The notes under the pieces: model-generated | What the model saw: the letters and a program-made list of their open reading frames with translations, nothing else | Database searches by the model: none | Told to the model about the DNA's origin: nothing | Translations under genes and position numbers: made by a program | Shown here: in pieces, positions 1 through 64,000 of the stretch | Numbering within the stretch: the first letter of the stretch is position 1 | How the letters are laid out: each line of letters starts with the position of its first letter | DNA from: a virus | Length of the DNA: 64,000 nt | Strand: one strand, 5' to 3' | Virus record (IMG/VR): IMGVR_UViG_3300032053_011398

Positions 1-267
1 CGCAGATTCCGCATCTGACCTAATTACGAGCTTGCCTCGCTGGATGCTCACTTCCAGATTTTTGGCCATTTTCCGCAATCTTGGCTCCATGTTCGCAATC
101 CTCTGCGCCAGGTCGGGCACCGGCTTGAAGCGGGCATCCCGGTTGAACCAGTTCATAAACCGTTCAACCACCGCATTCTGCTTTTGGGTCGTATTCGTAA
201 ACAAATTATCTTGGAGCGCACTCCGCACGGCGTCCGCGAACACACCCTCTTTATGGCCAATAATCAT
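1..267 (-). CDS. hypothetical protein, partial (runs off window start)
   Basis: Open frame MIIGHKEGVFADAVRSA...; its ATG overlaps the TGA of the upstream gene (ATGA coupling). Confidence 0.7.
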   Translation of the reverse strand, partial: MIIGHKEGVFADAVRSALQDNLFTNTTQKQNAVVERFMNWFNRDARFKPVPDLAQRIANMEPRLRKMAKNLEVSIQRGKLVIRSDAESA

Positions 268-905
268 GGCCAGTTATGGGGGATGTTGGCCGGGCCTGTG
301 GGTGCCGGGCCTGGCCAATCAGGCAGGGGCTTGGCCCCAGGCTGTTCAGCGGGCACGGGCGTTAAGAGGTCGATTGTAGGCCGGGCATCGCCATCGGGAG
401 CAATGGATGCTTCGCAGACCAAGCCCAACCAGACGTTGGTCTGCAACCAGTAGGTGCTGGGGTCCAGCACCACGTTGATAACCATGAGCCGGTAGCCGAT
501 GTAATAAATCAGGTCGCCGCGCAGAGGAAAATAGTCTAGGCGAACCGGGTCTATTTCACGCCCGTCGATCAGTGTGCCAGAAGGGTTTAGGTGGAGATTC
601 GCCAACCAAAATTTAAAGTGTTGCTTGGGGGTGAGGCCCAGCTTGGTCATAGCCCAGTTGGGCTTCTCGAACGTGACGATGGAGGGAATGTCCAGGGTGC
701 GCTTGAACACGGTGCGCTCCGTCATCGGCATGTGCCAGAGCGGATCAACGGCCTCCTCACTACGATCAACCTCGAAGAACTTCGGGTAGGGCCTGGGTGA
801 GCTGGTTCTCACGTATTCGGCGTGCATCTTCAGTGCTATTCCGACATCCGTTTTTTTCCAGAGTTCACTATCAAACAAAAATTCCTTGCGTTCAGCGTAT
901 CGCAC
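264..905 (-). CDS. putative neck/head-closure protein (T4 gp14-like)
   Basis: PLRGDLIYY motif resembling the gp14 PxxGDLIY motif; late-type GTATTTA motif just upstream. Confidence 0.55.
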   Translation of the reverse strand: MRYAERKEFLFDSELWKKTDVGIALKMHAEYVRTSSPRPYPKFFEVDRSEEAVDPLWHMPMTERTVFKRTLDIPSIVTFEKPNWAMTKLGLTPKQHFKFWLANLHLNPSGTLIDGREIDPVRLDYFPLRGDLIYYIGYRLMVINVVLDPSTYWLQTNVWLGLVCEASIAPDGDARPTIDLLTPVPAEQPGAKPLPDWPGPAPTGPANIPHNWP

Positions 906-977
906 AGCTTAAATACCGGCGTGAACTGCAAAAGGTGGAAGACAAAATACCTTGGAGTCATCGAAGCTCCGATCAGA

Positions 978-1625
978 ATGATGGGCAAAAACGTCCAATT
1001 TCAAATCACATGCCCGACATGCAAAGCGCCACGGTGGGCTTGGTGGCCGGTAATCTACTATTCCAGATCACTTATCTGCAAATCCTGCTTTAATAGCAGC
1101 AACAAATTGCCGCTTAATATCAAATGGAAAGGAAAGCTTACCCCTGTAGAAGTTCTTGGAACCAAATACGGCAGAACACTTTACAAATTCAAATGTGAGT
1201 GTGGCGGTGAAATATCAACAACCGCGCATCATTCGGTCAAAAGCTGCGGCTGTCTTAAAAAACGCCCAAGAATAACCAGGAGGAAATCCGACCAAGCAGT
1301 CGGTTTGACGCATTTCCGCCATGTTTACATCGGGTCTGCTAGAGCTAGAAACTTGGATTATACCCTATCTAGCGCACAATTCGATAAACTAATAAATAAT
1401 CCCTGCAACTACTGTGGTGAACCACCAGCCACGCGCTTATTCAACTTTCGCACCAGAACTATCGCTTTTACCTGCAATGGCATCGACCGCGTAAAAAATA
1501 CTGAAGGTTACACCCCGCAAAACACCGTATCCTGTTGCACTACGTGCAATCGGCTAAAAAGAGCGATGAGCCGCGATGACTTCTTGAGTCTTATCAAAAA
1601 GATTTGGCAGAAGTCGTGTAACTAG
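978..1625 (+). CDS. HNH-type homing endonuclease with Cys-rich Zn ribbons
   Basis: CECG..KSCGCL and CNYCG...NGIDRVKNTEGYTPQNTVSCCTTCN; AT-richer than flanks; start uncertain (921 or 978). Confidence 0.8.
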   Translation: MMGKNVQFQITCPTCKAPRWAWWPVIYYSRSLICKSCFNSSNKLPLNIKWKGKLTPVEVLGTKYGRTLYKFKCECGGEISTTAHHSVKSCGCLKKRPRITRRKSDQAVGLTHFRHVYIGSARARNLDYTLSSAQFDKLINNPCNYCGEPPATRLFNFRTRTIAFTCNGIDRVKNTEGYTPQNTVSCCTTCNRLKRAMSRDDFLSLIKKIWQKSCN

Positions 1626-1626
1626 C

Positions 1627-1932
1627 TTGGATATGGAACGACCTGTTGAACTGGCGCAATTGCTTGCGGAGCTGAAAGGTGAAAATCCCAGCTCTACCAT
1701 CATTATCCAGGACGACAGCCATCTTGTGGTGGTCATCGACGACATCGAAGCCCACTACGATTTCACTGGGCCGGAGGCCAAACTGCTCTTGGCGAACCGG
1801 GACACTGTGGAACGGCTGTTCGAGGCCCTGGGCTACCCGGAAGAGAGTTTTATCGAACTCCAAAACTTGACGATTGACGAGGAGATCATGGTTGAGCTTG
1901 AAAGCTACGCTTCAAACGTCGATGAAATGTAA
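1627..1932 (+). CDS. acidic hypothetical protein
   Basis: ORF with phage-like codon bias; GTAACTA motif upstream. Confidence 0.7.
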   Translation: MDMERPVELAQLLAELKGENPSSTIIIQDDSHLVVVIDDIEAHYDFTGPEAKLLLANRDTVERLFEALGYPEESFIELQNLTIDEEIMVELESYASNVDEM

Positions 1933-1940
1933 ACAATTTT

Positions 1941-3281
1941 GTGGCTCAATCTGGCAATACCAACCTGGAAGGCCGAACGGTCGTAGAAATCGAGCTAAGG
2001 CTGCCAAATAGCAAGATCATCCCGTTCAGCAAGATCAACGTCGTCCACAGTAAGTCCATCATCACGGAGGGCCTGAAGATGCCGAGCCAACACGAGCTGT
2101 GGGTTCAGGCCCCAACGACAGACTACGTGGATGGCCTGATCCGCTTCGCCCAGTCCCAGGGCACGCCGAAAATCCGTTACCGGATTGGCGTCGGACTGCC
2201 AGGCCAGATGGCCTACCTGCCCTGGCAAGACTCAATTATCACCAGCCTGGGCGCGGCCATCGACGGCGTAGGCAAAAGTGCCGGTCATTTTGTCCGGCTG
2301 AGCTTGTCGGATTATTTGTTTACAGTTACACGCCGGACGAAGGTCGTGACTCGAAAGGGAAAAATCAGCGCCATCGTGGCTCAGATTGCCGAAGAAAACG
2401 GCATCGCCAACACCGTCATCGAGGAAACCGTGGGCGAAGGCATGTGGATTCAAAGTTTTGTTGACGATTTCGACTTCATCCTGCATCGCATGGTGCCGCG
2501 TGCCATCAACGCCAAGGGCCGGGGCAACTACAGCATCTACGTCCAGGACAACACGCTTCATTTTCACTCACCGGACTACCATGCCGCGCTCAAGGAGCTG
2601 GTCTATTACCAGACCAACAACATTGGACTGACGCAATTGGACGAGAGCCAAAACCTGCTGGAAGCGGGCGCATCCGGCGTGCGCCTGGTCGTTTACGATC
2701 CCTATACCGGCCAGATGAAAGAAATCGCCTCCGATCCGGCCAAGGCTCTCAAGCTGGGCAACGTCATGCACTCGTTGGCCAACGTGAAGGGAGCCGACCT
2801 GAATTATCCATTCCATCTGAGCACGAACGCCCCTACGGAGGCCGAGAACATGGCACAGACCATGTATGAAAATGCGCGGGCGCAAATCCTGGGGATCAAA
2901 CTCGACGTGGCTCACTCTATTTTTCTGCGCGTCGGCGACATCGTGCGCATTATCATCAGCCCGTCCTCTGACAAGTCCACCGTTTGGTCTGGCACCTACC
3001 AGGTCACCAACGCCTGCTACATGATTGAGAGCGGGGCCATGTTGTCGTCGTTCATCGCCAAACGGGGCGAATTTCAAACCAGCAGCGCGGCGGCGACCTC
3101 GCTCCAGGTTCTTGGGGAAACAGTCATCATCAGCGACCAGGAAGCTCCGGGCCAGGCGCTCAACCTGAAAGCAATACAAAGCTCCGAGCTTGCGCACGGA
3201 GCTGGTCAATCTGCTTTTACTTCGGTATTCTCGACGACTCAGAGCAAGAGCGCAGCTCCGAATCCGACACCGACGTATTAA
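1941..3281 (+). CDS. putative baseplate hub / GpD-like tail protein
   Basis: GKISAIVAQIAEENG, WIQ..DDFDFI, IYVQDNTLHF and LRVGDIV..WSGTYQV segments typical of hub proteins. Confidence 0.6.
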   Translation: MAQSGNTNLEGRTVVEIELRLPNSKIIPFSKINVVHSKSIITEGLKMPSQHELWVQAPTTDYVDGLIRFAQSQGTPKIRYRIGVGLPGQMAYLPWQDSIITSLGAAIDGVGKSAGHFVRLSLSDYLFTVTRRTKVVTRKGKISAIVAQIAEENGIANTVIEETVGEGMWIQSFVDDFDFILHRMVPRAINAKGRGNYSIYVQDNTLHFHSPDYHAALKELVYYQTNNIGLTQLDESQNLLEAGASGVRLVVYDPYTGQMKEIASDPAKALKLGNVMHSLANVKGADLNYPFHLSTNAPTEAENMAQTMYENARAQILGIKLDVAHSIFLRVGDIVRIIISPSSDKSTVWSGTYQVTNACYMIESGAMLSSFIAKRGEFQTSSAAATSLQVLGETVIISDQEAPGQALNLKAIQSSELAHGAGQSAFTSVFSTTQSKSAAPNPTPTY

Positions 3282-3766
3282 ATGGTCGGGAATGGGGCGG
3301 GCACTACTACGCCTGGGCCTGCGTGGTAACTCTTGCTCCACAGGCTAGGGGCACCAAAGGGATCAGTGCGGCTCATTGCCATCTGCTCCCACTTCAGGCG
3401 GGAATCCAATTGGGCGCGAATCGCGCCCGCGCCGCCGACGCACTTGATCTCGATAAACGGAGCGTTAATGGTGAAATCCACGACGCGCGTGCCTAGAGGC
3501 GCGATGCCATATTGGGGGGTGATCGACGTTCTTGGATCGGCTGAGCCATCACCGTAGCTCTGCTGAACCTGGAAGAACAAAGTCGTGCCATTGGTGACGT
3601 TTTCAATGGTCAGGTGGACTTTGCTGTCCTCCAGGACATAACCCGCGTAGTTGGTTCCGAACGAGTAGTCGGCAACCCGCAATCGGCTGCCGACATAGCC
3701 CGAAACCATCGGGACTTGAACCCAAGTCGTTCTTACCATTGGTTCAGGATATGCGCCGGGTGTCAT
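3278..3766 (-). CDS. hypothetical protein (beta-rich, possibly virion)
   Basis: ORF tightly coupled to the upstream gene. Confidence 0.65.
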   Translation of the reverse strand: MTPGAYPEPMVRTTWVQVPMVSGYVGSRLRVADYSFGTNYAGYVLEDSKVHLTIENVTNGTTLFFQVQQSYGDGSADPRTSITPQYGIAPLGTRVVDFTINAPFIEIKCVGGAGAIRAQLDSRLKWEQMAMSRTDPFGAPSLWSKSYHAGPGVVVPAPFPTI

Positions 3767-3769
3767 AAA

Positions 3770-6430
3770 TTATTCAGCTCCGCTTGGAACGGGCATGGGA
3801 CGTTTGCCCGGTCGAAATTCTTCTTCACCCGCAAGTTTGTCCTCCTCGCCGCCTTCACCTGGCTCCAGCTCGCCTTCTTCGGGAATCTCCGGGGCCTCGC
3901 CGCCCTCAGCAGCTTCATCAGCTACCAGGTCAGCCAATAGGTCGCGGATTTCGCGCAAAAGGCTGACAGCCACGTTGTCCTGGGTGGACGCGCCAACCGC
4001 ACTGTCCGATACCGGTGGTTCCATCGGCATGTCGGCCCCGGATGGCGAGGGCATATCGCCCACATCACCCGCAGAGTCCAGCCCGCCCAGCTCGTCGCCC
4101 ATCTCGTCGCCCATCTCGACTACGAGCTTATAGGCGTTCTTTACGACTTTGATCTCTTGTAACGTCAGCAGCGTTTTCATGTTCGTCATACTATCTACTC
4201 CTTCAGTCTTGAGGAACCTGCGACCGAGAAATTGGCCCGGCGTAAGTCCTTTGATCTCGCCTGGAGCAGCCGCTTTCTTGGCAGGTTTCTCGGCAGCCTT
4301 GGCAGGCTTGATTGGGATTTTCTTTACTGGGGCAGCCGGAGGCAATTCGCGCCTGCGCTGTCCTGGCGGCGGCGGCGCGGGGGCCGGAGCCTTGGGGCCT
4401 TTGGGAGCTTGCGGGGCTTTCGGGGCGGCGGGCGCTTTGCCGTATTTGGCTTTGAGTTCCTGGGGCGAAGGCGGTGGTCTTATCCACGGTTCCATCGGTA
4501 TTCCAGTGAGTTCCGGGGGCATGACTGCGGCCAGTTTGCTGGCCAGCCGATTCTGGCGCTGAGGCGGCAACCCGATATTGCGGCGGGCTTTCGCAGCAGC
4601 AATCTTGGCGTCGCGCTCGCGGGCTGCGGCCATCTCCGCATCGAAATTGATCCAGCGTTTGGTAGCATGTTTGGTGAGCCTATCCAGGCGATCCGAAGGC
4701 CCCATGTCCTCCGGGAAACCGGACAGCAGGCCATAAATGAAATCCCGCGTGGCTAGAATATGTTTACAAAGTCCAGGTATGCCCTGCGGGTTGGTCTTTC
4801 TGGGGGCGCGGCTGATGCACTGGTTGAGTGAATTCTTGCCGATGGGGCCAGCCTTCTTCTGGTGGTTGGCCCAAGCCCAGCGGTAACGATAGTCCGGGCA
4901 GTTATGAACGGCAACGCCATGAACGATGAACGACTCGTCCTCCTCTACGGCCAAGTCGTAAACTTCACCAGTGTATTCGACTTTCTCTCGCTTGAGCAGG
5001 GTTTTCAACTGGCCTTCGTCGCGGACGTAATCGGCACAGTGAAAAACGCCGGAACCAGGTGAAAACTTGTCCTTTTCTCGGAGATGCGGCCAGAGCCATT
5101 TTCTAACTTCATCCGCTGAACCTCCTCCCGGCACTACAACTTGATAACTGCGCTGCTTGCTTGCTTTTGCCTCTGTGTGAATTGAAACAGAGTGTCTTAC
5201 CCCCAGGCGGCTCAGTATGCAGCTCATTTGGCTAGCCAGCGCAAAACTCGTAGAGATGTATTTCATTCCCCGGCTTGGATAAATCCAACCGTCGCCCAAC
5301 ATAGCACCGATAAAAACCTCTTTTAGCGCCGCGTTGTCAAACCCCATGATTTCCGGTGAAAATCGTTTTGAGTTCGATCCCCGGCCAACGTGCGCCAGGC
5401 ACTCGTCGCGTAGCTTGCGGCTGCGAATGATTACGGACAACCATTTTTGCTTTTTGTAGCTCCGATTTTTGATCTCTGCCGGGTAACCAAGCTTGGCACA
5501 CAATCCCAAAATATCAGCAGCAATAGTTTCTTTTTCGTTGGTATTGAGTGTAAGAAAAACGCAGGCGCTTCGCGCTGGAACATGACCCTCGGCGGCGTAA
5601 TAACCAAGGAGTCGGGCAAAAGCCAGGTCCACGCTGATTTTGCCCTCTTCTAACCAAGGCAGCAGGAACCACTCCTGCGGCCTGAAATCATCTACTTTAA
5701 TCCACTCGAAGTGCCCAGGATCATTTTCCAGGACTGTGCCTTTGGCCCAGTGCCCTTGCCGATATTTCTTGGACAAAATTAAGTTGGGGCTAAAGAGCCG
5801 ATTTGCGGTTTTAAACCCACCAGCACCATCCTCGAACAAAGATTGGCCGCACCCGCACAAACACTTTTCATTGCCGCGCAAAACATAAAACGGATGGTTG
5901 CCTGTAGCGATCAACTCGCCTAGAAATCCAACAACCTTAATTTTGTAAACATTCTCATCTTGTTTGACCAACCGTGGAACATTTCCAAGCACGCGCCTAA
6001 TTCTGCCCCGGTGCGTATAAACGGAATCACCCTTCTTGATTTCACGGATGGGTTTATAGGTGCCATCACCCAGCATAACCAAGGTTTCAGGCGCAAAGCA
6101 CATACAGTCAACTTCTACCGGAAGCTGGGAGAGCGGCGTATTTTTGCCCTTGTGCCCGCGTTTGGGCTTGAGGAATCGAACAAAGCCCCGGTGTCGCAGG
6201 CCGGTGGTCGAATGGCCGGGCGCGGACTTGGCATTAAAATAATAGGAAAAAACCCAGTGGTTGGCTGTCTGATACGCCTCGACTTCCATCGGAGGAATGC
6301 GGACGTAATGCGACCGAACGAACCGCTTCGGCTCGGACATCCGGTAAAGCTGGTCGTAGGTCAGGTATTCCTGGATCATTTCCAAGCTCTCGGCCACTTC
6401 CAGCAGTTTTTTGAATCGCATTCCGCGCAT
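3770..6430 (-). CDS. SWIM zinc-finger protein interrupted by an intein; Pro/Lys-rich and acidic C-terminus
   Basis: Spliced sequence VDCM|CPDY...GLCKHILA gives CxC..CxH. Confidence 0.8.
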   Translation of the reverse strand: MRGMRFKKLLEVAESLEMIQEYLTYDQLYRMSEPKRFVRSHYVRIPPMEVEAYQTANHWVFSYYFNAKSAPGHSTTGLRHRGFVRFLKPKRGHKGKNTPLSQLPVEVDCMCFAPETLVMLGDGTYKPIREIKKGDSVYTHRGRIRRVLGNVPRLVKQDENVYKIKVVGFLGELIATGNHPFYVLRGNEKCLCGCGQSLFEDGAGGFKTANRLFSPNLILSKKYRQGHWAKGTVLENDPGHFEWIKVDDFRPQEWFLLPWLEEGKISVDLAFARLLGYYAAEGHVPARSACVFLTLNTNEKETIAADILGLCAKLGYPAEIKNRSYKKQKWLSVIIRSRKLRDECLAHVGRGSNSKRFSPEIMGFDNAALKEVFIGAMLGDGWIYPSRGMKYISTSFALASQMSCILSRLGVRHSVSIHTEAKASKQRSYQVVVPGGGSADEVRKWLWPHLREKDKFSPGSGVFHCADYVRDEGQLKTLLKREKVEYTGEVYDLAVEEDESFIVHGVAVHNCPDYRYRWAWANHQKKAGPIGKNSLNQCISRAPRKTNPQGIPGLCKHILATRDFIYGLLSGFPEDMGPSDRLDRLTKHATKRWINFDAEMAAARERDAKIAAAKARRNIGLPPQRQNRLASKLAAVMPPELTGIPMEPWIRPPPSPQELKAKYGKAPAAPKAPQAPKGPKAPAPAPPPPGQRRRELPPAAPVKKIPIKPAKAAEKPAKKAAAPGEIKGLTPGQFLGRRFLKTEGVDSMTNMKTLLTLQEIKVVKNAYKLVVEMGDEMGDELGGLDSAGDVGDMPSPSGADMPMEPPVSDSAVGASTQDNVAVSLLREIRDLLADLVADEAAEGGEAPEIPEEGELEPGEGGEEDKLAGEEEFRPGKRPMPVPSGAE
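4901..6100 (-). mobile_element. 400-aa intein with LAGLIDADG endonuclease
   Basis: Starts CFAPETLV, TGNHPF block B, LLGYYAAEG and FIGAMLGDG, ends VAVHN followed by Cys. Confidence 0.95.
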
Positions 6431-6436
6431 ATCAAG

Positions 6437-6988
6437 TCATGGGCGGAGAGGACTCTTTTTGCCAGTCAGGTAGTCCATCTCCCCCGAAGAAAGGGCATCA
6501 GGGTGCTGCCATTTCGCCGCTATTTCCGTTTTTGACAGCCGCCTGGGCGACTGTTCGGGCTTTTCGCCATACACAACCTCCTTGGCCGGGGCGGGCTGAG
6601 GTGTGTCGAAGACGTTTTTGGCCCACAAAACGATGTCGCCAGGCATGAACTGCAAAAATGAGCGTAGCCGGTCCACATAGAGCGATGGAAGATTATTCCG
6701 GTATTGGGCGCTGATGACGGTCTTGTTGCCCTCGTGGTCGGTCATGCCGATAACCATGCCGTAATTAGTAACATATTCATTGACAGCAGTATCCGGGTGC
6801 TCGAAGACCATCGCAGGAAATGCCCGACCCGTGAAGGAAGACAGCGCCTTCAAGAGCGCGGCAAAGACATAGGTCTCGCCACGATCTTCAAAAAACAAGC
6901 CGCTGTTGGGAGTAATCCGAGGAATGTAGAATACTCCCCGTGATGACATCACGGGAGCCGGTTTTTTCTTTTTTCCACAGCCAAGCAC
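6437..6988 (-). CDS. hypothetical protein
   Basis: ORF between SWIM gene and divergent gp46; GTAATTA upstream. Confidence 0.7.
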   Translation of the reverse strand: MLGCGKKKKPAPVMSSRGVFYIPRITPNSGLFFEDRGETYVFAALLKALSSFTGRAFPAMVFEHPDTAVNEYVTNYGMVIGMTDHEGNKTVISAQYRNNLPSLYVDRLRSFLQFMPGDIVLWAKNVFDTPQPAPAKEVVYGEKPEQSPRRLSKTEIAAKWQHPDALSSGEMDYLTGKKSPLRP

Positions 6989-7012
6989 ACCCTAATTACG
7001 TTCTCTCTGGCA

Positions 7013-8962
7013 ATGACCGACCTTCGGATCAAGCGGATACGGATGCGGAACTGGACGACCGTGCAATCGGCGGACATCAGCTTTCCCGACAAGGGCTTAG
7101 TTTTGGTCATCGGCTCGAATCTGGCCTCGGACGGCAAATTCCAAAGCGTCGGCTCCGGCAAGACGTGCCTGGGCGAAGCCCTAAGCCGCACACTCACCGG
7201 CGTCGCCGGGCGCTTCACTGAACTGGGCCATTATGCCGGGGACACTGCCAGCGTGCCGAATATGCTGGTCAAAGTTGACGCCGAATTGCTCGGAAAGCCC
7301 TTGACCGTGGAGATGGGCTTCAAATGCCCGGAGCTGTCCAAGACCGGCGAGGGCCTGCGGTTCATCTACGACGGCAAAACTACCCAACGGGGGCACGTTG
7401 ACCAAACCCGCGAGGAACTGTCCAAAACGATCCGGGTCACGCCAGAACTCGCGGAATGGACAGTCTTTCTTGATGGCGACAAACTCAAGTTCAACCGGAT
7501 GTCCCAGCAGAACTCCGTGAACCTGCTGATGACGGCCTTGGCCCAGCCGCCCTGGACGGAATACTTCGGTCGGGCGACCAAGGCGCTTCAGACTGGCCAA
7601 AGGCAGGTCGCCGTGGCCAACCAGGCGCTCCAAAGCGCCAAACTGCGCCGGGAGGGCCTGGAAGAAGACCTAGCCGATGCCAAGCAGGATCACGCCGACG
7701 CGGCAAAGGAATACCAGCGCCAGGTCGAGGAACTGGAAGACCGGATCAAGGAGTTGAAGCGCCAAAATGTAAACGACCGCAACTCCGTGATTGCTGCCGA
7801 GGAAGCTATCGGCAAGCTCAGGAAGAAGATCAAGTTGCTGGAGGAGCAAAACGCCGCTGCCGCGCACCAGCTCGACATCCAGCGCCAGGAACTCCGCGAC
7901 AAGTTGGCCGTGCTCGACGTGGCATGGCAGCGAGCCGTGGAAACCCGGTCCTCCCGCGATGCCTATGAGCAGCAAGTGCAGGAACGGCTGCACGAGATGC
8001 AGAAGATACCTAAGACCTGCCCGACTTGTGGCAAACCCTGGGATAAAGCCCTCAGCGAGATCGAGATGAAAAAGGCCGAGGCCGCGCTCAATCAGGCGAC
8101 CCTAGACTACCAGGCATCCGACAGGGCTTATCTCGCCATCAAAACCAAACGCGATGGCGTCAAGACTTCGATAAAAGAAATCGAGGAGCAGATGGACGCC
8201 GAGACCCACCTGGACGACGCCAGAGAATTGGGAGAACAGGTCACCGGCAACGAGCGCGTGATCCGCAACGTGGGCGCTTGCATCCAGGCCCGCGAGGTCA
8301 AAATCGCGTCCCTGGGCAACGGCATTGACGCCAGTTTTGTAAACAAAAAATCTGCTGTGGTGCAAGAACGCCAGCGGGCGCTGGAGGCTGAGCAGAAAGC
8401 CATCGAGATGGCAGCCGCCGATCTGGCTGGGGAGGAGGAAGTTTTCAAGGTGCTCGCATACTGGCATCGTGCTTTCGGGCCGACTGGCATCCCTAACATG
8501 GTCTTGGCCGACGCTATCGCTCCCTTGAACCGCGTGGCCCAGCGCATCTCGAACATGATGACCGGAGGCACGCTCCAAGTCAGTTACTCGACCAAGCGCG
8601 AACTGGCCAGCGGCGACAATAAAGCCCAGCTCATTATCAAGGTCGAAAACCGAATCGGCAGCAAGCGCCTGGAAGGAAGCTCCAAGGGCGAGGCGGGCCT
8701 GACCAACCTCATCATCGCCGAGAACCTGTCAGAGATCGGTCAAGTCTCCAGCCGGGTGGGCTTTCGCTGGTATGACGAAATCACCAGCGGCCAGGATGCG
8801 GTCGTGCGCCGGAGCATCTTCTCTTACTTGAGGGAAGTGAGCCATCGTCTGGGCATTCTGATCTTCGTCGTCGATCACCACGTCGAAGCGGCCAGCTACG
8901 CGGATTTCGTGCTGATCGCTGAAAAGATCAAAGGCGAAGGCACGCGCTTTTTCTGGCGCTAA
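7013..8962 (+). CDS. SbcC/Rad50/T4 gp46-like recombination ATPase
   Basis: GSGKT Walker A, long coiled coil with CPTCG zinc hook, SSKGE signature, WYDE Walker B, DH switch. Confidence 0.9.
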   Translation: MTDLRIKRIRMRNWTTVQSADISFPDKGLVLVIGSNLASDGKFQSVGSGKTCLGEALSRTLTGVAGRFTELGHYAGDTASVPNMLVKVDAELLGKPLTVEMGFKCPELSKTGEGLRFIYDGKTTQRGHVDQTREELSKTIRVTPELAEWTVFLDGDKLKFNRMSQQNSVNLLMTALAQPPWTEYFGRATKALQTGQRQVAVANQALQSAKLRREGLEEDLADAKQDHADAAKEYQRQVEELEDRIKELKRQNVNDRNSVIAAEEAIGKLRKKIKLLEEQNAAAAHQLDIQRQELRDKLAVLDVAWQRAVETRSSRDAYEQQVQERLHEMQKIPKTCPTCGKPWDKALSEIEMKKAEAALNQATLDYQASDRAYLAIKTKRDGVKTSIKEIEEQMDAETHLDDARELGEQVTGNERVIRNVGACIQAREVKIASLGNGIDASFVNKKSAVVQERQRALEAEQKAIEMAAADLAGEEEVFKVLAYWHRAFGPTGIPNMVLADAIAPLNRVAQRISNMMTGGTLQVSYSTKRELASGDNKAQLIIKVENRIGSKRLEGSSKGEAGLTNLIIAENLSEIGQVSSRVGFRWYDEITSGQDAVVRRSIFSYLREVSHRLGILIFVVDHHVEAASYADFVLIAEKIKGEGTRFFWR

Positions 8963-9040
8963 GTGCAAGTGGACGAACTCGACATCCTGTTTTCTTTCAA
9001 GCTCCATTCACCAGCCGCCTGACACACCGTGAAACTGGTG

Positions 9041-10018
9041 CTACGTCAATGGCACCCACAGTGGCGTGGACGGCGGAATGGTAGTGGGCGTCCACACCGG
9101 CGAGAGCGAGAGCGGCGGAGCGGGGGGCGGCGGGGGCGGCGGGGGTGGGCTGAACCCCTGGTAGCTACGCTCGGAAATTAGTGACAATTGGCGAGTGTTA
9201 TACAGCGTGTCTTTCACGTCGTGCGCAAAAGCCTGGGCCTGCGTGCTATTCTTTTCAATCGTGCTGGTCGAAATCGAGAAGTTGTTGCCGTAGCCTGGAA
9301 CATGGACAAAAGTAAAATCGAAGTCCGCCGACGTGGGCAAATTGCAAGATCGGTCAGGACCGCGCAACCAGGGGCCATTCAACTTAACCTTTACGTCTTT
9401 CAAATAACCAGTGCAAACGATGCCCGGTCCAGTATCTTCCGTGAAGATCAGTTCCAATCTCAATGTCACCGGCGGATTGAAGTCGGATTTGGAATGGGAA
9501 GAGACATTGTAGGGCACATCGCTGTCCTGGCCCCGGCTGGCCAGATCATCGGTGCTGCCCCCAGGTTCATTTTTATTTTTATTTTTATCTTTATCTTTAT
9601 CTTTTGGGTCTGGTCTCCTCTCCGCCGCAGTGATGTCCATTTTCGTAGCCTGGCCAGACACGGAAATTGGCAGAACCATCGCGTGCAAGAGCGCGGCCAG
9701 TTCCAGCAGGGACTTGGCTCCCTTGGGGCAAAAATCTTTGTCGAAGGACTGGAGTTTGAAAGAAAAGGGGATGGTTAACGGGTTCGTCCACTTATATTGA
9801 TGAATACCATCCGGCATGACTGGGCTGTTGACCACCAAGTATTCGACGCTGCGGGCCAGCTCGATAGAGTCCGGCATGGCCGGAAAGTTGATCCCTGGGA
9901 AGGAGCTAAGACCGGCAAACGGATCGTAGCCCGTCGTCCGCCCCGTCTCCAACACAAACAGCCTGCCGCAATAAGGATAGCTGCTCTGGCGCAGGAGCGA
10001 TGTAGTCGGAGTAGCCAT
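9041..10018 (-). CDS. putative tail-tube-initiator/baseplate protein
   Basis: FPAMPDSI, TIPFSFKL, PPVTLRL..GYLKDVKV..GPW..LPTSADFDFTF; follows tape measure; poly-Pro tail. Confidence 0.55.
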   Translation of the reverse strand: MATPTTSLLRQSSYPYCGRLFVLETGRTTGYDPFAGLSSFPGINFPAMPDSIELARSVEYLVVNSPVMPDGIHQYKWTNPLTIPFSFKLQSFDKDFCPKGAKSLLELAALLHAMVLPISVSGQATKMDITAAERRPDPKDKDKDKNKNKNEPGGSTDDLASRGQDSDVPYNVSSHSKSDFNPPVTLRLELIFTEDTGPGIVCTGYLKDVKVKLNGPWLRGPDRSCNLPTSADFDFTFVHVPGYGNNFSISTSTIEKNSTQAQAFAHDVKDTLYNTRQLSLISERSYQGFSPPPPPPPPPAPPLSLSPVWTPTTIPPSTPLWVPLT

Positions 10019-10021
10019 AAA

Positions 10022-12517
10022 CTACGGTGAAATTGCCCACATGCTTGCGCTGGTTTTGATGTTTGTCCCCGGATTCACCATTAACTTGCGGTGCGTGGTC
10101 TCCTGGAACGCTATTATGAACTCATCCCGCCTCCGTTGAGCTTCTTCTTGCTTACGGTCGGCATTGGCCTTTGCAAGCGTATCTTTAATACTGAGTTGGG
10201 CACCGACGCCCTGCTTGCTAAGCTCAATTGACTTACGATCCTTCTCCGCCGTTTGAGCCTCCGCCGATGTGACAGAAGCCAGACCCATCCGCTCACGCGC
10301 CTCAGCCGTTGCGGGCAGGACGATAGCTTTGTATGCGGCGGCAGCCGCCTCTGTAGTCAATCCTCTAACCTTGCCGATATTTTGTTCCCAAATGCTCTGA
10401 ATGGTATCCTCTTTTCCCGTGTAGATCGCCTGCCGGATTTCAGCAGCCACTTCCTGCCAGCTCTTAGTGCCCTCCCTGGATTTGCCTACGATGGCGGCAG
10501 ATTTTGCGTTGGCTTTGGCATACCAAGCCTCCCCTATTTTCTCGGAAAGCGCCGCGATCCAGTTACCGGGAAACTTTTTATCATACCAGCGGCCCACGGC
10601 ATGGCTTGCGGCCCAGGCGGCGGCAACTGCCGCAACCGGCCCCATCACGCCGAGACGGCCAACCAAACCCCATATCCGCGTGTTCAAACCGGACGTAAGA
10701 GTATTCAGTTTGCCGAGACCTAAAACCCCGCTGTATTGAGTTTGGAACATTTTCGGCAGCCAGTTGCCAAGAAAGCCGCTGACTTTCGGCAAATGCGCAG
10801 CGACCGTTTTGCTGAGCAGGCTAAAACCAGTCCATTTGCTGACAAAACCGCTAAAGCCTTGAATCGCCTTGCCATAGGCAGCCTGTGCCGCCAATGACTT
10901 CGGCAGACCACCTACCCCACCCAATCCTCCGCGAGCAGCTTCCGCGATGGATGCCGCTGTGGCATTCTTGGCGACTTGTTTTAGCGCCAAGTAAAGCGCC
11001 CTTAGCGACCAAACCGCTTTGCCAATCACCGCTGGAAGGATAACAGCCGCAGCCCACATGGCATATTTATTCTCGGCGATAGAGGAGACGATTTTGGCGA
11101 TCCACTTGAGGGCTATGGACAAATATTCAATCCACGGGGTCAGCCCGCGCTGAATAAGCGCGAACAACGAATTTTTAATGAGGCCCAAAGACTTGTTGGC
11201 GTTGGCAATTTGTTCCTGCCAACGCGCCTGCAATTTCTGCTGTTCGTTCAACGGCTCATTGGCCTTGGCCATCATGTCCCGCCAATATGTGATCGCTTCG
11301 GCGCTGGTGCCGAACATCTGCGCGGCAGTTTCGAGCTGCGCGGTATAGGCCGCGCTGCCGGGGGCCGCACTGACGATGGACTTAATAATCCGGTCGATGC
11401 CCTCCATAGCTTGCTGTGCCCCTGCCTGGGTTCTAAGAGTGCCCGGAGCACCGACGCCAGCGAGGCCGCGAAGCATGAAGCCCTGGGCCGTCCCCTTGGT
11501 CATCTCACCAAACATCTTGACGACATCCTCGGCATTGCCGCCCACGTCCTTCATGCGGCCAGCCATCATCGCCACATAACCGGTAGCTTTTGACGTATTT
11601 CCTTCCAGCGGGCCAAGCAGCCGCAGGGCCTTGCCGATCTCTACGGCATAGCGCGTGGCTTCGTCTGCCATCAGAGAGGTCTGGTTGGCGATGGCCGCGA
11701 TCTGGTCGGCGACCTCGCGCACCGGAGTCTTCAAGCTGACTTCAAAAATCCGGGCGAGTTGGGCCGAGTTCTCGTAGGAGACGCCCAAGCCCTCCTCCAT
11801 CTCGACCATGACCTCCAGCGTGTCCTTGAAATTCTTCCGCAGATCGAAGCCGACACCTGTGAGCGCCTTGGCGGCAGCCAGCATCTCCGCCTGCGCATTG
11901 CCGGTCTTGGCCATGACCTCCCATACGTCGCGGGATAACTGCGCCCGGACAGAGGTCGCGCTGTTAGCTTCGATGAGCGATTGGTTCAGTGCGCCACTGC
12001 GCCTGATGGCGTCAGCAAAACCTTTGGCCACAGCGGCTTCGAGTGCCATTTCGACGCCTGACCATTTGGCATACTGCTGCTTGAAGCTGAGCAGCTTTTC
12101 GGCGAACGCCACTTCCTTTTCTGCCTGGTTTACCGCTTGCTTAGCCATATCAACAGCCTTCTGCTGATGCGGAAATATCCCAGTATATGTCGTGGTAAAC
12201 TGATTCAGTTGTTTTTGCTGCTTATCCAGCTCTGAAGTAGCTCCAGCCAGCTTATCCCGGCTGGCGGCGAGTGCTGTATTCATCTCCTCGATAGGAGTAA
12301 CCAGGGCTTGCGAGCCAATCTGCATCCACTTCGGCAAGTTGATGGTGCTCAGCAGTGTTTCCCTCATGCTGCGGTTATGGCCGCGAAGCTGTTGACCGAA
12401 CTCGGAAAAATTCTTAGCGATGCCCTTGGTCGAGTTTACCATCTTGTCCAGATTTTCCGTCGTCATCCGCACCAGATGCGCGACTGTTTCCAGTTCACGT
12501 TGTTCGTTCGAGGCCAT
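10022..12517 (-). CDS. putative tape measure protein
   Basis: 831 aa, Ala/Gly-rich helical protein with hydrophobic segments, in tail context. Confidence 0.65.
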   Translation of the reverse strand: MASNEQRELETVAHLVRMTTENLDKMVNSTKGIAKNFSEFGQQLRGHNRSMRETLLSTINLPKWMQIGSQALVTPIEEMNTALAASRDKLAGATSELDKQQKQLNQFTTTYTGIFPHQQKAVDMAKQAVNQAEKEVAFAEKLLSFKQQYAKWSGVEMALEAAVAKGFADAIRRSGALNQSLIEANSATSVRAQLSRDVWEVMAKTGNAQAEMLAAAKALTGVGFDLRKNFKDTLEVMVEMEEGLGVSYENSAQLARIFEVSLKTPVREVADQIAAIANQTSLMADEATRYAVEIGKALRLLGPLEGNTSKATGYVAMMAGRMKDVGGNAEDVVKMFGEMTKGTAQGFMLRGLAGVGAPGTLRTQAGAQQAMEGIDRIIKSIVSAAPGSAAYTAQLETAAQMFGTSAEAITYWRDMMAKANEPLNEQQKLQARWQEQIANANKSLGLIKNSLFALIQRGLTPWIEYLSIALKWIAKIVSSIAENKYAMWAAAVILPAVIGKAVWSLRALYLALKQVAKNATAASIAEAARGGLGGVGGLPKSLAAQAAYGKAIQGFSGFVSKWTGFSLLSKTVAAHLPKVSGFLGNWLPKMFQTQYSGVLGLGKLNTLTSGLNTRIWGLVGRLGVMGPVAAVAAAWAASHAVGRWYDKKFPGNWIAALSEKIGEAWYAKANAKSAAIVGKSREGTKSWQEVAAEIRQAIYTGKEDTIQSIWEQNIGKVRGLTTEAAAAAYKAIVLPATAEARERMGLASVTSAEAQTAEKDRKSIELSKQGVGAQLSIKDTLAKANADRKQEEAQRRRDEFIIAFQETTHRKLMVNPGTNIKTSASMWAISP

Positions 12518-12518
12518 A

Positions 12519-13073
12519 TCAAATCTTTGTAATCGTGCCGTTTTGGATTAAGTAGCGCCCCCATGAGGTCACGAATTCCGCGCCCACGGGCCACTGTCTT
12601 TCTTGGGCCAAAGTTTTCATGCGCTGGATGGCCCGCACCTGCTGCGCCCGGAAAGTCATGCCAAATGGAGTGTAAATCCTGTTGACGTATTTTCCTCCCA
12701 CGACCGGCGAAGGCACTTGAAAGTTCCACTCGATGTTGAGGTTATGGCCCGGCACGAGGTCATACCTGGAATAGACCTTGAACGCGGTCTGTTCCGAGGG
12801 ATGATACACGTCTTTGAAACCTATTCCTTCCTCCTCATCATCATCTTCCAGCACGATCCTGACAACCTCGGCTGCCCGCTCCTTGATCGCGTGCGGAACT
12901 TTTCCACCGGCATCGGTGTTCCTGAAGCCCGGCTTCAGGTGCTTTTGGTTGGTGAGGGTTGCCATCACGTTGATGAACTCCTGGGGCTGGCGCTTCATCG
13001 CCGCCAGACCTCTGCGCCGGGCGTAGGCTTTGGCCTCTAGCGGCAGGGGCAGCTCTTCTAGGTCATCACGCAT
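12519..13073 (-). CDS. hypothetical protein (possible internal head protein)
   Basis: Coupled ORF carrying AAEVVRIVLEDD motif. Confidence 0.7.
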   Translation of the reverse strand: MRDDLEELPLPLEAKAYARRRGLAAMKRQPQEFINVMATLTNQKHLKPGFRNTDAGGKVPHAIKERAAEVVRIVLEDDDEEEGIGFKDVYHPSEQTAFKVYSRYDLVPGHNLNIEWNFQVPSPVVGGKYVNRIYTPFGMTFRAQQVRAIQRMKTLAQERQWPVGAEFVTSWGRYLIQNGTITKI

Positions 13074-13462
13074 TATTGTCGCACGAGGCTGTGGGCCGCT
13101 GCCCGGATGGTCGTCAGGGCGTGCTGCTGCTCTGGCGATGGGTTGGTCAAACTGCTCTGGAGCCGCTTCAGCGCCGCCAGGATATTCCGAGCAACGGCAA
13201 CCTCGCGGCCTTCCAGGGCCGGGTCTTCGTGGTCTTCGGAAAGCAGCGTGGTGACGATGGCCGCGCCGATCTGTTGCAGGCTCTCGCCCTTCTTGGCAGG
13301 GAGACCTTTGTGCTTCGTCCCGGCGAACTTGGCCAGCTCGTCCTGGCTCATGCTGAGCATTTGCTTGGAAGCGCCAAACAACTCGCTTTTGGACTTTTCG
13401 CCCCTTTTCACAGCCAAGGCTGCGCCCGCCGCCCCTGCTTGAGCTTTGCTTAATGCTGGCAT
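13073..13462 (-). CDS. DUF3008-like protein
   Basis: MPALSKAQ..AAGAALAVKRGE..KSEL.GASKQM..MS..EL..FA.TK.KGLP matches the family pattern as recalled. Confidence 0.75.
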   Translation of the reverse strand: MPALSKAQAGAAGAALAVKRGEKSKSELFGASKQMLSMSQDELAKFAGTKHKGLPAKKGESLQQIGAAIVTTLLSEDHEDPALEGREVAVARNILAALKRLQSSLTNPSPEQQHALTTIRAAAHSLVRQ

Positions 13463-13588
13463 ATATCGTTCAGTTTAAGCTAGTTACATCATAATATCTA
13501 CGCGCACAAACTGTCCTGGCGCACTCTGCCAATATAACTACCCCCTGCTGGGCACGAAAGAAGTGTAAACAAAAGTGCATCAACCCTC

Positions 13589-13617
13589 TTGACAGCAAAC
13601 TTTTTATAGTTTACAGT
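13589..13617 (+). promoter_or_regulatory. sigma70-type early promoter
   Basis: TTGACA-N17-TACAGT. Confidence 0.7.
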
Positions 13618-13618
13618 T

Positions 13619-14758
13619 TTGACCAAAATGAACGAACGCATCAAAACCCTCACCGACTTTCTGGAGAAGACTTTTCCCCAGGCTTTTCACGCCGCCCACC
13701 CGCGCAACGTCACCCCGCCGCCCGGCTACACCAATCCGCGCTACTACGCAGCCTCGATGGTCGGCAATCTGATGGTGGTGCGTGATCCAGCCATGAACCA
13801 GTTGCCGCACCTGACAGCCTACATGACCACGCTGGCGCTCATGGCCAACAAGATGCCCACTTATTTCATCGCCTACGAGTTTTGCCTGGCCGTGGCCAAC
13901 ACCGACCTGCCGCTCGACTTCAAATTCGCCGAGATCAAGTGGCCGCTCAACGCGCAGCTCTTTGTGCTGCCCGACCAGTTCGTCGCGCAGTATTTCGGCT
14001 GCCACGCCCCATTCATCGCCGTGACCCGCTGCCCGGCTGGCAAATACCCCGATGTCCTCAAGGTGCCCTCCGTTGAGATTCCCTACACCCCAATGAATAA
14101 CCATGCGGACAAACTGGCCGTCGATTACCCCGTCTATCACGGCATGAATACGCCCATCGACTACAACGGCAACTACCCGATGAGCATGGGCATCGAAGTC
14201 TTCAAGAGCGCGGCCTGGGTGGATTCGACGATCTACGAGGAGGAATACCATGGTTTCACCTACAAGGCCAGCGGGAACGAACTGGCCGGTGACGCGGAGA
14301 AAATCTACGTGAACAAGATGCTCATGTTCGCCATGAAACTCCTCATGGCAGTCTCCTGCCGCCCAGGGCTGGTCGAACACGGCCAATGCACACGGCTCAT
14401 GAAGATCAAGAAGGGCCGCGTTGCCCACCGCGATATGTGGTCGCCCAACGTCATTGGCCGTAGCTACAAGATTCCGCGCCAGGGCATCATTACAACCGGC
14501 AGCACCGGGCCGCGCAGCAAGCCCCGATTCACTTTCCGGCGCGGCCACTATACCTGGCAAGCGAAGCGTTTCAAGGATGTGGAGTTCGTCTCCGTGGAAG
14601 CCATGCCCCACAAGGAAGATGGCACTATCGACTTCGACACCGCTGGCACCCCGCTGGCTGACAAGTTCCGCACCGTTCACGAGCGCCTGTGGATCGAGGG
14701 CATTCTCCTTGGGGATGGAGCAGATAGCCCTAGCAATTCCTGTGCCACACCGTCTTAA
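13619..14758 (+). CDS. hypothetical early protein
   Basis: 379-aa ORF with RRGHY motif seen in phage hypotheticals; ATG at 13628 is a likelier start. Confidence 0.8.
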   Translation: MTKMNERIKTLTDFLEKTFPQAFHAAHPRNVTPPPGYTNPRYYAASMVGNLMVVRDPAMNQLPHLTAYMTTLALMANKMPTYFIAYEFCLAVANTDLPLDFKFAEIKWPLNAQLFVLPDQFVAQYFGCHAPFIAVTRCPAGKYPDVLKVPSVEIPYTPMNNHADKLAVDYPVYHGMNTPIDYNGNYPMSMGIEVFKSAAWVDSTIYEEEYHGFTYKASGNELAGDAEKIYVNKMLMFAMKLLMAVSCRPGLVEHGQCTRLMKIKKGRVAHRDMWSPNVIGRSYKIPRQGIITTGSTGPRSKPRFTFRRGHYTWQAKRFKDVEFVSVEAMPHKEDGTIDFDTAGTPLADKFRTVHERLWIEGILLGDGADSPSNSCATPS

Positions 14759-14798
14759 TCGCATAAACTTTTATTCGATTAAAAGGATACGAACTCTA

Positions 14799-14827
14799 TT
14801 GACACTGGGCTGAAGATCGTTTACTTT
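14799..14827 (+). promoter_or_regulatory. sigma70-type early promoter
   Basis: TTGACA-N17-TACTTT. Confidence 0.65.
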
Positions 14828-14842
14828 ATCGCGTAACGATGG

Positions 14843-15670
14843 TTGAGCGTGATGCTCAACCGAAGAATGAAAGACGAAAACAACGAACGAATAGAGATTA
14901 TGAACGAATCAAAATTGATGCTCCACTGCGGCGGTCAGCTCGCAACCCGCGAACAAATCGCCGAAGTCGTGACTCCAAGTCCCACCCGAAGCTGGCAGCC
15001 CGTGCCACATATCCGCCTCATCGACGAGGTTGAGGCATCTCTCGAAACCTTCCAGATGCGCGTCGTGGCCTCGGCCTTCGCGCTCGCCAAAGAAGGCACC
15101 CGGTTCTTCGGTCTTATGCAGGTTGCCCTGGCCGACCGCGAAGAGAAGGACTACGGCTACGTCGTCAGCCTCCGCAACGCCCACGATAAAGCTTGGCAGA
15201 TCATGATGGGCGTCGGCTTGAATGCCTTTGTGTGCGACAACCTCTCGTTCTCAGCCGAAATCCAGGTGCTCCGCAAGCACACCAACCGCGTGCTCCTCGA
15301 CCTCCCCAACCTCGTTGGCCGCGCCACTGGCCAGCTCGCCGAACGCTGGAACGACCAGGGCACCCGCATCGAGGCTTACAAGACCCATGAGCTGACCGAC
15401 AGTCAGGCCAATGACCTCATCGTTCGCGCCTATGAAGGCGGCGTAGCCCCGATCACCATCCTGCCGGAAGTCATCACCGAGTGGCGCACGCCGAGTCACC
15501 CGGAGTTCGCCGAGAGCAAGAACGTGTGGCGGCTGTTCAACGCCTTCACTCAGGGTCTCAAAGGCAATCTGTGGGCGCTCCCGAAGCGCACCCAGGCCCT
15601 CCACGCGCTGATGGATGGACAGGTCGGCCTCCTGGCCCGCCAGACGGCGATGACGATCAGCGCCAACTAA
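14843..15670 (+). CDS. DUF932/DUF945-family protein
   Basis: SWQPVPH, LRNAHD, FVCDNL, RKHT, VWRLFNAFT motifs. Confidence 0.8.
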   Translation: MSVMLNRRMKDENNERIEIMNESKLMLHCGGQLATREQIAEVVTPSPTRSWQPVPHIRLIDEVEASLETFQMRVVASAFALAKEGTRFFGLMQVALADREEKDYGYVVSLRNAHDKAWQIMMGVGLNAFVCDNLSFSAEIQVLRKHTNRVLLDLPNLVGRATGQLAERWNDQGTRIEAYKTHELTDSQANDLIVRAYEGGVAPITILPEVITEWRTPSHPEFAESKNVWRLFNAFTQGLKGNLWALPKRTQALHALMDGQVGLLARQTAMTISAN

Positions 15671-15715
15671 CCCCGCACCCCAACGGGGGCCGGGAGTCCG
15701 GCCCCCAATAAACGT

Positions 15716-16099
15716 ATGCTCGACCCAATCCCCACGTTCGCTGTGCAGGCCATCATTAACGGGTGCGACGCCACGGTCATCAACGACCTCGCCCGCGTCC
15801 TGCGCGAGCCGATGTCCTGGCAGTCCGGGTCACCGGAACCCATGCCGAAGAACACGCGCATGTGGGAGGCCAACGTAGGCGATTGGCAACTCGTTCTGGT
15901 GGACTTCGACATCTCCGAGCAGGAGGGCCGCAAGCCCGGCGACCGGGGCCAGAACGTGAGCATGAGCAACAAAAAAGCGGACCTCATTCTTATGTCTGAC
16001 GGGATCATGCAGCACGAGGTCGCCCGCTGGCTTTTTGAACGTATGGATCAATATGGCGGCGGCAAGTCGGGCGCAGCCTGGAAAGTCAAACCAAACTGA
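15716..16099 (+). CDS. hypothetical protein
   Basis: ORF in the early plus-strand operon. Confidence 0.7.
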   Translation: MLDPIPTFAVQAIINGCDATVINDLARVLREPMSWQSGSPEPMPKNTRMWEANVGDWQLVLVDFDISEQEGRKPGDRGQNVSMSNKKADLILMSDGIMQHEVARWLFERMDQYGGGKSGAAWKVKPN

Positions 16100-16101
16100 G
16101 T

Positions 16102-16329
16102 ATGGACGCAACAATCAAAACCCCGAAGAACCTCCAAGCCGTCCTGGATTGGTGCGACGCGCACCGCCCTGACCTCAAGCCGGTCATCGAGCATGAGCGC
16201 AACAACGAAGGGTTCATCCTGCTGATGTCGGTCGGCTTTGAGGCTGGCCGACAGTTTCAGGCGAGCAACCCCGTTGACGGCGATGGAAAGACCCTTCCCC
16301 TCAACCAACCTCACCTTTACTGGGAGTGA
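16102..16329 (+). CDS. hypothetical protein
   Basis: Coupled small ORF. Confidence 0.65.
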   Translation: MDATIKTPKNLQAVLDWCDAHRPDLKPVIEHERNNEGFILLMSVGFEAGRQFQASNPVDGDGKTLPLNQPHLYWE

Positions 16330-16332
16330 ATT

Positions 16333-16659
16333 ATGATAGATGCCATTATTATCATTTGGATAGTCGTCAGTCTAATCAATTGGGCGATGAAAAATGAATC
16401 CGACATCTTCACCTTCATCTGTGTTTGGCTGTTGGGCGGCACACCCATGGCGCTCATCGGTGTCGGGATTCTCAGCATCGTTCTATTCGGAGTTGATCGG
16501 TCGCCCACGGATGGCGGTGTTCTCACGATGCTTATTATTTCGCTAATTATTGGCCTGTTCGTTGCAGCCGCAATGACGACCGACGCTTCCAAGGATCGGA
16601 AAGACGAGCCGCCAGTCGAAAAGACTCCCGCCCCGCCAGTCGAAAAGCCGCGCCAATAA
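16333..16659 (+). CDS. small membrane protein
   Basis: About three hydrophobic segments and a PPVEK repeat tail. Confidence 0.7.
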   Translation: MIDAIIIIWIVVSLINWAMKNESDIFTFICVWLLGGTPMALIGVGILSIVLFGVDRSPTDGGVLTMLIISLIIGLFVAAAMTTDASKDRKDEPPVEKTPAPPVEKPRQ

Positions 16660-16805
16660 TCGTTCTTCAATCCTGATTGACTGCATATCCAGAACTTAAA
16701 GCAGCGCATACTCTCTGTCAACATTTCTTTCCTAACAAGGTTGGGTTATTTTAAATGCTCAATAGAGGTGCATTAGATAGGTGAATGTCATCAGGTGTAG
16801 CCAAT

Positions 16806-16833
16806 AAAAAACCCCCATTTTCATGGGGGTTTT
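16806..16833 (-). terminator. intrinsic terminator after the major capsid gene
   Basis: AAAACCCC..GGGGTTTT hairpin followed by a T run on the minus strand. Confidence 0.75.
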
Positions 16834-16855
16834 CGAGATTGTCGGTTAGCCTCGC

Positions 16856-18310
16856 TTAACCGATTACGCTGCCAAAAGTTGTGGGGCTGTTGACAACGAG
16901 GCCACGGCAAAACATTTTCGAGTTAATCATTTTGCGTGCGAACGAAGTTGCGAACCCGCGCTGGTGGATGAAGTCCGGGAGCACCACGTCGGGCGTGGTG
17001 TAGAGCTTCTGGTATTCCGCCAGCACATATCCCGTCGTGAGGAACTGGTCGCCCTTGTGCCCGACCAGCCACTCGTTGACCGGAAAGTGCGGGTCAGCGA
17101 AGACCTTCTTGTTGCCGAGGTCACCCAGGTAGGTGACGCCCTGCATCTGCGTCCGGGCGTTGCGAGCCACGAACTGGGGCAGCGTGGCAACGACCGTTGC
17201 AGCCTGAAGACCGAGGAGCAGCCAGTTTCCGGCGACCATGTTCGTGGCCCCGAAGATGAAGTTGCTCGCCGTCTCGAAGGCGTCGATGATGGAGAACTTG
17301 TGGGTCTGGTAGTTCACCGAGGGCGGGGCCACGGCGTCCCATACCACGAAGCCAGCGTCGGCACGCGCCCGGAGGTCGAAGATCACCTGGCGGTGCTTTT
17401 GATAGGTCAACGCATTCGTCAGGGCGTTGAGCAGGACGCTCTCCGCCTTGATGTTATACATCGCCTGGAGGTTTTGGTCGGCTTCTTCGGACCACAGAGT
17501 CTTGAGCTTCATCACCTTCGCCGTAACCGGCGTGGAGCTGAGCTTCATCTCGTAGTCCTGGATGTTCAGGTTGCCTTCGGCGTTGAACGCATAGGTCACG
17601 CTGTAGGCTGCCGTTGCCCCCACACCCGTAACGGTGATGGCACCTGTGACGTAGTTGATCGTGCCGCCAGCGATAGTGCCGACCGGCAAGATACTGCCGT
17701 TGCTGTCGTCGGTGGTGACATCAGAACCAACGGTCACCGTCAAGGTGCCCGCACGGATCGGATACCACTCCAACTGACCGGCATTGCCGGACAGCACGCC
17801 CGACTCGTCCTGGACGAGTTCGTCACCGTCGTCATCGCGGTCAACCGCGCCTTGCAGGGCACGCCACATGGGGGCGCCCGCAGGGGTGCGGCCTTTCCGG
17901 CGACCGGTCACAATGTCCATGTAAACGATCTGGCTCACCGGCCCGGCCATAGGCTGAAGCGCGACGAGCTGGTCGATCACATCGTTCTCCGACATGTTCG
18001 CAATGATGGGGAAAATCCACTTGTCGAACGTGCCCAGGGACGTGGTGCGCGTCACTTCGTCCAGTTGGCCGAAGCGGCTGCGGCAGTTTTCGAGCATGAT
18101 CGCCGTATAGGCCCGTTTGTGTTCGGGCATGTGGGCGACGAACTCCTTCCAGCCTTTGGCTTCCCAAAGGCCCTTGGGATTTTTGTCGGTAATTCCGACC
18201 GGCGTTTCGGCCAACTTATAGCCCCATTCCAGCGTCTCCGTGAAACGGGCGATATGACCGCCGTTGGTCGCCAGCATCGGCCTACCGGTTAGTGCATCTT
18301 GTATAACCAT
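16856..18310 (-). CDS. major capsid protein (T4 gp23-like)
   Basis: VALQPMAGPVSQI, VTAKVMKLKTLWSEEADQNLQAMY, GHKG, GYVLAEY, F..QRGFATSF. Confidence 0.9.
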   Translation of the reverse strand: MVIQDALTGRPMLATNGGHIARFTETLEWGYKLAETPVGITDKNPKGLWEAKGWKEFVAHMPEHKRAYTAIMLENCRSRFGQLDEVTRTTSLGTFDKWIFPIIANMSENDVIDQLVALQPMAGPVSQIVYMDIVTGRRKGRTPAGAPMWRALQGAVDRDDDGDELVQDESGVLSGNAGQLEWYPIRAGTLTVTVGSDVTTDDSNGSILPVGTIAGGTINYVTGAITVTGVGATAAYSVTYAFNAEGNLNIQDYEMKLSSTPVTAKVMKLKTLWSEEADQNLQAMYNIKAESVLLNALTNALTYQKHRQVIFDLRARADAGFVVWDAVAPPSVNYQTHKFSIIDAFETASNFIFGATNMVAGNWLLLGLQAATVVATLPQFVARNARTQMQGVTYLGDLGNKKVFADPHFPVNEWLVGHKGDQFLTTGYVLAEYQKLYTTPDVVLPDFIHQRGFATSFARKMINSKMFCRGLVVNSPTTFGSVIG

Positions 18311-18364
18311 AGGTTTCGATTTTCTCTTTGTTATTTACTGTTCCGGCTAGTCGGCTGACAACCA

Positions 18365-20014
18365 TCAGCCGTTCACGCTCGCCTTCGACAGCCGCGTCAC
18401 CATTCCAATGGCTTCGTTAAGGCCGCGAGGATCGGTCGGCGTTGCACTGATGATCGTTAACCCTTCGGTAACCGGGGCCTTGGGGCTACCTTCGGCTGGC
18501 GGAGCCGCAGGTTTCTTTCCCTCCGTCACGGACGGAGCCGCCGCCCCTGACTTTTTGGTCTCATCGACCTTGCCAGCGGGTGGATTGGTTTTGCCTTCGC
18601 AAAGGGCGCGGATGGCAACCAGGTCACGAGGCTTGGTCGCTTCCTTGAGCGCCTTCTGGATTTCGGGCGTCTGAGCCTTCTCGGCGAACTCCAGTTGGAT
18701 GACGCGCCTGCCCATCTCAGTCACGTCCGCCTTATACTTCGAGGCGAGCTGCTGGAGGGCTTCGGACGCCATCATGAAGCGGCGGCGATACTTGGCCGAC
18801 TCGGCTTCATTGACCTTGGCCAGTTGACGCCAGGCTTGGCCGCGCTCCACGACTTCGTTGAGCAGGGCCGATTGACGACCGACCTGTTTGATGGACTCGC
18901 CGAGCTTGTTCTTGAAGGTCAGGCCCGTCTGCGCGACAGCCTTGATGACCTGCATGAGCTTGGTGTTGTCCTCGTTCAGCTTCGAGGCCCGTTTGCCGGG
19001 CGCGAGCTGCGCTTCCTGCCAGGTGTTCTCAATGGATTTGATCTCGTCATGAAGTTGCTGGCCATTCCAGGAACGCTTCGCGTCCTCGGCAACAAAATTG
19101 GCAACCTCCTGATGGAGCGCACCCAGTTGAGACATCCCTTCGGCAAACCGCTGCGGGCCGAGCTTGGAAGGTTCCAAACCCCGGAACGTAGCAATCGTCG
19201 TTTTGATTTCGTTCAGGTTCATAGCTTTTTCTTGGGATGATTCCGTTGTTTTCACCGGAGTTGACGCCCCGGATGTTGGAGCCTGAGAACCCCGCTCAGC
19301 TTCCAAAGTGGTTTGTTGCAGTGGGACAGCCGGGGCCGCAGGAGCAACTGGCGCTGTCGTCTCGGAAATAGGCGCAACACCTGAAGACGGCAAAGCAGCC
19401 TTTTTCTCGGCTGCCTCGGCGGTAACTGCCTCGCGTTGTGGCTTCATCTCGGCAGTCTCGAAGGACGGCTTCATCACAATGTCCGCGCCTTCGCACACGT
19501 AATCTTCTTGGACATCATCCGCGCCATCTGAGGCGCGAACCAAGGAGCCGAACCCACGGGTCGAAACCAAAGGATTGTAATTGGTGGTCTCGACAAGGGT
19601 CTTGATGCGGTCGCCATCTGGGAAGCCAGGGCCAGAGAGGACTTGAATTTCGCCCACAACCTCCCATATCTCCTTGCCCTTTTCATCGGTGCCTTTTTGA
19701 AGCTTGGCCTCGGTGAGCAGGTGGGAAATGGGGGAGCGCCAGTTAACCGCGCCATCAGTCGGGTGCTCCAAGAGGCCGAACGCGGCACTCTTGCCGATGG
19801 ACTGCATGAGCACGGAGCCAGGCTCCAAATTCTTCTCCCAAACACGCTTGCCGTAGCGCCGACCATTGCCGTTGAGCGTGTCGCACAGGCTAATGCGGCC
19901 AGGCATCCGCGTCCGGCTGCCCCCGTTGGGGAGGCTTTCGGTGATGATCTTGTTCCGATCAACAATGAAAGGGACGGCCCCTTTCAAGCCTTCAGCAAGG
20001 TATTGTCGTGCCAT
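18365..20014 (-). CDS. prohead protease (gp21-like) fused to scaffold-like coiled coil
   Basis: NGNGRRY, FGLLEHP, ISH, VSTRGFGS, DIVMKPS; helical C-terminus rich in (L/I/V)xE sites. Confidence 0.88.
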   Translation of the reverse strand: MARQYLAEGLKGAVPFIVDRNKIITESLPNGGSRTRMPGRISLCDTLNGNGRRYGKRVWEKNLEPGSVLMQSIGKSAAFGLLEHPTDGAVNWRSPISHLLTEAKLQKGTDEKGKEIWEVVGEIQVLSGPGFPDGDRIKTLVETTNYNPLVSTRGFGSLVRASDGADDVQEDYVCEGADIVMKPSFETAEMKPQREAVTAEAAEKKAALPSSGVAPISETTAPVAPAAPAVPLQQTTLEAERGSQAPTSGASTPVKTTESSQEKAMNLNEIKTTIATFRGLEPSKLGPQRFAEGMSQLGALHQEVANFVAEDAKRSWNGQQLHDEIKSIENTWQEAQLAPGKRASKLNEDNTKLMQVIKAVAQTGLTFKNKLGESIKQVGRQSALLNEVVERGQAWRQLAKVNEAESAKYRRRFMMASEALQQLASKYKADVTEMGRRVIQLEFAEKAQTPEIQKALKEATKPRDLVAIRALCEGKTNPPAGKVDETKKSGAAAPSVTEGKKPAAPPAEGSPKAPVTEGLTIISATPTDPRGLNEAIGMVTRLSKASVNG

Positions 20015-20164
20015 GATTACATGTAGTCTGCAAAACTACATGTAACCACAAACGGGCGCAGTTGAAGTTGTAAATGTCAACGACTTGCACCTAAGCCGAT
20101 TGAAAACTAATTTGAAACTGCTAATATCCTTGATGTGGAAATTCCATGCTGTAATGTGGAATTT

Positions 20165-20686
20165 ATGAAAACCTGCAAGCGGTGTAGCCGGTCAAAGGAT
20201 GAGTCGGAATTTTATCCGAATCACGCCCTAAACGGTAAAATCTACCTTCAGCCGATCTGCAAAGAGTGCTCCAAGGCAGCGGCTAGAGCCTGGCAGAAAT
20301 CCAATCCAACCCGGCATAAAAAAGCTTATGAGATTAGATTTGCGAAAGACCCTGATAGCATTCGTAAACAAAAACTAAAATCACAGACAGAAAGATGCCG
20401 CAGATTGAAACTGGCTTCTTTTGCGCACTATAGCAGTAACCCACCAAAATGCGCATGTTGCGGGGAAACTCTGCTCGAATTTTTAACGATGGACCATGCT
20501 AATGGCGGCGGCAACAAACATCGTAAAAGCATTGGCCTCGGCAGGAGCATTCACGAGTGGTTACGCAAAAACAGCTATCCTGAAGGATTTAGAGTATTGT
20601 GCTATAACTGCAACTGTTCCATCGGCCACTACGGCTATTGTCCGCACCAAATCAGTCAATTTTCGGCTGTAATAACGGCTCTTTGA
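20165..20686 (+). CDS. HNH homing endonuclease
   Basis: CKRC..CKEC, CACCGE..FLTMDH..GGG, RVLCYNCN. Confidence 0.85.
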   Translation: MKTCKRCSRSKDESEFYPNHALNGKIYLQPICKECSKAAARAWQKSNPTRHKKAYEIRFAKDPDSIRKQKLKSQTERCRRLKLASFAHYSSNPPKCACCGETLLEFLTMDHANGGGNKHRKSIGLGRSIHEWLRKNSYPEGFRVLCYNCNCSIGHYGYCPHQISQFSAVITAL

Positions 20687-20927
20687 CAGGCGGTTCCCTG
20701 TATCTTTCAATCTCGATGGCTCCCTTATAGAAGTTCCAAACGTGGTCAAGAGCTTTTTCAACTAGGATCATGTCGGCCCCACGCTCGCGGAACCATTCGA
20801 CGGTCTCGTCTGGGTCAAGTTCTTCGGTATGGACTGAACCGTCCGCCTTGGGGATGTGCAGGGTGAAAAAGTCAATGAACGGCTCCCGCTTTACAAGAAC
20901 CGTCAGGGATTTGCCAATCTCGCTCAC
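20652..20927 (-). CDS. hypothetical protein
   Basis: Coupled ORF. Confidence 0.7.
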   Translation of the reverse strand: MSEIGKSLTVLVKREPFIDFFTLHIPKADGSVHTEELDPDETVEWFRERGADMILVEKALDHVWNFYKGAIEIERYREPPVKEPLLQPKID

Positions 20928-21658
20928 ATGAAGCGCCGAAAGGCACTGTAAACCGTCTTGCCGTCGCCTTCTTTGTGGTCCGGCATGAGCGAAGTGCCGG
21001 GCTGGGCCGGAGTCAAAGCCTCAGCGACTTTGACCGTGATCTCAGCCGGATTCACGTTCATTGCCGCCACGACCGATTCGGCCATCGTTTCCAGCTCTTC
21101 CGGCGCGGGGTTCTGACGGCCCAGGATCGTGTCCATCGCCCCCCTGGCACCAGCCGACATGGTTTGATGGCCCATTTGCTGGGCGGCGGCAACGGATGGC
21201 GGAGGCGTTGGGCGCTCAATGGATTTCGGCGGGGCCGGAACCTGGGACGGGTCGATCTGCTTCATGACGTTGGGCGTCACGTCCGGCGCGACCAGGGCAG
21301 CGGTCGGCTGGATCAATTCCGCGCCATCGACGTTGGCCATGAACTGTGGTTCAGCCGGGCCTTCAGCCGAGGGTAAAGGGTCGTTACGGACGCCGGGGAT
21401 GGTCTCGCCGCCGAGCGTCGTATCAACCGGCTTCGCTTCGGAGGGGATGATCGACTCGTCATCGCTCTCGGTCATGCCGATGATGCTGGCCACGACCGAA
21501 CTTTGGCGGGCCTTGGCCCGGAGTTTGTCATCGTTTTTGTCCTTCGGCGGCTGGATGCGCAACGGCAATGGACGGCGGGGCTTACCGGCCAAGACCGGTG
21601 GAACGTCCCCACTTTCGGCCACTCTGCGGCCCAAGATTTGGTCAACAAGGTTGCTCAC
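20924..21658 (-). CDS. Pro-rich hypothetical protein (possible head protein)
   Basis: Coupled ORF with LVDQILG and MDTILG repeats. Confidence 0.75.
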   Translation of the reverse strand: MSNLVDQILGRRVAESGDVPPVLAGKPRRPLPLRIQPPKDKNDDKLRAKARQSSVVASIIGMTESDDESIIPSEAKPVDTTLGGETIPGVRNDPLPSAEGPAEPQFMANVDGAELIQPTAALVAPDVTPNVMKQIDPSQVPAPPKSIERPTPPPSVAAAQQMGHQTMSAGARGAMDTILGRQNPAPEELETMAESVVAAMNVNPAEITVKVAEALTPAQPGTSLMPDHKEGDGKTVYSAFRRFM

Positions 21659-22119
21659 CGTTCAACTCCAAGGATTTGCCGGATCGGACAGCCCTGGGCG
21701 TCCTGGGGCGACTCGACCGAGGCGGGTTCAGTGGTTGCGACACCTTCGCCAGGAGGGCCTTCCTCGGCCCCCAGGGATATGTCCTGACCTTCATACTCCC
21801 CCTGCTGCTTCAGCATGATGTCCGCCATCTTGGCAAGCTCTAAGGCCCCTTCCCGGCCAATGGCAAAGACTAACTTTACGGCAGTCTCATTGTCCATTAG
21901 CAGAAACCGTGCGGTCACGTCCGGGCGGTTGCCCTGTGACCACAGGTTGGCAAGCTCATCAATCTCAGCTTCGGGTGTCGCCTCAGAATTGGATGGCTCA
22001 GCTTTTGGCGCGGAAGACTCCGGCCCTGTGATCTTCTTGGCCTTGAACTTCTTTTCCTTCTCGTCAGTGTCAGGTTTGTCATCGGCCTCGCCGAGAATCA
22101 GCTTAATGATGTCAGCCAT
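21655..22119 (-). CDS. hypothetical protein (possible head protein)
   Basis: GTAGTTA upstream; starts MADIIKLILGE. Confidence 0.75.
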   Translation of the reverse strand: MADIIKLILGEADDKPDTDEKEKKFKAKKITGPESSAPKAEPSNSEATPEAEIDELANLWSQGNRPDVTARFLLMDNETAVKLVFAIGREGALELAKMADIMLKQQGEYEGQDISLGAEEGPPGEGVATTEPASVESPQDAQGCPIRQILGVER

Positions 22120-22130
22120 ATACGCCCTAA

Positions 22131-23042
22131 CTACGCGGGCACATCGACGAAGGCATAGTGGCCAAGACTATCCACCGGGATGCCCATGCCGCTGTGGCCC
22201 CCGGCATACTTGGGCAGGCGCAGGAAGAAGGGCCGGTAGATCGGCTCCTGACCGTAACGCTTGCTGATATAGGACATGACTTCGTAGGATTCCCGATCCA
22301 GAAGCTTGCGTTCCGGCCCGCTTACGCTGCTCGCAACATCTTGGTGCCGCAGATGGGGATGCTCCAGATCGAGACAATTCTGCATTTGGCCATCCAGGTT
22401 GATCCCGCCAGCAAATCGCGCCCGGATCGTGTAATCACAGTGCTCCTCACCAAATTTTCCAAACCTAGCGTCGAAATAACCGATCTTGTCGAACACGGCG
22501 CGGGTCATCGACATCATCATGCCAGTCATCCGGGGCAACAATTTGACCATGTAGCCCCGCGAGTTGACGGTCATCCAGCGGTAGGTTTCCGGCAGGCCGG
22601 ATGCTGCCGGAGTTGCCACGGTGAAATCGCAGAAGCAGAACATGCCCACGCCCAGGTCTTCATGGCCGTGAGCGTAAAAGTTTACAAAATCTCCCAGGAC
22701 GTGGAGATCATCGTTCATGAGGCAAAGATGGTCATACTGCCCTTCTCCGAAAAGCTTCAGTATTCGATTACTATTGCCAGCCACACCCAGGTTAGTGCTG
22801 CCCAAGAAGACTCGGATGTTTGACCCTAAGTGTTTTCCATCCCACTCCTCGGCCAAAAGGTCTATCCGCGACGCCAACAACTTTGGAGTTGGACCCTTCA
22901 AAAATGTTTCCGTTCCGTCCCTTTGCCCATTATCCTCAACAATATGAATATCATAAGCCGAGCAGTGCTTTAACAGCCCAGAAAGCGTCTCTTTGAGCGC
23001 GTCAATGCGGTTGAAAGTCAGAATCGAAACAAGCGATTTCAT
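22131..23042 (-). CDS. GT2-family glycosyltransferase
   Basis: ILTFNR, IVEDNG..DGT, NLGVAGNSN, MNDD, IGYFDARFGKFGEEH. Confidence 0.88.
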   Translation of the reverse strand: MKSLVSILTFNRIDALKETLSGLLKHCSAYDIHIVEDNGQRDGTETFLKGPTPKLLASRIDLLAEEWDGKHLGSNIRVFLGSTNLGVAGNSNRILKLFGEGQYDHLCLMNDDLHVLGDFVNFYAHGHEDLGVGMFCFCDFTVATPAASGLPETYRWMTVNSRGYMVKLLPRMTGMMMSMTRAVFDKIGYFDARFGKFGEEHCDYTIRARFAGGINLDGQMQNCLDLEHPHLRHQDVASSVSGPERKLLDRESYEVMSYISKRYGQEPIYRPFFLRLPKYAGGHSGMGIPVDSLGHYAFVDVPA

Positions 23043-23422
23043 GCAGTGGGTGCAGCCTGCACAACCGAGGCAACGACGGCGGGGGCGACGGGAGTGGGGT
23101 CAGGGCTGCTGAAGAACCGCTTGAAGTTGTTCTGGATGGCGGATTTGAGTTCCTTGCCAACCTTGAAGCGGATGCCAGGGCGTGATGGGATGCGGACATC
23201 GCCCGCTTCGGGACGCTTTGGATTCCGCCCGACACGTTCCTTAGACATGCGGACTTCCCAAATGCCAAAGCCGCGAAATTCCACGCGACGGCCTGATGAT
23301 AGGGTGCTCTCGATTTGTTTGAGGAAAGCCTCAACGACGGTTTCAACGACCGCCTGCGACTGTTTGGTCGTGGCGGAGACAGCTTTGACGGCTCCGATTT
23401 TGGTTAATGTTTGATTGTTCAT
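23039..23422 (-). CDS. HU/IHF DNA-binding protein
   Basis: VEFRGFGIWEV..RVGRNP..IPSR..RFKVGKELK; start at MNNQ. Confidence 0.92.
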   Translation of the reverse strand: MNNQTLTKIGAVKAVSATTKQSQAVVETVVEAFLKQIESTLSSGRRVEFRGFGIWEVRMSKERVGRNPKRPEAGDVRIPSRPGIRFKVGKELKSAIQNNFKRFFSSPDPTPVAPAVVASVVQAAPTA

Positions 23423-23424
23423 AA

Positions 23425-23817
23425 CTATTTTTGACCTGACAAGTAAGCTACTGCTATCCGAGCAGAAGCATTGGGCAGCATGGCGATGTCCGCGTGCATT
23501 TTTAGCACGAACCACGAACATCGGAAAACCAGGGAGATGAGCCAAACCAGCTTCAGGCTGATGCTGGCCAGTAAGACTGCGAGCAACACGGTCATCCGAG
23601 GCGTGCCCTCCGGGCTGGCCGGATGAAACAGGAACCAGAACCCAGTCACGATCCAGAGCGCCAAGAGGACGATGACCATGATCCAGTCGTAGGGCGTCCA
23701 CCAGCCTGCCTCTTTAAGCGCCTGCCATTGGGTCATCGGCTTTTCGATGATGACGGTGCCCTGGGGCTGGCTGGGCGCGAGCGGTGCCCCAGTTGGAGTT
23801 GGGATTGCGTCTGCCAT
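23425..23817 (-). CDS. membrane protein with two predicted transmembrane segments
   Basis: Two hydrophobic segments. Confidence 0.75.
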   Translation of the reverse strand: MADAIPTPTGAPLAPSQPQGTVIIEKPMTQWQALKEAGWWTPYDWIMVIVLLALWIVTGFWFLFHPASPEGTPRMTVLLAVLLASISLKLVWLISLVFRCSWFVLKMHADIAMLPNASARIAVAYLSGQK

Positions 23818-23818
23818 A

Positions 23819-25330
23819 CTATGCCTGTGTAAATGTTACCTGGGCGTGCGCCCGGATAAGGTTCATCGCTTCGGCAGCGTTCAGATCGTCTGGCAAACAC
23901 CAAGAGGACCGACCGCCCTTTTTGCCTGATTCCAGCTTTAGTGACGACTTGATTTCGTCAACCGGATTGATGAAGCGCAAGCGCAGAGGAGTGGTCTGCC
24001 TGCCGATGGAAAAGATCAACTGCATCCCCTCCGTTTTGAGCCGGTCTTTGTGCCGGTAGCACGTCTCGCCCTGGTGCATTACCCGGCGAAAGTTTTCATC
24101 CAAGAAAGCCAAGATTTCCTCCTCGCGCTCCGACTCCGCGAAGGCCGCATCGTTGATTGAGAGGGTGGGACGGATGATGGGCACGCGGGCATGGCGGGAA
24201 CCGAGCAGCTTATGGCTAATGGTAATTTCACCCAGGCCGAAGTTGGATGCCTTCAGCTCGCAACCCTCACGCAACCCGCAGTTGATACAGGAGCGGTGAT
24301 GCTTCTGGAACATGATTCCAAAGCACTTGAACCTGTCATTCCTGACCTCCGGCACCGGCACCCCGCACACCCGCATAGCTTCCTTGATGCCCTCGTTATC
24401 CTTGAAGCGATCAAACTGGTGCTGAGCTGCCAGCATCAGCGCCCGCTTGCGCGTGATGTCGTCGATGGTGCGCGGAATCTGCACGCCGAAAAATTGGAGT
24501 AGAGTCGCCATCGCCGCCGTCTGGCGCGGATCATCTTCGATGTGGGTCTTCATAAACAAACACTTTTTCTTGATATGGTTGTGGCAATTTTGGAATGACT
24601 CCACGCTGATGCCCAGGGCTTCGGCCATGTGCTCGTAGCGTATGCGTATCCGCAGCGGTTTGCCGGTGCGCTGACCGCGCTCCGCGTCTTGCCGGGCATA
24701 GAACAGGGTGTCTTCGCTGGGCGATAGCAGCTCCTCCAGCACAGCCTTTTCCACCTTCTTGAGTCGGGAAGCGACATGATCGACCAACTCCGCAAAGGCC
24801 ATCGCGTCGCAACCGGAATCAATGTCGGCAACCTGGAATCCAGCGTCAGGATCGTCGATGCGGATTTCCCGTGGCTTGGTAGAGACCGGGCTGAAGTTGT
24901 TGCGTTGATCCTTGGGCGGAGGTTTGATGCCGGTGCGCTTTTCCGTGAAGCGATGCTTCTGCACCAGGCTACAAATATGGTTGCGGAGGGCCGTTTTGTA
25001 TTGCTTGAAGTATTCGACCCGGTTCCGGCAACGGTTGAGCAGGCCCCGGCTTATCATCTCGCTGGTCTTGGCCCAGCACTCGGCTATCAAGTCTTCATAG
25101 TGAAGCTCGACGCAGGACTGATCGACATAGCCTGCAACGACCTTGTTAATCAAGTTTCCCATGTCATTGACCATCTCCTCATAAACGGGCGGGCGCAACT
25201 CGGCCTCGGCGAACACGAGGAACATGCGGTTCCGAGGAGCGGCAAAGCAGCCCAGTTCAATGCAGATGGGCGCAGGTGAGTTGCCCCTGACATCAATGGC
25301 TATGTGAATCATCGTCTCCATAAACTTCAT
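23819..25330 (-). CDS. sigma-factor-like protein with Cys-rich C-terminal extension
   Basis: YEDLIAECW..YKTALRNHI (region 2-like), YEHMAEALGIS (region 4 HTH), CFG..CINC..C. Confidence 0.6.
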   Translation of the reverse strand: MKFMETMIHIAIDVRGNSPAPICIELGCFAAPRNRMFLVFAEAELRPPVYEEMVNDMGNLINKVVAGYVDQSCVELHYEDLIAECWAKTSEMISRGLLNRCRNRVEYFKQYKTALRNHICSLVQKHRFTEKRTGIKPPPKDQRNNFSPVSTKPREIRIDDPDAGFQVADIDSGCDAMAFAELVDHVASRLKKVEKAVLEELLSPSEDTLFYARQDAERGQRTGKPLRIRIRYEHMAEALGISVESFQNCHNHIKKKCLFMKTHIEDDPRQTAAMATLLQFFGVQIPRTIDDITRKRALMLAAQHQFDRFKDNEGIKEAMRVCGVPVPEVRNDRFKCFGIMFQKHHRSCINCGLREGCELKASNFGLGEITISHKLLGSRHARVPIIRPTLSINDAAFAESEREEEILAFLDENFRRVMHQGETCYRHKDRLKTEGMQLIFSIGRQTTPLRLRFINPVDEIKSSLKLESGKKGGRSSWCLPDDLNAAEAMNLIRAHAQVTFTQA

Positions 25331-26327
25331 ACTCCCCGGATCGTCGTGGGTTTAGAACTTCGACCATTTCGTGGTAAAGGTCTTGCGCGGTTCGTGCATT
25401 CTTTCCGTGGCGCTCCCCAACTTCCGCAACGGAATCAGGGTCTTTGTCCCCGATTTCTACTTCATCAAAAATCTGTTTGGCTTCGACCAGCGCGGCCAGT
25501 TGGGCGATGGTCGGAATTTTGAACCGCATACCTCCATAATTGGCGCACAAATATTTGCCATGAACGGGCCAAGTGAATGGCGTATTGGGCATGTCGAACA
25601 GGCTTACGAAGTGGGTGTAGCTGTAGGCGGCTCGAACCAGGTCTTCTTCGGTGAAGGGCACTCGGATGCGGCGATACATTTGGTCGCGCAGGGCCACGAG
25701 CGCCCAAGAATAAAAAAATTTGGCCAGCTCTATCGAGATGCCGTAGGCGTAAGCCGCGCCCTTGACCGCCGCCTGCTTGTCGTGGTCTTCCTCCAGGATA
25801 CACTCAATCAGGAAGTGGATGGCACCGATCTCCTGGGGCGTGCCCCAGCGGCAGGTCAGGTTGGCCAACTTGGCGCGAACCTCCGTCGCCATGTCATGCT
25901 TATCGACTGCGTGATCCTCGGCCCCAAAGAACTTCTCCAAATTGTCGCTGGTGACGTGGTAGCGTTTACGAAACTGGTTTACCTTTACCAGCTCGCTGCG
26001 AAAGGCATTCTTGGCACATTTACTGAACCAAGCGAACAGCTTACCCTTTTTGCGCTGCCAGCGCAGCAGCCACTTCACCACCTTCTCCTGCGCGGCGGAT
26101 ACGAGGATGTCCAGATCAACCGTGTAATGGTAACCCTCGTGCTGAGCCAGCCGCTCGAACATTTGCGTCGAACCCACAATGATCTCCTCCAAGACAAGCA
26201 TGGCCTCCGTGTGCCTGCCCAGAGAATTAAGCTCCTTCCAGCGAAGAGCCAGCGGCTCCAAGTAGCTGGCCGGGAAAATGTGTTCCCCGGCAACCGCAGG
26301 AACGACCAGTGTGGGGTTTTTGGACAT
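25293..26327 (-). CDS. sigma-factor-like protein (region 2) with Mor-like C-terminal segment
   Basis: DILVSAAQEKVVKWL..KGKLFAWFSKCAKNAFRS; YGGMRFKIP. Confidence 0.6.
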   Translation of the reverse strand: MSKNPTLVVPAVAGEHIFPASYLEPLALRWKELNSLGRHTEAMLVLEEIIVGSTQMFERLAQHEGYHYTVDLDILVSAAQEKVVKWLLRWQRKKGKLFAWFSKCAKNAFRSELVKVNQFRKRYHVTSDNLEKFFGAEDHAVDKHDMATEVRAKLANLTCRWGTPQEIGAIHFLIECILEEDHDKQAAVKGAAYAYGISIELAKFFYSWALVALRDQMYRRIRVPFTEEDLVRAAYSYTHFVSLFDMPNTPFTWPVHGKYLCANYGGMRFKIPTIAQLAALVEAKQIFDEVEIGDKDPDSVAEVGERHGKNARTAQDLYHEMVEVLNPRRSGEYEVYGDDDSHSH

Positions 26328-27130
26328 CAGGACTTGAACTTCAACGGGTCGCAGGTATCCTGGTAATCCCGAACCAACTCATCGAGTTTTTTCTGCCGGT
26401 CTTCCGCATTTGGAAAGCGTTCGTAGTGTTCACTCATGTTGAGGGCGCTCAACAGGAGAGAGTATATAGACGATTGAACGCTGTAGTGTGGATATTTCGC
26501 TGGATCAAAGTCAGGCGGCAGCTTGAGCGGTTGCTTTTCGGGCGGTAACTCACTCTCCGGCAAGGTCGATTCCTCAATCGACTTGGGAGCTGTTTCCACC
26601 GGCGATACCGGCGTTACAGCCTTGACAGGTTTGGGCGGACCAGCAACCACCTTGACCTTCTTGACCAAAACGACTGCTGGCGGCGTAAGAGGAAGATGGG
26701 GTTCCTCCCTCTTAGCCACTGGTTTTTCGGGCGGTGGAGGCGGCGGAGTTTCGACAACTTCCGGCGCAGATTTGACCTTCTTGCGCTTCGGCTCAGCCGA
26801 TGGGGCCGAAGGAGGGTGATTGGGCGCGGACATCGCTCCCCCAGGGCGGTCGCCAAGACGCATCATGACACGAGCGGCCATTCGCAGCACGTCGTTGAGC
26901 GGAACCTTGTGGGCATCTTTGCCCTCGTTATGCAAAGCTTCGGTGATTTCGACCGCTTCCTTGCTGAAAAAGACTTTTTCTCCGAAGCGCGTCTCGATGG
27001 GATATGTTTTGGGGCCAAGCCTGCCGCAGATGGCAGGCTGGCTTTCCAGAATTCCCTGCACCCGCTCATACCGCATCGAAGTCGGCAGCTTGTTCTGCGG
27101 CTTCGTTTCGTTGGTCATCGTAGTATTCAT
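26327..27130 (-). CDS. Pro/Lys-rich hypothetical protein
   Basis: Coupled ORF. Confidence 0.75.
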   Translation of the reverse strand: MNTTMTNETKPQNKLPTSMRYERVQGILESQPAICGRLGPKTYPIETRFGEKVFFSKEAVEITEALHNEGKDAHKVPLNDVLRMAARVMMRLGDRPGGAMSAPNHPPSAPSAEPKRKKVKSAPEVVETPPPPPPEKPVAKREEPHLPLTPPAVVLVKKVKVVAGPPKPVKAVTPVSPVETAPKSIEESTLPESELPPEKQPLKLPPDFDPAKYPHYSVQSSIYSLLLSALNMSEHYERFPNAEDRQKKLDELVRDYQDTCDPLKFKS

Positions 27131-27192
27131 ACGTCGCTGATTACCGATCTAGCGGGCCACTGATTTTTGTCCACACTTTTAAGTGAAAAAAG

Positions 27193-27690
27193 TTAAGCCC
27201 TCGGTTTCTGGTTCTCCGCGAACTGTTTAGCTGAGGTCTTCAATGCCTCCCGCATGTCCAAAAGGCACTCATTGTAGGCCCCAAAGTGGGCAACCGTGGC
27301 TGGAAACTCCTGAATCGTGGGTTTCCGTTTCTTCAGGACGATTTTGCCCTCCTTGTTCTTTTCCACGTTTATGGTCATGAGGGCGCGGTGTATGGCCGCG
27401 TTCTTTTTGATCTCATCCGCGTGCGTCCAAAAATAGTGGTCGCCCAGGATCAGGTAGGAGACTTCCGTCAACAGTTGAAGGACGGGTGAGAGCTTCACGC
27501 AACGGATGGCATCGGCTTCGCCGCCTGGCGGCGGAACATGCTCGCCTTCGTCGTTGGTGCGCGTCACCACCACGGAGCTGATTTTGATTTCCTGTTCACG
27601 GAGCGGATTGAACTCCACGAATCTAGTATTGTTTACAATCGCGTCCACATCTTCGGCGAACTTCTTATTGACTTCGTATTCGGTGTTCAT
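27193..27690 (-). CDS. hypothetical protein, possibly a degenerate phage metallopeptidase fold
   Basis: YLIL..FW..K.AAIHRAL..I..IQEF..V..FG. Confidence 0.5.
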   Translation of the reverse strand: MNTEYEVNKKFAEDVDAIVNNTRFVEFNPLREQEIKISSVVVTRTNDEGEHVPPPGGEADAIRCVKLSPVLQLLTEVSYLILGDHYFWTHADEIKKNAAIHRALMTINVEKNKEGKIVLKKRKPTIQEFPATVAHFGAYNECLLDMREALKTSAKQFAENQKPRA

Positions 27691-29120
27691 AGGTCATCAT
27701 CGGCGACGCCGGGTATTGGTTGTTTTCGGCTGGCGCGGGTGGGACGAGGTTCGGGGTCGGCGTCAACGGCATCCTCCTTATCTTTCGCGTCTGGCTTGTA
27801 GAACTCACTCAACCCTTCGGTCTCGTAAGCCCGGCGCATAGCTACCTCCCATAACCGCTCCAGGTCGCTGCGGTGCGCCCTATAGAAGCTGATCCATTCG
27901 TAGCGTCCGTCGATGCCGGGGTCTTTCTGACGTTTTTGTTTACCCTCCTTCGGCTCCTCCAGCGTTACGTTTTCCGCAAAGGTCGTAGTCTCGACCTTGA
28001 ATTTGCGGAACAGGAAACTGATGGAGCCGTCGTCGCGGAGTTCGGCGACCTTGAGGAAACACATCGACTCCAGAAGGCTCAGCACGTTGTGCAAACCACC
28101 CTGCTCCTCATCGAACAGCAGCACCATGCGGGCCTCACGGCCCGGCTTACGGATGCGGTTCTTGACCGTGCGAAAGCCAATCAAATAGCCAGCCGGGAAC
28201 TGTGCCTCCTTGACCAGCGTGTATTTGATCGGGATTTGGAACATAAACACCCGATGACTGGAATAGAAACCCAGTGCCTTGCCGCCAAAGGTGGAGAAGT
28301 CACCCGCCTGGGGCGTGTTAAACCGTGCCCGATAGCCGCCGCCTTGCTGGAGGTCTTTGAACTTCGTTCGCACCTGGTTGGTGAAGATCGCGGCCACGTT
28401 ATGGCGGCTGACCTCGTTGACGATGCAGCGGAAGCCCAGGCTGATCTGCTGGGCCTGACGGGGGTAATCGCGCTCGCCCCATTCGCGCTCCAGCTCTTCT
28501 TTCGAGCTGGTGCCAGCGATAGTGTCCACCAGAAAGACGCCGAAAACGATGTGCCCAGTTTGCTCCTCGGCATTATACTTCTCGCGCCCCTTGATCTTCT
28601 CGATGAATATGTCCATGGCCTGGAAAATCTGATCCACCGTGTCGCACATCATGATGGCCGTCTTCATTGTGGTGCGCTCGATGACCTCCTTACCCTCGGC
28701 GTCATAGGCCACGTCCGTAATGGTCACCTTGAACCCTTTTTCCAGGGAGTGCTCGTTATCGACATAACACTTGATGACCTCGATCTTCTCCGGTTTGACC
28801 TGTTTGACCGTGTAGATGAAGCCCTCGCGGGAGACGACTTCATAGATGTGGCCTGTCTGGAACCGGCACATGGCCCGCACCATCATCGCGGTCTTGCCGC
28901 AATTTTCCAGGCCAAACACCTCGCTGATGCGCCCAAATGGGAAACCGCCCACGATGCGGTCGTAGGAGTCAACGCCGGTCAGAAGCACATACTTTACGTC
29001 GCCTAAGATGTCCTCGTCGGACATCACAATGTCGAACGTCGCCGCCCCTTCTTTTTTGGGGCGGCAACGCAACATCGAGGCGACGAAAGACTCTGTAAGG
29101 TCTTTCGGCATCTTGGCCAT
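27687..29120 (-). CDS. recA: RecA/UvsX recombinase
   Basis: GGFPFGRISEVFGLENCGKT, YVDNEH, VDTIA, IFTNQVR, GGKALGFYSS, VKNRI. Confidence 0.93.
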   Translation of the reverse strand: MAKMPKDLTESFVASMLRCRPKKEGAATFDIVMSDEDILGDVKYVLLTGVDSYDRIVGGFPFGRISEVFGLENCGKTAMMVRAMCRFQTGHIYEVVSREGFIYTVKQVKPEKIEVIKCYVDNEHSLEKGFKVTITDVAYDAEGKEVIERTTMKTAIMMCDTVDQIFQAMDIFIEKIKGREKYNAEEQTGHIVFGVFLVDTIAGTSSKEELEREWGERDYPRQAQQISLGFRCIVNEVSRHNVAAIFTNQVRTKFKDLQQGGGYRARFNTPQAGDFSTFGGKALGFYSSHRVFMFQIPIKYTLVKEAQFPAGYLIGFRTVKNRIRKPGREARMVLLFDEEQGGLHNVLSLLESMCFLKVAELRDDGSISFLFRKFKVETTTFAENVTLEEPKEGKQKRQKDPGIDGRYEWISFYRAHRSDLERLWEVAMRRAYETEGLSEFYKPDAKDKEDAVDADPEPRPTRASRKQPIPGVADDDL

Positions 29121-29123
29121 AGG

Positions 29124-30611
29124 TTATTGGCCTTTCTTGGTGATGCGATCCAAGCGGGCTTTGAGGTCGCTCGAACCACGAGTCGGGGGTGGGGACACGG
29201 CGGACGTGGCGGGCGGCTCCTCCACCTTTTCCTTCATTGGAGGAGCAGGGTCGCGGCGTTCTTCGGGCACGCCTTCCTCCTCTTCTACGCTGCTTTCAGC
29301 CTGGCGGCGAGCTGGGGGTGCGGGCGCATCATTTTCTTGCGGGGCCGGAGCCGAATGACGGGTTGGCGGAGCTGGAGCTTCTTCCTGGACTGGGGTGTTC
29401 CGGCGGGTCGGAGGAGCTGGAGCTTCGACGGAACGGCGGACAGGAGCCAAAGTGGCAGGCGCTTCCTCCTGGACGGCGGGAGCCTCGCGCCGGGCCGGAA
29501 CTTCCGCGCCTGGAATCTGGTCTTTCTCCAAGTCACGCTGGGTCACCGGCTTCTCAGGCCGGTCGTCTTCCTCGACTACGCGGCGGCGGGGAGGGGGAGC
29601 AGCGGAGCGGCTTTCCTCGCGGGCAGGAGCGCGACGGTCATCCTTGGCGGGCGCTTCGTCACGCGATGAGCGGCGGGTGCTCGGCGCTTCGTCGTTGCCG
29701 CCGGTGGAGCGGCTGGAACGAGTGCCGGGACGGTCGCTATCATCATCATCTTCGCCGGTGAAGCGGTTGCGGCGACCACCTCGGTCGTCATCCTCCTCAC
29801 CACGGCGGTATCCACCACGGCTGCCTCCGCTGTCGCGGGTGCGCGTGCGGCGACCACCGCCGCTTTCGGTGTCCTCCTCGAACTTGACGGCCATTTCCAG
29901 CAGTTGCCTCTCACTGGCGATGGTGATGGTCGGCTTGCGGAGACGCGCCCAAATCTTGCCAATCTTGGCGTCCCAATCCGGGTCTTTCGGGTCGAAGATG
30001 GGGCCGAGTTCCTGGCGATCCAAGCGCACACCTTTGGTCCCATGAGTTGCCAAGAGGTTACAACCGGTCTCCAAATCCAGCACGCCCAGCTCCGAGGGTT
30101 CACCGCCGCCCTTGCGGCGGGTTGTCGCCCAACGCTGATACTTTTTGAAGTCCTCCCAAGTGGTCTTATACATGTCGAACTCGTAAGGGTTCAACAGTTC
30201 CTCGTCGGGCATCTCCTCGATCTTTCCACGAGCGTCTTCCTTGTCGAACACCACGCACCAAACGCGGTAGCGCAGGACGCAACGTGCCTGGTAGCCCAGG
30301 TCACGGATGGCGTCGTCTCCGCTTTCGTTCAGGCGCTCCGACAGTTCACAGATCGGACAGGGCGCGTTAGAATTTCCGCCGAAAGCTTTCTGCGTGTAAA
30401 CCGGACAAGTGACCGGCCTATTGTTCCGCCAATGCTGGGCCAGCCGAGCGTAAAACATGCCGTCCGCCCCGAAGGTGACCGGCAGCAGCCGGAGGTTCCA
30501 GGTGTGGTTGTTCTCGATTTTAACCCGACGCGCAGTTTTGGTGAGGAGCGACACACTCCGTTCGTCCTCCTCCATATACTTCCACATCGCCGATGGTTTA
30601 ATATCACTCAT
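29124..30611 (-). CDS. gp32-like single-stranded DNA-binding protein with long disordered tail
   Basis: LRLLP, QHW, TCP, CPICE; lies between RecA and the UvsY-like gene. Confidence 0.7.
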   Translation of the reverse strand: MSDIKPSAMWKYMEEDERSVSLLTKTARRVKIENNHTWNLRLLPVTFGADGMFYARLAQHWRNNRPVTCPVYTQKAFGGNSNAPCPICELSERLNESGDDAIRDLGYQARCVLRYRVWCVVFDKEDARGKIEEMPDEELLNPYEFDMYKTTWEDFKKYQRWATTRRKGGGEPSELGVLDLETGCNLLATHGTKGVRLDRQELGPIFDPKDPDWDAKIGKIWARLRKPTITIASERQLLEMAVKFEEDTESGGGRRTRTRDSGGSRGGYRRGEEDDDRGGRRNRFTGEDDDDSDRPGTRSSRSTGGNDEAPSTRRSSRDEAPAKDDRRAPAREESRSAAPPPRRRVVEEDDRPEKPVTQRDLEKDQIPGAEVPARREAPAVQEEAPATLAPVRRSVEAPAPPTRRNTPVQEEAPAPPTRHSAPAPQENDAPAPPARRQAESSVEEEEGVPEERRDPAPPMKEKVEEPPATSAVSPPPTRGSSDLKARLDRITKKGQ

Positions 30612-30638
30612 AGATAGTCTTTCAATCGTTATTTTTGT

Positions 30639-31142
30639 TTACTGCGATGGCTCGTCATCAATCGTCTTCCGGCGCGTAGCCTCGGACGAACGCATGGCCT
30701 GCAACTTCAGCCGCAGGTTCTCCATCGTCTCCGACAATCGAACCACGTAACTCTTTAGAACGGCATAGCGATGCCATGCGTCGTAGAGTTCCTGATCCTG
30801 GGCTAAAACGGATTGCACGGTAGTTTCGGTCATCTTATCGGCATAAAGCGTGCCCCAGTCTTGACGGAGTTTCATGAGCTTTTCACCGGCCAGCCACTCT
30901 GCGTCCTTCTTCGCATCGTGCATGGTGATGCTGAATTTCTGGATGTGGTCGTTGATCTCCTCCATGACGCATGGCAACTCGGTCGCAGCCAGACCGAAGT
31001 CAAGGCTGTATTGCTTTTTGAACCAGTGATCCACGTCCAACTTCAACTCCGCGTTGTCGATGGCGATAAGGATGGGCGTTTTCGGGTCGAGTTTTGGCTC
31101 GTGGATTGGTGCGGATGGTTTATTGACGGGTTCGCGTGCCAT
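30639..31142 (-). CDS. UvsY-like recombination mediator
   Basis: Helical, KMTETTVQSVLAQD; synteny with SSB and RecA. Confidence 0.5.
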   Translation of the reverse strand: MAREPVNKPSAPIHEPKLDPKTPILIAIDNAELKLDVDHWFKKQYSLDFGLAATELPCVMEEINDHIQKFSITMHDAKKDAEWLAGEKLMKLRQDWGTLYADKMTETTVQSVLAQDQELYDAWHRYAVLKSYVVRLSETMENLRLKLQAMRSSEATRRKTIDDEPSQ

Positions 31143-31144
31143 AA

Positions 31145-32431
31145 TCAGTCGGGTTTGATAGTGGATAACTTAATGAGCTTGGGCGCTCGGCTTTCCACAG
31201 CATCGAAACGCTCAAGAATTTTTTCGTGGGTTACGGCCAAATGACAGTGGCAGATCGTCTGGCTCTCGCCCATCGGGCAACGGTTATGCGGGAACTGCGC
31301 CCAGGCGTAGCAAGGGCTATGACGGCAGGCTCCCTGTTCCCAAATGGCCGTGTCCATGTATTCCTTGTCGTAGCCGAGACGGACACCGGGATCATGACTG
31401 CCCCACAGGGACACGCAGGGAGTGCGGAGCGCCTGAGCGATGTAGAGCGTGGCCGAATCCAGGCTCAAACAACAATTTGCCCTGGAGATCAATTGCATCA
31501 GGTTGCGGAGCTGAGTCTTGCCGCAGAGGTTGGCTACCCGCCCCGCGCTCACCAAATCACGATCTACGGTGCCTATGAAGTCACCTGCCGACATGTCCGT
31601 CGTGGGCATCCGGTCTCGGAGCGCCCCCACGACCAGCACCGGGCGGCGTTCTGCCAGGCATTGAATCGTGCTCAGCATCGTCTGATACGAGGTCGAACGA
31701 AGGGAACTATTGGAAAAGGGCGCGACCACGTAGTAGCCGGTATGGCGCAAGTCCAGATGAAGCCGCGTGTTCTGGAAAACCCAGTAGAAGAAATCGTCGA
31801 GGGTCTTGGTCTCGCTGTCGGCGATCCGCGCATACGGACGTTTGAATCGGGCATCGACCGTTGTCGGGTCGATGCCCAGGCTGGCGTAGAGGGAATCGTA
31901 AACATTTAGCTGATCCGCCTCCTCATTGTATTCGGTCACGCTGTCGATGAACCAGTGGTAGTCGTATTGCGGCAGATCGTCATAGAGCACTGGACCGACC
32001 AAAGGGCTGGCGGACGCCAGGTAAGGACACCCGTTCAGGATCATGCCGCGCTCGGCGTAGGCGTAAAAGTAGAGATTGATTTCGCCGCCCGTGACATGGT
32101 GAAGGTAGGCCATCGGGCCGGTCGTAAAGAGCAGATCGCCGATTCCACGGTCGCGGTATCGCTCGATCAAAATGGTGGAGTCGGTCAGACGCACCTTCGA
32201 GGCCGTCCTTAACGGCTTGTAGAGGGACGAACCCTCCAGATCGGACATCTTTTCGATGTAAGGAGCCAGGTCATCCAGCACGTCGGCATTCAAGATGTGG
32301 CGGCGTTTTGGGTTCAGTAGCCAGGTCTCGTCATCCGACCGGCGCATCATGACCGGCCTGTTTAACGATGCCACTACCCATCGCGCGTTGTGCGGTTTTC
32401 GATTCATGCTCAAAGAAGAACCCTTTTTCAA
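31145..32431 (-). CDS. GT9-family (heptosyltransferase-like) glycosyltransferase
   Basis: RGIGDLL; NLCGKTQLRNLMQLI..LDSATLYIAQALRTPCVSLWG. Confidence 0.88.
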   Translation of the reverse strand: MKKGSSLSMNRKPHNARWVVASLNRPVMMRRSDDETWLLNPKRRHILNADVLDDLAPYIEKMSDLEGSSLYKPLRTASKVRLTDSTILIERYRDRGIGDLLFTTGPMAYLHHVTGGEINLYFYAYAERGMILNGCPYLASASPLVGPVLYDDLPQYDYHWFIDSVTEYNEEADQLNVYDSLYASLGIDPTTVDARFKRPYARIADSETKTLDDFFYWVFQNTRLHLDLRHTGYYVVAPFSNSSLRSTSYQTMLSTIQCLAERRPVLVVGALRDRMPTTDMSAGDFIGTVDRDLVSAGRVANLCGKTQLRNLMQLISRANCCLSLDSATLYIAQALRTPCVSLWGSHDPGVRLGYDKEYMDTAIWEQGACRHSPCYAWAQFPHNRCPMGESQTICHCHLAVTHEKILERFDAVESRAPKLIKLSTIKPD

Positions 32432-32688
32432 ACGTATCGTTCCGAAATCCGTATTAAGCCCTGGGACGACCGTGGCTGCTTCCTGACCATCGACACGCGC
32501 CGATAGCGGATCACTTTCTTCTGCCGCGTCAGCACGGCCAGGTCAGAGAGCAGCCTGCCTCTCAACCGTCTCGATTCTGTTCTATCTTTAACCCGGCGCG
32601 TCAGCTCGTCGATCATCGCCATCGTCTGGACAAGTTGGCCACGCCTGACCCGCAAATAGGCCAGAATGTCATCCGTGAAATCAAGCAT
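32428..32688 (-). CDS. small basic hypothetical protein
   Basis: Coupled ORF. Confidence 0.65.
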   Translation of the reverse strand: MLDFTDDILAYLRVRRGQLVQTMAMIDELTRRVKDRTESRRLRGRLLSDLAVLTRQKKVIRYRRVSMVRKQPRSSQGLIRISERYV

Positions 32689-33202
32689 CGCTACATTTTG
32701 GTTCGTTAAAAATTTGCTTAATCATCCCTTGATGGTTGACAAATTTGCCCCGTTCATACTCGTAAAGCGCATTGCAGTTATGACAGCGAATATCAACATC
32801 CTGTTTCTTACCCAACCAAATTAGAGTCAGTTCACCCATAGATAATTTTCGCTTCTTGTCCTTAAGATGATTGATCGCAAGAACCCGCACATCTGTATTT
32901 CCACAAACGGAACACGCGGCTCCCAGTTTTCTAATAATTAAGAACCTTAAATAAGTCTGGCCAGAAACACCAAACTTCGCTGCTTCAAAGACCGCACCGT
33001 GAATTTTCTTGCGTCGAGGAGGACGCCGCTTAATTCCCAACATCTTGAGCACGCTTAAAATGGATGGTTTTGCGGTTCCATCGACTTTAGCGATTTCCTG
33101 GGCTGACAAACCGTAGCCATAAAGACGGCCAATTTGCTTTCGGCTGAGTTTACCAATCAACCTCGCTTTTTTCTTAAAATAACCAGTCGGTCTTTTCCAC
33201 AT
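32681..33202 (-). CDS. HTH plus HNH endonuclease
   Basis: LSAQEIAK HTH; CSVCG..LAINH..CHNCN; AT-rich. Confidence 0.75.
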   Translation of the reverse strand: MWKRPTGYFKKKARLIGKLSRKQIGRLYGYGLSAQEIAKVDGTAKPSILSVLKMLGIKRRPPRRKKIHGAVFEAAKFGVSGQTYLRFLIIRKLGAACSVCGNTDVRVLAINHLKDKKRKLSMGELTLIWLGKKQDVDIRCHNCNALYEYERGKFVNHQGMIKQIFNEPKCSDA

Positions 33203-33218
33203 ATTGCCCTAAATACAC

Positions 33219-35588
33219 TCAAAGTTTACCCATATACGGATGGATCGTTTCAGGTATGCTTTCCCATTCTTGTTTCGACCAAGATCGGACAGCGGGCCAT
33301 ATCTGGTAATTCTTAAAAAAATGGATTCCTTTTGGTCCATTGGGATAATTGTGGACATAGCCGGGACGAATATTAGGCAAAACCTTGTTCAAAAACTCCT
33401 CGAAATCGTAAAGCGGATCGTCAAAGTGACCACTCTGGACGTGCTTCTCCCTGGTTTCCTCTTTCGTCCGGCGCGTGCTTGTGAAGTGGTAAACGATGAC
33501 CCGGTTTTCGTTGTAAACCTGGCCGATGGGCGTCCGGCAATCGCGGAAGACGCAGCTCTGGCCGACATAGGAAATCACCCGGTCGGTCGCGCCTTGGATC
33601 GGGTAGCCCGGAAAGCCCACCACCGGGATCATCGGCAATGAGATTGCCAGCGGGTTGCTTTTGTCAACAATATCCTTTATGAGTGCCAGAGAACCAATCT
33701 GCCACAGTTCGTCGCTATCCACGACGCAGATTTGATTGAAGCCGTTCTGCCGCACCCAGGCCAGGCTGTCGTTGCGAACCCGCGTCTCAACCGCGATCCG
33801 GCTGTCGCCCGCGAAGCGGTAATCGGACACGCAGAAGATTTTGGCCAGGGCCTTGGCACCCAAGGAGCGCAGCCACTCGGCGGCGTCGAGCACCTGCTGG
33901 ATGTCGCCCTGGGGTGTGGACTTGCCCGACCAATATTCGTCCGGGATGCAGAAAAAGAAGTTGCGGATACCCTCGTCAAACAGCCGTTTGACCACTTCCC
34001 GCAGGCAAAGGTCGTCACGGGTCGCTTGCGTATAGACGGCGAACTTGCTGTAGTCCGCGCTTGGGCGTGCCGCCTCGGCCTTGACCGCGCCCTTCACGTC
34101 GTTGGGGAAATTGCGGTGCTTGCGGAAATTGAACAGCATCTCTCCCCGATTCCACCGCTCTTTACTGGCGTGGACCAGATCAACTTCGTCGCGGGGGCGC
34201 TTGTTGCAGTCCGGGTGAAGATGCTCAATGGGGATGTGCTTGGCATTGATGACCCGGCCTTCGCCGTAAGCGACCTCGGTGAACTCGGTATCGCAATTGT
34301 GGCTCAGATACCCCCCTGCGATGAAGTTCTTTGTTGACGTTTTTAAGCAGACCACCGGACCCATTCCTGCCGGTTCGATTCGCATGATCCGGTCGGGCGC
34401 GGTGAAGCGCGATTTCAAAATTCTGGAAAGTGCCTGCGGCGAAGTTCGCTTCAACGGCAGAACCATGTTCAGAAACCGGACGTAAGCCGATTTGCCGCCA
34501 GTGATCGTAAACACGCGCTGCTTGTGCTGCCGACCCGTCTTTTTGGAATAGCGCGAGTCGTCCCAGTCGTCCGCCGAAAAGGAAAACCCATATTTAGCCA
34601 GCAACCGTTCAATCTCCGCACAGATGGTAGGATTAGCCACAACCGATTGGCTGATAACAGGAAAAGTGCCTTCACCGTCCATGATCCCAGCGAGCCATCC
34701 AAGCTCCCGTGCCTCCGTGACGGAAACATTCGGAAGTTCCGTAGATTCGATGACGTGCAGCAGTTGCCGTCCGACTCTTGGATGCCCGTAGATGAAACCG
34801 TTTTCTACAAGAATCGGTCCATTTTTAAGTGCCAAACCGGGAACTTTGGCCGTGCTGCCTGCCAGTCGGCCATCGCCCTTGTAAGCCCAAAAATGGTCCG
34901 GTGTGCAGATCAATTCGCGCCCGGAATCCAAAATGACGCGCACACGTTCGGACTCGCGGCGCATTACCCTCGCTACTTTGGCTTCGGACAGAAAATTGCG
35001 TTGCTGGAGCGCATCGCCGCGTGCTCCGAATTTCCGTGTTGAACCGATTACAGCGTCACCTACCGCGACATCCCCAATCGGCTTGAAGGTGATGTCGCCC
35101 ATCCAAACCGGAGTTTCAGGGGAAAGGCAGAAGATCGACTCGTAGCTGGGATAAAACAGGTAGCCGAACTTCTCATAGCGGACACGGGTCAGGATGGCCA
35201 AGACCATCAGGTCGTGGACGTAGCCGTCTTCGGTGTGGGCCGTCCAGTCCTCGTCGATCCACCCGGTTTTTAATGTAAACAATTTCTCATCCCAGTCCTG
35301 ACAGGGTTTGAAGTCGTCGGCGATGGCGAGGATGACTTTGCCGGTTGTGGCGGCTGCGGCCAGATTCCAGCCTCGCACGCTGTTGTAAGGTGGTTCATCC
35401 TGAATGACTATCTTGGCATCCGGCACGTGCTTGGCGTATTCGATGGCCTTGAGGTTGTTGCCGTCCACGGCGATGACAACCTCGACGGTGTGCTTACCCG
35501 AAGCAGTTCTGCGCCAGGTCTCGACGGCAATCGGAATCACGTCGGCCCGGACGCTCGTGTAAGCCAATGAGAAAGTTGGTTGTGCCAT
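33219..35588 (-). CDS. two-domain GT2 glycosyltransferase interrupted by an intein
   Basis: VIAVD, GWNLAA, IADD, then second domain VVDSDE; start at MAQPT. Confidence 0.85.
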   Translation of the reverse strand: MAQPTFSLAYTSVRADVIPIAVETWRRTASGKHTVEVVIAVDGNNLKAIEYAKHVPDAKIVIQDEPPYNSVRGWNLAAAATTGKVILAIADDFKPCQDWDEKLFTLKTGWIDEDWTAHTEDGYVHDLMVLAILTRVRYEKFGYLFYPSYESIFCLSPETPVWMGDITFKPIGDVAVGDAVIGSTRKFGARGDALQQRNFLSEAKVARVMRRESERVRVILDSGRELICTPDHFWAYKGDGRLAGSTAKVPGLALKNGPILVENGFIYGHPRVGRQLLHVIESTELPNVSVTEARELGWLAGIMDGEGTFPVISQSVVANPTICAEIERLLAKYGFSFSADDWDDSRYSKKTGRQHKQRVFTITGGKSAYVRFLNMVLPLKRTSPQALSRILKSRFTAPDRIMRIEPAGMGPVVCLKTSTKNFIAGGYLSHNCDTEFTEVAYGEGRVINAKHIPIEHLHPDCNKRPRDEVDLVHASKERWNRGEMLFNFRKHRNFPNDVKGAVKAEAARPSADYSKFAVYTQATRDDLCLREVVKRLFDEGIRNFFFCIPDEYWSGKSTPQGDIQQVLDAAEWLRSLGAKALAKIFCVSDYRFAGDSRIAVETRVRNDSLAWVRQNGFNQICVVDSDELWQIGSLALIKDIVDKSNPLAISLPMIPVVGFPGYPIQGATDRVISYVGQSCVFRDCRTPIGQVYNENRVIVYHFTSTRRTKEETREKHVQSGHFDDPLYDFEEFLNKVLPNIRPGYVHNYPNGPKGIHFFKNYQIWPAVRSWSKQEWESIPETIHPYMGKL
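34296..35129 (-). mobile_element. 278-aa intein with LAGLIDADG-like motif
   Basis: CLSPETPV, CTPDHFW, GWLAGIMDGEG, NFIAGGYLSHN followed by Cys. Confidence 0.93.
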
Positions 35589-35616
35589 AATTCCGTTCTG
35601 TAGAACGGAAAACGAT

Positions 35617-35859
35617 ATGGTGTGCGAGAACGAGAAACTGCGCGAGAAACAACAAAAGTGTTTGGCGCTGGCCCAACAAAGCGCGAGGTTGTCGGCGAAG
35701 GTTGCGCCCCTGGTCATCGCTTCGGCCTTGCTCCAGGAAGCGATGAACCTGAACCAGCAGTTGGTCTTGCTGGCCAATGAATTGAGCAATGAGCGAGAAG
35801 CAAAAAATCCTGACCCTCATGGTGGAGAAGTTCCGCCAGAAGCACGGCCATCCGCCTGA
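35617..35859 (+). CDS. possible small helical protein
   Basis: CGTTCT motif upstream; overlaps the next ORF by about 70 nt. Confidence 0.45.
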   Translation: MVCENEKLREKQQKCLALAQQSARLSAKVAPLVIASALLQEAMNLNQQLVLLANELSNEREAKNPDPHGGEVPPEARPSA

Positions 35860-36067
35860 GAAAATCGTGGTCGCCCCCGTGGCGCTGGTCTCGCTGGGCC
35901 TGAAGAAAAGCGTCGCGCCGGTCTGGAACGACGTGCCGGTCGAGTGCCGCCTGTTCAAGGAGGAGGAAGTCGCAGCCCGGCATGAAAAAGCCAAAGTCAA
36001 AAATCTCGGCGTCTTCGTGAAGGAGAAGCGGGGCAGGCTCCAATTGGCAGCCTGTGACCTGCTTTAG
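35789..36067 (+). CDS. hypothetical protein
   Basis: ORF with typical codon bias. Confidence 0.65.
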   Translation: MSEKQKILTLMVEKFRQKHGHPPEKIVVAPVALVSLGLKKSVAPVWNDVPVECRLFKEEEVAARHEKAKVKNLGVFVKEKRGRLQLAACDLL

Positions 36068-36078
36068 CTAGGAACGCA

Positions 36079-36645
36079 ATGATGACTTATCTCGACATCG
36101 ACAAAGTGCAGAAAGCAAAAGCTGGATTCAGTTTTGACTACGGTCCTTTGCTGGACCAATTGCTCGCCCGCGTGCCGGTTAACGGCTTGGTGGTTGAATT
36201 AGGCTGTTTTTTGGGGTGCAGCACCGCTTATATCGCCCAATTTTTTAAACAACGCCAGCAAGCTGTGCGATTTATAACCTGCGATACTTTTCAAGGCTAC
36301 GCGGCAGCGAATCAATTTTACTTTGAAACGCTGAATAACCTGAAAGCCTGCGGGGTGCGCGATAACGTCCACGTCGTCACCGCCCGGTCCTGGGACTTGG
36401 CTGATCTCTTTGACAGCCAGGAGGTAGATTTCGTTTGGGTGGACGCCGCGCATGACTACCCATCTGTTCAACATGACTTAGAAGCATGGCTACCCAAGCT
36501 CAAATCGGCGCATTGCATTGCAGGCCATGACTATAGCGAAACTGGAGTGAAGCGGGCGGTTGATGAAATGGCCGCAGAACACAATCTGAGAGTCCAAGTT
36601 TACAATCCGGCAGGTTGGCAAAGCTGGTTCTTTAATTCAGCATAA
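36079..36645 (+). CDS. class I SAM methyltransferase (Methyltransf_24-like)
   Basis: VELGCFLGCST, DTF, VDAAHDY..D..AW.PKL, GHDY. Confidence 0.88.
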   Translation: MMTYLDIDKVQKAKAGFSFDYGPLLDQLLARVPVNGLVVELGCFLGCSTAYIAQFFKQRQQAVRFITCDTFQGYAAANQFYFETLNNLKACGVRDNVHVVTARSWDLADLFDSQEVDFVWVDAAHDYPSVQHDLEAWLPKLKSAHCIAGHDYSETGVKRAVDEMAAEHNLRVQVYNPAGWQSWFFNSA

Positions 36646-36689
36646 TCCTAGAACCAGCTTCTTGGATTACTTTAATTTGTAAACAAAAG

Positions 36690-37598
36690 CTATCGTTCGA
36701 CCAATTTTCCGTGCTGACCGCGCTTATATCGGGTGATAGAATGCTCCTTCGGGGTGCCGTTAAGCCGATTCCCGTAGTGCTGTTCAAAAGCATTATCATA
36801 GGTCCAAGCAGCGTCAACTTCCAGTTTGAAGTAGCCAAGGCATACCAACTTGCGGTCAATGGTGACCCGGCACTGCCAGCTTTTTCCAGGAGCAAACCAA
36901 GTGACACCCCGGTAGCTTGATTTCGCCCCCACTATGCGCGTCATGCGCCCCATGTTGGCCCGGCTGATTTTGTCGCGCTGCTCTGGAGTGCGCTTTAGAC
37001 CTCGGTGTGCCGCCGCGCACTTCTCAACGTGCTCCAAGGATTGTTTTTGACCGAGCTGGGCCTTGGCCATGCTCCGGCAGTGCTGTTTCAGCCAAGCTTG
37101 AAGTCCTGGATTAGCAGCACGAGCCGCCTGGACTTTAGCTACGTGTTCCGGGCTGACGACTTTGCCTTTGTTACTTGTGCTAATTCTGGCAGCAATTTCA
37201 GGAAGCATCCTGTGGCCAGTTTCGGCTTCGAGCTTGTCACAATAGACTTTTCTGGCTTTCCTCATAGCTTCACGGCGAGCTTCTTTGATATGCCCGGCCA
37301 GTGGACCGGTATGGCTTTCTCCCCAGTTGAGCAAGGTATCAACTCCGTAAAACCTGATGCGCCGTCTTTCTTCCATCAATGCTTCGATTTCGTCATCGGT
37401 CTCGAAGACTTTGCGCGGTTTGAAATCCTTACCAGAAGCAATCAAGTCGCTGAGGCCATGGTAAAGATAGAGCTGAGTTTTGGAGGGTGGTTGAAGGGCA
37501 TAACGCCGATGCTTATACATCCTCTGACCAGAACCTTTACCTACGTAGCAGACAGTCCCACCAGGCACGATCACTAATTCGTAAACATAATACTTCAT
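36690..37598 (-). CDS. GIY-YIG homing endonuclease with NUMOD3 repeats and AP2 domain
   Basis: YVYEL..YVGKGSGQRMYKH; KISRAN repeats; SSYRGV..LGYF..E.DAA..YD. Confidence 0.88.
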   Translation of the reverse strand: MKYYVYELVIVPGGTVCYVGKGSGQRMYKHRRYALQPPSKTQLYLYHGLSDLIASGKDFKPRKVFETDDEIEALMEERRRIRFYGVDTLLNWGESHTGPLAGHIKEARREAMRKARKVYCDKLEAETGHRMLPEIAARISTSNKGKVVSPEHVAKVQAARAANPGLQAWLKQHCRSMAKAQLGQKQSLEHVEKCAAAHRGLKRTPEQRDKISRANMGRMTRIVGAKSSYRGVTWFAPGKSWQCRVTIDRKLVCLGYFKLEVDAAWTYDNAFEQHYGNRLNGTPKEHSITRYKRGQHGKLVER

Positions 37599-37625
37599 GC
37601 GTCAACTATGGCGCATGTTTATCCC

Positions 37626-38399
37626 CTAGTCAATTTGCACGGGCGGAAACAATTGCATATTTTGCAGCCGCTCGCGGAGCTTGTCCAGGCGAGCCTGGGC
37701 GTTGGTGCGCTTGGCTTGATCGAGGATCATGGGCTGAAGCGGGGCGGGCACCGCGCCGGAGAATTTGGCCAGAACTTCACCGTAGGTGTAACGGGCCTGC
37801 TCCGTGGCGAACTCCTTGACCCACTGGGAACCGGTCAAATCCAGGTCATCGGTCCTGGCGTAAGAGGCATACATAAAGACACCTGCCTGGTATCGCTCGA
37901 TGGGATTGTGGATCATCAGGCACTTTCGACCTTCATCGTAAAACCACTGGGGCTGGACCGAGGTCACGCGCTGCCAGACCTTCCGCCAGCGGAGGAACGT
38001 GTCATACTCGTCCAGGCCAGTGCGGAACAGGGGCGCGGGGTTAATCAAATTTCCGTAGAAAATTTCCGTCGGAACAGGGTTAGGCTCAACGAAATGCACC
38101 TCCACGACGCCCTGGTAAACATTGGCGTCCTTGAGATATTCGTAGATGCCTTTGACTAGGCTGAGACTGCCGACCCGGATGGTGGGCCTCCACTGGCCGT
38201 AGAGCTGAAGGCCGTCGTTGACGGCATCGAGAACCTGCTGCCGGGTCAGCTCGACATTCCAGGTAGGGGCACCAAGCTGGCGGAAGATATAATTAACGAG
38301 CTGGTCCATGGTGTAACCAGTCTGCGGCAGCGTGTCGGGCGACGCCGCCGAAGTCATCACCGGCTGGGCCGAATTGCTACTTGGGCCTGATACAGACAT
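37626..38399 (-). CDS. neck protein (T4 gp13-like)
   Basis: YIFRQLGAPTWNVELTRQQV; WVKEFAT..YGEVLAKF. Confidence 0.85.
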   Translation of the reverse strand: MSVSGPSSNSAQPVMTSAASPDTLPQTGYTMDQLVNYIFRQLGAPTWNVELTRQQVLDAVNDGLQLYGQWRPTIRVGSLSLVKGIYEYLKDANVYQGVVEVHFVEPNPVPTEIFYGNLINPAPLFRTGLDEYDTFLRWRKVWQRVTSVQPQWFYDEGRKCLMIHNPIERYQAGVFMYASYARTDDLDLTGSQWVKEFATEQARYTYGEVLAKFSGAVPAPLQPMILDQAKRTNAQARLDKLRERLQNMQLFPPVQID

Positions 38400-38406
38400 G
38401 CCCTAA

Positions 38407-39546
38407 CTACCCCTCGGCAGGGTATGGATTCATCAAGTCGTCGGCAGTCGCCGGGTATTTGCGCTTCACGTAGCGTTCCAGTTCGGAGCGGAATTTGAAA
38501 TGCTTGCCATCGGCGAGACAGATGAACCGCTTATCATCCTGCTCCTCGGTCGCCGGAGGCGGCTCCAGGACAGGATCGGGCATCCCGCTCTCCTGGATCG
38601 GTTGAAGTATCCCAAACCGCTGTTCGAGCGTTTGATCCTGTCCCTCGGCTGGTTCGGCGGGCGGGGGTTCCTGGACGACGGCGGCAACCCGCTTGGGCAA
38701 GATGCGCTGGGGTATGGCGGGCGAGGAAGAAGCGATGGGGGCCGGGGCGTGGGACACGCCCGGAGAAACCGGGCGGCGGGACTGGATCGGCTGCGCCGAA
38801 GACAAGTCGGACAAACTCGTGGGTTGATCCGGCGCAACGAGCCTGACAGACGCGACAGCTTTGACCCTGCTGGGATCGAAGTTTTCCGGGGAAGCAACTT
38901 GAGCAGCGCGATTCAAACCCTGCTGGAGCTGAACGCGCCGAACGGCCTCAACGGGAGCGATGCGTTCGTCCACTGCGGTCAATTCCGGCGTCATTGGCGC
39001 GGCTGTCCTCAGCTTGGGCGGCGACTCGATGGAATATCTTATGTCGGGCAGTTCTTTGCTCGACTGGGGTGCGCCGGATGTGTCGGTGGTTCCGAAATCT
39101 TCTGGCACGAGGCGCGGCTTGCCGATAAAACCAAGTTCGCGTGCCCGCGCAACGGTCATTCCAAGGTGCGGCACCTTGTTGATCGCGATTTCCGGGAGCG
39201 CCCTGGTTGGGTCTTGCGCGTAAGAGGGCACCACCTGGCCGTCCGGCTGCCGAACGAAGCCGGTAGCCTGGGTGACCGAGTGAGCCGGGCGAACAGACTT
39301 GACGAAGCGCGGCACCCAGTTGATGGACACCGGCGTCGGGCTGGTGGACTTGCTCAAACCCTTCGGTTGAACGTAGTTCTCGAAAATCGGGTCGTTGATG
39401 TAGCGGCCCGCTCGATCCCGAACGTATTGGCCTGGGTTCAGCTCGCACTTGAGGTTCAGCTCCGAAATCTCAATGTAGATTCGATACTGGTTGGGATTGA
39501 AAAATCCAACCACATTGGTCGTCGCCGCTGTTGTGTCTCCGTTCAT
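38407..39546 (-). CDS. Pro-rich hypothetical protein with degenerate C2H2-like tail
   Basis: FICLADGKHFKFRSEL; CGTTCT upstream. Confidence 0.75.
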   Translation of the reverse strand: MNGDTTAATTNVVGFFNPNQYRIYIEISELNLKCELNPGQYVRDRAGRYINDPIFENYVQPKGLSKSTSPTPVSINWVPRFVKSVRPAHSVTQATGFVRQPDGQVVPSYAQDPTRALPEIAINKVPHLGMTVARARELGFIGKPRLVPEDFGTTDTSGAPQSSKELPDIRYSIESPPKLRTAAPMTPELTAVDERIAPVEAVRRVQLQQGLNRAAQVASPENFDPSRVKAVASVRLVAPDQPTSLSDLSSAQPIQSRRPVSPGVSHAPAPIASSSPAIPQRILPKRVAAVVQEPPPAEPAEGQDQTLEQRFGILQPIQESGMPDPVLEPPPATEEQDDKRFICLADGKHFKFRSELERYVKRKYPATADDLMNPYPAEG

Positions 39547-39651
39547 ACACCTTGAAGAACGGATTTATTCGGAAAGCGTCTAGGAAGAATTTTCTGTAAA
39601 CATAAAAAATTACTCCTGGCCCGTGCTAGCGGCTGCTTTAACTACCCAAAA

Positions 39652-39667
39652 TGTTCCACGTGGAACA
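39652..39667. promoter_or_regulatory. parS-like site
   Basis: Perfect palindrome TGTTCCACGTGGAACA in an intergenic region. Confidence 0.75.
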
Positions 39668-39729
39668 ATTCTGGTTCTAATTATGCGGTCAGTGCGGGAA
39701 TTGGACAAGTCTCCTGAACTGGCGACAGG

Positions 39730-39963
39730 CTATTGACGAGCGAGCAGCGGTGCCACGGCTCGCTCGGCCCATTCGGTGAGGGAGATTTGGACGCCGCTTT
39801 CGTCGTCGTCATCCCCGCCGCCAGCGGACAGTTCGGGCTGTGGTGCCGTGTTCAACGTCGCCCAATCGGGCACGCAAAACTCGCAGAAGCAGAGTCGTCC
39901 GTGCGCCTTTGGCGCTTGCGTCAGTGTGTTCGTTTCTGCGCTCACAGGGCCAATATCGCCCAT
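39730..39963 (-). CDS. small hypothetical protein
   Basis: HGRLCFCEFC putative metal-binding motif. Confidence 0.5.
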   Translation of the reverse strand: MGDIGPVSAETNTLTQAPKAHGRLCFCEFCVPDWATLNTAPQPELSAGGGDDDDESGVQISLTEWAERAVAPLLARQ

Positions 39964-40047
39964 GAGAGGGAGGAAGTAAACAAATTATTGCTAAAAAGAT
40001 CAAAAAAGTTTACGATAGCGGGCATGATTCGAGACAAGGAATAGGCT

Positions 40048-41256
40048 TTAGGCCGGTTGTCCCGGCCCAACCTGGCCCTGGATAGGGCCTTGCTCCGCCC
40101 CGCCCTGGGGGCGCATGGCCGGGTGCTGGCGCTCAGCCGGTAGCTGGCTGGGATCGGAGTGCTGCCAAATCTCCGGGCGCTCCCGGTAGAGGATGTCCAG
40201 GTAGTAATCGGGCAGGTCTTTGAGCAGGAAGTTATGCTCCGGCAGATAGCCCTCACCGGCGAGGCCCTGGATTTCCTTCCGTTGACGAAGCAGCTCGAAA
40301 ATGTATTTCCAAAGCCTGGGTGACGGCTTCTGGTTCTTGCGGCCCTTCATCTCTCCTAAAACGCGCGTATTCGTATCGAAGATAAACGTCGCGTGCGGCT
40401 TCCAGACGGTTTTGCCCGCGATGTTGAACGGCTCAGCCAACTCGTAAATCGTCTGCCCCTCCTTTTTTGCTGCCACATTGCCACAATGGCCCATCGTGGT
40501 CTGGCCGTGGAGCACGGAGCAATTCCGGTGGAGGTCGAACCAGCGCCAGCCGTTCGGGAACGTCAAAAGTGTCTGGAGCGGGCCTTCCGAGTCCTTGAAG
40601 TCAAACGGCTTGCGGTTGTAAGGAGTCGCCTCCCAGTTGGCCATGTATTTTCGCAGGAGCATGATCTGGCCACGCCGGAAGATCGAAGCGATCTCGCCGA
40701 AGGTCTGCCGCAGGAAGATCGTCTTGTGAATGATGTTGTCCGGCTCGCGCTCGCCGTAGGTATCAGCCAGCTCCAGGTAGCGGCCAATCACATCCAGGAT
40801 CGTGTCGATGACGCCGTAGCCGCTGTAGGGCGGCTCGAAGGCTTCCGGGTCTTCCGGGTCAACCTCCTGAAAGGCAGTGGTATCCACGTCGGCCAGCTTT
40901 TGGAGCTGGCGCTGAAGGCCGGATTGATTCGGGGCCGGGGGCGAACCAACTTTTTTCTGGAAATATTCCGGCTCGTGCTGGGTCATCCACAGCAGCTCGG
41001 AAACCAAGCCCTTTTTGTATTGCCGGAGCGCCCAAACGATCCGATCTTCCCGCTTGAGGATTTTCCGGGCTTCCTCCACCTTGCGAGCGACTTCCGGGGA
41101 CAATTCGGTGACCTTGGCCACTTTGCCGTTAGCCAGAGGCACAACCAGGCTGTCGATCATGGGCAAATACTTGTCCACCGCCTCGCACACGAACACGAAG
41201 GCGTGAACCCCATCTGTCGTAAGCACTTGTTCGACTATCCGAGCAGCATCGGTCAT
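40048..41256 (-). CDS. hypothetical protein with PcfJ-like C-terminal domain
   Basis: MGHCGN..PHATF..EMKGRKNQKP. Confidence 0.65.
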   Translation of the reverse strand: MTDAARIVEQVLTTDGVHAFVFVCEAVDKYLPMIDSLVVPLANGKVAKVTELSPEVARKVEEARKILKREDRIVWALRQYKKGLVSELLWMTQHEPEYFQKKVGSPPAPNQSGLQRQLQKLADVDTTAFQEVDPEDPEAFEPPYSGYGVIDTILDVIGRYLELADTYGEREPDNIIHKTIFLRQTFGEIASIFRRGQIMLLRKYMANWEATPYNRKPFDFKDSEGPLQTLLTFPNGWRWFDLHRNCSVLHGQTTMGHCGNVAAKKEGQTIYELAEPFNIAGKTVWKPHATFIFDTNTRVLGEMKGRKNQKPSPRLWKYIFELLRQRKEIQGLAGEGYLPEHNFLLKDLPDYYLDILYRERPEIWQHSDPSQLPAERQHPAMRPQGGAEQGPIQGQVGPGQPA

Positions 41257-41280
41257 AAACTCTGACCATAACTACCGCGT

Positions 41281-41313
41281 AAACAAAAACGGCCCCAGGT
41301 TTCTTTGGGGCCG
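41281..41313 (-). terminator. intrinsic terminator at the distal end of the RNA array
   Basis: CGGCCCCA..TGGGGCCG followed by TTTTTGTTT. Confidence 0.75.
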
Positions 41314-41317
41314 AGTG

Positions 41318-41917
41318 TCAATGAGTCAGGAAGTGGTTCCAGTCCGGCTTATCCGGCCTGCGCCGGATCAACAGCGTGATCGGGACTTCCTTTGGCTCCT
41401 GCGGAGGGCGGATCAGCTTCCAACCCATCTCGCGGAGGGTGCGGCTGCCCTTCTTGCTGTTCAGGTCACGCCGCATCCAAACCATATTGCGCCAAGACTT
41501 CTTGGCACCGCCACGGCTCTTGGGGATTAGGTGGTCAACCGAACCGTCCGGGCAAAACTCGCCCGTAACCTGGCACCGGCAGTTGTCGCGCTGCTTGATA
41601 CCCCGGTTGTCCAGCTTCGGACGTTTCATGGGCACGTTGGCGTAGTTGACCGCCGCGATGACCGTGGGCACCCGAACCTGGCCGCGCACAGTGCCAAGAA
41701 ACTTATCCCCCGGATGTCCAGCTTTGACCGGTCGGATCGGAAGCGCCAACCACTCCGCCAAACTGACGGCGCGAAAGCCCCTCGACTCGTCTCCCGTGTC
41801 GATACCCGTGGCTATCCCACGGAACATGTCACAGAGGGCGGTCGCCACGTCAGTCGTGTCAATGGCCTGCCAATTTCTGTTGAGCACCAGAACGGAATCT
41901 GTCAGCGCGTCGGTCAT
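41318..41917 (-). CDS. McrA-like HNH endonuclease
   Basis: VLVLNRNW, VPTVI, RDNCRCQ, VDHLIPKSRGG..W.NMV..N.KKG. Confidence 0.9.
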   Translation of the reverse strand: MTDALTDSVLVLNRNWQAIDTTDVATALCDMFRGIATGIDTGDESRGFRAVSLAEWLALPIRPVKAGHPGDKFLGTVRGQVRVPTVIAAVNYANVPMKRPKLDNRGIKQRDNCRCQVTGEFCPDGSVDHLIPKSRGGAKKSWRNMVWMRRDLNSKKGSRTLREMGWKLIRPPQEPKEVPITLLIRRRPDKPDWNHFLTH

Positions 41918-41958
41918 AAGTCTGGCACACGGTTAAAATGTGTGCTCTTTGTTGAAAT

Positions 41959-42032
41959 TGGCTGCCGAAGAAGGAGTTGCACCCTCACGAACTGGTTCAG
42001 AGCCAGCCATGCTGCTGTTACATCATTCGGCA
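41959..42032 (-). tRNA. tRNA-Gln(CTG)
   Basis: Hand-folded cloverleaf, loop CTCTGAA, CCA encoded. Confidence 0.85.
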
Positions 42033-42056
42033 AAGATAAAAGCCGGATACACGAGC

Positions 42057-42512
42057 CTACCGGCATTCCACTGACTCTGCTCGTAGAGCTGCAACGATTG
42101 CTCGTTGCACGGTGGGATCAACCGACCATTCGAGCACGATCTGAGAGAACGTGATCGGCTGATCCCGCCGCCCAAGAATTATGGCGTCCTTGGTGACGGT
42201 GGTGTTTTCCGCTGTAAACGATTTGTGACGGCCACGCAAGCTTAGCTTGCGGCAGTTGGGATACGATGTGTTAAACAAAACGTATCCATTCTTGACGCGA
42301 AAACCCTTTGAGGAAACAGCGTAAGACCGCCAGTGCTCACCTCCGCCGTTGTCAAAATGGAAGACGATGAAATCACCGGCCCGCAAAAAACGGGTGTTCC
42401 TGACCATCATTCCCATAAACACGTGCTCGTGCTTGCATGGGAAATTATCCAACGCATAGCCCAACGTCCGATCCAATTGCTGCTCCGGCGTCAAATAGGT
42501 TTTCTGTCTCAC
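42057..42512 (-). CDS. hypothetical protein
   Basis: 151-aa ORF in the array. Confidence 0.6.
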   Translation of the reverse strand: MRQKTYLTPEQQLDRTLGYALDNFPCKHEHVFMGMMVRNTRFLRAGDFIVFHFDNGGGEHWRSYAVSSKGFRVKNGYVLFNTSYPNCRKLSLRGRHKSFTAENTTVTKDAIILGRRDQPITFSQIVLEWSVDPTVQRAIVAALRAESVECR

Positions 42513-42520
42513 AATTAAAG

Positions 42521-42849
42521 AGTGCGGGCCGCTAGCACGCGACCCGCACCAGTTTTCAACGAAGCCTTTTAGCTTTGGCCGTCAGTAAACCCGGTGTCGT
42601 CAGCCTAATTCTGATGCTCTACCCCTGAGCTACAGGGCAGTGATTGGACTAACGAAATGCACTGCGAAATTGGCTGCCCCGGTGGGATTTGAACCCACGA
42701 CCTCAGTTTAATTGGACACCGCCTACTCACGACCCTTTCGTTGGTGGATGAGCCTTCGGGTAATAACCTAAGCCGTTAGCCTGAACTTTGAGCATTACCC
42801 TGAGCCTGGACAAGGCTTTCGCTTGCGCTACTCGCCCTACCCGAAATCG
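42521..42849 (-). ncRNA. structured RNA containing a circularly permuted tRNA-like domain (YrlA-like topology)
   Basis: T arm, 3' acceptor and CCA (42671-42706) precede 5' acceptor and D arm (42611-42639); closed by GGTGTC/GACACC. Confidence 0.75.
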
Positions 42850-43635
42850 TTAAATCTTGCCGTCGAACACGAAGCTCAGAACCTTGTTGCCCAGCTTCTT
42901 GTTGTGATCGACCTCTGCGTCGTTCGCACGGGAACGCGCACGCTTGAATGCCCGAACGAGCATTTCAGCCCGGTCCAGCATTTCCGCCTTGTGGGCGACG
43001 GTGATGAGGCTCGTCCATTCCTGCTCGGCCACGGTGCCGATGGGGACATCGACGTTCATCAGGTCAGCCTGTCCGGGGTGCTCCTTGGTCGGAGCAAACT
43101 TGACCACGATCTTCACGTCCTTCTTGGTGCGGGTCTTGGTCACGTCGCGGGCCTTGAAGTAGCCCTCGCCGCGCTGCGTGTCAGGCTGGAAGCCCTTGGC
43201 CGGATCGAGCGTGGGAATCGCCGCCACAAGCTGCTGAATCTCAGCGGCCCGCTTCTCCAGCTCCAGGAGGGCCGTGACGGGCACGCCCATCAGGAGCACG
43301 GTGCCAGCGTCGTCTTCGAGGATCACGTCGGCGCGGGCCTTGGTGTTCGTCTCGGCGACCTGGTAACTGGCGTCGAGCGCCTTCTGGAGCTTTTCCTTGA
43401 TCCAGTCCAGCTCTTTGTGGACGGTGGTCTGGATGTCGCAGATGACCTTGGTGCTCGCCTGCTCGGTTTCCACGCAGGGCGTGAAGACCTCTTTCTTTTC
43501 CTCGAAGTGATGGCGCTTCTTCGTGAAGGTTTCCACCAGATCGGTGCGGCATTTCGTGGCCTGGTTCTCCAGGTTCGTCTCCGCCGCAAGGAGTTCATGT
43601 AGTTTTGTCATTGTCGTCTTGCCTTTCTCCCGCAC
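42850..43635 (-). CDS. conserved hypothetical protein (MTKLHELLA...), directly upstream of the permuted RNA
   Basis: Strong codon bias, APTKEHPGQ motif; ATG at 43611 is a likelier start. Confidence 0.85.
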   Translation of the reverse strand: MREKGKTTMTKLHELLAAETNLENQATKCRTDLVETFTKKRHHFEEKKEVFTPCVETEQASTKVICDIQTTVHKELDWIKEKLQKALDASYQVAETNTKARADVILEDDAGTVLLMGVPVTALLELEKRAAEIQQLVAAIPTLDPAKGFQPDTQRGEGYFKARDVTKTRTKKDVKIVVKFAPTKEHPGQADLMNVDVPIGTVAEQEWTSLITVAHKAEMLDRAEMLVRAFKRARSRANDAEVDHNKKLGNKVLSFVFDGKI

Positions 43636-43709
43636 TAACCACAGAAGAACGTAACGGATCGGCCAGACCCATGCAATATAATTCGTAAACTATTTTACGT
43701 TCATCAAAA

Positions 43710-43784
43710 TGGCTCCCCCGGCAGGTTCCGCCCCTGCAACCGTCTGCTTCAAAGGCAGCCGCGCCACTGTTACGCCACGGGGGA
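43710..43784 (-). tRNA. tRNA-Gln(TTG)
   Basis: Cloverleaf, loop CTTTGAA. Confidence 0.8.
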
Positions 43785-43790
43785 ATAAAT

Positions 43791-43866
43791 TGGTGCCCCC
43801 GCCCGGAATCTCACCGGGAACCCTCCGGTTAAAGGCCGGATGCTCTGGACGTTGAGCTACGGAGGC
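43791..43866 (-). tRNA. tRNA-Lys(TTT)
   Basis: Cloverleaf, loop CCTTTAA (C33). Confidence 0.8.
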
Positions 43867-43870
43867 GAAA

Positions 43871-43955
43871 TGGTGCCAGCCGGGGGACTTGCACCCCCAA
43901 GGCTCACAGGCTCTCGACCTGTGGGGTCTGCTAATTCCCGCTTAACCAGGCTGGC
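43871..43955 (-). tRNA. tRNA-Leu(GAG), atypical
   Basis: Loop TCGAGAG; extended acceptor-D connector; short variable region. Confidence 0.7.
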
Positions 43956-44472
43956 GTCTTCCGCAACGATATGCAACTTGCGGAATTTCACTTTCAAAAT
44001 GGGCACCCGAAAGATTTGGCAGTAAGACCTCAAAGCGTTTGGTCTGCGGCGGCACCGGAGGTTTTTCCGGGTTGTTGGCTTCGTAGCGGTCAACAGCCTC
44101 CTTGGCGATTTGTTCCAGCTCGGCGCACGTCTTCTTCAGCTCCTCGATTTCGGCTTCCAGCTCGGATCGGCTTTTCTTCTTTTCGGCTTTGAGTTTTGCC
44201 CTGTCCGGCACCACCGCTGTCACGTCCCATAGCGCGGCGGTGAAGCCGGTGATGCTACAAATGCGCTCACCAACAACTTCGATCACACCCATTTTCTCCA
44301 GTTCGGAAGGGCGATTTCGCACGCTGTCGATCTGGTATTGGGGCATCTTTTGCGCGATTTCACCAGCCGTGAGCGGCCCGCCATTGTAGATGTGGTTGTA
44401 AACTTCTAGTTGTATGCCGCCCAGGATGCCCTGAATTTTGGCGAAAGCTTCGGCACTGGTCTTGCGTGTCAT
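43942..44472 (-). CDS. winged-HTH protein
   Basis: GPLTAGEIA..SVRNRPSELEKMGVIE. Confidence 0.75.
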   Translation of the reverse strand: MTRKTSAEAFAKIQGILGGIQLEVYNHIYNGGPLTAGEIAQKMPQYQIDSVRNRPSELEKMGVIEVVGERICSITGFTAALWDVTAVVPDRAKLKAEKKKSRSELEAEIEELKKTCAELEQIAKEAVDRYEANNPEKPPVPPQTKRFEVLLPNLSGAHFESEIPQVAYRCGRRQPG

Positions 44473-44485
44473 GCCCGATAGAACG

Positions 44486-44560
44486 TGGTTGGCCCGACCG
44501 GTAACGACCCGGTGACCTGACGATTATGAGTCGCCTGCTCTACGTCTGAGCTACGGGCCA
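44486..44560 (-). tRNA. tRNA-CAT (Met or Ile2)
   Basis: Cloverleaf, loop CTCATAA. Confidence 0.8.
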
Positions 44561-44571
44561 ATCGCTAAATA

Positions 44572-44661
44572 TGGCGGAAGGCGGAGGGCATCATCCTCAC
44601 CCCAGTTAAGGGGCCATCGGTTTAGCAAACCGTGACGGCCAAGCCAGCCGCTTCACCTTCC
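44572..44661 (-). tRNA. tRNA-Ser(GCT)
   Basis: Loop TTGCTAA, long variable arm, G73. Confidence 0.75.
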
Positions 44662-44722
44662 GAAATCCCAATTACTAATTCGGTATAAATTGGTAGCAAA
44701 TTAGTAATTGCGCCCCAAGGCG

Positions 44723-45328
44723 CTAGTTGGTGCCGCCGGTTTTGACGGTGCCTTCCTCGCCGCCAAAATCCACTGTGCCTGGCCCAGACTTGCTGATCTG
44801 AAATCCATCGAACCTGGCCTCGCCCTTCTTCATATCCGTGGTGTCCCAGTGGGGCACCAGGCGATAGCCGGACATGGCGTAGAGCACGCCGTTGAGCAGA
44901 TCGAGGGCGCTAAGCGTAAATTGGTTACCACTGCCCGTCTGGATAGCCCCAGGCAGGATCGTGCCACTTTGAGCCATCTGCTCGTTAGTTTGGACGCGGT
45001 TGTTGATGAGCAGCCACATGCCGACCGGATCACGTTGAACGGCATCATTGAGCACGGCCTCGGCCAGCTCGATGTCCGTCTCCAGGAAGCGCACCACCCC
45101 AGTCTCGGCGACCTGGAGGCGATAGACCTCACTGCCATCAACAATGCAGATGACCCGGCTGCCTAAGAGCACCTTATCGGCTTTGATGCCCAAGGCATCG
45201 GCAATTTGGTTCCGGGTTTCATCGGTGACGGGCGCGAATTTTTTGGCCTCAATGACCTCAGCGATTCTTTCTTTATCCAACATAAGCTTGTAGTTTTTCC
45301 AATGGTTCTCGATGCGCGAGCAATTCAT
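44723..45328 (-). CDS. hypothetical protein
   Basis: ORF with phage-like codon bias; start uncertain. Confidence 0.7.
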   Translation of the reverse strand: MNCSRIENHWKNYKLMLDKERIAEVIEAKKFAPVTDETRNQIADALGIKADKVLLGSRVICIVDGSEVYRLQVAETGVVRFLETDIELAEAVLNDAVQRDPVGMWLLINNRVQTNEQMAQSGTILPGAIQTGSGNQFTLSALDLLNGVLYAMSGYRLVPHWDTTDMKKGEARFDGFQISKSGPGTVDFGGEEGTVKTGGTN

Positions 45329-45343
45329 ACTGACCGCAAACTG

Positions 45344-45494
45344 ATGCGCGACAAGCGCGGGCAAGGGTTTGCGCCAAAGACCCCCTTCAGGGAGACCGCT
45401 GCTCTACCAGGCTGAGATACGTGCCCTTTCAAGGCTGGATTTGAACCAGCGACCAACGGTTCTCAGACGCATTTAACCCGCGCATGTCGCGCAC
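45344..45494 (-). ncRNA. second circularly permuted tRNA mimic (YrlA-like)
   Basis: T arm GCTGGTTCAAATCCAGC precedes D arm TCTCAGCCTGGTAGAGC; long terminal helix. Confidence 0.72.
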
Positions 45495-45594
45495 CAAAAA
45501 GGATGAGCATCGGTGCTGAGAATGAAAGACTGCCCTGCCCCGCACTGACCACAGGCTTTTGAACAGAACGACTTTGCAGCACCGGTGCCCAAGA

Positions 45595-46026
45595 TGGTGG
45601 AGCTGGCGGGGAGTTGAACCCCGCGTCTTTGACATGATCCGACGCACATCCACATGCTTCTTCCGGTCAAACCGATTGCAACAGATTAGGCAGGCCCATG
45701 ACCGGATAAACTCTGGCCTGTGCTGCATTTTGCTGAACCTTTATTAAACAGGGCTTCAGAACCCCTGTTTTACCTGCTGGTTACGCCCACACCCCGTAGC
45801 AGGTGTCAAAGGGTGGACGGTCTGGCGCATTAGGCCAGAACAGGTTCGGCATAGCCCGTGCGAGCCAGAACTTCGTCAGGGTTGGCGAAGATCGCAGCAA
45901 CCTGGGCCAGCAAACCGTCTTCATTGCTTTTGGCAGATGATTTTTGATGGAGAGATTATCGTGGCCGACCATCATCCACGGCATGTCGTAACGGCTTCAC
46001 GTATCAAATCGAAGCCCGGCAGCCCC
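45595..46026 (-). ncRNA. ssrA: tmRNA
   Basis: 5' GGGGCTG..TTCGA; 3' GACGCGGGGTTCAACTCCCCGCCAGCTCCACCA with G3-U70; internal tag ORF ending VLA. Confidence 0.93.
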
Positions 46027-46240
46027 AAATTTTCAAAGATCAAAATGGCTAAAGTGTTCCGCCGCCCATGGTGGGGCGGCGGAAGGGGAGAACCGGATTC
46101 GGTTCGCCGTCCACCAGTCGGTCATGCGGGCCGACACGCCCCTAAATTGGCGTCAGCCGGTCTGTTTTCACACGCCAGGGGGTTTTCGAGTGGCATCCTG
46201 ACTGTGCTGCCATCATTCCGGCTGACATTAAATCAAAAAT

Positions 46241-46317
46241 TGGTTGCGGGGGCTGGATTTGAACCAGCGGCCTTCAGGTTATGGGCCTGATGAGCTACCA
46301 GGCTGCTCCACCCCGCG
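46241..46317 (-). tRNA. initiator-type tRNA-fMet(CAT)
   Basis: CGCGGGGTGGAGCAGCCTGGTAGCTC start, C1-A72 mismatch. Confidence 0.9.
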
Positions 46318-46328
46318 ATCCAGTTCAA

Positions 46329-46383
46329 AGAACGGTTATTTAAACTACGCAGCCACTTTACAACGGCACCCAGGGGGAGTCAA
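46329..46383 (-). promoter_or_regulatory. stacked promoters upstream of fMet and tmRNA
   Basis: TTGACT-N17-TAAAGT followed by GTAGTTT and CGTTCT motifs. Confidence 0.6.
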
Positions 46384-46412
46384 CAACTTTGTAAACTTTT
46401 CTGCGTAAAAAT

Positions 46413-46496
46413 TGGTCGGCAGGAGGAGACTTGCACTCCCAAGGCTCAGCGTGTTTGAGGCGCTGGGGTCTGCTATTCCCTCTAAACCACCTGCCG
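46413..46496 (-). tRNA. tRNA-Leu(CAA), atypical
   Basis: Loop CTCAAAC; same extended connector as Leu(GAG). Confidence 0.7.
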
Positions 46497-46512
46497 AAAT
46501 AGCGCACGCCCC

Positions 46513-46588
46513 GTCGCGGTCAGCGGGACTCGCACCCGCAACTTCTGGTTTCTGAAACCAGCGACTCTGCTGATTGGCCTATCCCGGC
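46513..46588 (-). pseudogene. tRNA-Leu(CAG) with broken acceptor stem
   Basis: D, anticodon and T arms present; 3' strand does not pair with GCCGGGA; no CCA. Confidence 0.6.
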
Positions 46589-46592
46589 AAAT

Positions 46593-46670
46593 TGGTAGCG
46601 GCGACAGGATTTGCACCTGCACTGTCTTCGCTCTAAACGAAGTGCCTCCTGCTGGTTGGGCTACGCCGCC
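46593..46670 (-). tRNA. tRNA-Leu(TAG), short variable loop
   Basis: Loop TTTAGAG, A73. Confidence 0.78.
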
Positions 46671-46677
46671 GTCTAAA

Positions 46678-46761
46678 TGGTGCCAAGCCAGGGACTTGCA
46701 CCCTGAAGGCTCCGACGTTTTAAGGATCGGGGGTCTGCTATTCCCGCTTAACCAGCCTGGC
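46678..46761 (-). tRNA. tRNA-Leu(TAA), atypical
   Basis: Loop CTTAAAA; extended connector. Confidence 0.7.
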
Positions 46762-46892
46762 TACACTGCGGGCCAGACGACGACCCTTGACGAACCGATT
46801 GTCGTCCAGGTTGTGCGCCTGCCAAGATGAGCTTCCCGCATTTTGGCCTTCGTTTCTTCGGAGTGCTGTCGGCCTATCCACCACTTTGGCAT
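46761..46892 (-). pseudogene. NUMOD3 remnant of a homing endonuclease
   Basis: MPKWWIGRQHSEETKAKMREAHLG... Confidence 0.6.
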
Positions 46893-46935
46893 AAACTTCC
46901 GTCAATAGTGAGCCACTGCTTCACACTGTAGATAC

Positions 46936-47011
46936 TGGTGCCCCAGGGGAGACTCCCACTCCCAACCAGCGGTTCCGAGGACCGCCGCGCTGATAATTGC
47001 GCCACTGAGGC
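46936..47011 (-). tRNA. tRNA-Arg(TCG)
   Basis: Loop CCTCGGA. Confidence 0.75.
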
Positions 47012-47031
47012 GAAAGTGTTCTTAAGTAGGC

Positions 47032-47679
47032 ATGAGCAAAGAGAATCTTGAATGGGTCATGGAGCAGGCCAAACCTGCTGACCTTGAAATCGCTCACGAA
47101 GCCTGGTTCCGCTACCGGGAAATCGTAGGAAGAGTTGCCCAAAAACATGGATATTCGCTAGAAGTGGGCGTCGGCGTCTTCTCCTCTTTAAGTCCAAATT
47201 CGGATTACCTGGGCAATCTCCGGGACACGGTCCGGCTCCTGGCCGCAGCGCACGCGGGCGACCCCATCGAGAGCTTCCCGGTCTCAACCTACGGAAACAA
47301 CAAGCGGAAAGCCTGGCGGATCGCCCACGGCGAAAATCCGCTCGATTTGATCGTCTCCCCCAAAACCCGCAACTTCTTCCTGAACATCATCGACCCTGCC
47401 GATCCCGGCCCGGTGACCGTGGACGGGCACATCTTCAATGCCTGGACAGGGGTGCGCCTCCCGCTGGTTTCAGCCGCGCAGAAACTCCGGGCGGGTTTCT
47501 ACGACGACGTAGCTCAGGACATCCGGCAGATCGGGGCCGAACGCCGGTTGATTCCCAACATCGTTCAGGGCATCATCTGGTATTCGTGGAAGCGGCTGCA
47601 TAGGATCAAGCGCAGCGATCAGCTTGAGTTCTGGAAACCGGACTTTACGGCGGCGGCGCTGGGCTACGAACGAGAGTAA
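47032..47679 (+). CDS. conserved phage protein, possibly DNA glycosylase-like fold
   Basis: SSLSP, PKTRNFFLNI, PVTVDGH, VQGIIW. Confidence 0.7.
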   Translation: MSKENLEWVMEQAKPADLEIAHEAWFRYREIVGRVAQKHGYSLEVGVGVFSSLSPNSDYLGNLRDTVRLLAAAHAGDPIESFPVSTYGNNKRKAWRIAHGENPLDLIVSPKTRNFFLNIIDPADPGPVTVDGHIFNAWTGVRLPLVSAAQKLRAGFYDDVAQDIRQIGAERRLIPNIVQGIIWYSWKRLHRIKRSDQLEFWKPDFTAAALGYERE

Positions 47680-47750
47680 CTAGAAATATGAGTGATTTGA
47701 ACAAACCTAATCCATCCCTCTGAGCCTGGAGCAGAACAATAAAAACAAAT

Positions 47751-48506
47751 ATGGCTGAACCTCAAACTACACTAATCACTGTTTTTCACAATGGAATTCA
47801 TGCTCTTAAACTGCTGTGGAGGAGCTTTTCTAACGCTAACCCCGAACCCGCGCTATTTTGGTGCTACGACAATGCCAGCAACGACGGATCAGGATACTAC
47901 GCTAAATCTGTTTCCAACTATACGTTCAGGTCTTGCTGTAACTATGGCCACGGACGGGGCTTAGACACGCTATGTGCTAAGGTCCGCACGCCTTACACGC
48001 TCATCGCTGACGTTGATGTCGAATTTCTTCAACCAGCCACAGCAAGAATGATCGCAGAACTAAAAGGAACACCGTCAGCTCTCTGCACGGCTTATCCATC
48101 ACTGAAAGAGGAATGTGTTGTCGTCAATAATTACTTAGGATCAAATTTATCTGGACAAAAGCGCATAAACCCTTGCTGCGCTATGTTTGACACGCTCAAG
48201 CTGCAACAGGTACTAAAATACTTCAGTTTCGGAGTTTATGGGGGACCGGGTAAGTTTTACGACGTTGGAGCTATGATATACACGGCCAGTTTAGCGTGCA
48301 ATCTATCTGTCCTAGAACCAACCTGGATCAGGCAAGCGGTGCGGCACTACGGCGGCATCGGCGGCTATGTCTCCGGCGCATTTCCTAAAGACAGCCCAAA
48401 GTTCATAGCATCACAAAAAGCGTATAGCCTCATAGAGCAACGAGCAGCGAGCTACGCTGAACCCGGTCGAAAATTGAACGAGGCTATTTTTGAACTAGAA
48501 GCATAG
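47751..48506 (+). CDS. GT2-family glycosyltransferase
   Basis: YDNASNDGS, NYGHGRGLD, ADVDVEF; AT-richer. Confidence 0.8.
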   Translation: MAEPQTTLITVFHNGIHALKLLWRSFSNANPEPALFWCYDNASNDGSGYYAKSVSNYTFRSCCNYGHGRGLDTLCAKVRTPYTLIADVDVEFLQPATARMIAELKGTPSALCTAYPSLKEECVVVNNYLGSNLSGQKRINPCCAMFDTLKLQQVLKYFSFGVYGGPGKFYDVGAMIYTASLACNLSVLEPTWIRQAVRHYGGIGGYVSGAFPKDSPKFIASQKAYSLIEQRAASYAEPGRKLNEAIFELEA

Positions 48507-48510
48507 AACT

Positions 48511-49008
48511 ATGGACTTAAACAAAATACCCAGTGCGTGGAAAAACTTAGACAACTTCGCTTTCTGGTTAGTAGCCGCTTTCAAACCTGACGTTATTGTC
48601 GATTTGGGGGTTGACCACGGCTATTCAACGATAGTCCTGGCCATGCCGGGCATAGGCACTGTTTACGGCATAGACGCGGTGATGTGCCGTGCCGAGCCTT
48701 TCATAGCAGAAGCCAACCTTAAAAACATCATTCTGATTAAAGGAGACTTTTCCACTTTAGCTTCAACTTGGGCGCAGCCAATAGACATCCTGCACATTGA
48801 CGGCAACCACGATTATGAAAGCGTGCAGAGAGACTTCACCGTCTGGTCCCCTTTCGTTAGAAAGGGCGGAATCATTCTCTTACACGACACAATATCGTTC
48901 CCTGATGGACCAGGACGTGTTTTTTCGGACGTAACTTGGCCAAAATTCAACATCGACAAGACGCGGCAGCAAACATGCGGACTCGGAGTTATTCTTAAAA
49001 CGCAGTAG
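48511..49008 (+). CDS. class I SAM methyltransferase (Methyltransf_24-like)
   Basis: VDLGVDHGYST, IDILHIDGNHDYE, GGIILLHD. Confidence 0.88.
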   Translation: MDLNKIPSAWKNLDNFAFWLVAAFKPDVIVDLGVDHGYSTIVLAMPGIGTVYGIDAVMCRAEPFIAEANLKNIILIKGDFSTLASTWAQPIDILHIDGNHDYESVQRDFTVWSPFVRKGGIILLHDTISFPDGPGRVFSDVTWPKFNIDKTRQQTCGLGVILKTQ

Positions 49009-49070
49009 TCGCCAGCAGTCAGAGCGTGAAGGACCGAACAGGTTCAGGCAAAAATCTCTGAAACACATGC

Positions 49071-50063
49071 CTAGCCCATCAGTTCTTCGGCGTAAGCGCA
49101 CAAAACCTTGACTTCAAAACTTCCGTAAAGGTTACTGGGCACCCTACAGGGCCGATAAGGCAGCTTAAGAAGCTGGGCGGCTACGCGGGCTGGATCGGCG
49201 CTGGTTTTGTAGATTACACTCAAGGGATCGCCCGGTTTATAGTCCAGAGGTATAGGCGTGTAGTCGATGGGTATGTCGATGACGACACCACCGATTTCTT
49301 GGGCGTGCTCCACGCAGCTTGGACTGCCCGACGCGACAGCAACCAGGCAACCCGCCGCCGCCGCTTCGGACATGAGCCGTGAGTGCCCCTCCACGGCGGA
49401 TGGATAGAAGAACACCTTCGATTGACCCAGCAAGGACCAAAGTTCAGCTTTAGACTTGCCTGAAATGTTCTGTGGGGCGATGCCGCCTTGCCGCCTGGCC
49501 TCCTCCAACACCAATCCCGCAAACCAATCACCCTTGGCTGGCGAACAGGATGCCGTAGCCACGTCGTAAATCCTCTCGCCGTGATAGTGCTGGATCGCTT
49601 CCACGTTCACGCCCGAAGGCAGCCATTCGACTCGGCGACAGTAGGGCGCGAAGTAGCGCACGTCACTAGCGGCGGCGGTCAGCAACAAATCTATCTGGCT
49701 CAAACAGTTGATACGATCCGCTGTCCACAGTTCCGGCCCAAACCCTCGAACTCTCCACGCTATCTGCCTGGCTTTCCACCCGCCCGACTTTAAACACTTC
49801 AAGCCAATGTCAGGCCAACTGCTAAACAAAATCAAATCCGCAGTAACCGATGGATACTCTCCCTTTACGCAAATGAACTCAACGCCATCTTGCACGGTAT
49901 TTCGAGAGAGGTCATAAGTGCCGAGCACTGCAATTACCCGGTGACCTCGCCGAGCCATTTCTTTAGCGAACGTGATCGGTGTAAACGCATATTCGTCAAA
50001 AGCGTTCACGGCTAACCAAGTTTCTAATAGGTTGGGATAGCGACATTCCACTACGATTGTCAT
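49071..50063 (-). CDS. GT-B (GT4-like) glycosyltransferase
   Basis: RRGHRV, PSGVN, KG, FFYPSAVEG..MSEAAAAGC. Confidence 0.82.
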   Translation of the reverse strand: MTIVVECRYPNLLETWLAVNAFDEYAFTPITFAKEMARRGHRVIAVLGTYDLSRNTVQDGVEFICVKGEYPSVTADLILFSSWPDIGLKCLKSGGWKARQIAWRVRGFGPELWTADRINCLSQIDLLLTAAASDVRYFAPYCRRVEWLPSGVNVEAIQHYHGERIYDVATASCSPAKGDWFAGLVLEEARRQGGIAPQNISGKSKAELWSLLGQSKVFFYPSAVEGHSRLMSEAAAAGCLVAVASGSPSCVEHAQEIGGVVIDIPIDYTPIPLDYKPGDPLSVIYKTSADPARVAAQLLKLPYRPCRVPSNLYGSFEVKVLCAYAEELMG

Positions 50064-50157
50064 CTCCCCGTAGAACGTGAAGACGTTAGCTAAATTGTGT
50101 AAACTTTTTCATTCCGTTCTAAAACGTCGTGGTTAACGCGGGCGCGATAGTTACAGC

Positions 50158-50517
50158 GTGAAAGTTGCAGGTCAAGAGATCGAAGTTCAAACCGAGCGGT
50201 ATCACGGCGGCTGGATGAGCGTGGCCTGCCTGCCGGACGGCAAGCAGATTGCCTCGGCCCCGTGGAACACCCGCGAGGCCGCTGAGCACGACGTGTATCA
50301 GCAAGCTTTGATGCGCCTGGCCCCCATGCCCGCCTTCGATCCGGGCAAGACCTACGAAGCAGCCCTGATCCAGCGCCGGGCGGACGCCCTGCTGGAGCAC
50401 TGCGGCTACTGCGCCCGCCGCCCACCGCGCCGCCGCAAGCGTCTGCCCCCGCCCAAAGCTTCGTTCTACCCCGGCAGTGGCGGATCAGCCGGAATCGGAG
50501 GGCTTTCAAATGCCTGA
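50158..50517 (+). CDS. hypothetical protein
   Basis: ORF with ATAGTTA motif before GTG. Confidence 0.6.
   Translation: MKVAGQEIEVQTERYHGGWMSVACLPDGKQIASAPWNTREAAEHDVYQQALMRLAPMPAFDPGKTYEAALIQRRADALLEHCGYCARRPPRRRKRLPPPKASFYPGSGGSAGIGGLSNA
50451..50515 (+). repeat. 65-bp direct repeat, copy 1
   Basis: 62/65 identical to 51554-51618. Confidence 0.92.
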
Positions 50518-50525
50518 AAAATGAG

Positions 50526-50597
50526 TGGAGCCGAAAGCCGGTGCTGCCCCGGCCTGGTCAAGTTTACAAAACTCGTCCCTTCGCTGGAAGCTTCGGC
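50526..50597 (-). tRNA. tRNA-Thr(TGT), reduced D arm
   Basis: Loop TTTGTAA. Confidence 0.7.
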
Positions 50598-50602
50598 AAA
50601 AT

Positions 50603-50678
50603 TGGTGGGTTCGATGGGCGACGATCCCACAACATCCTGATTAAGAGTCAGGTGCTCTACCAATTGAGCTACGAACCC
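50603..50678 (-). tRNA. tRNA-Lys(CTT)
   Basis: Loop CTCTTAA. Confidence 0.88.
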
Positions 50679-50682
50679 AAAA

Positions 50683-50757
50683 TGGTCGCTGTGCCCGGAC
50701 TCGCACCGGGAACCGTCACCTTATGAGGATGCCGCGCTGCTATTGCGCCACACAGCG
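50683..50757 (-). tRNA. tRNA-CAT (Met or Ile2)
   Basis: Loop CTCATAA. Confidence 0.8.
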
Positions 50758-50762
50758 GAAAA

Positions 50763-50840
50763 TGGAGCCTCCACCCGGACGTGCGCCGAGCTATCGCCCA
50801 TACCAAGGGCGTGCATCGCTGCTGCCTATGCTTTGGAGGC
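50763..50840 (-). tRNA. tRNA-Thr(GGT)
   Basis: Loop TTGGTAT. Confidence 0.8.
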
Positions 50841-50841
50841 G

Positions 50842-50915
50842 TGGAGCGAGTGACCGGAATCGCACCGGTATCTGATGCTTGGAAGACACCAGCTCTACTA
50901 TTGAGCTACACTCGC
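50842..50915 (-). tRNA. tRNA-Gly(TCC)
   Basis: Loop CTTCCAA, U73. Confidence 0.88.
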
Positions 50916-50923
50916 GCTGAAAA

Positions 50924-51271
50924 TTAAGTCCACGAAGTCTGCATTTCGGCAGCCTTCGGCGGGATGGCTGCCTTGATCTGTTCGCGGGCCTTCTCGCGCT
51001 CCTTGCGCCAGGCTTCCCATTCCTCGAAAGAGGGCACTGAATCGAGGATTTCGTCGCCAGGGCGCAGAAACGTGTGCGACCATTCGCCCCTGGCATTCGG
51101 GTATCCAATCGAATGAAGAATGCCTTTGCCATAATCACGTGCGTCGTAGTAGCCGTTCCACTCGGCCTGGACGACCCCTTGCGGCGTGCGGACACGGACG
51201 ACCCGGCGGGCCATGTCGGGCAGATCGTCTTCCAAAAGCATCTTCACGATGAGCTGTGCCATTCTACTCAT
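50924..51271 (-). CDS. hypothetical protein (possible head protein)
   Basis: GTAGTTA upstream; AQLIVKMLLEDD motif. Confidence 0.7.
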   Translation of the reverse strand: MSRMAQLIVKMLLEDDLPDMARRVVRVRTPQGVVQAEWNGYYDARDYGKGILHSIGYPNARGEWSHTFLRPGDEILDSVPSFEEWEAWRKEREKAREQIKAAIPPKAAEMQTSWT

Positions 51272-51292
51272 ATCGGCATAACTACGAGAAAC

Positions 51293-51367
51293 TGGAGTCC
51301 GGCCAGGGGATCGCACCCTGCACCACCGCTTTGCAGGCGGGGCCGTTCGCTAGCTCGGTCGCCGGAC
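51293..51367 (-). tRNA. tRNA-Cys(GCA)
   Basis: Loop CTGCAAA, U73. Confidence 0.82.
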
Positions 51368-51376
51368 GCGAGAAAT

Positions 51377-51453
51377 TGGGGCCAGTAGGCGGACTCGCAC
51401 CGCCGAATACCGGTTTACGAAACCGGCCCTGTAGCTGCTGGAGGCATACTGGC
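51377..51453 (-). tRNA. tRNA-Thr(CGT)
   Basis: Loop TTCGTAA. Confidence 0.78.
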
Positions 51454-51458
51454 AAAAG

Positions 51459-51532
51459 TGGTAGGGGATAACGGTGCCGCCCCGCTGCCTCGTCGGTGTA
51501 AACGACGCACGCTGCTGTTACGCCAATCCCCC
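51459..51532 (-). tRNA. tRNA-Val(TAC)
   Basis: Loop TTTACAC. Confidence 0.82.
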
Positions 51533-51553
51533 ACTCCGAAAACAGTTGTTCTC

Positions 51554-51618
51554 GCCCAAGGCTTCGTTCTACCCCGGCAGCGGTGGATCAGCCGGAATCG
51601 GAGGGCTTTCAAATGCCT
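51554..51618 (+). repeat. 65-bp direct repeat, copy 2
   Basis: 62/65 identical to 50451-50515. Confidence 0.92.
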
Positions 51619-51690
51619 AAGTTCATCCTTCCAAAAATGTAAACTTTTTAATTCCGTTCTATAACATTGTGGTCAGTGCGGGTTGAAATT

Positions 51691-52452
51691 ATGAGTGAAC
51701 CGTTCAAGGCGCAAGTCGAAAAGTTCTTCCTGGAACATGTGCTCCACGAACCCCCACACTGCTATAATCCGTTCGTGACCATGCACTGCCAGCGTTACGT
51801 CCACTCCGTGCTGTTCGCTGAGTTGGAACTGAAAGCGGCCAAGGTGGTCCTGGAAGTGGGCGGCGGATGGGGGGCGTTTACGGAGGGCTTGCGGGCCTTG
51901 TTTCCCAGCCTGGTGATCGAAGGCTCCTCCGCTGATCTCCGCACGGTCTTCACCAACAAGGTGGACTACTATGACTTCATCCTGAACATGGAAGTCATCG
52001 AGCACATAAAAGACCTTGAAATTCCGGGAGATTGGCGTCAGCGGGATGCCTACATCGGTGACGGCCTGAAAAATTTTGTAAACACTTGCTACCAATGCCT
52101 GAAACCGGACGGCAAGATGTTCCTGACCACGCCAAATCTCAGCTCCGTTAAAAGTCTCTGGCGGGTAATGAATTACAGCGACCCGTTCTCCTATGAGATG
52201 CACTTCCGCGAGTTTTCGATGAACGACCTGTTGAGAATACTGGTCGAAGCCGGGTTCCAGATCGAACGCTATACGACCATGCAGTGCTACGAGCAAAACC
52301 AGGTTCCGCCCGAAGCCAAGGCCCGCATTCTAAGCTTTTTGCGGGAGATGAAACTGTCCACAAACAACCGCGAAGAAGTCCAGTTCGTCATGGCCGTCAA
52401 GTCCGCAGTTAAGATGGCTGCGGTTTCCCAAGGTCCAGTGAACTCCCCGTAA
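51691..52452 (+). CDS. class I SAM methyltransferase
   Basis: VLEVGGGWG, YDFILNMEVIEHI, LKPDGKMFLTTPN, HFREFS. Confidence 0.9.
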   Translation: MSEPFKAQVEKFFLEHVLHEPPHCYNPFVTMHCQRYVHSVLFAELELKAAKVVLEVGGGWGAFTEGLRALFPSLVIEGSSADLRTVFTNKVDYYDFILNMEVIEHIKDLEIPGDWRQRDAYIGDGLKNFVNTCYQCLKPDGKMFLTTPNLSSVKSLWRVMNYSDPFSYEMHFREFSMNDLLRILVEAGFQIERYTTMQCYEQNQVPPEAKARILSFLREMKLSTNNREEVQFVMAVKSAVKMAAVSQGPVNSP

Positions 52453-52468
52453 ATTAGTTCTGGCCACT

Positions 52469-53206
52469 ATGCTGACCATCGGAATTTTGAACTGTCACCG
52501 CCAAGCCAATGTCGTTAAGCTGGTCAAGCGTTACTCTGCCATGCCCCTCGTTTCGCGGATCACCGTCTGGAGCAGTCCGCCCGGCGACTTCCGCATCACC
52601 GACAATCCAAAGGTTTTGACGGCTACCTGTGCGCCGGATTGGGGCATGTATGCCCGCTTTCAGTCGGTGCTCAACGCGCCCACGGAGTGGATCATGACGG
52701 TCGATGACGATCTATTCGTCCCGGAGGAGTCGATCAAAACGATGCTCGACGCCCGGATGAAGGACAAGGACAAAATGGTCAGCGGCATGTTCGGCAGACG
52801 GCCTTCCAGAACTCAAGAGTTTGCCGTGTTCCATGATATTGAAGACACGGTGTGCGAAATCGTCGTAGGCCGCGTTATGGTGTTTCACGTCAGCCTGATT
52901 AGCCGCTTCTTCGACGTGGTGCGGAATCCGAAGTGGGAAGAACTCTACGCCCAGGGGCGTCAAGCGGGCTGGAGCAAGACCACCAACATCGAAGACATCA
53001 TCATGAGCTATGTGGCAATGCAGACCGCTCCCGGCAGGCTCAACCAGATTCACAAATTGGGTTGCCAGGAACTAGATGCCCCATTCCCGGTTTGGACGAT
53101 GCGGAATTTCTTTAAGTATCGCCAGGCGGGCATGACCTTCACCCAGCAGTTCTTCAACAACTGGTCGCATAGCGAACACCCCACCGGATACGGGTTAAGG
53201 CGCTGA
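52469..53206 (+). CDS. GT-A fold glycosyltransferase (GT64/EXTL-like)
   Basis: ITVW, ARF, MTVDDDL, NIEDIIMS. Confidence 0.7.
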   Translation: MLTIGILNCHRQANVVKLVKRYSAMPLVSRITVWSSPPGDFRITDNPKVLTATCAPDWGMYARFQSVLNAPTEWIMTVDDDLFVPEESIKTMLDARMKDKDKMVSGMFGRRPSRTQEFAVFHDIEDTVCEIVVGRVMVFHVSLISRFFDVVRNPKWEELYAQGRQAGWSKTTNIEDIIMSYVAMQTAPGRLNQIHKLGCQELDAPFPVWTMRNFFKYRQAGMTFTQQFFNNWSHSEHPTGYGLRR

Positions 53207-53208
53207 AA

Positions 53209-53288
53209 TGGCGCTCCCACCAGGATTCGCACCTGGAGCCTTCTCCTTCGCAGGGAGATGTGCAGATTACTAATTACACCTTGGGAGC
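53209..53288 (-). tRNA. tRNA-Arg(GCG)
   Basis: Stem TCTCC/GGAGA, loop CTGCGAA. Confidence 0.8.
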
Positions 53289-53295
53289 TTCAAAA

Positions 53296-53372
53296 TGGTG
53301 CTCACGGCAAGAATTGCACTTGCAACCTGCGGTTTCGGAGACCGCCGCTCTATCTACTTGAGCTACGCGAGC
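53296..53372 (-). tRNA. tRNA-Arg(CCG)
   Basis: Loop CTCCGAA. Confidence 0.88.
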
Positions 53373-53376
53373 AAAA

Positions 53377-53453
53377 TGGCAGCCCAGACGGGTTCCGCCC
53401 CCGTGATCTCCTGTGTGAAAAACAGGCGTGTTGACTAGCTACACTACTGGGCC
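53377..53453 (-). tRNA. tRNA-Glu(TTC)
   Basis: Loop TTTTCAC. Confidence 0.82.
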
Positions 53454-53458
53454 AAAAT

Positions 53459-53537
53459 TGGTGTTCGTGGACGGACTCGCACCGTCTAATTATCCAGTAT
53501 GAGAGACTGGCCGCTCGGCTACTTCGCGCTCACGAAC
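53459..53537 (-). tRNA. tRNA-Glu(CTC)
   Basis: Loop CTCTCAT; overlapped by the 3' end of the HNH ORF. Confidence 0.78.
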
Positions 53538-54032
53538 TTTGTTTCTTCCTGAAAAAGTTGGTTGCTGGCTGTTACAATTCGGACACAGCAGCCTTAAATT
53601 TTCTGCGCGGTGATCGTCCCTAACGCCATTTTTATGATCCAGAATCAAAACTAACGGTTTACTGTTCCACGTGGGCTTTAAGCCACAAATAGCGCACTCG
53701 TTCCCAAGTATGCCTTGCTCTATAAGCCTGTGCTTCAAATGACCACGGCAATAAGTAGAGTGCTCGACCATAATCTCCTCTAAAAGCAACAGAGTTTTGG
53801 GCGATCCAAACCTTCTGCCTGTGTTTGAGCCGCGCCCTATGGGTATGTGTGAAATATCAATTCCGTCTTGTTGACAGCGTTGACGAAGTGTTTTGTAAAA
53901 GGAAGAACACCCGGCATATTTAAGACTTCGTGCAATCGCCAAAACCGATCCAGATTTTTTCACTACGGCCAAAAGTTCTTCTTTAGGCATTTTCCATATT
54001 CTGCCCGTTTTTATCGTATTCATAATACTCAA
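53490..54032 (-). CDS. HNH homing endonuclease
   Basis: CAICG..W..KPLVLILDHKNG..D.RAENLRLLCPNCNSQ. Confidence 0.92.
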   Translation of the reverse strand: MSIMNTIKTGRIWKMPKEELLAVVKKSGSVLAIARSLKYAGCSSFYKTLRQRCQQDGIDISHIPIGRGSNTGRRFGSPKTLLLLEEIMVEHSTYCRGHLKHRLIEQGILGNECAICGLKPTWNSKPLVLILDHKNGVRDDHRAENLRLLCPNCNSQQPTFSGRNKVREREVAERPVSHTG

Positions 54033-54040
54033 GAACCCGA

Positions 54041-54073
54041 ATCAAACGTGTTGACTGGCTACACCACAGGGAC
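54041..54073 (-). pseudogene. orphan 5' half of a tRNA (Glu/Asp-like D arm)
   Basis: GTCCCTG-TG-GTGT-AGCCAGTCA-ACAC-G-TTTGA, then the HNH promoter region. Confidence 0.65.
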
Positions 54074-54084
54074 GGAACGGGAAT

Positions 54085-54161
54085 TGGTGCCAAAGACCGG
54101 GATTGCACCGGTGACCTCCTGTTTTTCAGACAGGCGCTACTACTAACTGAGCTACTTTGGC
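54085..54161 (-). tRNA. tRNA-Phe(GAA)
   Basis: Loop CTGAAAA. Confidence 0.88.
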
Positions 54162-54167
54162 AAAGGA

Positions 54168-54244
54168 TGGTAGCCACGACAGGCTTTGCTCCTGTGGCCT
54201 TCACCTTATCAAGACGCTGCTCTGCTGAACTGAGCTACGTGGCT
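54168..54244 (-). tRNA. tRNA-Ile(GAT)
   Basis: Loop TTGATAA. Confidence 0.82.
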
Positions 54245-54248
54245 AAAA

Positions 54249-54335
54249 TGGCGGCTCCGCGAGGACTCGCACCCCGACCGGTTTTACCCGCACTCTGTTT
54301 TCGAGACAGGGGCATTACTATTCTGCCACGGAGCC
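54249..54335 (-). tRNA. tRNA-Ser(CGA)
   Basis: Loop CTCGAAA, long variable arm, G73. Confidence 0.82.
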
Positions 54336-54351
54336 AAAAATGTTTACAAAT

Positions 54352-54426
54352 TGGTGCTGCTGATAGGATTCACACCTATGTTTTCCCGCTTAGGAGGCAG
54401 GTGCCTGATTTCTCGGCCACAGCAGC
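54352..54426 (-). tRNA. tRNA-Arg(CCT)
   Basis: Loop CTCCTAA. Confidence 0.8.
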
Positions 54427-54430
54427 AAAT

Positions 54431-54506
54431 TGGCACCCCCGCCAGGACTCCCACCTGGATCAGACCGCTTAGAAAACGGTCGCTCTTGTGATTGAGCTAC
54501 AGGGGC
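54431..54506 (-). tRNA. tRNA-Arg(TCT)
   Basis: Loop TTTCTAA. Confidence 0.82.
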
Positions 54507-54513
54507 TTACAAA

Positions 54514-54589
54514 TGGCTGCCAGGGTCCGGCTCGCACGGACATCCCTTCGATTAACAGTCGAATGCTCGACTAATTGAGCTACCTGGCA
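54514..54589 (-). tRNA. tRNA-Asn(GTT)
   Basis: Loop CTGTTAA, G73. Confidence 0.88.
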
Positions 54590-54592
54590 AAA

Positions 54593-54668
54593 TGGTCAGC
54601 GCGAAGGGCTTTGCTCCCTCGGCCTCCCGGCCCCGAACCGGGCGCTCTGCTGGCTGAGCTACGCGCTG
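54593..54668 (-). tRNA. tRNA-Pro(CGG)
   Basis: Loop TTCGGGG, C1-G72. Confidence 0.85.
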
Positions 54669-54689
54669 ATTCCGCACTGGCCACAGAAC

Positions 54690-54765
54690 TGGTCGGGCTG
54701 GCGAGAATTGCACTCGCGGCTTCCGCACCCCCAGTGCGGCGCTCTGCTGGCTGAGCCACAGCCCG
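54690..54765 (-). tRNA. tRNA-Pro(GGG)
   Basis: Loop CTGGGGG. Confidence 0.85.
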
Positions 54766-54769
54766 AAAA

Positions 54770-54845
54770 TGGTCAGGGCGGGGAGTTTCGCAATCCCGGC
54801 CTCCTGCTCCCAAGGCAGGCGCTCTAACTTCTGAGCTACGCCCTG
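54770..54845 (-). tRNA. tRNA-Pro(TGG)
   Basis: Loop CTTGGGA. Confidence 0.85.
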
Positions 54846-54866
54846 AAGTGGTAGTTATGGCGAAAT

Positions 54867-57257
54867 ATGGAAATCACTTACGTTCCAGACCCGTCCAAAG
54901 CGGATGGGAAAGCAGTTGTCGGAGAGATTGTTACCCTCGGCACGACGGTCGTGCAGTTTTCAGGAGTGCAGCCCGTCTTCGTGACGGGCGGAACGATCCA
55001 AGCGGACATCAGCTTCACAGGAAGCTACGATGTTGACATCGGTGATGTCAAGCTTGAGGATGCGAACGGCAACTATGCGGTGATGCCTCCAGCATCCGAT
55101 GCCAAGACGGGCGCTACCAATGCCCTTGTGGTTCAAGCCGTCGATGATACTGGAACCCCTTTGCGCCAAGCCACTCAAGACGCCATCCTGAACAACCAGG
55201 GCACCCAGGCTACGGCTGCTAACCAGGCGGCGGGCAACAGCTTGCTGACGGTCATCATGAACAACCAGGGGACGCAAGCCACGGCTGAAGCAGCCGAAAT
55301 CGCTGCGTTTTCGGTGATGATGAACAACCAGGGCACATTGGCAACCTCGGCGCTCCAAACCGCAGGCAATGCGCTCCTGGAGGTCGTGATGAATAACCAG
55401 GGGACGCAAGCCACATCTGCCAATCAAAGCGCATCCAACAGTTTCCTGGCGGTTGTGATGAACAACCAGGGCACTCAGGCAACTTCAGCCCTACAAACCG
55501 CAGAAAATTCAATCTTGAGCCTGGCCGTCAACAACCAGGGCACGCAGGCCACGTCAGCCCTACAGACCGACGCCAACTCGCTGCTCACTCTGGCTACGAA
55601 CAATCAAGGGACGCAGGCGACCAGCGCCCGACAGGACACGCAGAGCAGCATCCTGAGCCTGATTCTGAACGCCCAGGGCACGCAAGGCGCAGGGGCGGGA
55701 GCAACCCAGGAAACCACTTTAGTCAGAGTGGCCAACGACCAGGGCACGCAGGCCACGTCAGCCCTACAGACCATTGGCAACACCGCACTGACTGGCATTT
55801 ACAACGCCCAGGGCACGATCCAAAGGACGGCGATTTACGGCACCAACGGAATGCCCGTTCATACGGCGGCGACGACCAATGGCGAGTATCACCTGGCCGT
55901 GGCGATGATCCAGGCAGTGTATGCCAGCACCAAGAACAACTATAGCGGCAACTTGACCGTGGGAGGAGTTTTCTACGGCACAACAGAAACCACGCTGGGG
56001 GTTGCCGCTATCCAAACGATGCTCAAGACGGATCAGAACTGCATTGTCAATGTCGATCAAAGCGGCAATGGGGGCTTCAACTGGGATACTTCGGACGCCT
56101 ACAACTATTATCACGCCTTTGGCGGAGCAAGCTGGACGACACAAGCCGTTGGCGACACCTACCGTATCAGAATTCAAAACACGGGAACGGCCACGACTAA
56201 TTATTTCCGCTCTACCGTAGCCCTGTGCCCGGTCGTCGAAGCTCTGCCAAGGGCATTGTCTGCAAATGGCAATCTTAAAGTTGATGTTAAAGAACTTGAG
56301 AGCAGCTTCGGCGTTTATGGCCAACCGGGGCGAATCACGCCTTTTGGCAATCTGCTGACGACGGGTAGTGTCCGGCTTGCGGGGGCCGCTTTTACCGACA
56401 CTCTGGACGTAAATTTTTGGGGCAGCACCGCGACAAGCACGGGAACTATTATCTTAGATGGGCGAGCCTCAATGCAGACCGGCACCGGAGCTGATGGCAC
56501 GGTGCAAGTCCTAAGCGTTCGCACCGCCCGCTATAGCGCAGCCAGCACGAATTATTTCCACGCGAGCGTTCTCATCTCCGCTATTACGGGCACAAATTTA
56601 CGGCGGTGGGGGGCTTATACCGCCAACGATGGCTGCTTTTTCGAGCACGATGGAACAAGACTTGCTCTGGTCTGCCGCAAAGGCGGAATAGATAACCGCG
56701 TCCCCAGCGGAAGCTTCAATGGCAATCTGGGCACGGTTGTTATCCCGACCAATATCCTCTATGTTTTTGAGATTCATTGGACTCAAAGTTGTGCCTGGTT
56801 CTTAATCAACGGCCAGATCGTTCACACATTTTTCGGGGATACATCGCCGCTGATGAACACCATCCACCTGCCGATCTGCGCCCAAAATAATAATTCAGGC
56901 GGCAACACAGCCAACAACCTCCTGGACATTCGCGTCATGCAGATCAGCCGGTATGGCCCACTGGAAAATGAGAAAATTTACAAGCTCATCGGTGCGAGCG
57001 GCCCTGCCGTCTTGAAGTATTCGCCGGGCCGGTTGCACCGCATCAACGTCCTGAATCCAAACTCAGGGGCCTCGACCATTGCACTTTACGACAACACTTT
57101 TCCAAGCAGCATCACAAGTATGGGCACCCTCGTCATGCCTGCGGTTGCTTCCCAGGCCAATCCGCTGCCCTACACTTTGGAGTATGCCTGCCCGTTTTTT
57201 ATTGGACTATGCGTCGTGCCATCCACGACCTCGCAGCTCCTCGTCATCTATGAGTAG
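54867..57257 (+). CDS. probable virion fibre/decoration protein with NNQGTQAT repeats and a lectin-like beta domain
   Basis: About 11 repeats of ~21 aa; FEIHW..WFLING.IVH; GTAGTTA upstream. Confidence 0.75.
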   Translation: MEITYVPDPSKADGKAVVGEIVTLGTTVVQFSGVQPVFVTGGTIQADISFTGSYDVDIGDVKLEDANGNYAVMPPASDAKTGATNALVVQAVDDTGTPLRQATQDAILNNQGTQATAANQAAGNSLLTVIMNNQGTQATAEAAEIAAFSVMMNNQGTLATSALQTAGNALLEVVMNNQGTQATSANQSASNSFLAVVMNNQGTQATSALQTAENSILSLAVNNQGTQATSALQTDANSLLTLATNNQGTQATSARQDTQSSILSLILNAQGTQGAGAGATQETTLVRVANDQGTQATSALQTIGNTALTGIYNAQGTIQRTAIYGTNGMPVHTAATTNGEYHLAVAMIQAVYASTKNNYSGNLTVGGVFYGTTETTLGVAAIQTMLKTDQNCIVNVDQSGNGGFNWDTSDAYNYYHAFGGASWTTQAVGDTYRIRIQNTGTATTNYFRSTVALCPVVEALPRALSANGNLKVDVKELESSFGVYGQPGRITPFGNLLTTGSVRLAGAAFTDTLDVNFWGSTATSTGTIILDGRASMQTGTGADGTVQVLSVRTARYSAASTNYFHASVLISAITGTNLRRWGAYTANDGCFFEHDGTRLALVCRKGGIDNRVPSGSFNGNLGTVVIPTNILYVFEIHWTQSCAWFLINGQIVHTFFGDTSPLMNTIHLPICAQNNNSGGNTANNLLDIRVMQISRYGPLENEKIYKLIGASGPAVLKYSPGRLHRINVLNPNSGASTIALYDNTFPSSITSMGTLVMPAVASQANPLPYTLEYACPFFIGLCVVPSTTSQLLVIYE

Positions 57258-58661
57258 TCAGCGCAGATCGGGAATCCAGTCCTTGCGGTCATCGGTATCG
57301 TAGCCGACGATCCGCATAGCCAGGCAGATGTCATACCAGACCAGCGCCCGGACATCGGTGCTCGAATTGCGGAGCACGTAGGCCGGGTGAAAAGTGGGAA
57401 CGAGCGGAGTGCCATCCAGGTCTTTGACGTGGCCGCGCACTTTGCTGATGGCATCGGCCTTGCCAGTCAAGCCCTGCAACGCGGTCGCCCCCAGAGCAAT
57501 GATGATCTTGGGCTGGATGATCTGGATTTGCTCCTTGAGGTAGGGGAGACAGGCTGCCATTTCCTCCGGCTCAGGCTTCCGGTTGCCTTCATCGGCATCC
57601 GGGCGGCACTTGAGCACATTGGCAATATAGACCTGATCGCGGGTGAACCCCATCAGGCGGATCACGGCGGTCAAAAATTGCCCGGCGCGGCCACAATTAT
57701 GAACTGCAAATCCATTGGCAATGAACGTGCCGCCCGTAGTTTTTATGTCAACCACATCTCGGATTCCAAGTGGCTCCTTACCTAGAACTTTCACTTGGTG
57801 CGTCTTGAATTGAGGAGGATAACGCCGGATTAAATCAAGAAACTTTGGTAATAACCTCGAAGGCTGTATCCTCCCGATAAACTCCATTTGAGCGCAAATG
57901 CCACCCGTCAGATAATGGCGCTCGCAAACAACCCCCTTATGGACTGATTCTTCCGCACGGTAACGAGTCTTGAAGCCAAGAACTTTGAGTTTTGAGAGTG
58001 CTTCTAAACAAGTCGCACCGGCATTTTGCGTGAATCCAACGCCGGTATAGCCGCTCGATTTCTTGTGGGTCACGTGGCCTTCACCGTTGTAAAATCCAGC
58101 AATCCACCCTGCATCATACGAATTATCGAATTTCCATGGAACATTAAACAGAGCTAACTGCGAACTTCGCTTTTCTCCGCAGCACATAAGCTGGCCGATG
58201 CGAAGCCAACGCCTGCCACTTTGGCCGTGATGCGTCAAAAGAGCATGATCGGCGGTTCCGGCAATATCACCAGAATTGGTCAAAATTCGGAAGACCGGCT
58301 GCCTTGAGCTGTGCGTGCTGATAACTGTCGCGCTGCCCATTCGGCGTAATGCCCGCCCGGAAGCACCAATTCCGGTTACAACCGCTTGCTCGTCAAAGGA
58401 CATTATTTGATCCCCTGGTTTTACCCCACCCAAGCTTTTCCATCTCAGGTCAGCCATTAAAACGGGAGTATCCGGCACCAAACAAAAAGGTTCGCCCAGC
58501 CGGTCTTCATCCTTGCCTGGAGCCTCGCCAACGAACATGAACTCCGCGTCGGGATCACCAGCGCCAAACACCGTTTGCGTCCTGGATTGAACCAGGTGCG
58601 GGCAGCGGCGGCACCGGATGACCCTGTATGAGAGGGCATGTAACTGTTCCTGCTTCGTAAC
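57258..58661 (-). CDS. family 4 uracil-DNA glycosylase interrupted by an intein
   Basis: CRRC, FVGEAPG..ED..GEPF|CGRAG, YIANVLKCRP, NRKP, PTFHPA; start codon uncertain. Confidence 0.9.
   Translation of the reverse strand, partial: VTKQEQLHALSYRVIRCRRCPHLVQSRTQTVFGAGDPDAEFMFVGEAPGKDEDRLGEPFCLVPDTPVLMADLRWKSLGGVKPGDQIMSFDEQAVVTGIGASGRALRRMGSATVISTHSSRQPVFRILTNSGDIAGTADHALLTHHGQSGRRWLRIGQLMCCGEKRSSQLALFNVPWKFDNSYDAGWIAGFYNGEGHVTHKKSSGYTGVGFTQNAGATCLEALSKLKVLGFKTRYRAEESVHKGVVCERHYLTGGICAQMEFIGRIQPSRLLPKFLDLIRRYPPQFKTHQVKVLGKEPLGIRDVVDIKTTGGTFIANGFAVHNCGRAGQFLTAVIRLMGFTRDQVYIANVLKCRPDADEGNRKPEPEEMAACLPYLKEQIQIIQPKIIIALGATALQGLTGKADAISKVRGHVKDLDGTPLVPTFHPAYVLRNSSTDVRALVWYDICLAMRIVGYDTDDRKDWIPDLR
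57696..58484 (-). mobile_element. 263-aa intein with LAGLIDADG-like motif
   Basis: CLVPDTPV, TADH, GWIAGFYNGEG, TFIANGFAVHN followed by Cys. Confidence 0.93.
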
Positions 58662-58679
58662 GCAGGGTAGAACGGAAAA

Positions 58680-58756
58680 CGGCGGACACGACCGGACTCG
58701 CACCGGCTGACTTCCCCGTGACAGGGGGTTGATTCGACTCCTTCATCTCCGTGTCC
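58680..58756 (-). tRNA. tRNA-Asp(GTC)
   Basis: Loop CTGTCAC, G73; ends CCG rather than CCA. Confidence 0.78.
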
Positions 58757-58758
58757 AG

Positions 58759-58846
58759 TGGTGGGAGATGCTGGTTACGCTCCAGCCGCCACTACCTGTG
58801 ATGTTGAAGGCACCAGTTTTACAGACTGGCCACAGGACCATCTCCC
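58759..58846 (-). tRNA. tRNA-Tyr(GTA) lacking a D arm
   Basis: Perfect acceptor, anticodon and T stems; loop CTGTAAA. Confidence 0.7.
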
Positions 58847-58857
58847 GTATTTAAAGC

Positions 58858-59391
58858 ATGAAATTGATCGCAGCCTTGGCGCTGGCTCTGGTTCTTTCTG
58901 GCTGTATGACGCAGCGCGGCTTTCCGCCTGAGCACCAAATTGTAAACTTCGACCGCGTGGATGACACCCTTTACCGGGGCGCTCAGCCCACGCTCAGCAG
59001 CCTGGATTACCTCAAATCTTTGGGGATCAAAAGCGTGGTCAACCTCCGAATGCCCCAGGACATCCTGCCAGGCGAACCCGCCGCCGTCAGCGCCCTGGGC
59101 ATGAGGTTCGTGAACCTGCCCATGAACGGGGTCACGGCCCCACCGCCCGCCGAGATGGACCGGATGCTCGACGTGATCGAGGCGTTGCCCGCCCCGGTCT
59201 TCATCCACTGCCAATTCGGCTGTGACCGCACGGGCACGGTGATCGCCTGCTGGCGCATCTGCCACGGCTGGCAGAACGAGGCCGCGCTCCAGGAGGCCAA
59301 GAACTACGGCATTTCGCCGCTGCTCCAGGGGATGCAAGAGCTGATTCGCACTTACGCCCGCACTGACCACAAACCGCACAAGACCCTGTAA
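58858..59391 (+). CDS. Cys-based phosphatase (DSP/PTP fold) with lipoprotein signal peptide
   Basis: LSGC lipobox; NFDRV..LYRGAQP; HCQFGCDRTG. Confidence 0.88.
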   Translation: MKLIAALALALVLSGCMTQRGFPPEHQIVNFDRVDDTLYRGAQPTLSSLDYLKSLGIKSVVNLRMPQDILPGEPAAVSALGMRFVNLPMNGVTAPPPAEMDRMLDVIEALPAPVFIHCQFGCDRTGTVIACWRICHGWQNEAALQEAKNYGISPLLQGMQELIRTYARTDHKPHKTL

Positions 59392-59446
59392 CTATTGACA
59401 TTGGCGCTAGGGCTTCTTCGGTCTCGACGACCGCCCCAGCACAAAT

Positions 59447-59520
59447 TGGCACGGAGTGGGAGTGCTGCCCTCCCCGAAGCTGGTTTTGGAGACCGGCCTG
59501 CACAAGCTGGTGCCCTCCGT
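59447..59520 (-). tRNA. tRNA-Trp(CCA)
   Basis: Loop CTCCAAA, G73. Confidence 0.72.
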
Positions 59521-59523
59521 AAA

Positions 59524-59937
59524 CTACCAAAACAGTTCCTCCAGGTCGCGTATTCCCTTCTCCTGCTGGTTCTTAGCCCGTTCAAATCTTACAGTCAAGG
59601 TGCTATGCCCTGCAAAATCATTTGGTTTAAGACATGCAACTCTATCTACCGCAGGGACATATACCAGGATAAGATCAATTTGATCGTTGGTGTATAAGTG
59701 GCTGCTGCGCTTTTTGCCGCGTTCCCTTCCTGGTCGCAATCCAATCGTAACACTACCTTTAGAATGGCTGCACCGGCTATTGACATACTTTACCTGAGCA
59801 CGCAACAGTTCTGTGCCCGTGTCGATAATAAGGTCATATCGGCATGGAATTGAAGGGCGGCTTGCGACATAGCCTTTCTCTACGGCACGAAGTTGAACGC
59901 GCAATTCTGCAATTTCACCTTTTTAATTTGGAGTCAT
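59524..59937 (-). pseudogene. PD-(D/E)XK endonuclease with in-frame TAA at codon 5
   Basis: MTPN*KGEIAE..RYDLIID..RAQVK..Y..DQID. Confidence 0.75.
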
Positions 59938-59952
59938 AGCTCCTGTAACTAC

Positions 59953-59983
59953 ACAAGCACTCTGCTAATTGAATCACCTGCTC
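59953..59983 (-). pseudogene. orphan 5' half of a tRNA
   Basis: GAGCAGG-TG-ATTC-AATTAGCA-GAGT-G-CTTGT running into the GTAGTTA motif. Confidence 0.6.
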
Positions 59984-60076
59984 AACCCACACATGATGCC
60001 AGTTGGCGGGCTGTCCGATCTTGACCGTCCCGCACCGGCAATCCGTGCGTCGGTCTCGCGTTAGAGCAGGTAAAGA

Positions 60077-60274
60077 CTAGAGTTGGTGATGATGGCGCAC
60101 GCGGCCAACTCGCGCCAGCGTGCAAAGTTTTTTAAGCCGTGATCGAAGCTGCATCAGCTCCTCGAATCGTTTCTGGTTTTTCAAGGCTTCTGAAACCAGC
60201 CGTTGTTTTTCCGCTGCGGATGGCTTGCCGATCAACCCCCGCAGCGCCAATTCAAAAAAGGCGTTATCTCTCAC
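60077..60274 (-). CDS. small hypothetical protein
   Basis: 65-aa helical ORF. Confidence 0.45.
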   Translation of the reverse strand: MRDNAFFELALRGLIGKPSAAEKQRLVSEALKNQKRFEELMQLRSRLKKLCTLARVGRVRHHHQL

Positions 60275-60316
60275 ACCTGTATATCCGCGTTGACGGCAAC
60301 TTTTCTTCGCTCAAAA

Positions 60317-60390
60317 TGGTGGAACCACGGGGAGTCGCACCCCGATCTATGCGTTGCGAACGCACCGCTCTGCTATTGAGCTATGGCCCC
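60317..60390 (-). tRNA. tRNA-Ala(CGC)
   Basis: G3-U70, loop TTCGCAA. Confidence 0.88.
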
Positions 60391-60401
60391 GTAACTAAAA
60401 G

Positions 60402-61259
60402 GTGAAACCGCGCTGCGTTTCCATTTTTCCGACCAACCGCTGCAACGCCCGGTGCTACTACTGCGCCTACCAGACGAACTACGCCCTGGCCGACGCGGAG
60501 GCGCTGTGCCGGAAAGGTGACGCGCTCAACCGCGACCTGCTGCTCAAGTTCATGGACGAGCTGCCGGTCAACAACATCGAAATCTCAGGAGGCGGCGAGC
60601 CGCTGGCGCACCCTGACTTTGCTTGGTTCGCCGGGGAGCTGGTCGCCCGCAACATCGGGGCCAAGCTCATCACCAACGGCATTCTGCTCGATGGCCCTGC
60701 CGCTGAAGCTGCGGCCAAGTTGAGCTACATTGAGCTATCGGTGAATTACTGGGACCACCGAAGCTTCGCCGAGACTCGCGGCCTGCCGGAGTTCTGGTTC
60801 GACATCGTGACGGCCAACATCATGAAACTGGCCCGGAGCAGGCCATCCTGCGTGCTGGGGGCCAAGGTGGTCCTGACCAGCCGGAACTACCCGTCGCTCC
60901 AGAAAATTCGTGAATACCTGATGCAGTTCGGGATTACCCGGCTGGTGGTCACGCCGGGCTACAGCCGCGATCCAAAAGAAGTCCCGCCGCCCGAAGTCTT
61001 CGGGCGCGACCGGTTGGCCCGCGCCAAGCCAAAGTGCCTTTGTTGCCAGCGCCAGCTCGACCATCCGGTCGTGGGCGCGGACGGCCACATCTACGCCTGC
61101 TGCTACTTCACCTACGTCCCCGGCATGAGGATCGGGAATCTGGCCGCGCAAAAGCTGGCGGACGTTCTGGACAACCCCGTCTTCGATCAGGGCCTTTGCG
61201 CCAAGGTCGAGCAGGTCATCACGGACTACCGGAACGGCGTCGTCACCGCCTTCCCCTGA
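60402..61259 (+). CDS. radical SAM protein with SPASM/twitch domain
   Basis: CNARCYYC, ISGGGEP, ITNG, DGHIYACC..IGNL. Confidence 0.92.
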   Translation: MKPRCVSIFPTNRCNARCYYCAYQTNYALADAEALCRKGDALNRDLLLKFMDELPVNNIEISGGGEPLAHPDFAWFAGELVARNIGAKLITNGILLDGPAAEAAAKLSYIELSVNYWDHRSFAETRGLPEFWFDIVTANIMKLARSRPSCVLGAKVVLTSRNYPSLQKIREYLMQFGITRLVVTPGYSRDPKEVPPPEVFGRDRLARAKPKCLCCQRQLDHPVVGADGHIYACCYFTYVPGMRIGNLAAQKLADVLDNPVFDQGLCAKVEQVITDYRNGVVTAFP

Positions 61260-61265
61260 ACAAAC

Positions 61266-61372
61266 TGGCGCGGGAGTGGGCCGTCAGCCCACCTGACCAC
61301 GCTGGTCGCGTCAAAACAGCGGCTTGGCGTCTGCCCCTGGTGTAGGACGCTTGGCGAAGCCTTCGCTCCCGC
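61266..61372 (-). ncRNA. unclassified tRNA-like RNA (107 nt)
   Basis: GCGGGA/TCCCGC stem plus GCCA end stacked on a T-like hairpin; extra arms. Confidence 0.55.
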
Positions 61373-61378
61373 AAAAAT

Positions 61379-61454
61379 TGGTGGAAGTGAAGGGACTCGC
61401 ACCCTCAACCCCCTGCTTGCAAGGCAGGCGCTCTACTAATTGAGCTACACCCCC
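61379..61454 (-). tRNA. tRNA-Ala(TGC)
   Basis: G3-U70, loop CTTGCAA. Confidence 0.9.
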
Positions 61455-61459
61455 GAAAT

Positions 61460-61533
61460 TGGAGCGGGTGAGCGGTAACGATCCGCCGTATCAGCGTTGG
61501 CAACGCCGCGCTCTGCCATTGAGCTACACCCGC
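61460..61533 (-). tRNA. tRNA-Gly(GCC)
   Basis: Loop TTGCCAA, U73. Confidence 0.88.
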
Positions 61534-61535
61534 AT

Positions 61536-61612
61536 TGGGGCGAACGAGGAGATTTGCACTCCCAACGGTCGGACTCACAATCCGAGGCTCTGCTAATTGA
61601 GCTACGTTCGCC
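61536..61612 (-). tRNA. tRNA-His(GTG)
   Basis: G-1/C73, loop TTGTGAG. Confidence 0.88.
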
Positions 61613-61800
61613 ACTCTGAAAATCAAAGCCCCACGGCCTCCACCTATGCTCGTGGATTGGGCCGTGGGGCATTTCAACAAAGAACAACACACTTCCATCA
61701 AGATTTCCACTGGTCTCCCAGTCTTGAAGCCACAGCATTCACGGTGGTCGTTTACCGGATTATCGGCCCGGCTCTCGGCTCCATCCGGAGCATGTGTGCT

Positions 61801-61845
61801 TAAAACTGAAAACCCCCGCACTCTTTCGGGTAGCGGGGGTTTTCA
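61801..61845 (-). terminator. attenuator terminator upstream of the first tRNA
   Basis: TGAAAACCCCCGC..GCGGGGGTTTTCAGTTTT. Confidence 0.8.
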
Positions 61846-61861
61846 AAATCTGGTTGGTCCG

Positions 61862-62002
61862 CTACCCTACTACCTCACCTGGTTCGCGTGTGCTACGGGT
61901 GGCAAAGCACAACGACGTGCCAGTATCCCACCCTTGGGCCAGGGCAGAATACTGCGCCCAGCTATTGGCAGGTTTCGCTGACACGCTATGCAACTTCATC
62001 AT
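61862..62002 (-). CDS. putative 46-aa leader peptide of the tRNA array
   Basis: MMKLHSVSAKPANSWAQYSALAQGWDTGTSLCFATRSTREPGEVVG*; ATG 7 nt after the -10 box; stop within the antiterminator strand. Confidence 0.65.
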   Translation of the reverse strand: MMKLHSVSAKPANSWAQYSALAQGWDTGTSLCFATRSTREPGEVVG

Positions 62003-62009
62003 CGCGGTG

Positions 62010-62038
62010 AGTCTAAATCGTTTTCGTAAACGGTGCAA
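62010..62038 (-). promoter_or_regulatory. sigma70-type promoter of the tRNA array
   Basis: TTGCAC-N17-TAGACT with phased A-tracts upstream. Confidence 0.75.
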
Positions 62039-62126
62039 GAACTTTCACAACTTTTTAGCAACTTTTTAGCAACTTTTTTCGTAAACACAAACCACTGGGC
62101 CACAACGAGGAGCAACGAATACGCGC

Positions 62127-64000
62127 TTATTCTTCCAGATTTTTCTGCACGACTGGCATTGGAACACCCATCATTTGATACAATTCCTCCTCCGAAATGA
62201 CCCGCGTGCCGTGCTTCCTCGCGCCCTCCGCCTTGTTATTGCCCCCGCCCGTGCCTTGCACCAGGAAGTCCACCTTCTTGGTCACCTGCCCCTTGACGAC
62301 GCCGCCGTTCTGCTCGATCAACGCGCTCACATCATCGCGCCGACCGCTCTGGAGTGCTCCGGTAATGCAGAAAGTTTTTCCACCGAGCACGCCTCCAGCC
62401 TGCTGATCCTCCTCGAAGTAAAATCCACAATCAGCCAACATCTCCAGCTCCTCGATGTTCCGCGTAAAATAGGTCAGCAACTCCGCCGTGGCGACTTTCC
62501 CGATCAGCTCCTCGACTTCGTGCTGGTATTGCTCGATTCGTTGCAGCGGTGACAGCCTTTTTTGCTTTTCGTCCTCCTCGTTGATCGGTCGGCTGAACTT
62601 GGTCGCCAAATCCTGGCAGCTCGTCTTGCCAATGCCCTCAATGCTCAGCGCCGAGAGCTTGCGCCACAGCGGGCCGTTCTTGGCCGCTGCCAGCCCCTCC
62701 CTCATCTTCCTGGCCGTCGCGGGCTTGAGGAAGCTGAAGTCGGCGATGGCGAACAAATCGGATAGTTTCTTAACGCTGGCCTTGTCCATCAACTGGCGCA
62801 CGGTCGTATCCCCGCAGCCGTCGATGTCAAGCGCATCCTTGCTCACCGCGTAAACCAGCCGGGCGAACACCTGGTCATCGCACTCCGGGTTCACACAGTA
62901 GGAATGAACCAGGCCCGTGGGGCGCTCCAGGGGCGTGGAGCAGCAGGGGCAGGTTTTGGGCATCTGGTAGCTCTGGTTGGGGTTCTTTTTGGTCGGCGAG
63001 GGCCGGGCTAAGCCGACCACCTTGGGGATCACTTCGCCGCTGCGCTGGACGAGCACGTAGTCGCCCACGTCGATGCCGAGGCGGTCCAGCTCGTCCTGGT
63101 TGCAGAGCGAAGCGCGGGCCACGACGGCTCCGCCGAGGCTGACCGGCTCCAACTGCGCGACCGGCGTCACCTGGCCGGTCTTGCCCACCTGAACGAGCAC
63201 GCCAGCCAGCCGCGTTTCCTTGGTATCAGGTGGGAACTTATAGGCCGCGCCCCATTTGGGCGCACGCTCGCCCTCACCCAAGTCGCGCTGCTTCTCCATG
63301 GAATTAACCTTGATAACCAGGCCATCGGTGTCCAAATCGAGAGCCTTCCGGTAAGCGTCCAGGTGATGGATGGCCGGGATCAGGTCAGCGTCGGCCATGC
63401 AGGTCGTGTAAGGCAACCCTGGCATGTCCTGGCGCACAGGAAGCGTCATCGTAGTGGGGAAGCCCAAGGTTTCCAGATAGTCGAGCAGCGACTCCTGGGT
63501 GGTGACGCCGGGCGGCAGGTCGGACGGGACGCTATAAGCCGCGAAGCTGAGTTTGCGCTTGGCGACCTCCCTGGAATCCTTGAGCATCATGCTCCCGGAG
63601 GCCCCGTTGCGCGGATTGGCCAACCGGTCATTCTCCGAAACACCCTGATTGTAGGCGCTAAACGAAGACAAACTCCAATAAACCTCGCCGCGCACCTCGA
63701 TGGTCACCGGTTTGCGGAGCGTCAGGGGGATCGAGTGGACGGTGCGAGCATTCTCGGTCACGTCCGCGCCCTCGACGCCGTTGCCACGGGTGAGCGCCTG
63801 GACGAGCTGGCCTTCCCTGTAGCTCAGGTGCAGGCTGAGGCCGTCGATTTTCATTTCGAGGATAACCTCCTCGCTCTCCAGGCCCGCGAAGAAAGTCGCG
63901 GTCTCGTTGGCGTTGTTGATGTTATCTAGCGACAACATCTTGACCTTGTGCCGGATTTTCCGCAACCCGTTGGGGGTCGGACAGCCGACCCGCGTGATAG
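62127..64000 (-). CDS. ligA: NAD-dependent DNA ligase (5' end outside window)
   Basis: MLSLDN, KIDG, TRGNG, EVRGE, DGLVIK, AYKFP, GEVIP, zinc finger, BRCT. Confidence 0.97.
   Translation of the reverse strand, partial: ITRVGCPTPNGLRKIRHKVKMLSLDNINNANETATFFAGLESEEVILEMKIDGLSLHLSYREGQLVQALTRGNGVEGADVTENARTVHSIPLTLRKPVTIEVRGEVYWSLSSFSAYNQGVSENDRLANPRNGASGSMMLKDSREVAKRKLSFAAYSVPSDLPPGVTTQESLLDYLETLGFPTTMTLPVRQDMPGLPYTTCMADADLIPAIHHLDAYRKALDLDTDGLVIKVNSMEKQRDLGEGERAPKWGAAYKFPPDTKETRLAGVLVQVGKTGQVTPVAQLEPVSLGGAVVARASLCNQDELDRLGIDVGDYVLVQRSGEVIPKVVGLARPSPTKKNPNQSYQMPKTCPCCSTPLERPTGLVHSYCVNPECDDQVFARLVYAVSKDALDIDGCGDTTVRQLMDKASVKKLSDLFAIADFSFLKPATARKMREGLAAAKNGPLWRKLSALSIEGIGKTSCQDLATKFSRPINEEDEKQKRLSPLQRIEQYQHEVEELIGKVATAELLTYFTRNIEELEMLADCGFYFEEDQQAGGVLGGKTFCITGALQSGRRDDVSALIEQNGGVVKGQVTKKVDFLVQGTGGGNNKAEGARKHGTRVISEEELYQMMGVPMPVVQKNLEE

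Follow-up and report, generated by a model that had tools for sequence, protein, structure and literature searches.

Matched changes of the tRNA elbow in a phage tRNA array and their possible origin in selection against U54-U55-C56

The window, i.e. the whole 64-kb stretch of viral DNA analysed here, carried a minus-strand array in which protein genes were interleaved with RNA genes (41959..61612). ARAGORN detected 27 tRNAs on this strand (41959-61611), and all of them had an encoded CCA (27/27). Rfam added a Val tRNA, an Arg-like tRNA, a degenerate copy, a tmRNA and two sub-threshold YrlA-like matches. A covariance model trained on the window's own tRNAs revealed four more candidates and one more degenerate copy. 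The total of 33 tRNAs used below comprises 29 firm tRNAs and the four candidates; the 32 non-initiator tRNAs comprise 28 firm ones and the four candidates. The features are as follows, with the D-loop dinucleotide given after "with".

41318..41917 (-): HNH-like endonuclease ORF at the array edge; 44-48% identical homologues adjoin G55 arrays at 22 other loci
41959..61612 (-): whole tRNA/small-RNA array; 29 firm tRNAs, 4 candidates, 2 degenerate copies, tmRNA, 2 YrlA-like RNAs
41959..42032 (-): tRNA-Gln(CTG); T-loop TGCAACT, D-loop AACAGCA (A18 G19 / G55 C56)
42588..42722 (-): YrlA-like permuted tRNA-like RNA; TTCAAAT with GG; Rfam RF02553, 38.3 bits, below the gathering score
43710..43951 (-): three-tRNA block; Gln(TTG), GGCGGAA with AG; Lys(TTT), TGAGATT, D-loop AACGTCCA (A56, possible U19); Leu(GAG), TGCAAGT, short variable arm
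44486..44560 (-): tRNA-Met(CAT); T-loop GTCGTTA (G54 U55 ... U58), D-loop AGACGTA, without GG
45368..45479 (-): second YrlA-like permuted tRNA mimic; TTCAAAT with GG; Rfam RF02553, 32.6 bits, below the gathering score
45595..46026 (-): tmRNA; canonical TTC T-loop (GGTTCAACTCC); Rfam RF00023, 88.9 bits
46241..46317 (-): initiator-type tRNA-Met; C1xA72 mismatch, TTCAAAT with GG
46413..46761 (-): Leu block, TGCRA T-loops throughout
46413-46496 (-): Leu(CAA)-like candidate in the Leu block; array-specific covariance model
46515-46588 (-): degenerate copy in the Leu block; Rfam
46593-46670 (-): Leu(TAG) in the Leu block
46678-46761 (-): Leu(TAA)-like candidate in the Leu block; array-specific covariance model
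46936..47011 (-): tRNA-Arg(TCG); TGGGAGT, D-loop AATTATCA (A18, U19-G56 wobble)
50603..50915 (-): three-tRNA block; Lys(CTT), ATCGTCG with GG (54-58 an A-U swap, U55 retained); Met(CAT), TGCGAGT with AG; Gly(TCC), TGCGATT with AG
51293-51367 (-): Cys(GCA) candidate; U73, TGCGATC; array-specific covariance model
51377-51453 (-): Thr(CGT); TGCGAGT
51459-51532 (-): Val(TAC); GGCGGCA; Rfam
53209..53453 (-): block of Arg(GCG)-like (53209-53288; A8, TGCGAAT with AG; Rfam), Arg(CCG) (TGCAATT with AG) and Glu(TTC) (GGCGGAA with AG)
53459-53532 (-): second degenerate copy; array-specific covariance model
53490..54032 (-): second HNH-like ORF, within the array
54085..54845 (-): nine-tRNA block; Phe, Ile(GAT) (AGCAAAG), Ser(CGA), Arg(CCT) (TGTGAAT with A19), Arg(TCT) (TGGGAGT with C19), Asn, Pro(CGG) (AGCAAAG), Pro(GGG), Pro(TGG)
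58680..58756 (-): tRNA-Asp(GTC) candidate; TGCGAGT, G8, 3' tail GCCG; array-specific model only
60317..60390 (-): tRNA-Ala(CGC); G3:U70, TGCGACT with AATAGCA
61379..61612 (-): block of Ala(TGC) (TGCGAGT with AG), Gly(GCC) (ATCGTTA with GG) and His(GTG) (TGCAAAT with AG, encoded G-1 at 61612, C73)

A TTC in the T-loop (54-56) and a GG in the D-loop are near-universal in tRNAs. Among the window tRNAs, only the initiator had them. The sequence-only reading of this DNA had claimed that TTC was kept by fMet, the tmRNA and the two permuted RNAs alone, and our table of T-loops and D-loops confirmed this. G55 was present in 29 of the 33 tRNAs, nearly always with A18 replacing G18, and the most common elbow was T54-G55-C56-R57-A58 with A18-G19. 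Three T-loop classes, TGCRA (n = 20), GGCGG (n = 3) and AGCAA (n = 2), all had the D-loop AG, and these 25 tRNAs bore out the same reading's description of the majority. It was also right that Lys(CTT) and Gly(GCC), both ATCGT with GG, retained U55; they retained G18 as well and had the 54-58 pair swapped to A-U. Swaps of the 19-56 pair (C-G, A-U and U-A) were present in Arg and Lys tRNAs. They included the two suggested earlier, Arg(TCT) (TGGGA with AC) and Arg(CCT) (TGTGA with AA), and we could add Arg(TCG) (TGGGA with AT, i.e. a U19-G56 wobble) and Lys(TTT) (TGAGA, where U19 is possible). Met(CAT) at 44486..44560 (GTCGT) was the sole U55 tRNA without GG. Through these rebuilt elbows (G55/A18, 19-56 swaps and 54-58 swaps), U54-U55-C56 was missing from all non-initiator tRNAs (32/32).

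The changes in the two loops were matched. In the window, three tRNAs had GG and U55, 23 had G55 without GG, and one had U55 without GG (Fisher test, P = 0.0014). A rule matching the D-loop dinucleotide to positions 55-56 fitted 24 of 27 tRNAs, compared with 14.1 in shuffles, and none of 2000 shuffles reached this value. A larger alignment of 150 tRNAs combined those of the window with those of three related phages and of one host-type array. In it, all four stems were 95-99.6% paired, with heavy compensatory change, and the covariation score was 0.863, compared with 0.187 after shuffling and at most 0.12 with the partners slid. The 19-56 pair was GC in 87 of these tRNAs, CG in nine and AU in two; the 54-58 pair was UA in 108 and AU in 12. 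Among 1549 unique tRNAs, 438 had an AG-only D-loop with G55 and 898 had GG with U55, with 19 and 37 exceptions. Where C56 was absent, nucleotide 19 was complementary in 59 of 64 tRNAs, compared with 41.7 in shuffles. Identity elements were retained for Ala (G3:U70), His (G-1:C73), Pro (C1:G72), Gly (U73), and Gln and Asn (U1:A72 with G73). The earlier claim of function rather than decay was thus well supported by the paired stems, the identity elements and the covariation of 18-55 and 19-56. The best reading is that the array tRNAs are probably functional, with a compensated elbow. Loop sizes were normal and, as the covariation shows, the predicted contact between D-loop and T-loop is retained.

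The same elbow design was dominant in three related jumbo-phage arrays and in no fewer than 38 genomic arrays, of which 36 belonged to Verrucomicrobiota, as had been guessed for other tRNA arrays. The D-arm pattern was seen in just one of 400 other sampled Verrucomicrobiota genomes. A Verrucomicrobiota host for the phage is only inferred. As a proxy, we surveyed one array-bearing genome of this phylum (Prosthecobacter). Its dispersed housekeeping tRNAs were all canonical (20/20), whereas its own array had G55 in 12 of 13 tRNAs; a host sharing the altered elbow, the finding that would have told against the sequence-only reading, was thus not seen in this proxy. The confinement of the variants to a horizontally moving lineage (36 of the 38 genomic arrays, but one of the 400 other genomes) is what would be expected if constraint on mobile-element tRNAs were weak, so that chance elbow changes became fixed with their partners and spread with the array, no factor acting against TTC. 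In addition, 19-56 swaps were also present in otherwise canonical phage tRNAs. However, the loss of TTC was directional and near-complete in every elongator isoacceptor family (32/32 non-initiator tRNAs here; 87/92 tRNAs over four phages), and reversion was almost never seen, although the host machinery plainly accepts the canonical state. Three of the five tRNAs that retained TTC across the four phages were initiators. Moreover, the isoacceptor lineages appeared older than the elbow change. The window tRNAs were more similar to housekeeping tRNAs for the same amino acid (identity 0.68) than to other array tRNAs (0.59), which points to isoacceptors having changed in parallel and not to descent from a single ancestor. 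Compensated drift therefore seems unlikely to us.

RNA-repair and quality-control genes were often interleaved with G55 arrays, RtcB at 11 loci and Ro60/TROVE at 8-9 loci, and Ro60 lay within the arrays of two related phages. The window itself had two Y-RNA-like genes. The array may belong to a mobile module that serves back-up translation and RNA damage. Because HNH, RtcB and Ro60 genes travel with the arrays and the window includes several array ORFs of no known function, the altered elbow might also mark self from non-self, being exempted or preferred by a phage or array factor such as a nuclease against canonical host tRNAs or a processing or repair enzyme. We consider this quite improbable, since a search of the 64-kb window for RNA nucleases and tRNA-modifying enzymes yielded no candidates and the hosts of chromosomal arrays depend on canonical tRNAs. 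Homing-type HNH endonucleases were the proteins most often linked to arrays (15-22 loci), and T4 SegB is reported to cut inside tRNA genes (cited in PMC8421152). It could thus be imagined that the conserved GGTTCGAATCC box is a DNA target of homing endonucleases, integrases or recombination, that altered boxes shield the array and that the D-loop changes repair the RNA. But escape at the DNA level would be cheaper at 57, 59 or 60, and the changes were instead at 54, 55 and 56, where they cost the RNA most; the Anabaena array has an HNH gene and yet canonical boxes. Selection on the DNA is in our view very improbable.

The explanation that we favour, tentatively and with a probability of roughly 0.45, is that these are working tRNAs whose elbows were rebuilt in matched ways under selection against U54-U55-C56, the factor most likely being a Cash/Schlafen-type tRNase directed at the T-loop. 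Cash, an antiviral Schlafen nuclease, targets UUC and cuts 5' of U55, and single changes of U54 or U55 block it (2026, PMC13462974); this is exactly the motif lost in the array tRNAs. Its authors left open whether phage tRNAs are targets. A host factor that reads U54/U55 would be unable to act on the array tRNAs, and TrmA and TruB would fail on them as a side effect. G55 cannot be converted to pseudouridine, and the proposed independence from the T54/Psi55 enzymes therefore follows chemically. A Cash-type enzyme is the likeliest selecting agent but unproven. UUC in the phage initiator, the tmRNA and the YrlA-like RNAs, and likewise in the initiators of two related phages, counts against nuclease escape, since a nuclease that cut UUC T-loops indiscriminately would still block initiation. 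Most tRNAs of other viral contigs also retained TTC (735/953), so that any pressure against it must be lineage-specific. This pattern counts against nuclease escape, as does the flat census of Schlafen-domain genes, which showed no enrichment in array-bearing genomes (2/5) over control genomes (5/14).

Alternatively, the G-clamp with A18 and the other variants may fold stably without m5U54, Psi55, Gm18 and m1A58, nuclease escape not being the selected trait. tRNAs produced in a burst, in infection or under translational stress, could then be used immediately, with no wait or competition for TrmA, TruB and TrmH. G55, A54 and A18 do abolish the substrates of TruB, TrmA and TrmH (review PMC7912444), G-clamps are the stable T-loop form commonly met in rRNA and riboswitches (PMC2615604), and in Anabaena translational stress induces an array of a related kind (PMC8421152). 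However, this leaves unexplained why the phage's own initiator has the modification-dependent form and why orthologous tRNAs switched repeatedly among non-TTC solutions, one of which, TTG with GC, leaves U54 and U55 in place. Among related phages, the same anticodon had different non-TTC solutions in 19 of 27 cases. Such a self-sufficient elbow thus seems rather unlikely. If instead selection against UUC is the true cause, the rebuilt elbow of the phage tRNAs may serve to evade enzymes for which the T-loop is a recognition or cleavage site.

We found no prior description of this elbow design. The array resembles the long tRNA gene arrays spread by horizontal transfer (L-arrays; Santamaria-Gomez et al. 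2021, PMC8421152; Tran et al. 2016, PMC4758250), as well as tRNA clusters of phages, in its dozens of supernumerary tRNA genes for most amino acids. Further shared features are a sporadic occurrence, a CCA that is encoded, an HNH endonuclease linked to the array and Leu tRNAs that are class-I-like and have long D-loops, and Verrucomicrobia are among the phyla carrying them (PMC8421152). However, the elbow is canonical in 23 of 24 ARAGORN-detected tRNAs of the Anabaena L-array but changed in every non-initiator tRNA of the phage array. The Anabaena tRNAs have been shown to be charged, in an array that is almost entirely canonical, unlike the G55 arrays (PMC8421152). Elbow changes are not mentioned in the papers examined.

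Evasion of anticodon nucleases is known among phage tRNAs (van den Berg et al. 2023, PMC10264068; Azam et al. 2024, PMC11555353), which likewise differ from host tRNAs at sites read by tRNases, and tRNA supply serves there as counter-defence. Those mutations lie in the anticodon loop, and T-loops are not discussed in either paper; here the site is the T-loop/D-loop elbow, compensation in a second loop is needed and escape is putative. The Cash enzyme that was characterised came from Chloroflexi and was produced in E. coli (PMC13462974), in contrast to the inferred Verrucomicrobiota host.

We know of no structure of an A18/G55 tRNA. There is a likeness to the T-loops found in rRNA, RNase P and riboswitches (UA_handle with GNR turn; Jaeger et al. 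2009, PMC2615604), which have the same U-G-N-R-A with an intercalating purine. T-loops are usually such G-clamps, and the U-clamp of tRNAs is the rarer form (PMC2615604). As UGNRA is the common G-clamp form whose intercalating base bonds to the G, A18 would by analogy take over the role of G18, intercalating and bonding to G55. The alternative 1-5 pairs C:A, A:A and G:G replacing U:A (PMC2615604) match the CGCGA, AGCAA and GGCGG variants here, although those motifs, unlike the array elbows, lie outside tRNAs. Natural active tRNAs without G18 G19 and T-Psi-C are known in tRNAPyl and type II mitochondrial tRNAs (review PMC7609411). Their loops are shrunken or non-interacting and they have dedicated partners, whereas the array tRNAs have normal loops that, by their covariation, still appear to touch.

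The window was phage-like, with 56% GC and genes for a major head protein, a prohead protease, a UvsX-like recombinase, an SbcC-like protein and an NAD-dependent ligase, as well as inteins. A search of INPHARED gave no near match to it and no close relative among cultured phages. A 40-mer taken from it had no exact counterpart in IMG/VR or the JGI metagenomes. ARAGORN called 27 minus-strand tRNAs between 41959 and 61612, all with an encoded CCA. Rfam added Val(TAC), an Arg(GCG)-like tRNA, one degenerate copy, a tmRNA and two YrlA-like matches below threshold. Four candidates (Asp GTC, Cys GCA, two Leu-like) and another degenerate copy came from a covariance model made from tRNAs of the window itself; the inventory then stood at 29 firm tRNAs, four candidates and two decayed copies. 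Rfam RF00005 recovered 28 good tRNAs at 39.5-66.6 bits (gathering score 29). The remaining firm tRNA, Leu(GAG) at 43871-43951, came from ARAGORN alone and matched nothing in Rfam, even at E<=1; the four candidates were detected by the array-specific model only. ARAGORN missed six of the firm or candidate tRNAs. Lower scores or misses should be expected when such tRNAs are annotated with standard tRNA models.

Other features of the array region
41318-41917, HNH-like ORF
42588-42722, minus strand, YrlA-like (bacterial Y RNA) permuted tRNA-like RNA, below the Rfam threshold, T-loop and D-loop canonical
45368-45479, minus strand, second YrlA-like permuted tRNA-like RNA, below the Rfam threshold, T-loop and D-loop canonical
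45595-46026, minus strand, tmRNA, Rfam 88.9 bits
46241-46317, initiator tRNA, C1xA72, T-loop TTC kept
53490-54032, HNH-like ORF

The two YrlA-like RNAs consisted of T-arm, acceptor and D-arm modules in permuted order, and the one at 42588-42722 sat just downstream of a DUF7873 protein gene (42850-43635). The tag region of the tmRNA had an unusually long insertion; by eye, its frame ran for about 34 codons and ended in ...PVLA. The near-invariant U8 was replaced by A8 or G8 in the tRNA-like genes 53209-53288, 51293-51367 and 58680-58756 on the minus strand. The last of these, the Asp candidate, ended in GCCG instead of GCCA and overlapped the start of the UDG ORF. Four Leu tRNAs (43871-43951, 46413-46496, 46593-46670 and 46678-46761, minus strand) had a short variable arm and a D-loop of 10-15 nt, and two Leu tRNAs had an apparent 9-nt anticodon loop or a mismatched 31-39 pair.

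U55 (as pseudouridine 55), C56, G18 and G19 are regarded as nearly invariant in cytoplasmic tRNAs, and the elbow is contacted by many enzymes, RNase P, T-boxes and the ribosome. In the window, only one of the 33 tRNAs, the initiator, had both G18 G19 and U54 U55 C56. Positions 54-56 read TGC in 20 tRNAs, GGC in three, AGC, TGG and ATC in two each, and TGT, TGA, GTC and TTC in one each. G55 was thus present in 29 of 33, and TTC in none of the non-initiator tRNAs. A table of T-loops against D-loops bore out the sequence-only reading, which had confined the TTC T-loop to the initiator, the tmRNA and the two permuted RNAs, and had noticed that G55 is accompanied by AG (A18 G19) instead of GG in the D-loop. 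Lys(CTT) and Gly(GCC) did retain U55 and GG, as that reading had said, and their T-loop, ATCGT, has the 54-58 pair swapped to A-U. The swapped 19-56 pairs that it had proposed were also found: Arg(TCT) has G56 with D-loop AC and Arg(CCT) has U56 with AA. Beyond these, Arg(TCG) combines G56 and D-loop AT as a wobble, and the A56 of Lys(TTT) may face a U19. T-loops of the form T-G-N-R-A occurred in 23 of 33 tRNAs, 20 with C56 and three with another base at 56.

A18 covaried with G55. The association between D-loop and T-loop was significant in the window (Fisher P = 0.0014) and more so when three related phages were added (P = 2.4e-10). A register-free rule, in which the D-loop dinucleotide is matched to positions 55-56, fitted 24 of 27 tRNAs, compared with 14.1 in shuffles, and none of 2000 shuffles reached 24. 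The elbow association in the window is not due to chance.

The same sequence-only reading had favoured function over decay, and paired stems, covariation and identity elements all argue for this. When 150 tRNAs from the window, the three related phages and a single genomic array were aligned, pairing in the four helices was 95-99.6%, with double changes at every pair. The covariation score was 0.863; shuffling gave 0.187, and sliding the partners gave no more than 0.12. The D-loop was off by one base in many rows of both the MAFFT and the covariance-model alignments; because of these register shifts, the 19-56 pairing of 72% in the 150-tRNA alignment is an understatement. The 18-55 and 19-56 contacts were therefore judged by alignment-free shuffle tests, not by alignment counts. 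The identity elements that bacterial aminoacyl-tRNA synthetases read were present for Ala (G3:U70), His (encoded G-1 with C73), Pro (C1:G72 with A73), Gly (U73), Gln and Asn (U1:A72 with G73), Ser (long arm with G73) and Leu (A73, in tRNAs lacking the long variable arm). We rejected the pseudogene explanation for the bulk of the array. It holds for two degenerate copies with poor acceptor stems, at 46515-46588 and 53459-53532.

It had also been suggested that similar variants might occur in other tRNA arrays, and they proved to be a widespread class in IMG/VR and GTDB. An A18-type D-arm search with the pattern TAGCTCAAT(N)AGYAGAGC hit at least 120 loci in IMG/VR and at least 120 in the one-genome-per-species GTDB set. 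The matches listed contained 1587 tRNAs (1473 unique), and those matching the pattern were set aside before D-loops and position 55 were counted. Among the matches listed, AG-only D-loops occurred with G55 in 438 tRNAs vs 19 with U55, and GG D-loops with U55 in 898 vs 37 with G55. When the tRNAs of the window and the related phages were pooled with them (1549 unique), a complementary base was available at 19 for 59 of the 64 tRNAs lacking C56, compared with 41.7 after shuffling. The combinations were clean: TTT with GA, TTA with GT, TTG with GC and TGG with AC, while TGA combined with AT or CT. Therefore, the 18-55 contact (G-U or A-G) and the 19-56 contact (G-C, C-G, A-U or U-A) vary independently, each internally matched.

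Several other candidates were discarded. Gordonia phage OneUp, considered as a cultured phage with similar tRNAs, was fully canonical; the remaining BLAST matches reflected generic tRNA similarity; and the pattern matches in cultured strains of Priestia, Paenibacillus, Bacillus, Algoriphagus and Roseibium were not tRNAs. Two Nostoc MAGs (L124:7747-7820 and L154:5713-5786, loci from the D-arm search) had a solitary tRNA with a CTA, amber-reading anticodon and a variant elbow (D-loop AATAGTA, T-loop TGCGATT), adjoining a canonical tRNA-Phe.

Defining a G55 genomic array as a locus with at least five tRNAs, at least 60% of them with G55, we found at least 38 such loci. Among the matches listed, 36 of 38 were in Verrucomicrobiota and one each in a Limnocylindrales and a Planctomycetota genome, and G55 was present in 356 of 394 tRNAs of the 45 Verrucomicrobiota loci. 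The D-arm pattern was sporadic, being found in one of 400 other sampled Verrucomicrobiota genomes. Host tRNAs with the same elbow had been named as an observation that would speak against the sequence-only reading. Some Verrucomicrobiota, the phylum to which these data point as the host group, do carry arrays of this type. In a Prosthecobacter genome taken as a proxy for the host, all 20 dispersed housekeeping tRNAs were canonical (GG with TTCRA), and 12 of the 13 tRNAs in its array had G55. For housekeeping tRNAs, the objection thus did not apply. As a rival explanation, the elbow could mark self against non-self for machinery that the element itself encodes.

Three IMG/VR relatives (238, 120 and 127 kb) have a ligase 48-65% identical to that of the window and 18-24 ARAGORN-called tRNAs each. 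Among the 92 tRNAs of the four phages, five keep TTC, and three of these five are of the initiator type. The 54-56 triplet differs for 19 of the 27 anticodons common to at least two phages. Across the four phages, Arg(TCT) has D-loop/T-loop AC/TGG, AT/TGA, AC/TGG and GC/TTG, and Gly(GCC) has GG/ATCGT, AG/TGC, AG/TGC and AG/AGC. At the sequence level, the feature shared by the arrays is the absence of U54-U55-C56 by any compensable route, not G55 itself. Drift followed by compensation is another rival. In 18 of 21 cases, a window tRNA was closer to housekeeping tRNAs for its own amino acid than to the rest of the array tRNAs (identity 0.68 vs 0.59). Many isoacceptor families may thus have changed in parallel instead of inheriting the elbow from a single odd ancestor; this is weak evidence, since shared identity elements raise the similarity within a family.

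Searches of about 40 window ORFs against Pfam and PHROGs gave glycosyltransferases, methyltransferases, HNH and PD-(D/E)XK proteins, radical SAM, an intein-bearing UDG, recombination genes and a ligase; no tRNA-specific modifying, repair or nuclease genes were found among them. A further rival is that the variant elbow allows folding independent of modification. Yet another is that the changes escape homing enzymes at the DNA level. Homologues of the HNH-like ORF 41318-41917, 44-48% identical, adjoin arrays in 22 loci among the matches listed. Glycosyltransferase and methyltransferase genes lay among the tRNA genes (47751-50063 and 51667-53206) and further upstream (22131-23042, 31145-32431, 33219-35789 and 36079-36645). 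Two minus-strand ORFs probably bear inteins: one for the UDG-family protein, which a LAGLIDADG-like segment interrupts (57258-58703), and one of 886 aa in which Hint/intein and LAGLIDADG domains were recognised (3770-6430). A 796-aa ORF of the array had no relative in INPHARED or IMG/VR, and its Atlas matches were viral hypothetical proteins only.

Ro60 and RtcB were not found in the 64-kb window. Among the matches listed, the RNA ligase RtcB was present in 11 and Ro60/TROVE in 8-9 of 240 loci. Their genes were interleaved with G55 arrays at L141, L159, L195, L217, L184 and other Verrucomicrobiota loci, and in two related phages Ro60 was located within the array itself (G004:205564-206628 and G005:61615-62553). 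These neighbours suggest that G55 arrays are part of an RNA-repair or quality-control island.

CRISPR-associated Schlafen (Cash) nucleases, reported in July 2026, cut tRNAs mainly in the T-loop, directly 5′ of U55; they target UUC, and single changes of U54 or U55 block them (PMC13462974). Whether phage tRNAs are Cash targets was explicitly left open by the authors (PMC13462974). The motif purged from these arrays is exactly UUC. Given this match and the RNA-damage setting of the arrays (RtcB and Ro60, plus the two Y-RNA-like genes and the tmRNA in the window), we rank first the hypothesis that the elbow changes may be an escape from a T-loop-reading factor. However, UUC is kept by the initiator, the tmRNA and the Y-RNA mimics, no nuclease was tied to the host, and most other phage tRNAs are canonical. 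Schlafen-domain genes were present in two of five array-bearing genomes vs five of 14 controls, which shows no enrichment. The initiator was exempt in all three phages having one, and the factor may instead be one that sees only elongator tRNAs.

In the fullest form of the escape reading, a mobile tRNA-array lineage would be common to Verrucomicrobiota chromosomes and their jumbo phages. In this lineage, the near-universal G18-G19/T54-Psi55-C56 elbow would have given way to several isosteric alternatives that can stand in for one another (a G-clamp T-loop plus A18, a swapped 19-56 pair or a swapped 54-58 pair). The driver would be an arms race with T-loop-specific antiviral tRNases, from which the initiator tRNA is exempt. 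We give this combination a little better than one chance in three. If this is true, bacterial cytoplasmic tRNAs would have their first natural alternative elbow, and these would be the first phage tRNAs escaping defence at the T-loop. The finding would also give a direct, testable answer to the 2026 question of whether phage tRNAs counter T-loop-cutting Schlafen nucleases.

Mobile and phage tRNA arrays are already known; what is new is the compensated elbow and its spread. Natural A18/G55 tRNAs were undescribed in the literature searched on arrays, phage tRNA evasion, T-loop modification, the elbow and non-canonical tRNAs, which did not cover Puerto-Galan and Vioque 2012 or Alamos et al. 2018; U55G appeared there as a laboratory mutation only. 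The hundreds of apparently functional tRNAs with A18/G55, or with swapped 19-56 or 54-58 pairs, constitute a natural mutagenesis series, separating structural features of the elbow from those existing only for the partners that read them. The variants could also be scaffolds that bypass elbow-modifying enzymes.

The window, with about 33 tRNA genes and linked homing-type HNH endonucleases, resembles the L-arrays, in which a long run of tRNA genes exists on top of a dispersed housekeeping set. L-arrays are sporadic within a phylum, and so are the G55 arrays. The studied Anabaena array (the pCC7120delta trn operon of Nostoc PCC 7120) also shares with the window the Leu form with a short variable arm and long D-loop, not the bacterial long arm. 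However, its elbows are canonical except in Glu(CTC) (L261:3332-3409, T-loop TGCAACT), its single G55 tRNA. Its charging and polysome data concern canonical tRNAs, and we dismissed them as proof that G55 tRNAs function. The main text of the Anabaena paper does not state whether the 23 tRNAs shown to be charged include Glu(CTC); if they do, this would be the first direct evidence of a functioning G55 tRNA.

Another known system is the T-loop motif of rRNA, RNase P and riboswitches, which normally has a U:A reverse-Hoogsteen handle and a GNR turn, in which the G bonds to the intercalating base and also clamps a phosphate; the U of tRNA at the clamp position is the rarer 'U-clamp', and C:A, A:A or G:G can substitute for the U:A pair (PMC2615604). 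Because the G-clamp is usual in other RNAs, TGCRA with A18 would be the mainstream version of the motif, and we infer by this analogy that the A18/G55 elbow would be a G-clamp T-loop. The CGCGA, AGCAA and GGCGG variants likewise have precedents in non-tRNA T-loops. The outer 19-56 pair is recognised mostly by stacking (PMC4810234), a mode of recognition that would tolerate swaps.

Follow-up and report, generated by a model that had tools for sequence, protein, structure and literature searches.

A putative ribosome-mediated transcription attenuator ahead of the first tRNA unit in an uncultured jumbo-phage lineage

Why phages carry tRNA genes is debated, codon compensation being weighed against escape from tRNA-targeting defences (PMC10264068). 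The locus analysed here lies in a stretch of 64,000 nucleotides (the window, in what follows) of the IMG/VR virus record IMGVR_UViG_3300032053_011398, on the minus strand between the end of a DNA ligase gene and the genes for tRNA-His, tRNA-Gly and tRNA-Ala, where a first-pass annotation had proposed a general translation-stress attenuator. The feature is real and conserved in an uncultured jumbo-phage lineage, and we consider it probable that it works as a transcription attenuator of the ribosome-mediated, leader-ORF kind, placed at the start of the first tRNA unit of the phage. This reading has its basis in the anatomy of the locus, in its conservation and covariation, in the selection for an open frame and in the thermodynamic competence of the RNA to switch.

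Anatomy and conservation of the leader

The features of the locus, in the order in which they would be transcribed, are the following:

Stop at 62127, minus strand: end of the NAD-dependent DNA ligase gene, upstream of the A-rich region and of the leader.
62045..62086, minus strand: A-rich upstream region with phased AAAAAGTTG repeats and the upstream copy of the GTTTACGAAAA box (from the sequence).
62010..62038, minus strand: sigma-70-like promoter TTGCAC-N17-TAGACT, with the GTTTACGAAAA box within its spacer (from sequence and conservation).
61862..62002, minus strand: leader ORF (P0001), 46 codons plus TAG (from the open frame in homologs and the variability by codon position).
61919..61955, minus strand: helix b, a conserved hairpin within the ORF, about 15 bp in relatives (from the RNAalifold consensus).
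61859..61867, minus strand: segment 2, the antiterminator 5' strand GGGTAGCGG, holding the stop codon (from complementarity and covariation).
61837..61858, minus strand: conserved spacer (CGGAC..AACCAGATTTT..), the antiterminator loop (from the alignment).
61828..61836, minus strand: segment 3, the antiterminator 3' strand CCGCTACCC, overlapping the top of the T1 5' arm and the loop (from complementarity and covariation).
61802..61843, minus strand: intrinsic terminator T1, with A-tract, GC-rich stem, GAAA-type loop and U-tract (from folding and compensatory stem changes).
61693..61801, minus strand: element 2, a conserved stretch of about 110 nt separating T1 from T2; it has small covarying hairpins, and no ORF is conserved in it.
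61672..61692, minus strand: near-invariant 20-nt U/G-rich block with the core TGTTCTTTGTTGAA (from the alignment).
61619..61670, minus strand: hairpin T2, 11-16 bp, strongly covarying, with its stem at 61670-61628 and a U-rich tail that is interrupted and stops 7 nt short of tRNA-His.
61379..61611, minus strand: tRNA-His(GTG), starting at 61611, tRNA-Gly(GCC) and tRNA-Ala(TGC), directly downstream and followed by a convergent ORF.
41938..41957, plus strand: inverted copy of the 20-nt block, 2 nt past the last tRNA of the region (tRNA-Gln), single copy in the genome.

The promoter, the ATG 7 nt beyond it and the 46-codon ORF all lie where the first-pass annotation had placed them. The -35 element TTGCAC (62038-62033, minus strand) is separated by a 17-nt spacer from the -10 element TAGACT (62015-62010), with 7 of the 12 positions agreeing with the consensus, a score below the threshold of a simple consensus scan, which left the promoter unflagged. 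A TTGCAC-like -35, a spacer of 16-17 nt and a -10 of the form TAGNNT are nevertheless kept in all nine leaders aligned in this study. The GTTTACGAAAA box occurs in the window in two exact copies (62086-62076 and 62031-62021, minus strand), and upstream copies were also detected in the homologous leaders L011 and L012. The start codon follows the -10 element by 7 nt in the window (ATG at 62002-62000) and by 7-11 nt in 9/9 leaders, a distance that leaves no room for a Shine-Dalgarno sequence and thus points to a near-leaderless mRNA, the 5' end of which would lie at or nearly at the leader AUG. Leaderless expression would suit this phage, since the motif GTTCT is enriched about eightfold 7-10 nt ahead of the ATGs of long ORFs (11 of 141 occurrences, vs 24 of 2448 permuted controls).

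Homologous leaders were searched for through the neighbouring ligase as well as directly. A large protein collection contained relatives of the ligase (45-79% identity) on contigs of approximately 220-260 kb, and the DNA around some of them was fetched; seven leaders were retrieved in this way and one more (L001) from IMG/VR, giving eight homologs of the window leader. The resulting set of nine (the window, L001, L011, L012, L013, L014, L033, L034 and L015) represents about 5-6 independent lineages, and the phage contigs that bear a leader, approximately 220-250 kb in the relatives, have ligases 56-79% identical to that of the window. His, Gly or Ala tRNA genes stand behind the leaders of the relatives too. 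In L034 and L015 the ligase gene is no longer adjacent, other genes having come in between, and the leader is still directly upstream of tRNA genes, indicating that it belongs with the tRNA genes and not with the ligase; in L034 a terminator-like hairpin lies just ahead of the leader promoter. Two further ligase relatives, L016 and L017, have other genes after the ligase and neither leader nor tRNA in the stretch fetched. Scans of IMG/VR, for which the ligase, an alignment of the peptides and four DNA patterns served as queries, returned a single true relative, the contig of L001, and among GenBank phages only tRNA matches were obtained at the DNA level, the ligase relatives there being at most 35% identical. 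Other hits were set aside as chance matches, namely L002, L003, L018, L019, L036 and L037 from IMG/VR, four from a metagenome pattern scan (L006-L009) and 13 from a scan of a genome collection (L020-L032).

The leader frame is open in 9/9 homologous sequences, while each of the other two frames contains 2-7 stops in the eight sequences counted (L015, outside this count, has its leader frame open as well). Its length is 46-49 codons across the leaders, except for the 62 codons of L001 when read from the first ATG. Indels within the ORF always have lengths divisible by three (39 nt for an insertion in L001), unlike those directly past the stop. Substitutions, in turn, are spread almost evenly over codon positions 1, 2 and 3, with 32, 31 and 38 variable columns out of 44, vs 110, 90 and 167 out of 178 in the 3'-terminal 200 codons of the ligase genes in these genomes, and the ratio of synonymous to non-synonymous codon changes is about 0.18 in the leader ORF vs 0.75 in the ligase. 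Amino acids thus drift almost freely while frame, start and stop are held, as would be expected if it is the act of translation that counts and not the peptide made; taken from the alignment, this is the signature of a short leader ORF under selection to be translated.

Pairing of the stop region with the terminator

The arms of T1, AAAACCCCCGC (61843-61833) and GCGGGGGTTTT (61819-61809), are followed by a U-rich tail reaching to 61802, and the hairpin of the window folds with approximately -25 to -29 kcal/mol. T1 is present in 9/9 leaders, with compensatory stem changes and a U-tract. As the first-pass annotation had reported, the TAG stop of the leader ORF (61864-61862, minus strand) lies inside GGGTAGCGG (61867-61859), which is a perfect 9-nt complement of CCGCTACCC (61836-61828), overlapping the 5' arm of T1; the latter segment also takes in part of the T1 loop. 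When the 37 nt surrounding the window stop were shuffled 2000 times, a 9-nt complement arose in only 4 cases, and the next-best complement to the T1 arm anywhere else in the window leader is 5 nt long.

The alignment of leaders from related arrays, which the annotation had named as a check, bears out this geometry: ORF, stop position, covarying pairing of segments 2 and 3 and T1 are all kept in the eight homologs. In eight leaders the two segments form 8-13 nt of perfect Watson-Crick pairing and in L015 11 bp with a 2-nt bulge, the best complement elsewhere in the leader being 4-7 nt across homologs. The stop codon is within or adjoining segment 2 in all leaders, and in the eight for which the position was measured this segment ends between 2 nt ahead of the first stop-codon base and 5 nt beyond it. 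Segments 2 and 3 fall into three sequence classes, cognate pairs matching over a mean of 9.9 nt vs 6.5 nt for pairs taken across lineages. In the 9-leader alignment of the 10-pair antiterminator helix, 85.6% of the cells are standard pairs, vs 29-53% when the partners are slid by 1-3 columns; three of the pairs show double changes, and the covariation score was matched by one of 500 shuffles. In the window the register is shifted by 6 nt toward the 3' side, the ancestral one having decayed and the pairing having been re-created in the new one.

On this anatomy, the switch would operate as follows. A host-type promoter would give rise to an mRNA starting at or near the AUG of the 46-49-codon ORF, the last codons and stop of which lie in segment 2, able to pair with segment 3, i.e., with the 5' arm and loop of T1. 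A ribosome keeping pace with RNA polymerase would sit on the last 6-8 codons or on the stop as segments 3 and 4 emerge, masking segment 2, so that T1 would fold and transcription would end after approximately 195 nt. If the ribosome were late, stalled upstream or absent, segments 2 and 3 would pair and block T1, and the polymerase would proceed through element 2 and T2 into tRNA-His, tRNA-Gly and tRNA-Ala. Slow decoding would thereby yield more phage tRNA, in the manner of a negative-feedback homeostat. The coupling of ribosome and polymerase at the leader, on which this sequence of events depends, is something we infer.

The predicted outcome was simulated by folding transcripts cut at the T1 loop, before the 3' arm (segment 4), with 28 nt around the ribosomal A site kept unpaired and the mask moved codon by codon. 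In 9/9 leaders the antiterminator formed with a probability of 0.94-1.0 without a ribosome, of at least about 0.6 and mostly at least 0.8 with a ribosome anywhere up to about 7 codons before the stop, and of about 0 once the A site entered the last 6-8 codons or reached the stop, giving a predicted sensitive span of approximately 85% of the ORF. The earlier proposal that a ribosome at the stop leads to termination, and stalling almost anywhere to read-through, is in agreement with these simulations. Its further claim, read-through upon failed initiation, is less firmly placed: a no-ribosome default of read-through is predicted by equilibrium folding, and an additional helix could reverse it. 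Indeed, in 7/9 transcripts truncated before segment 3, a GUCCGU:ACGGAC helix encloses segment 2 and the stop; in relatives its 3' strand would be provided by the 5' part of the conserved spacer 61837..61858. Both strands are invariant, hence the helix gives no covariation signal, and at equilibrium the antiterminator outcompetes it. Candidate roles are those of a pause hairpin and of a trp-like anti-antiterminator, which would make untranslated transcripts terminate.

In terms of stability the two competing structures are comparable across homologs (-16 to -23 kcal/mol for the antiterminator duplex vs -14 to -26 kcal/mol for T1), and since the full-length minimum-energy structures contain T1, read-through would have to be a kinetic outcome. 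In L001, L033 and L034 the antiterminator exceeds T1 in stability; relative to T1 it is weakest in the window, where the pairing spans only the top 4 bp of the T1 stem and T1 is more stable by 8-9 kcal/mol. For these reasons the window copy may itself be a poor switch, as far as the folding models can tell.

Proposed input, products and alternative readings

The window ORF encodes 19 amino-acid types by 35 distinct codons, with no run or repeat of a codon or of a single residue, figures that our count shares with the first-pass annotation. As no codon run occurs and the peptide is not conserved, the quantity sensed is most likely overall translation speed or capacity and not the supply of one amino acid. 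Nor is the leader written in the codons of the tRNAs that the phage carries: 22 of its 46 codons (48%) could be read by the 27 phage tRNAs, vs 62% (sd 3%) in 33 long ORFs. This rules out a leader matched to the phage tRNAs and favours a general sensor over a specific one, a specific role for the conserved codons being possible. The use against anticodon-nuclease defences, which the first-pass annotation gave as an example, is a hypothesis.

Such a role is at the centre of the first alternative, which keeps the attenuator and makes it respond to stalling at conserved codons located 8-16 codons before the stop, i.e., Leu(UUG)-Cys, Arg(CGU) and Glu-Pro, or at the His, Gly or Ala codons that the tRNAs downstream would read, or else to a nascent-peptide arrest motif, with GUCCGU:ACGGAC acting as an anti-antiterminator that terminates untranslated transcripts. 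It could appeal to the Leu, Glu and Pro residues that are invariant in 9/9 peptides, to the Cys and Arg codon kept in most of them, to at least one His codon in every leader peptide and to the occurrence of the GUCCGU:ACGGAC helix in seven of the nine truncated transcripts. However, the Gly, Leu, Glu and Pro codons are invariant even at degenerate sites, as are only 5 of 58 invariant residues in the ligase, and invariant residues that keep invariant codons indicate a constraint at the RNA level, judging from the alignment, and not on amino-acid or tRNA identity. For the codons of Gln-Gly-Trp-Asp the invariant nucleotides can be explained by helix b, which occupies them in the RNAalifold consensus. 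The absence of a codon run, an unremarkable content of His, Gly and Ala (together 11 of 46 residues) and the weakness of GUCCGU:ACGGAC against the antiterminator at equilibrium also argue against a specific sensor, which we regard as quite unlikely.

A second alternative shifts the emphasis from the tRNAs to the RNAs that end at T1 and T2. Element 2, which T1 and T2 enclose, matched no Rfam family at E<1, and the 20-nt block following it is the most conserved part of the leader, its core TGTTCTTTGTTGAA being identical in 8 of the 9 leaders and diverged in L015. Together with the conserved RNA blocks inside the ORF, the conserved blocks before T2 are surplus to a simple attenuator model. Some 20-40 nt downstream of the inverted copy of the block a conserved gene of 199 aa begins, and the same arrangement is found in the genome of L001, although the ligases of these two genomes are only 65% identical. 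At the RNA level, the two copies would make the leader complementary over about 20 nt to the distal end of the tRNA island. An additional function of the read-through RNA in trans is thus possible, as is a role of the repeat in marking the island on the DNA, as far as the sequence suggests. The block was also considered as a copy of the GTTCT-type promoter; this was rejected, as it has nothing in common with the sequences flanking genuine GTTCT sites.

Under this second alternative, T1 and T2 would set RNAs of approximately 195 and 375 nt as the main products, the longer one carrying the 20-nt block beside a hairpin and U tail (an Hfq-type 3' module) and pairing with RNA past the last tRNA; the attenuator would choose the isoform, and tRNA gating would be secondary. 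The conservation of the block, the placement of its reverse complement in two diverged genomes (2 nt past the last tRNA-Gln, with a conserved gene following), the strong covariation of T2 and the precedent of the dual-function attenuator RNA and peptide rnTrpL/peTrpL (PMC6614838, PMC7968998) all speak for it. Against it stands the position of the tRNA genes, which in several homologs start 7-20 nt after T2, with no recognisable sigma-70 promoter in the short stretch between T1 and the tRNAs, so that read-through of T2 is needed for the tRNAs to be made. Moreover, the complementarity, checked in two genomes, could act at the DNA level. We therefore hold a main role in trans to be improbable.

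The same position of the tRNA genes leads us to infer that T2 is leaky to some degree at the least; no conserved antiterminator or alternative pairing was found for it. T2 had not been mentioned in the first-pass annotation, which spoke of a leader gating the tRNA array. This wording holds insofar as the leader heads the first tRNA unit and is too broad insofar as only tRNA-His, tRNA-Gly and tRNA-Ala are directly downstream, with T2 intervening; the other 24 of the 27 tRNAs are in separate blocks interspersed with genes on both strands. No further cassette of terminator and mini-ORF was found in the remaining tRNA blocks of the window, where the cassette is single.

Attenuation and action in trans could also be combined. 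The leader would then be a viral translation-capacity homeostat with two outputs, replacement tRNAs (His, Gly and Ala) and a regulatory RNA of approximately 375 nt, the 20-nt block of which would pair with RNA transcribed from the distal end of the tRNA island (20-29 kb) and coordinate expression or processing across it. Induction would occur when ribosomes lag, for example when a defence system cleaves tRNAs, under starvation or upon host shut-off, the physiological trigger and the anti-defence rationale being hypotheses. As a whole we rate this extended scheme as rather unlikely.

Two further explanations dispense with the attenuator. The ORF and T1 could simply be a small-protein gene of the ordinary kind and its terminator, in which case the match of the stop region to the terminator arm could be incidental or serve mRNA stability. 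The conserved frame with its few invariant residues would agree with this, as would the L001 copy, which one gene caller lists as coding for a hypothetical protein. However, a synonymous to non-synonymous ratio as low as that reported above and a variability flat over codon positions are unlike those of a functional protein, no Pfam family matched the peptide, and no relatives other than the locus of L001 itself were found among 1.8 billion protein representatives. The covarying pairing of segments 2 and 3, re-created in a new register, and downstream tRNAs without a promoter of their own are likewise at odds with a plain gene, making this explanation very unlikely. The weakest is a ribosome-independent riboregulator of the T-box or PyrR kind, in which the choice of terminator or antiterminator would fall to a ligand of the structured leader (protein, small molecule or tRNA), with the ORF as a by-product: conserved RNA helices and loop motifs inside the ORF and two occurrences of CGAACCA, complementary to the canonical tRNA T-loop sequence, could be cited for it, but it leaves the frame kept open despite many indels, the start at the 5' end and the stop position unexplained, and no T-box or other riboswitch matched in Rfam at E up to 10, so that we deem it highly improbable.

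If the attenuator reading were validated, the phage would gauge the decoding performance of its host in real time and adjust its own tRNA supply, and the question of why phages carry tRNAs would become a directly testable regulatory prediction. The compact design, in which a leaderless ORF lacking regulatory codons is predicted to be sensitive to stalling over most of its length, could also be a natural blueprint for a generic translation-stress sensor.

Comparison with known attenuators

In attenuation of the trp/his type the stop codon is placed so that the terminating ribosome masks the antiterminator strand. The phage leader resembles the trpL, hisL, thrL, leuL, pheL and ilv leaders in its short translated ORF, in its mutually exclusive terminator and antiterminator and in a stop that would mask the antiterminator strand. 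Unlike these classical amino-acid attenuators, it has no run of regulatory codons and its start is near-leaderless instead of being led by a Shine-Dalgarno sequence; classical leader peptides are also shorter than its 46-49 codons, and their output is biosynthetic enzymes, whereas here it would be phage tRNAs. The closest Rfam model is the Thr operon leader (Thr_leader), matched over its full length with 28.3 bits, below the threshold given by the gathering score of 55, and the overall topology of the phage leader resembles this model. No match to the T-box (RF00230) was obtained at E up to 10, the phage antiterminator being an uninterrupted helix.

The E. coli pyrBI and pyrE attenuators are sensors of transcription-translation coupling, and in pyrBI the coupled ribosome blocks the terminator, resulting in read-through. 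As in pyrBI and pyrE, the decision in the phage leader would be made by the closeness of the ribosome to RNA polymerase and not by a specific charged tRNA; its sign is inverted with respect to pyrBI, since a ribosome at the stop is predicted to permit folding of the terminator. A likeness to rnTrpL/peTrpL of Sinorhizobium meliloti (PMC6614838, PMC7968998) would consist in a terminated RNA, and maybe a peptide, with a second function in trans; in the phage such an activity is only suggested, by the 20-nt complementarity, and there is no sequence relationship between the two systems.

Literature searches did not retrieve any description of leader-ORF attenuation for phage or cellular tRNA genes. 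What appears to be new is thus the placement of a leader-ORF attenuator ahead of tRNA genes, the principle of the ribosome-mediated attenuator being known. By analogy, the functionally nearest published relatives would be the leader-ORF attenuators that answer to stalled ribosomes in general (PMC9226507, PMC5314783). Those of the vmlR type, upstream of resistance genes, respond to drug-stalled ribosomes at defined positions (PMC9226507), and further such attenuators have come from Term-seq and PASIFIC-type prediction (PMC5314783). With them the phage leader shares an ORF without amino-acid runs, an antiterminator favoured by stalling in general and, by this reading, translation stress as its input. 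The vmlR-type leaders control ABCF, efflux and methylase genes on bacterial chromosomes, whereas the leader described here is viral, would deliver tRNAs as its output and would respond to stalling over approximately 85% of its ORF.

GTTCT pentamer and the leader promoter region

Genome-wide in the window, the pentamer GTTCT lies 7-10 nt ahead of the ATG of a long ORF about eight times more commonly than its permuted versions do, and no Shine-Dalgarno sequence stands between GTTCT and the ATG. This pentamer is probably a phage promoter element driving leaderless mRNAs. Examples are the following:

window 7000, 47018 and 52457, plus strand: GTTCT
window 54036, 50076, 44484, 39560 and 37534, minus strand: GTTCT

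At the minus-strand leader promoter, upstream of the first tRNA genes, a box is repeated:

window 62086-62076 and 62031-62021, minus strand: two copies of GTTTACGAAAA

One copy lies within the promoter spacer and the other 55 nt upstream, with three phased AAAAAGTTG repeats (11-nt period) between them. The box is also present upstream of the leader promoter in the related phage contigs L011 and L012; in L011, GTAAAC, the reverse complement of GTTTAC, occurs at both copies. The GTTTACGAAAA box may be an operator for a regulator of the leader promoter.

Hairpin T2 and the 20-nt block

A second hairpin, T2, follows the leader terminator and is preceded on its 5' side by a near-invariant 20-nt block:

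window 61670-61619, minus strand: T2, 11-16 bp with an interrupted U-tail, also in homologs
window 61692-61672 (minus strand) and 41938-41957 (plus strand); L001:8298-8317 and L038:1448-1466: the block and its inverted copy

In the window and homologs, compensatory changes are numerous in the T2 stem, the first tRNA begins 7-20 nt after it, and no conserved antiterminator for T2 was found. T2 could terminate transcription leakily, protect the 3' end of a leader RNA or serve as a processing signal.

The inverted copy of the block, single in each of two genomes (the window's and that of the related contig L001), lies directly after tRNA-Gln (ctg), the last tRNA in a tRNA region spanning 20-29 kb, and a conserved gene of 199 aa with weak HNH similarity is located downstream of it. 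The pair could represent an sRNA and its target, form an RNA stem over a long range or mark the boundary of the island at the DNA level.

tRNA-related sequences in the leaders and in relatives

Further features were detected among the tRNA genes of related contigs and in the leader itself:

L033:2967-3620: tRNA-like 5' half, then an ORF, directly after T2
L011:5230-5490 and L012:5063-5190: GC-rich conserved stretch without ORF, between tRNA-Gly and tRNA-Ala
window 61890-61884 and 61855-61849, minus strand: two heptamer copies, also in homologs

The L033 ORF (3006-3620), running on from the tRNA-like half, has faint HNH_3 similarity, and ARAGORN called no tRNA in 2967-3620; an insertion or intron that carries an endonuclease gene may have interrupted a tRNA gene here. 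The GC-rich stretch looks structured. Most leaders carry the heptamer CGAACCA twice, once inside the leader ORF and once just past its stop, the second copy being CCAACCA in the window; CGAACCA is complementary to GGUUCG, the canonical tRNA T-loop sequence.
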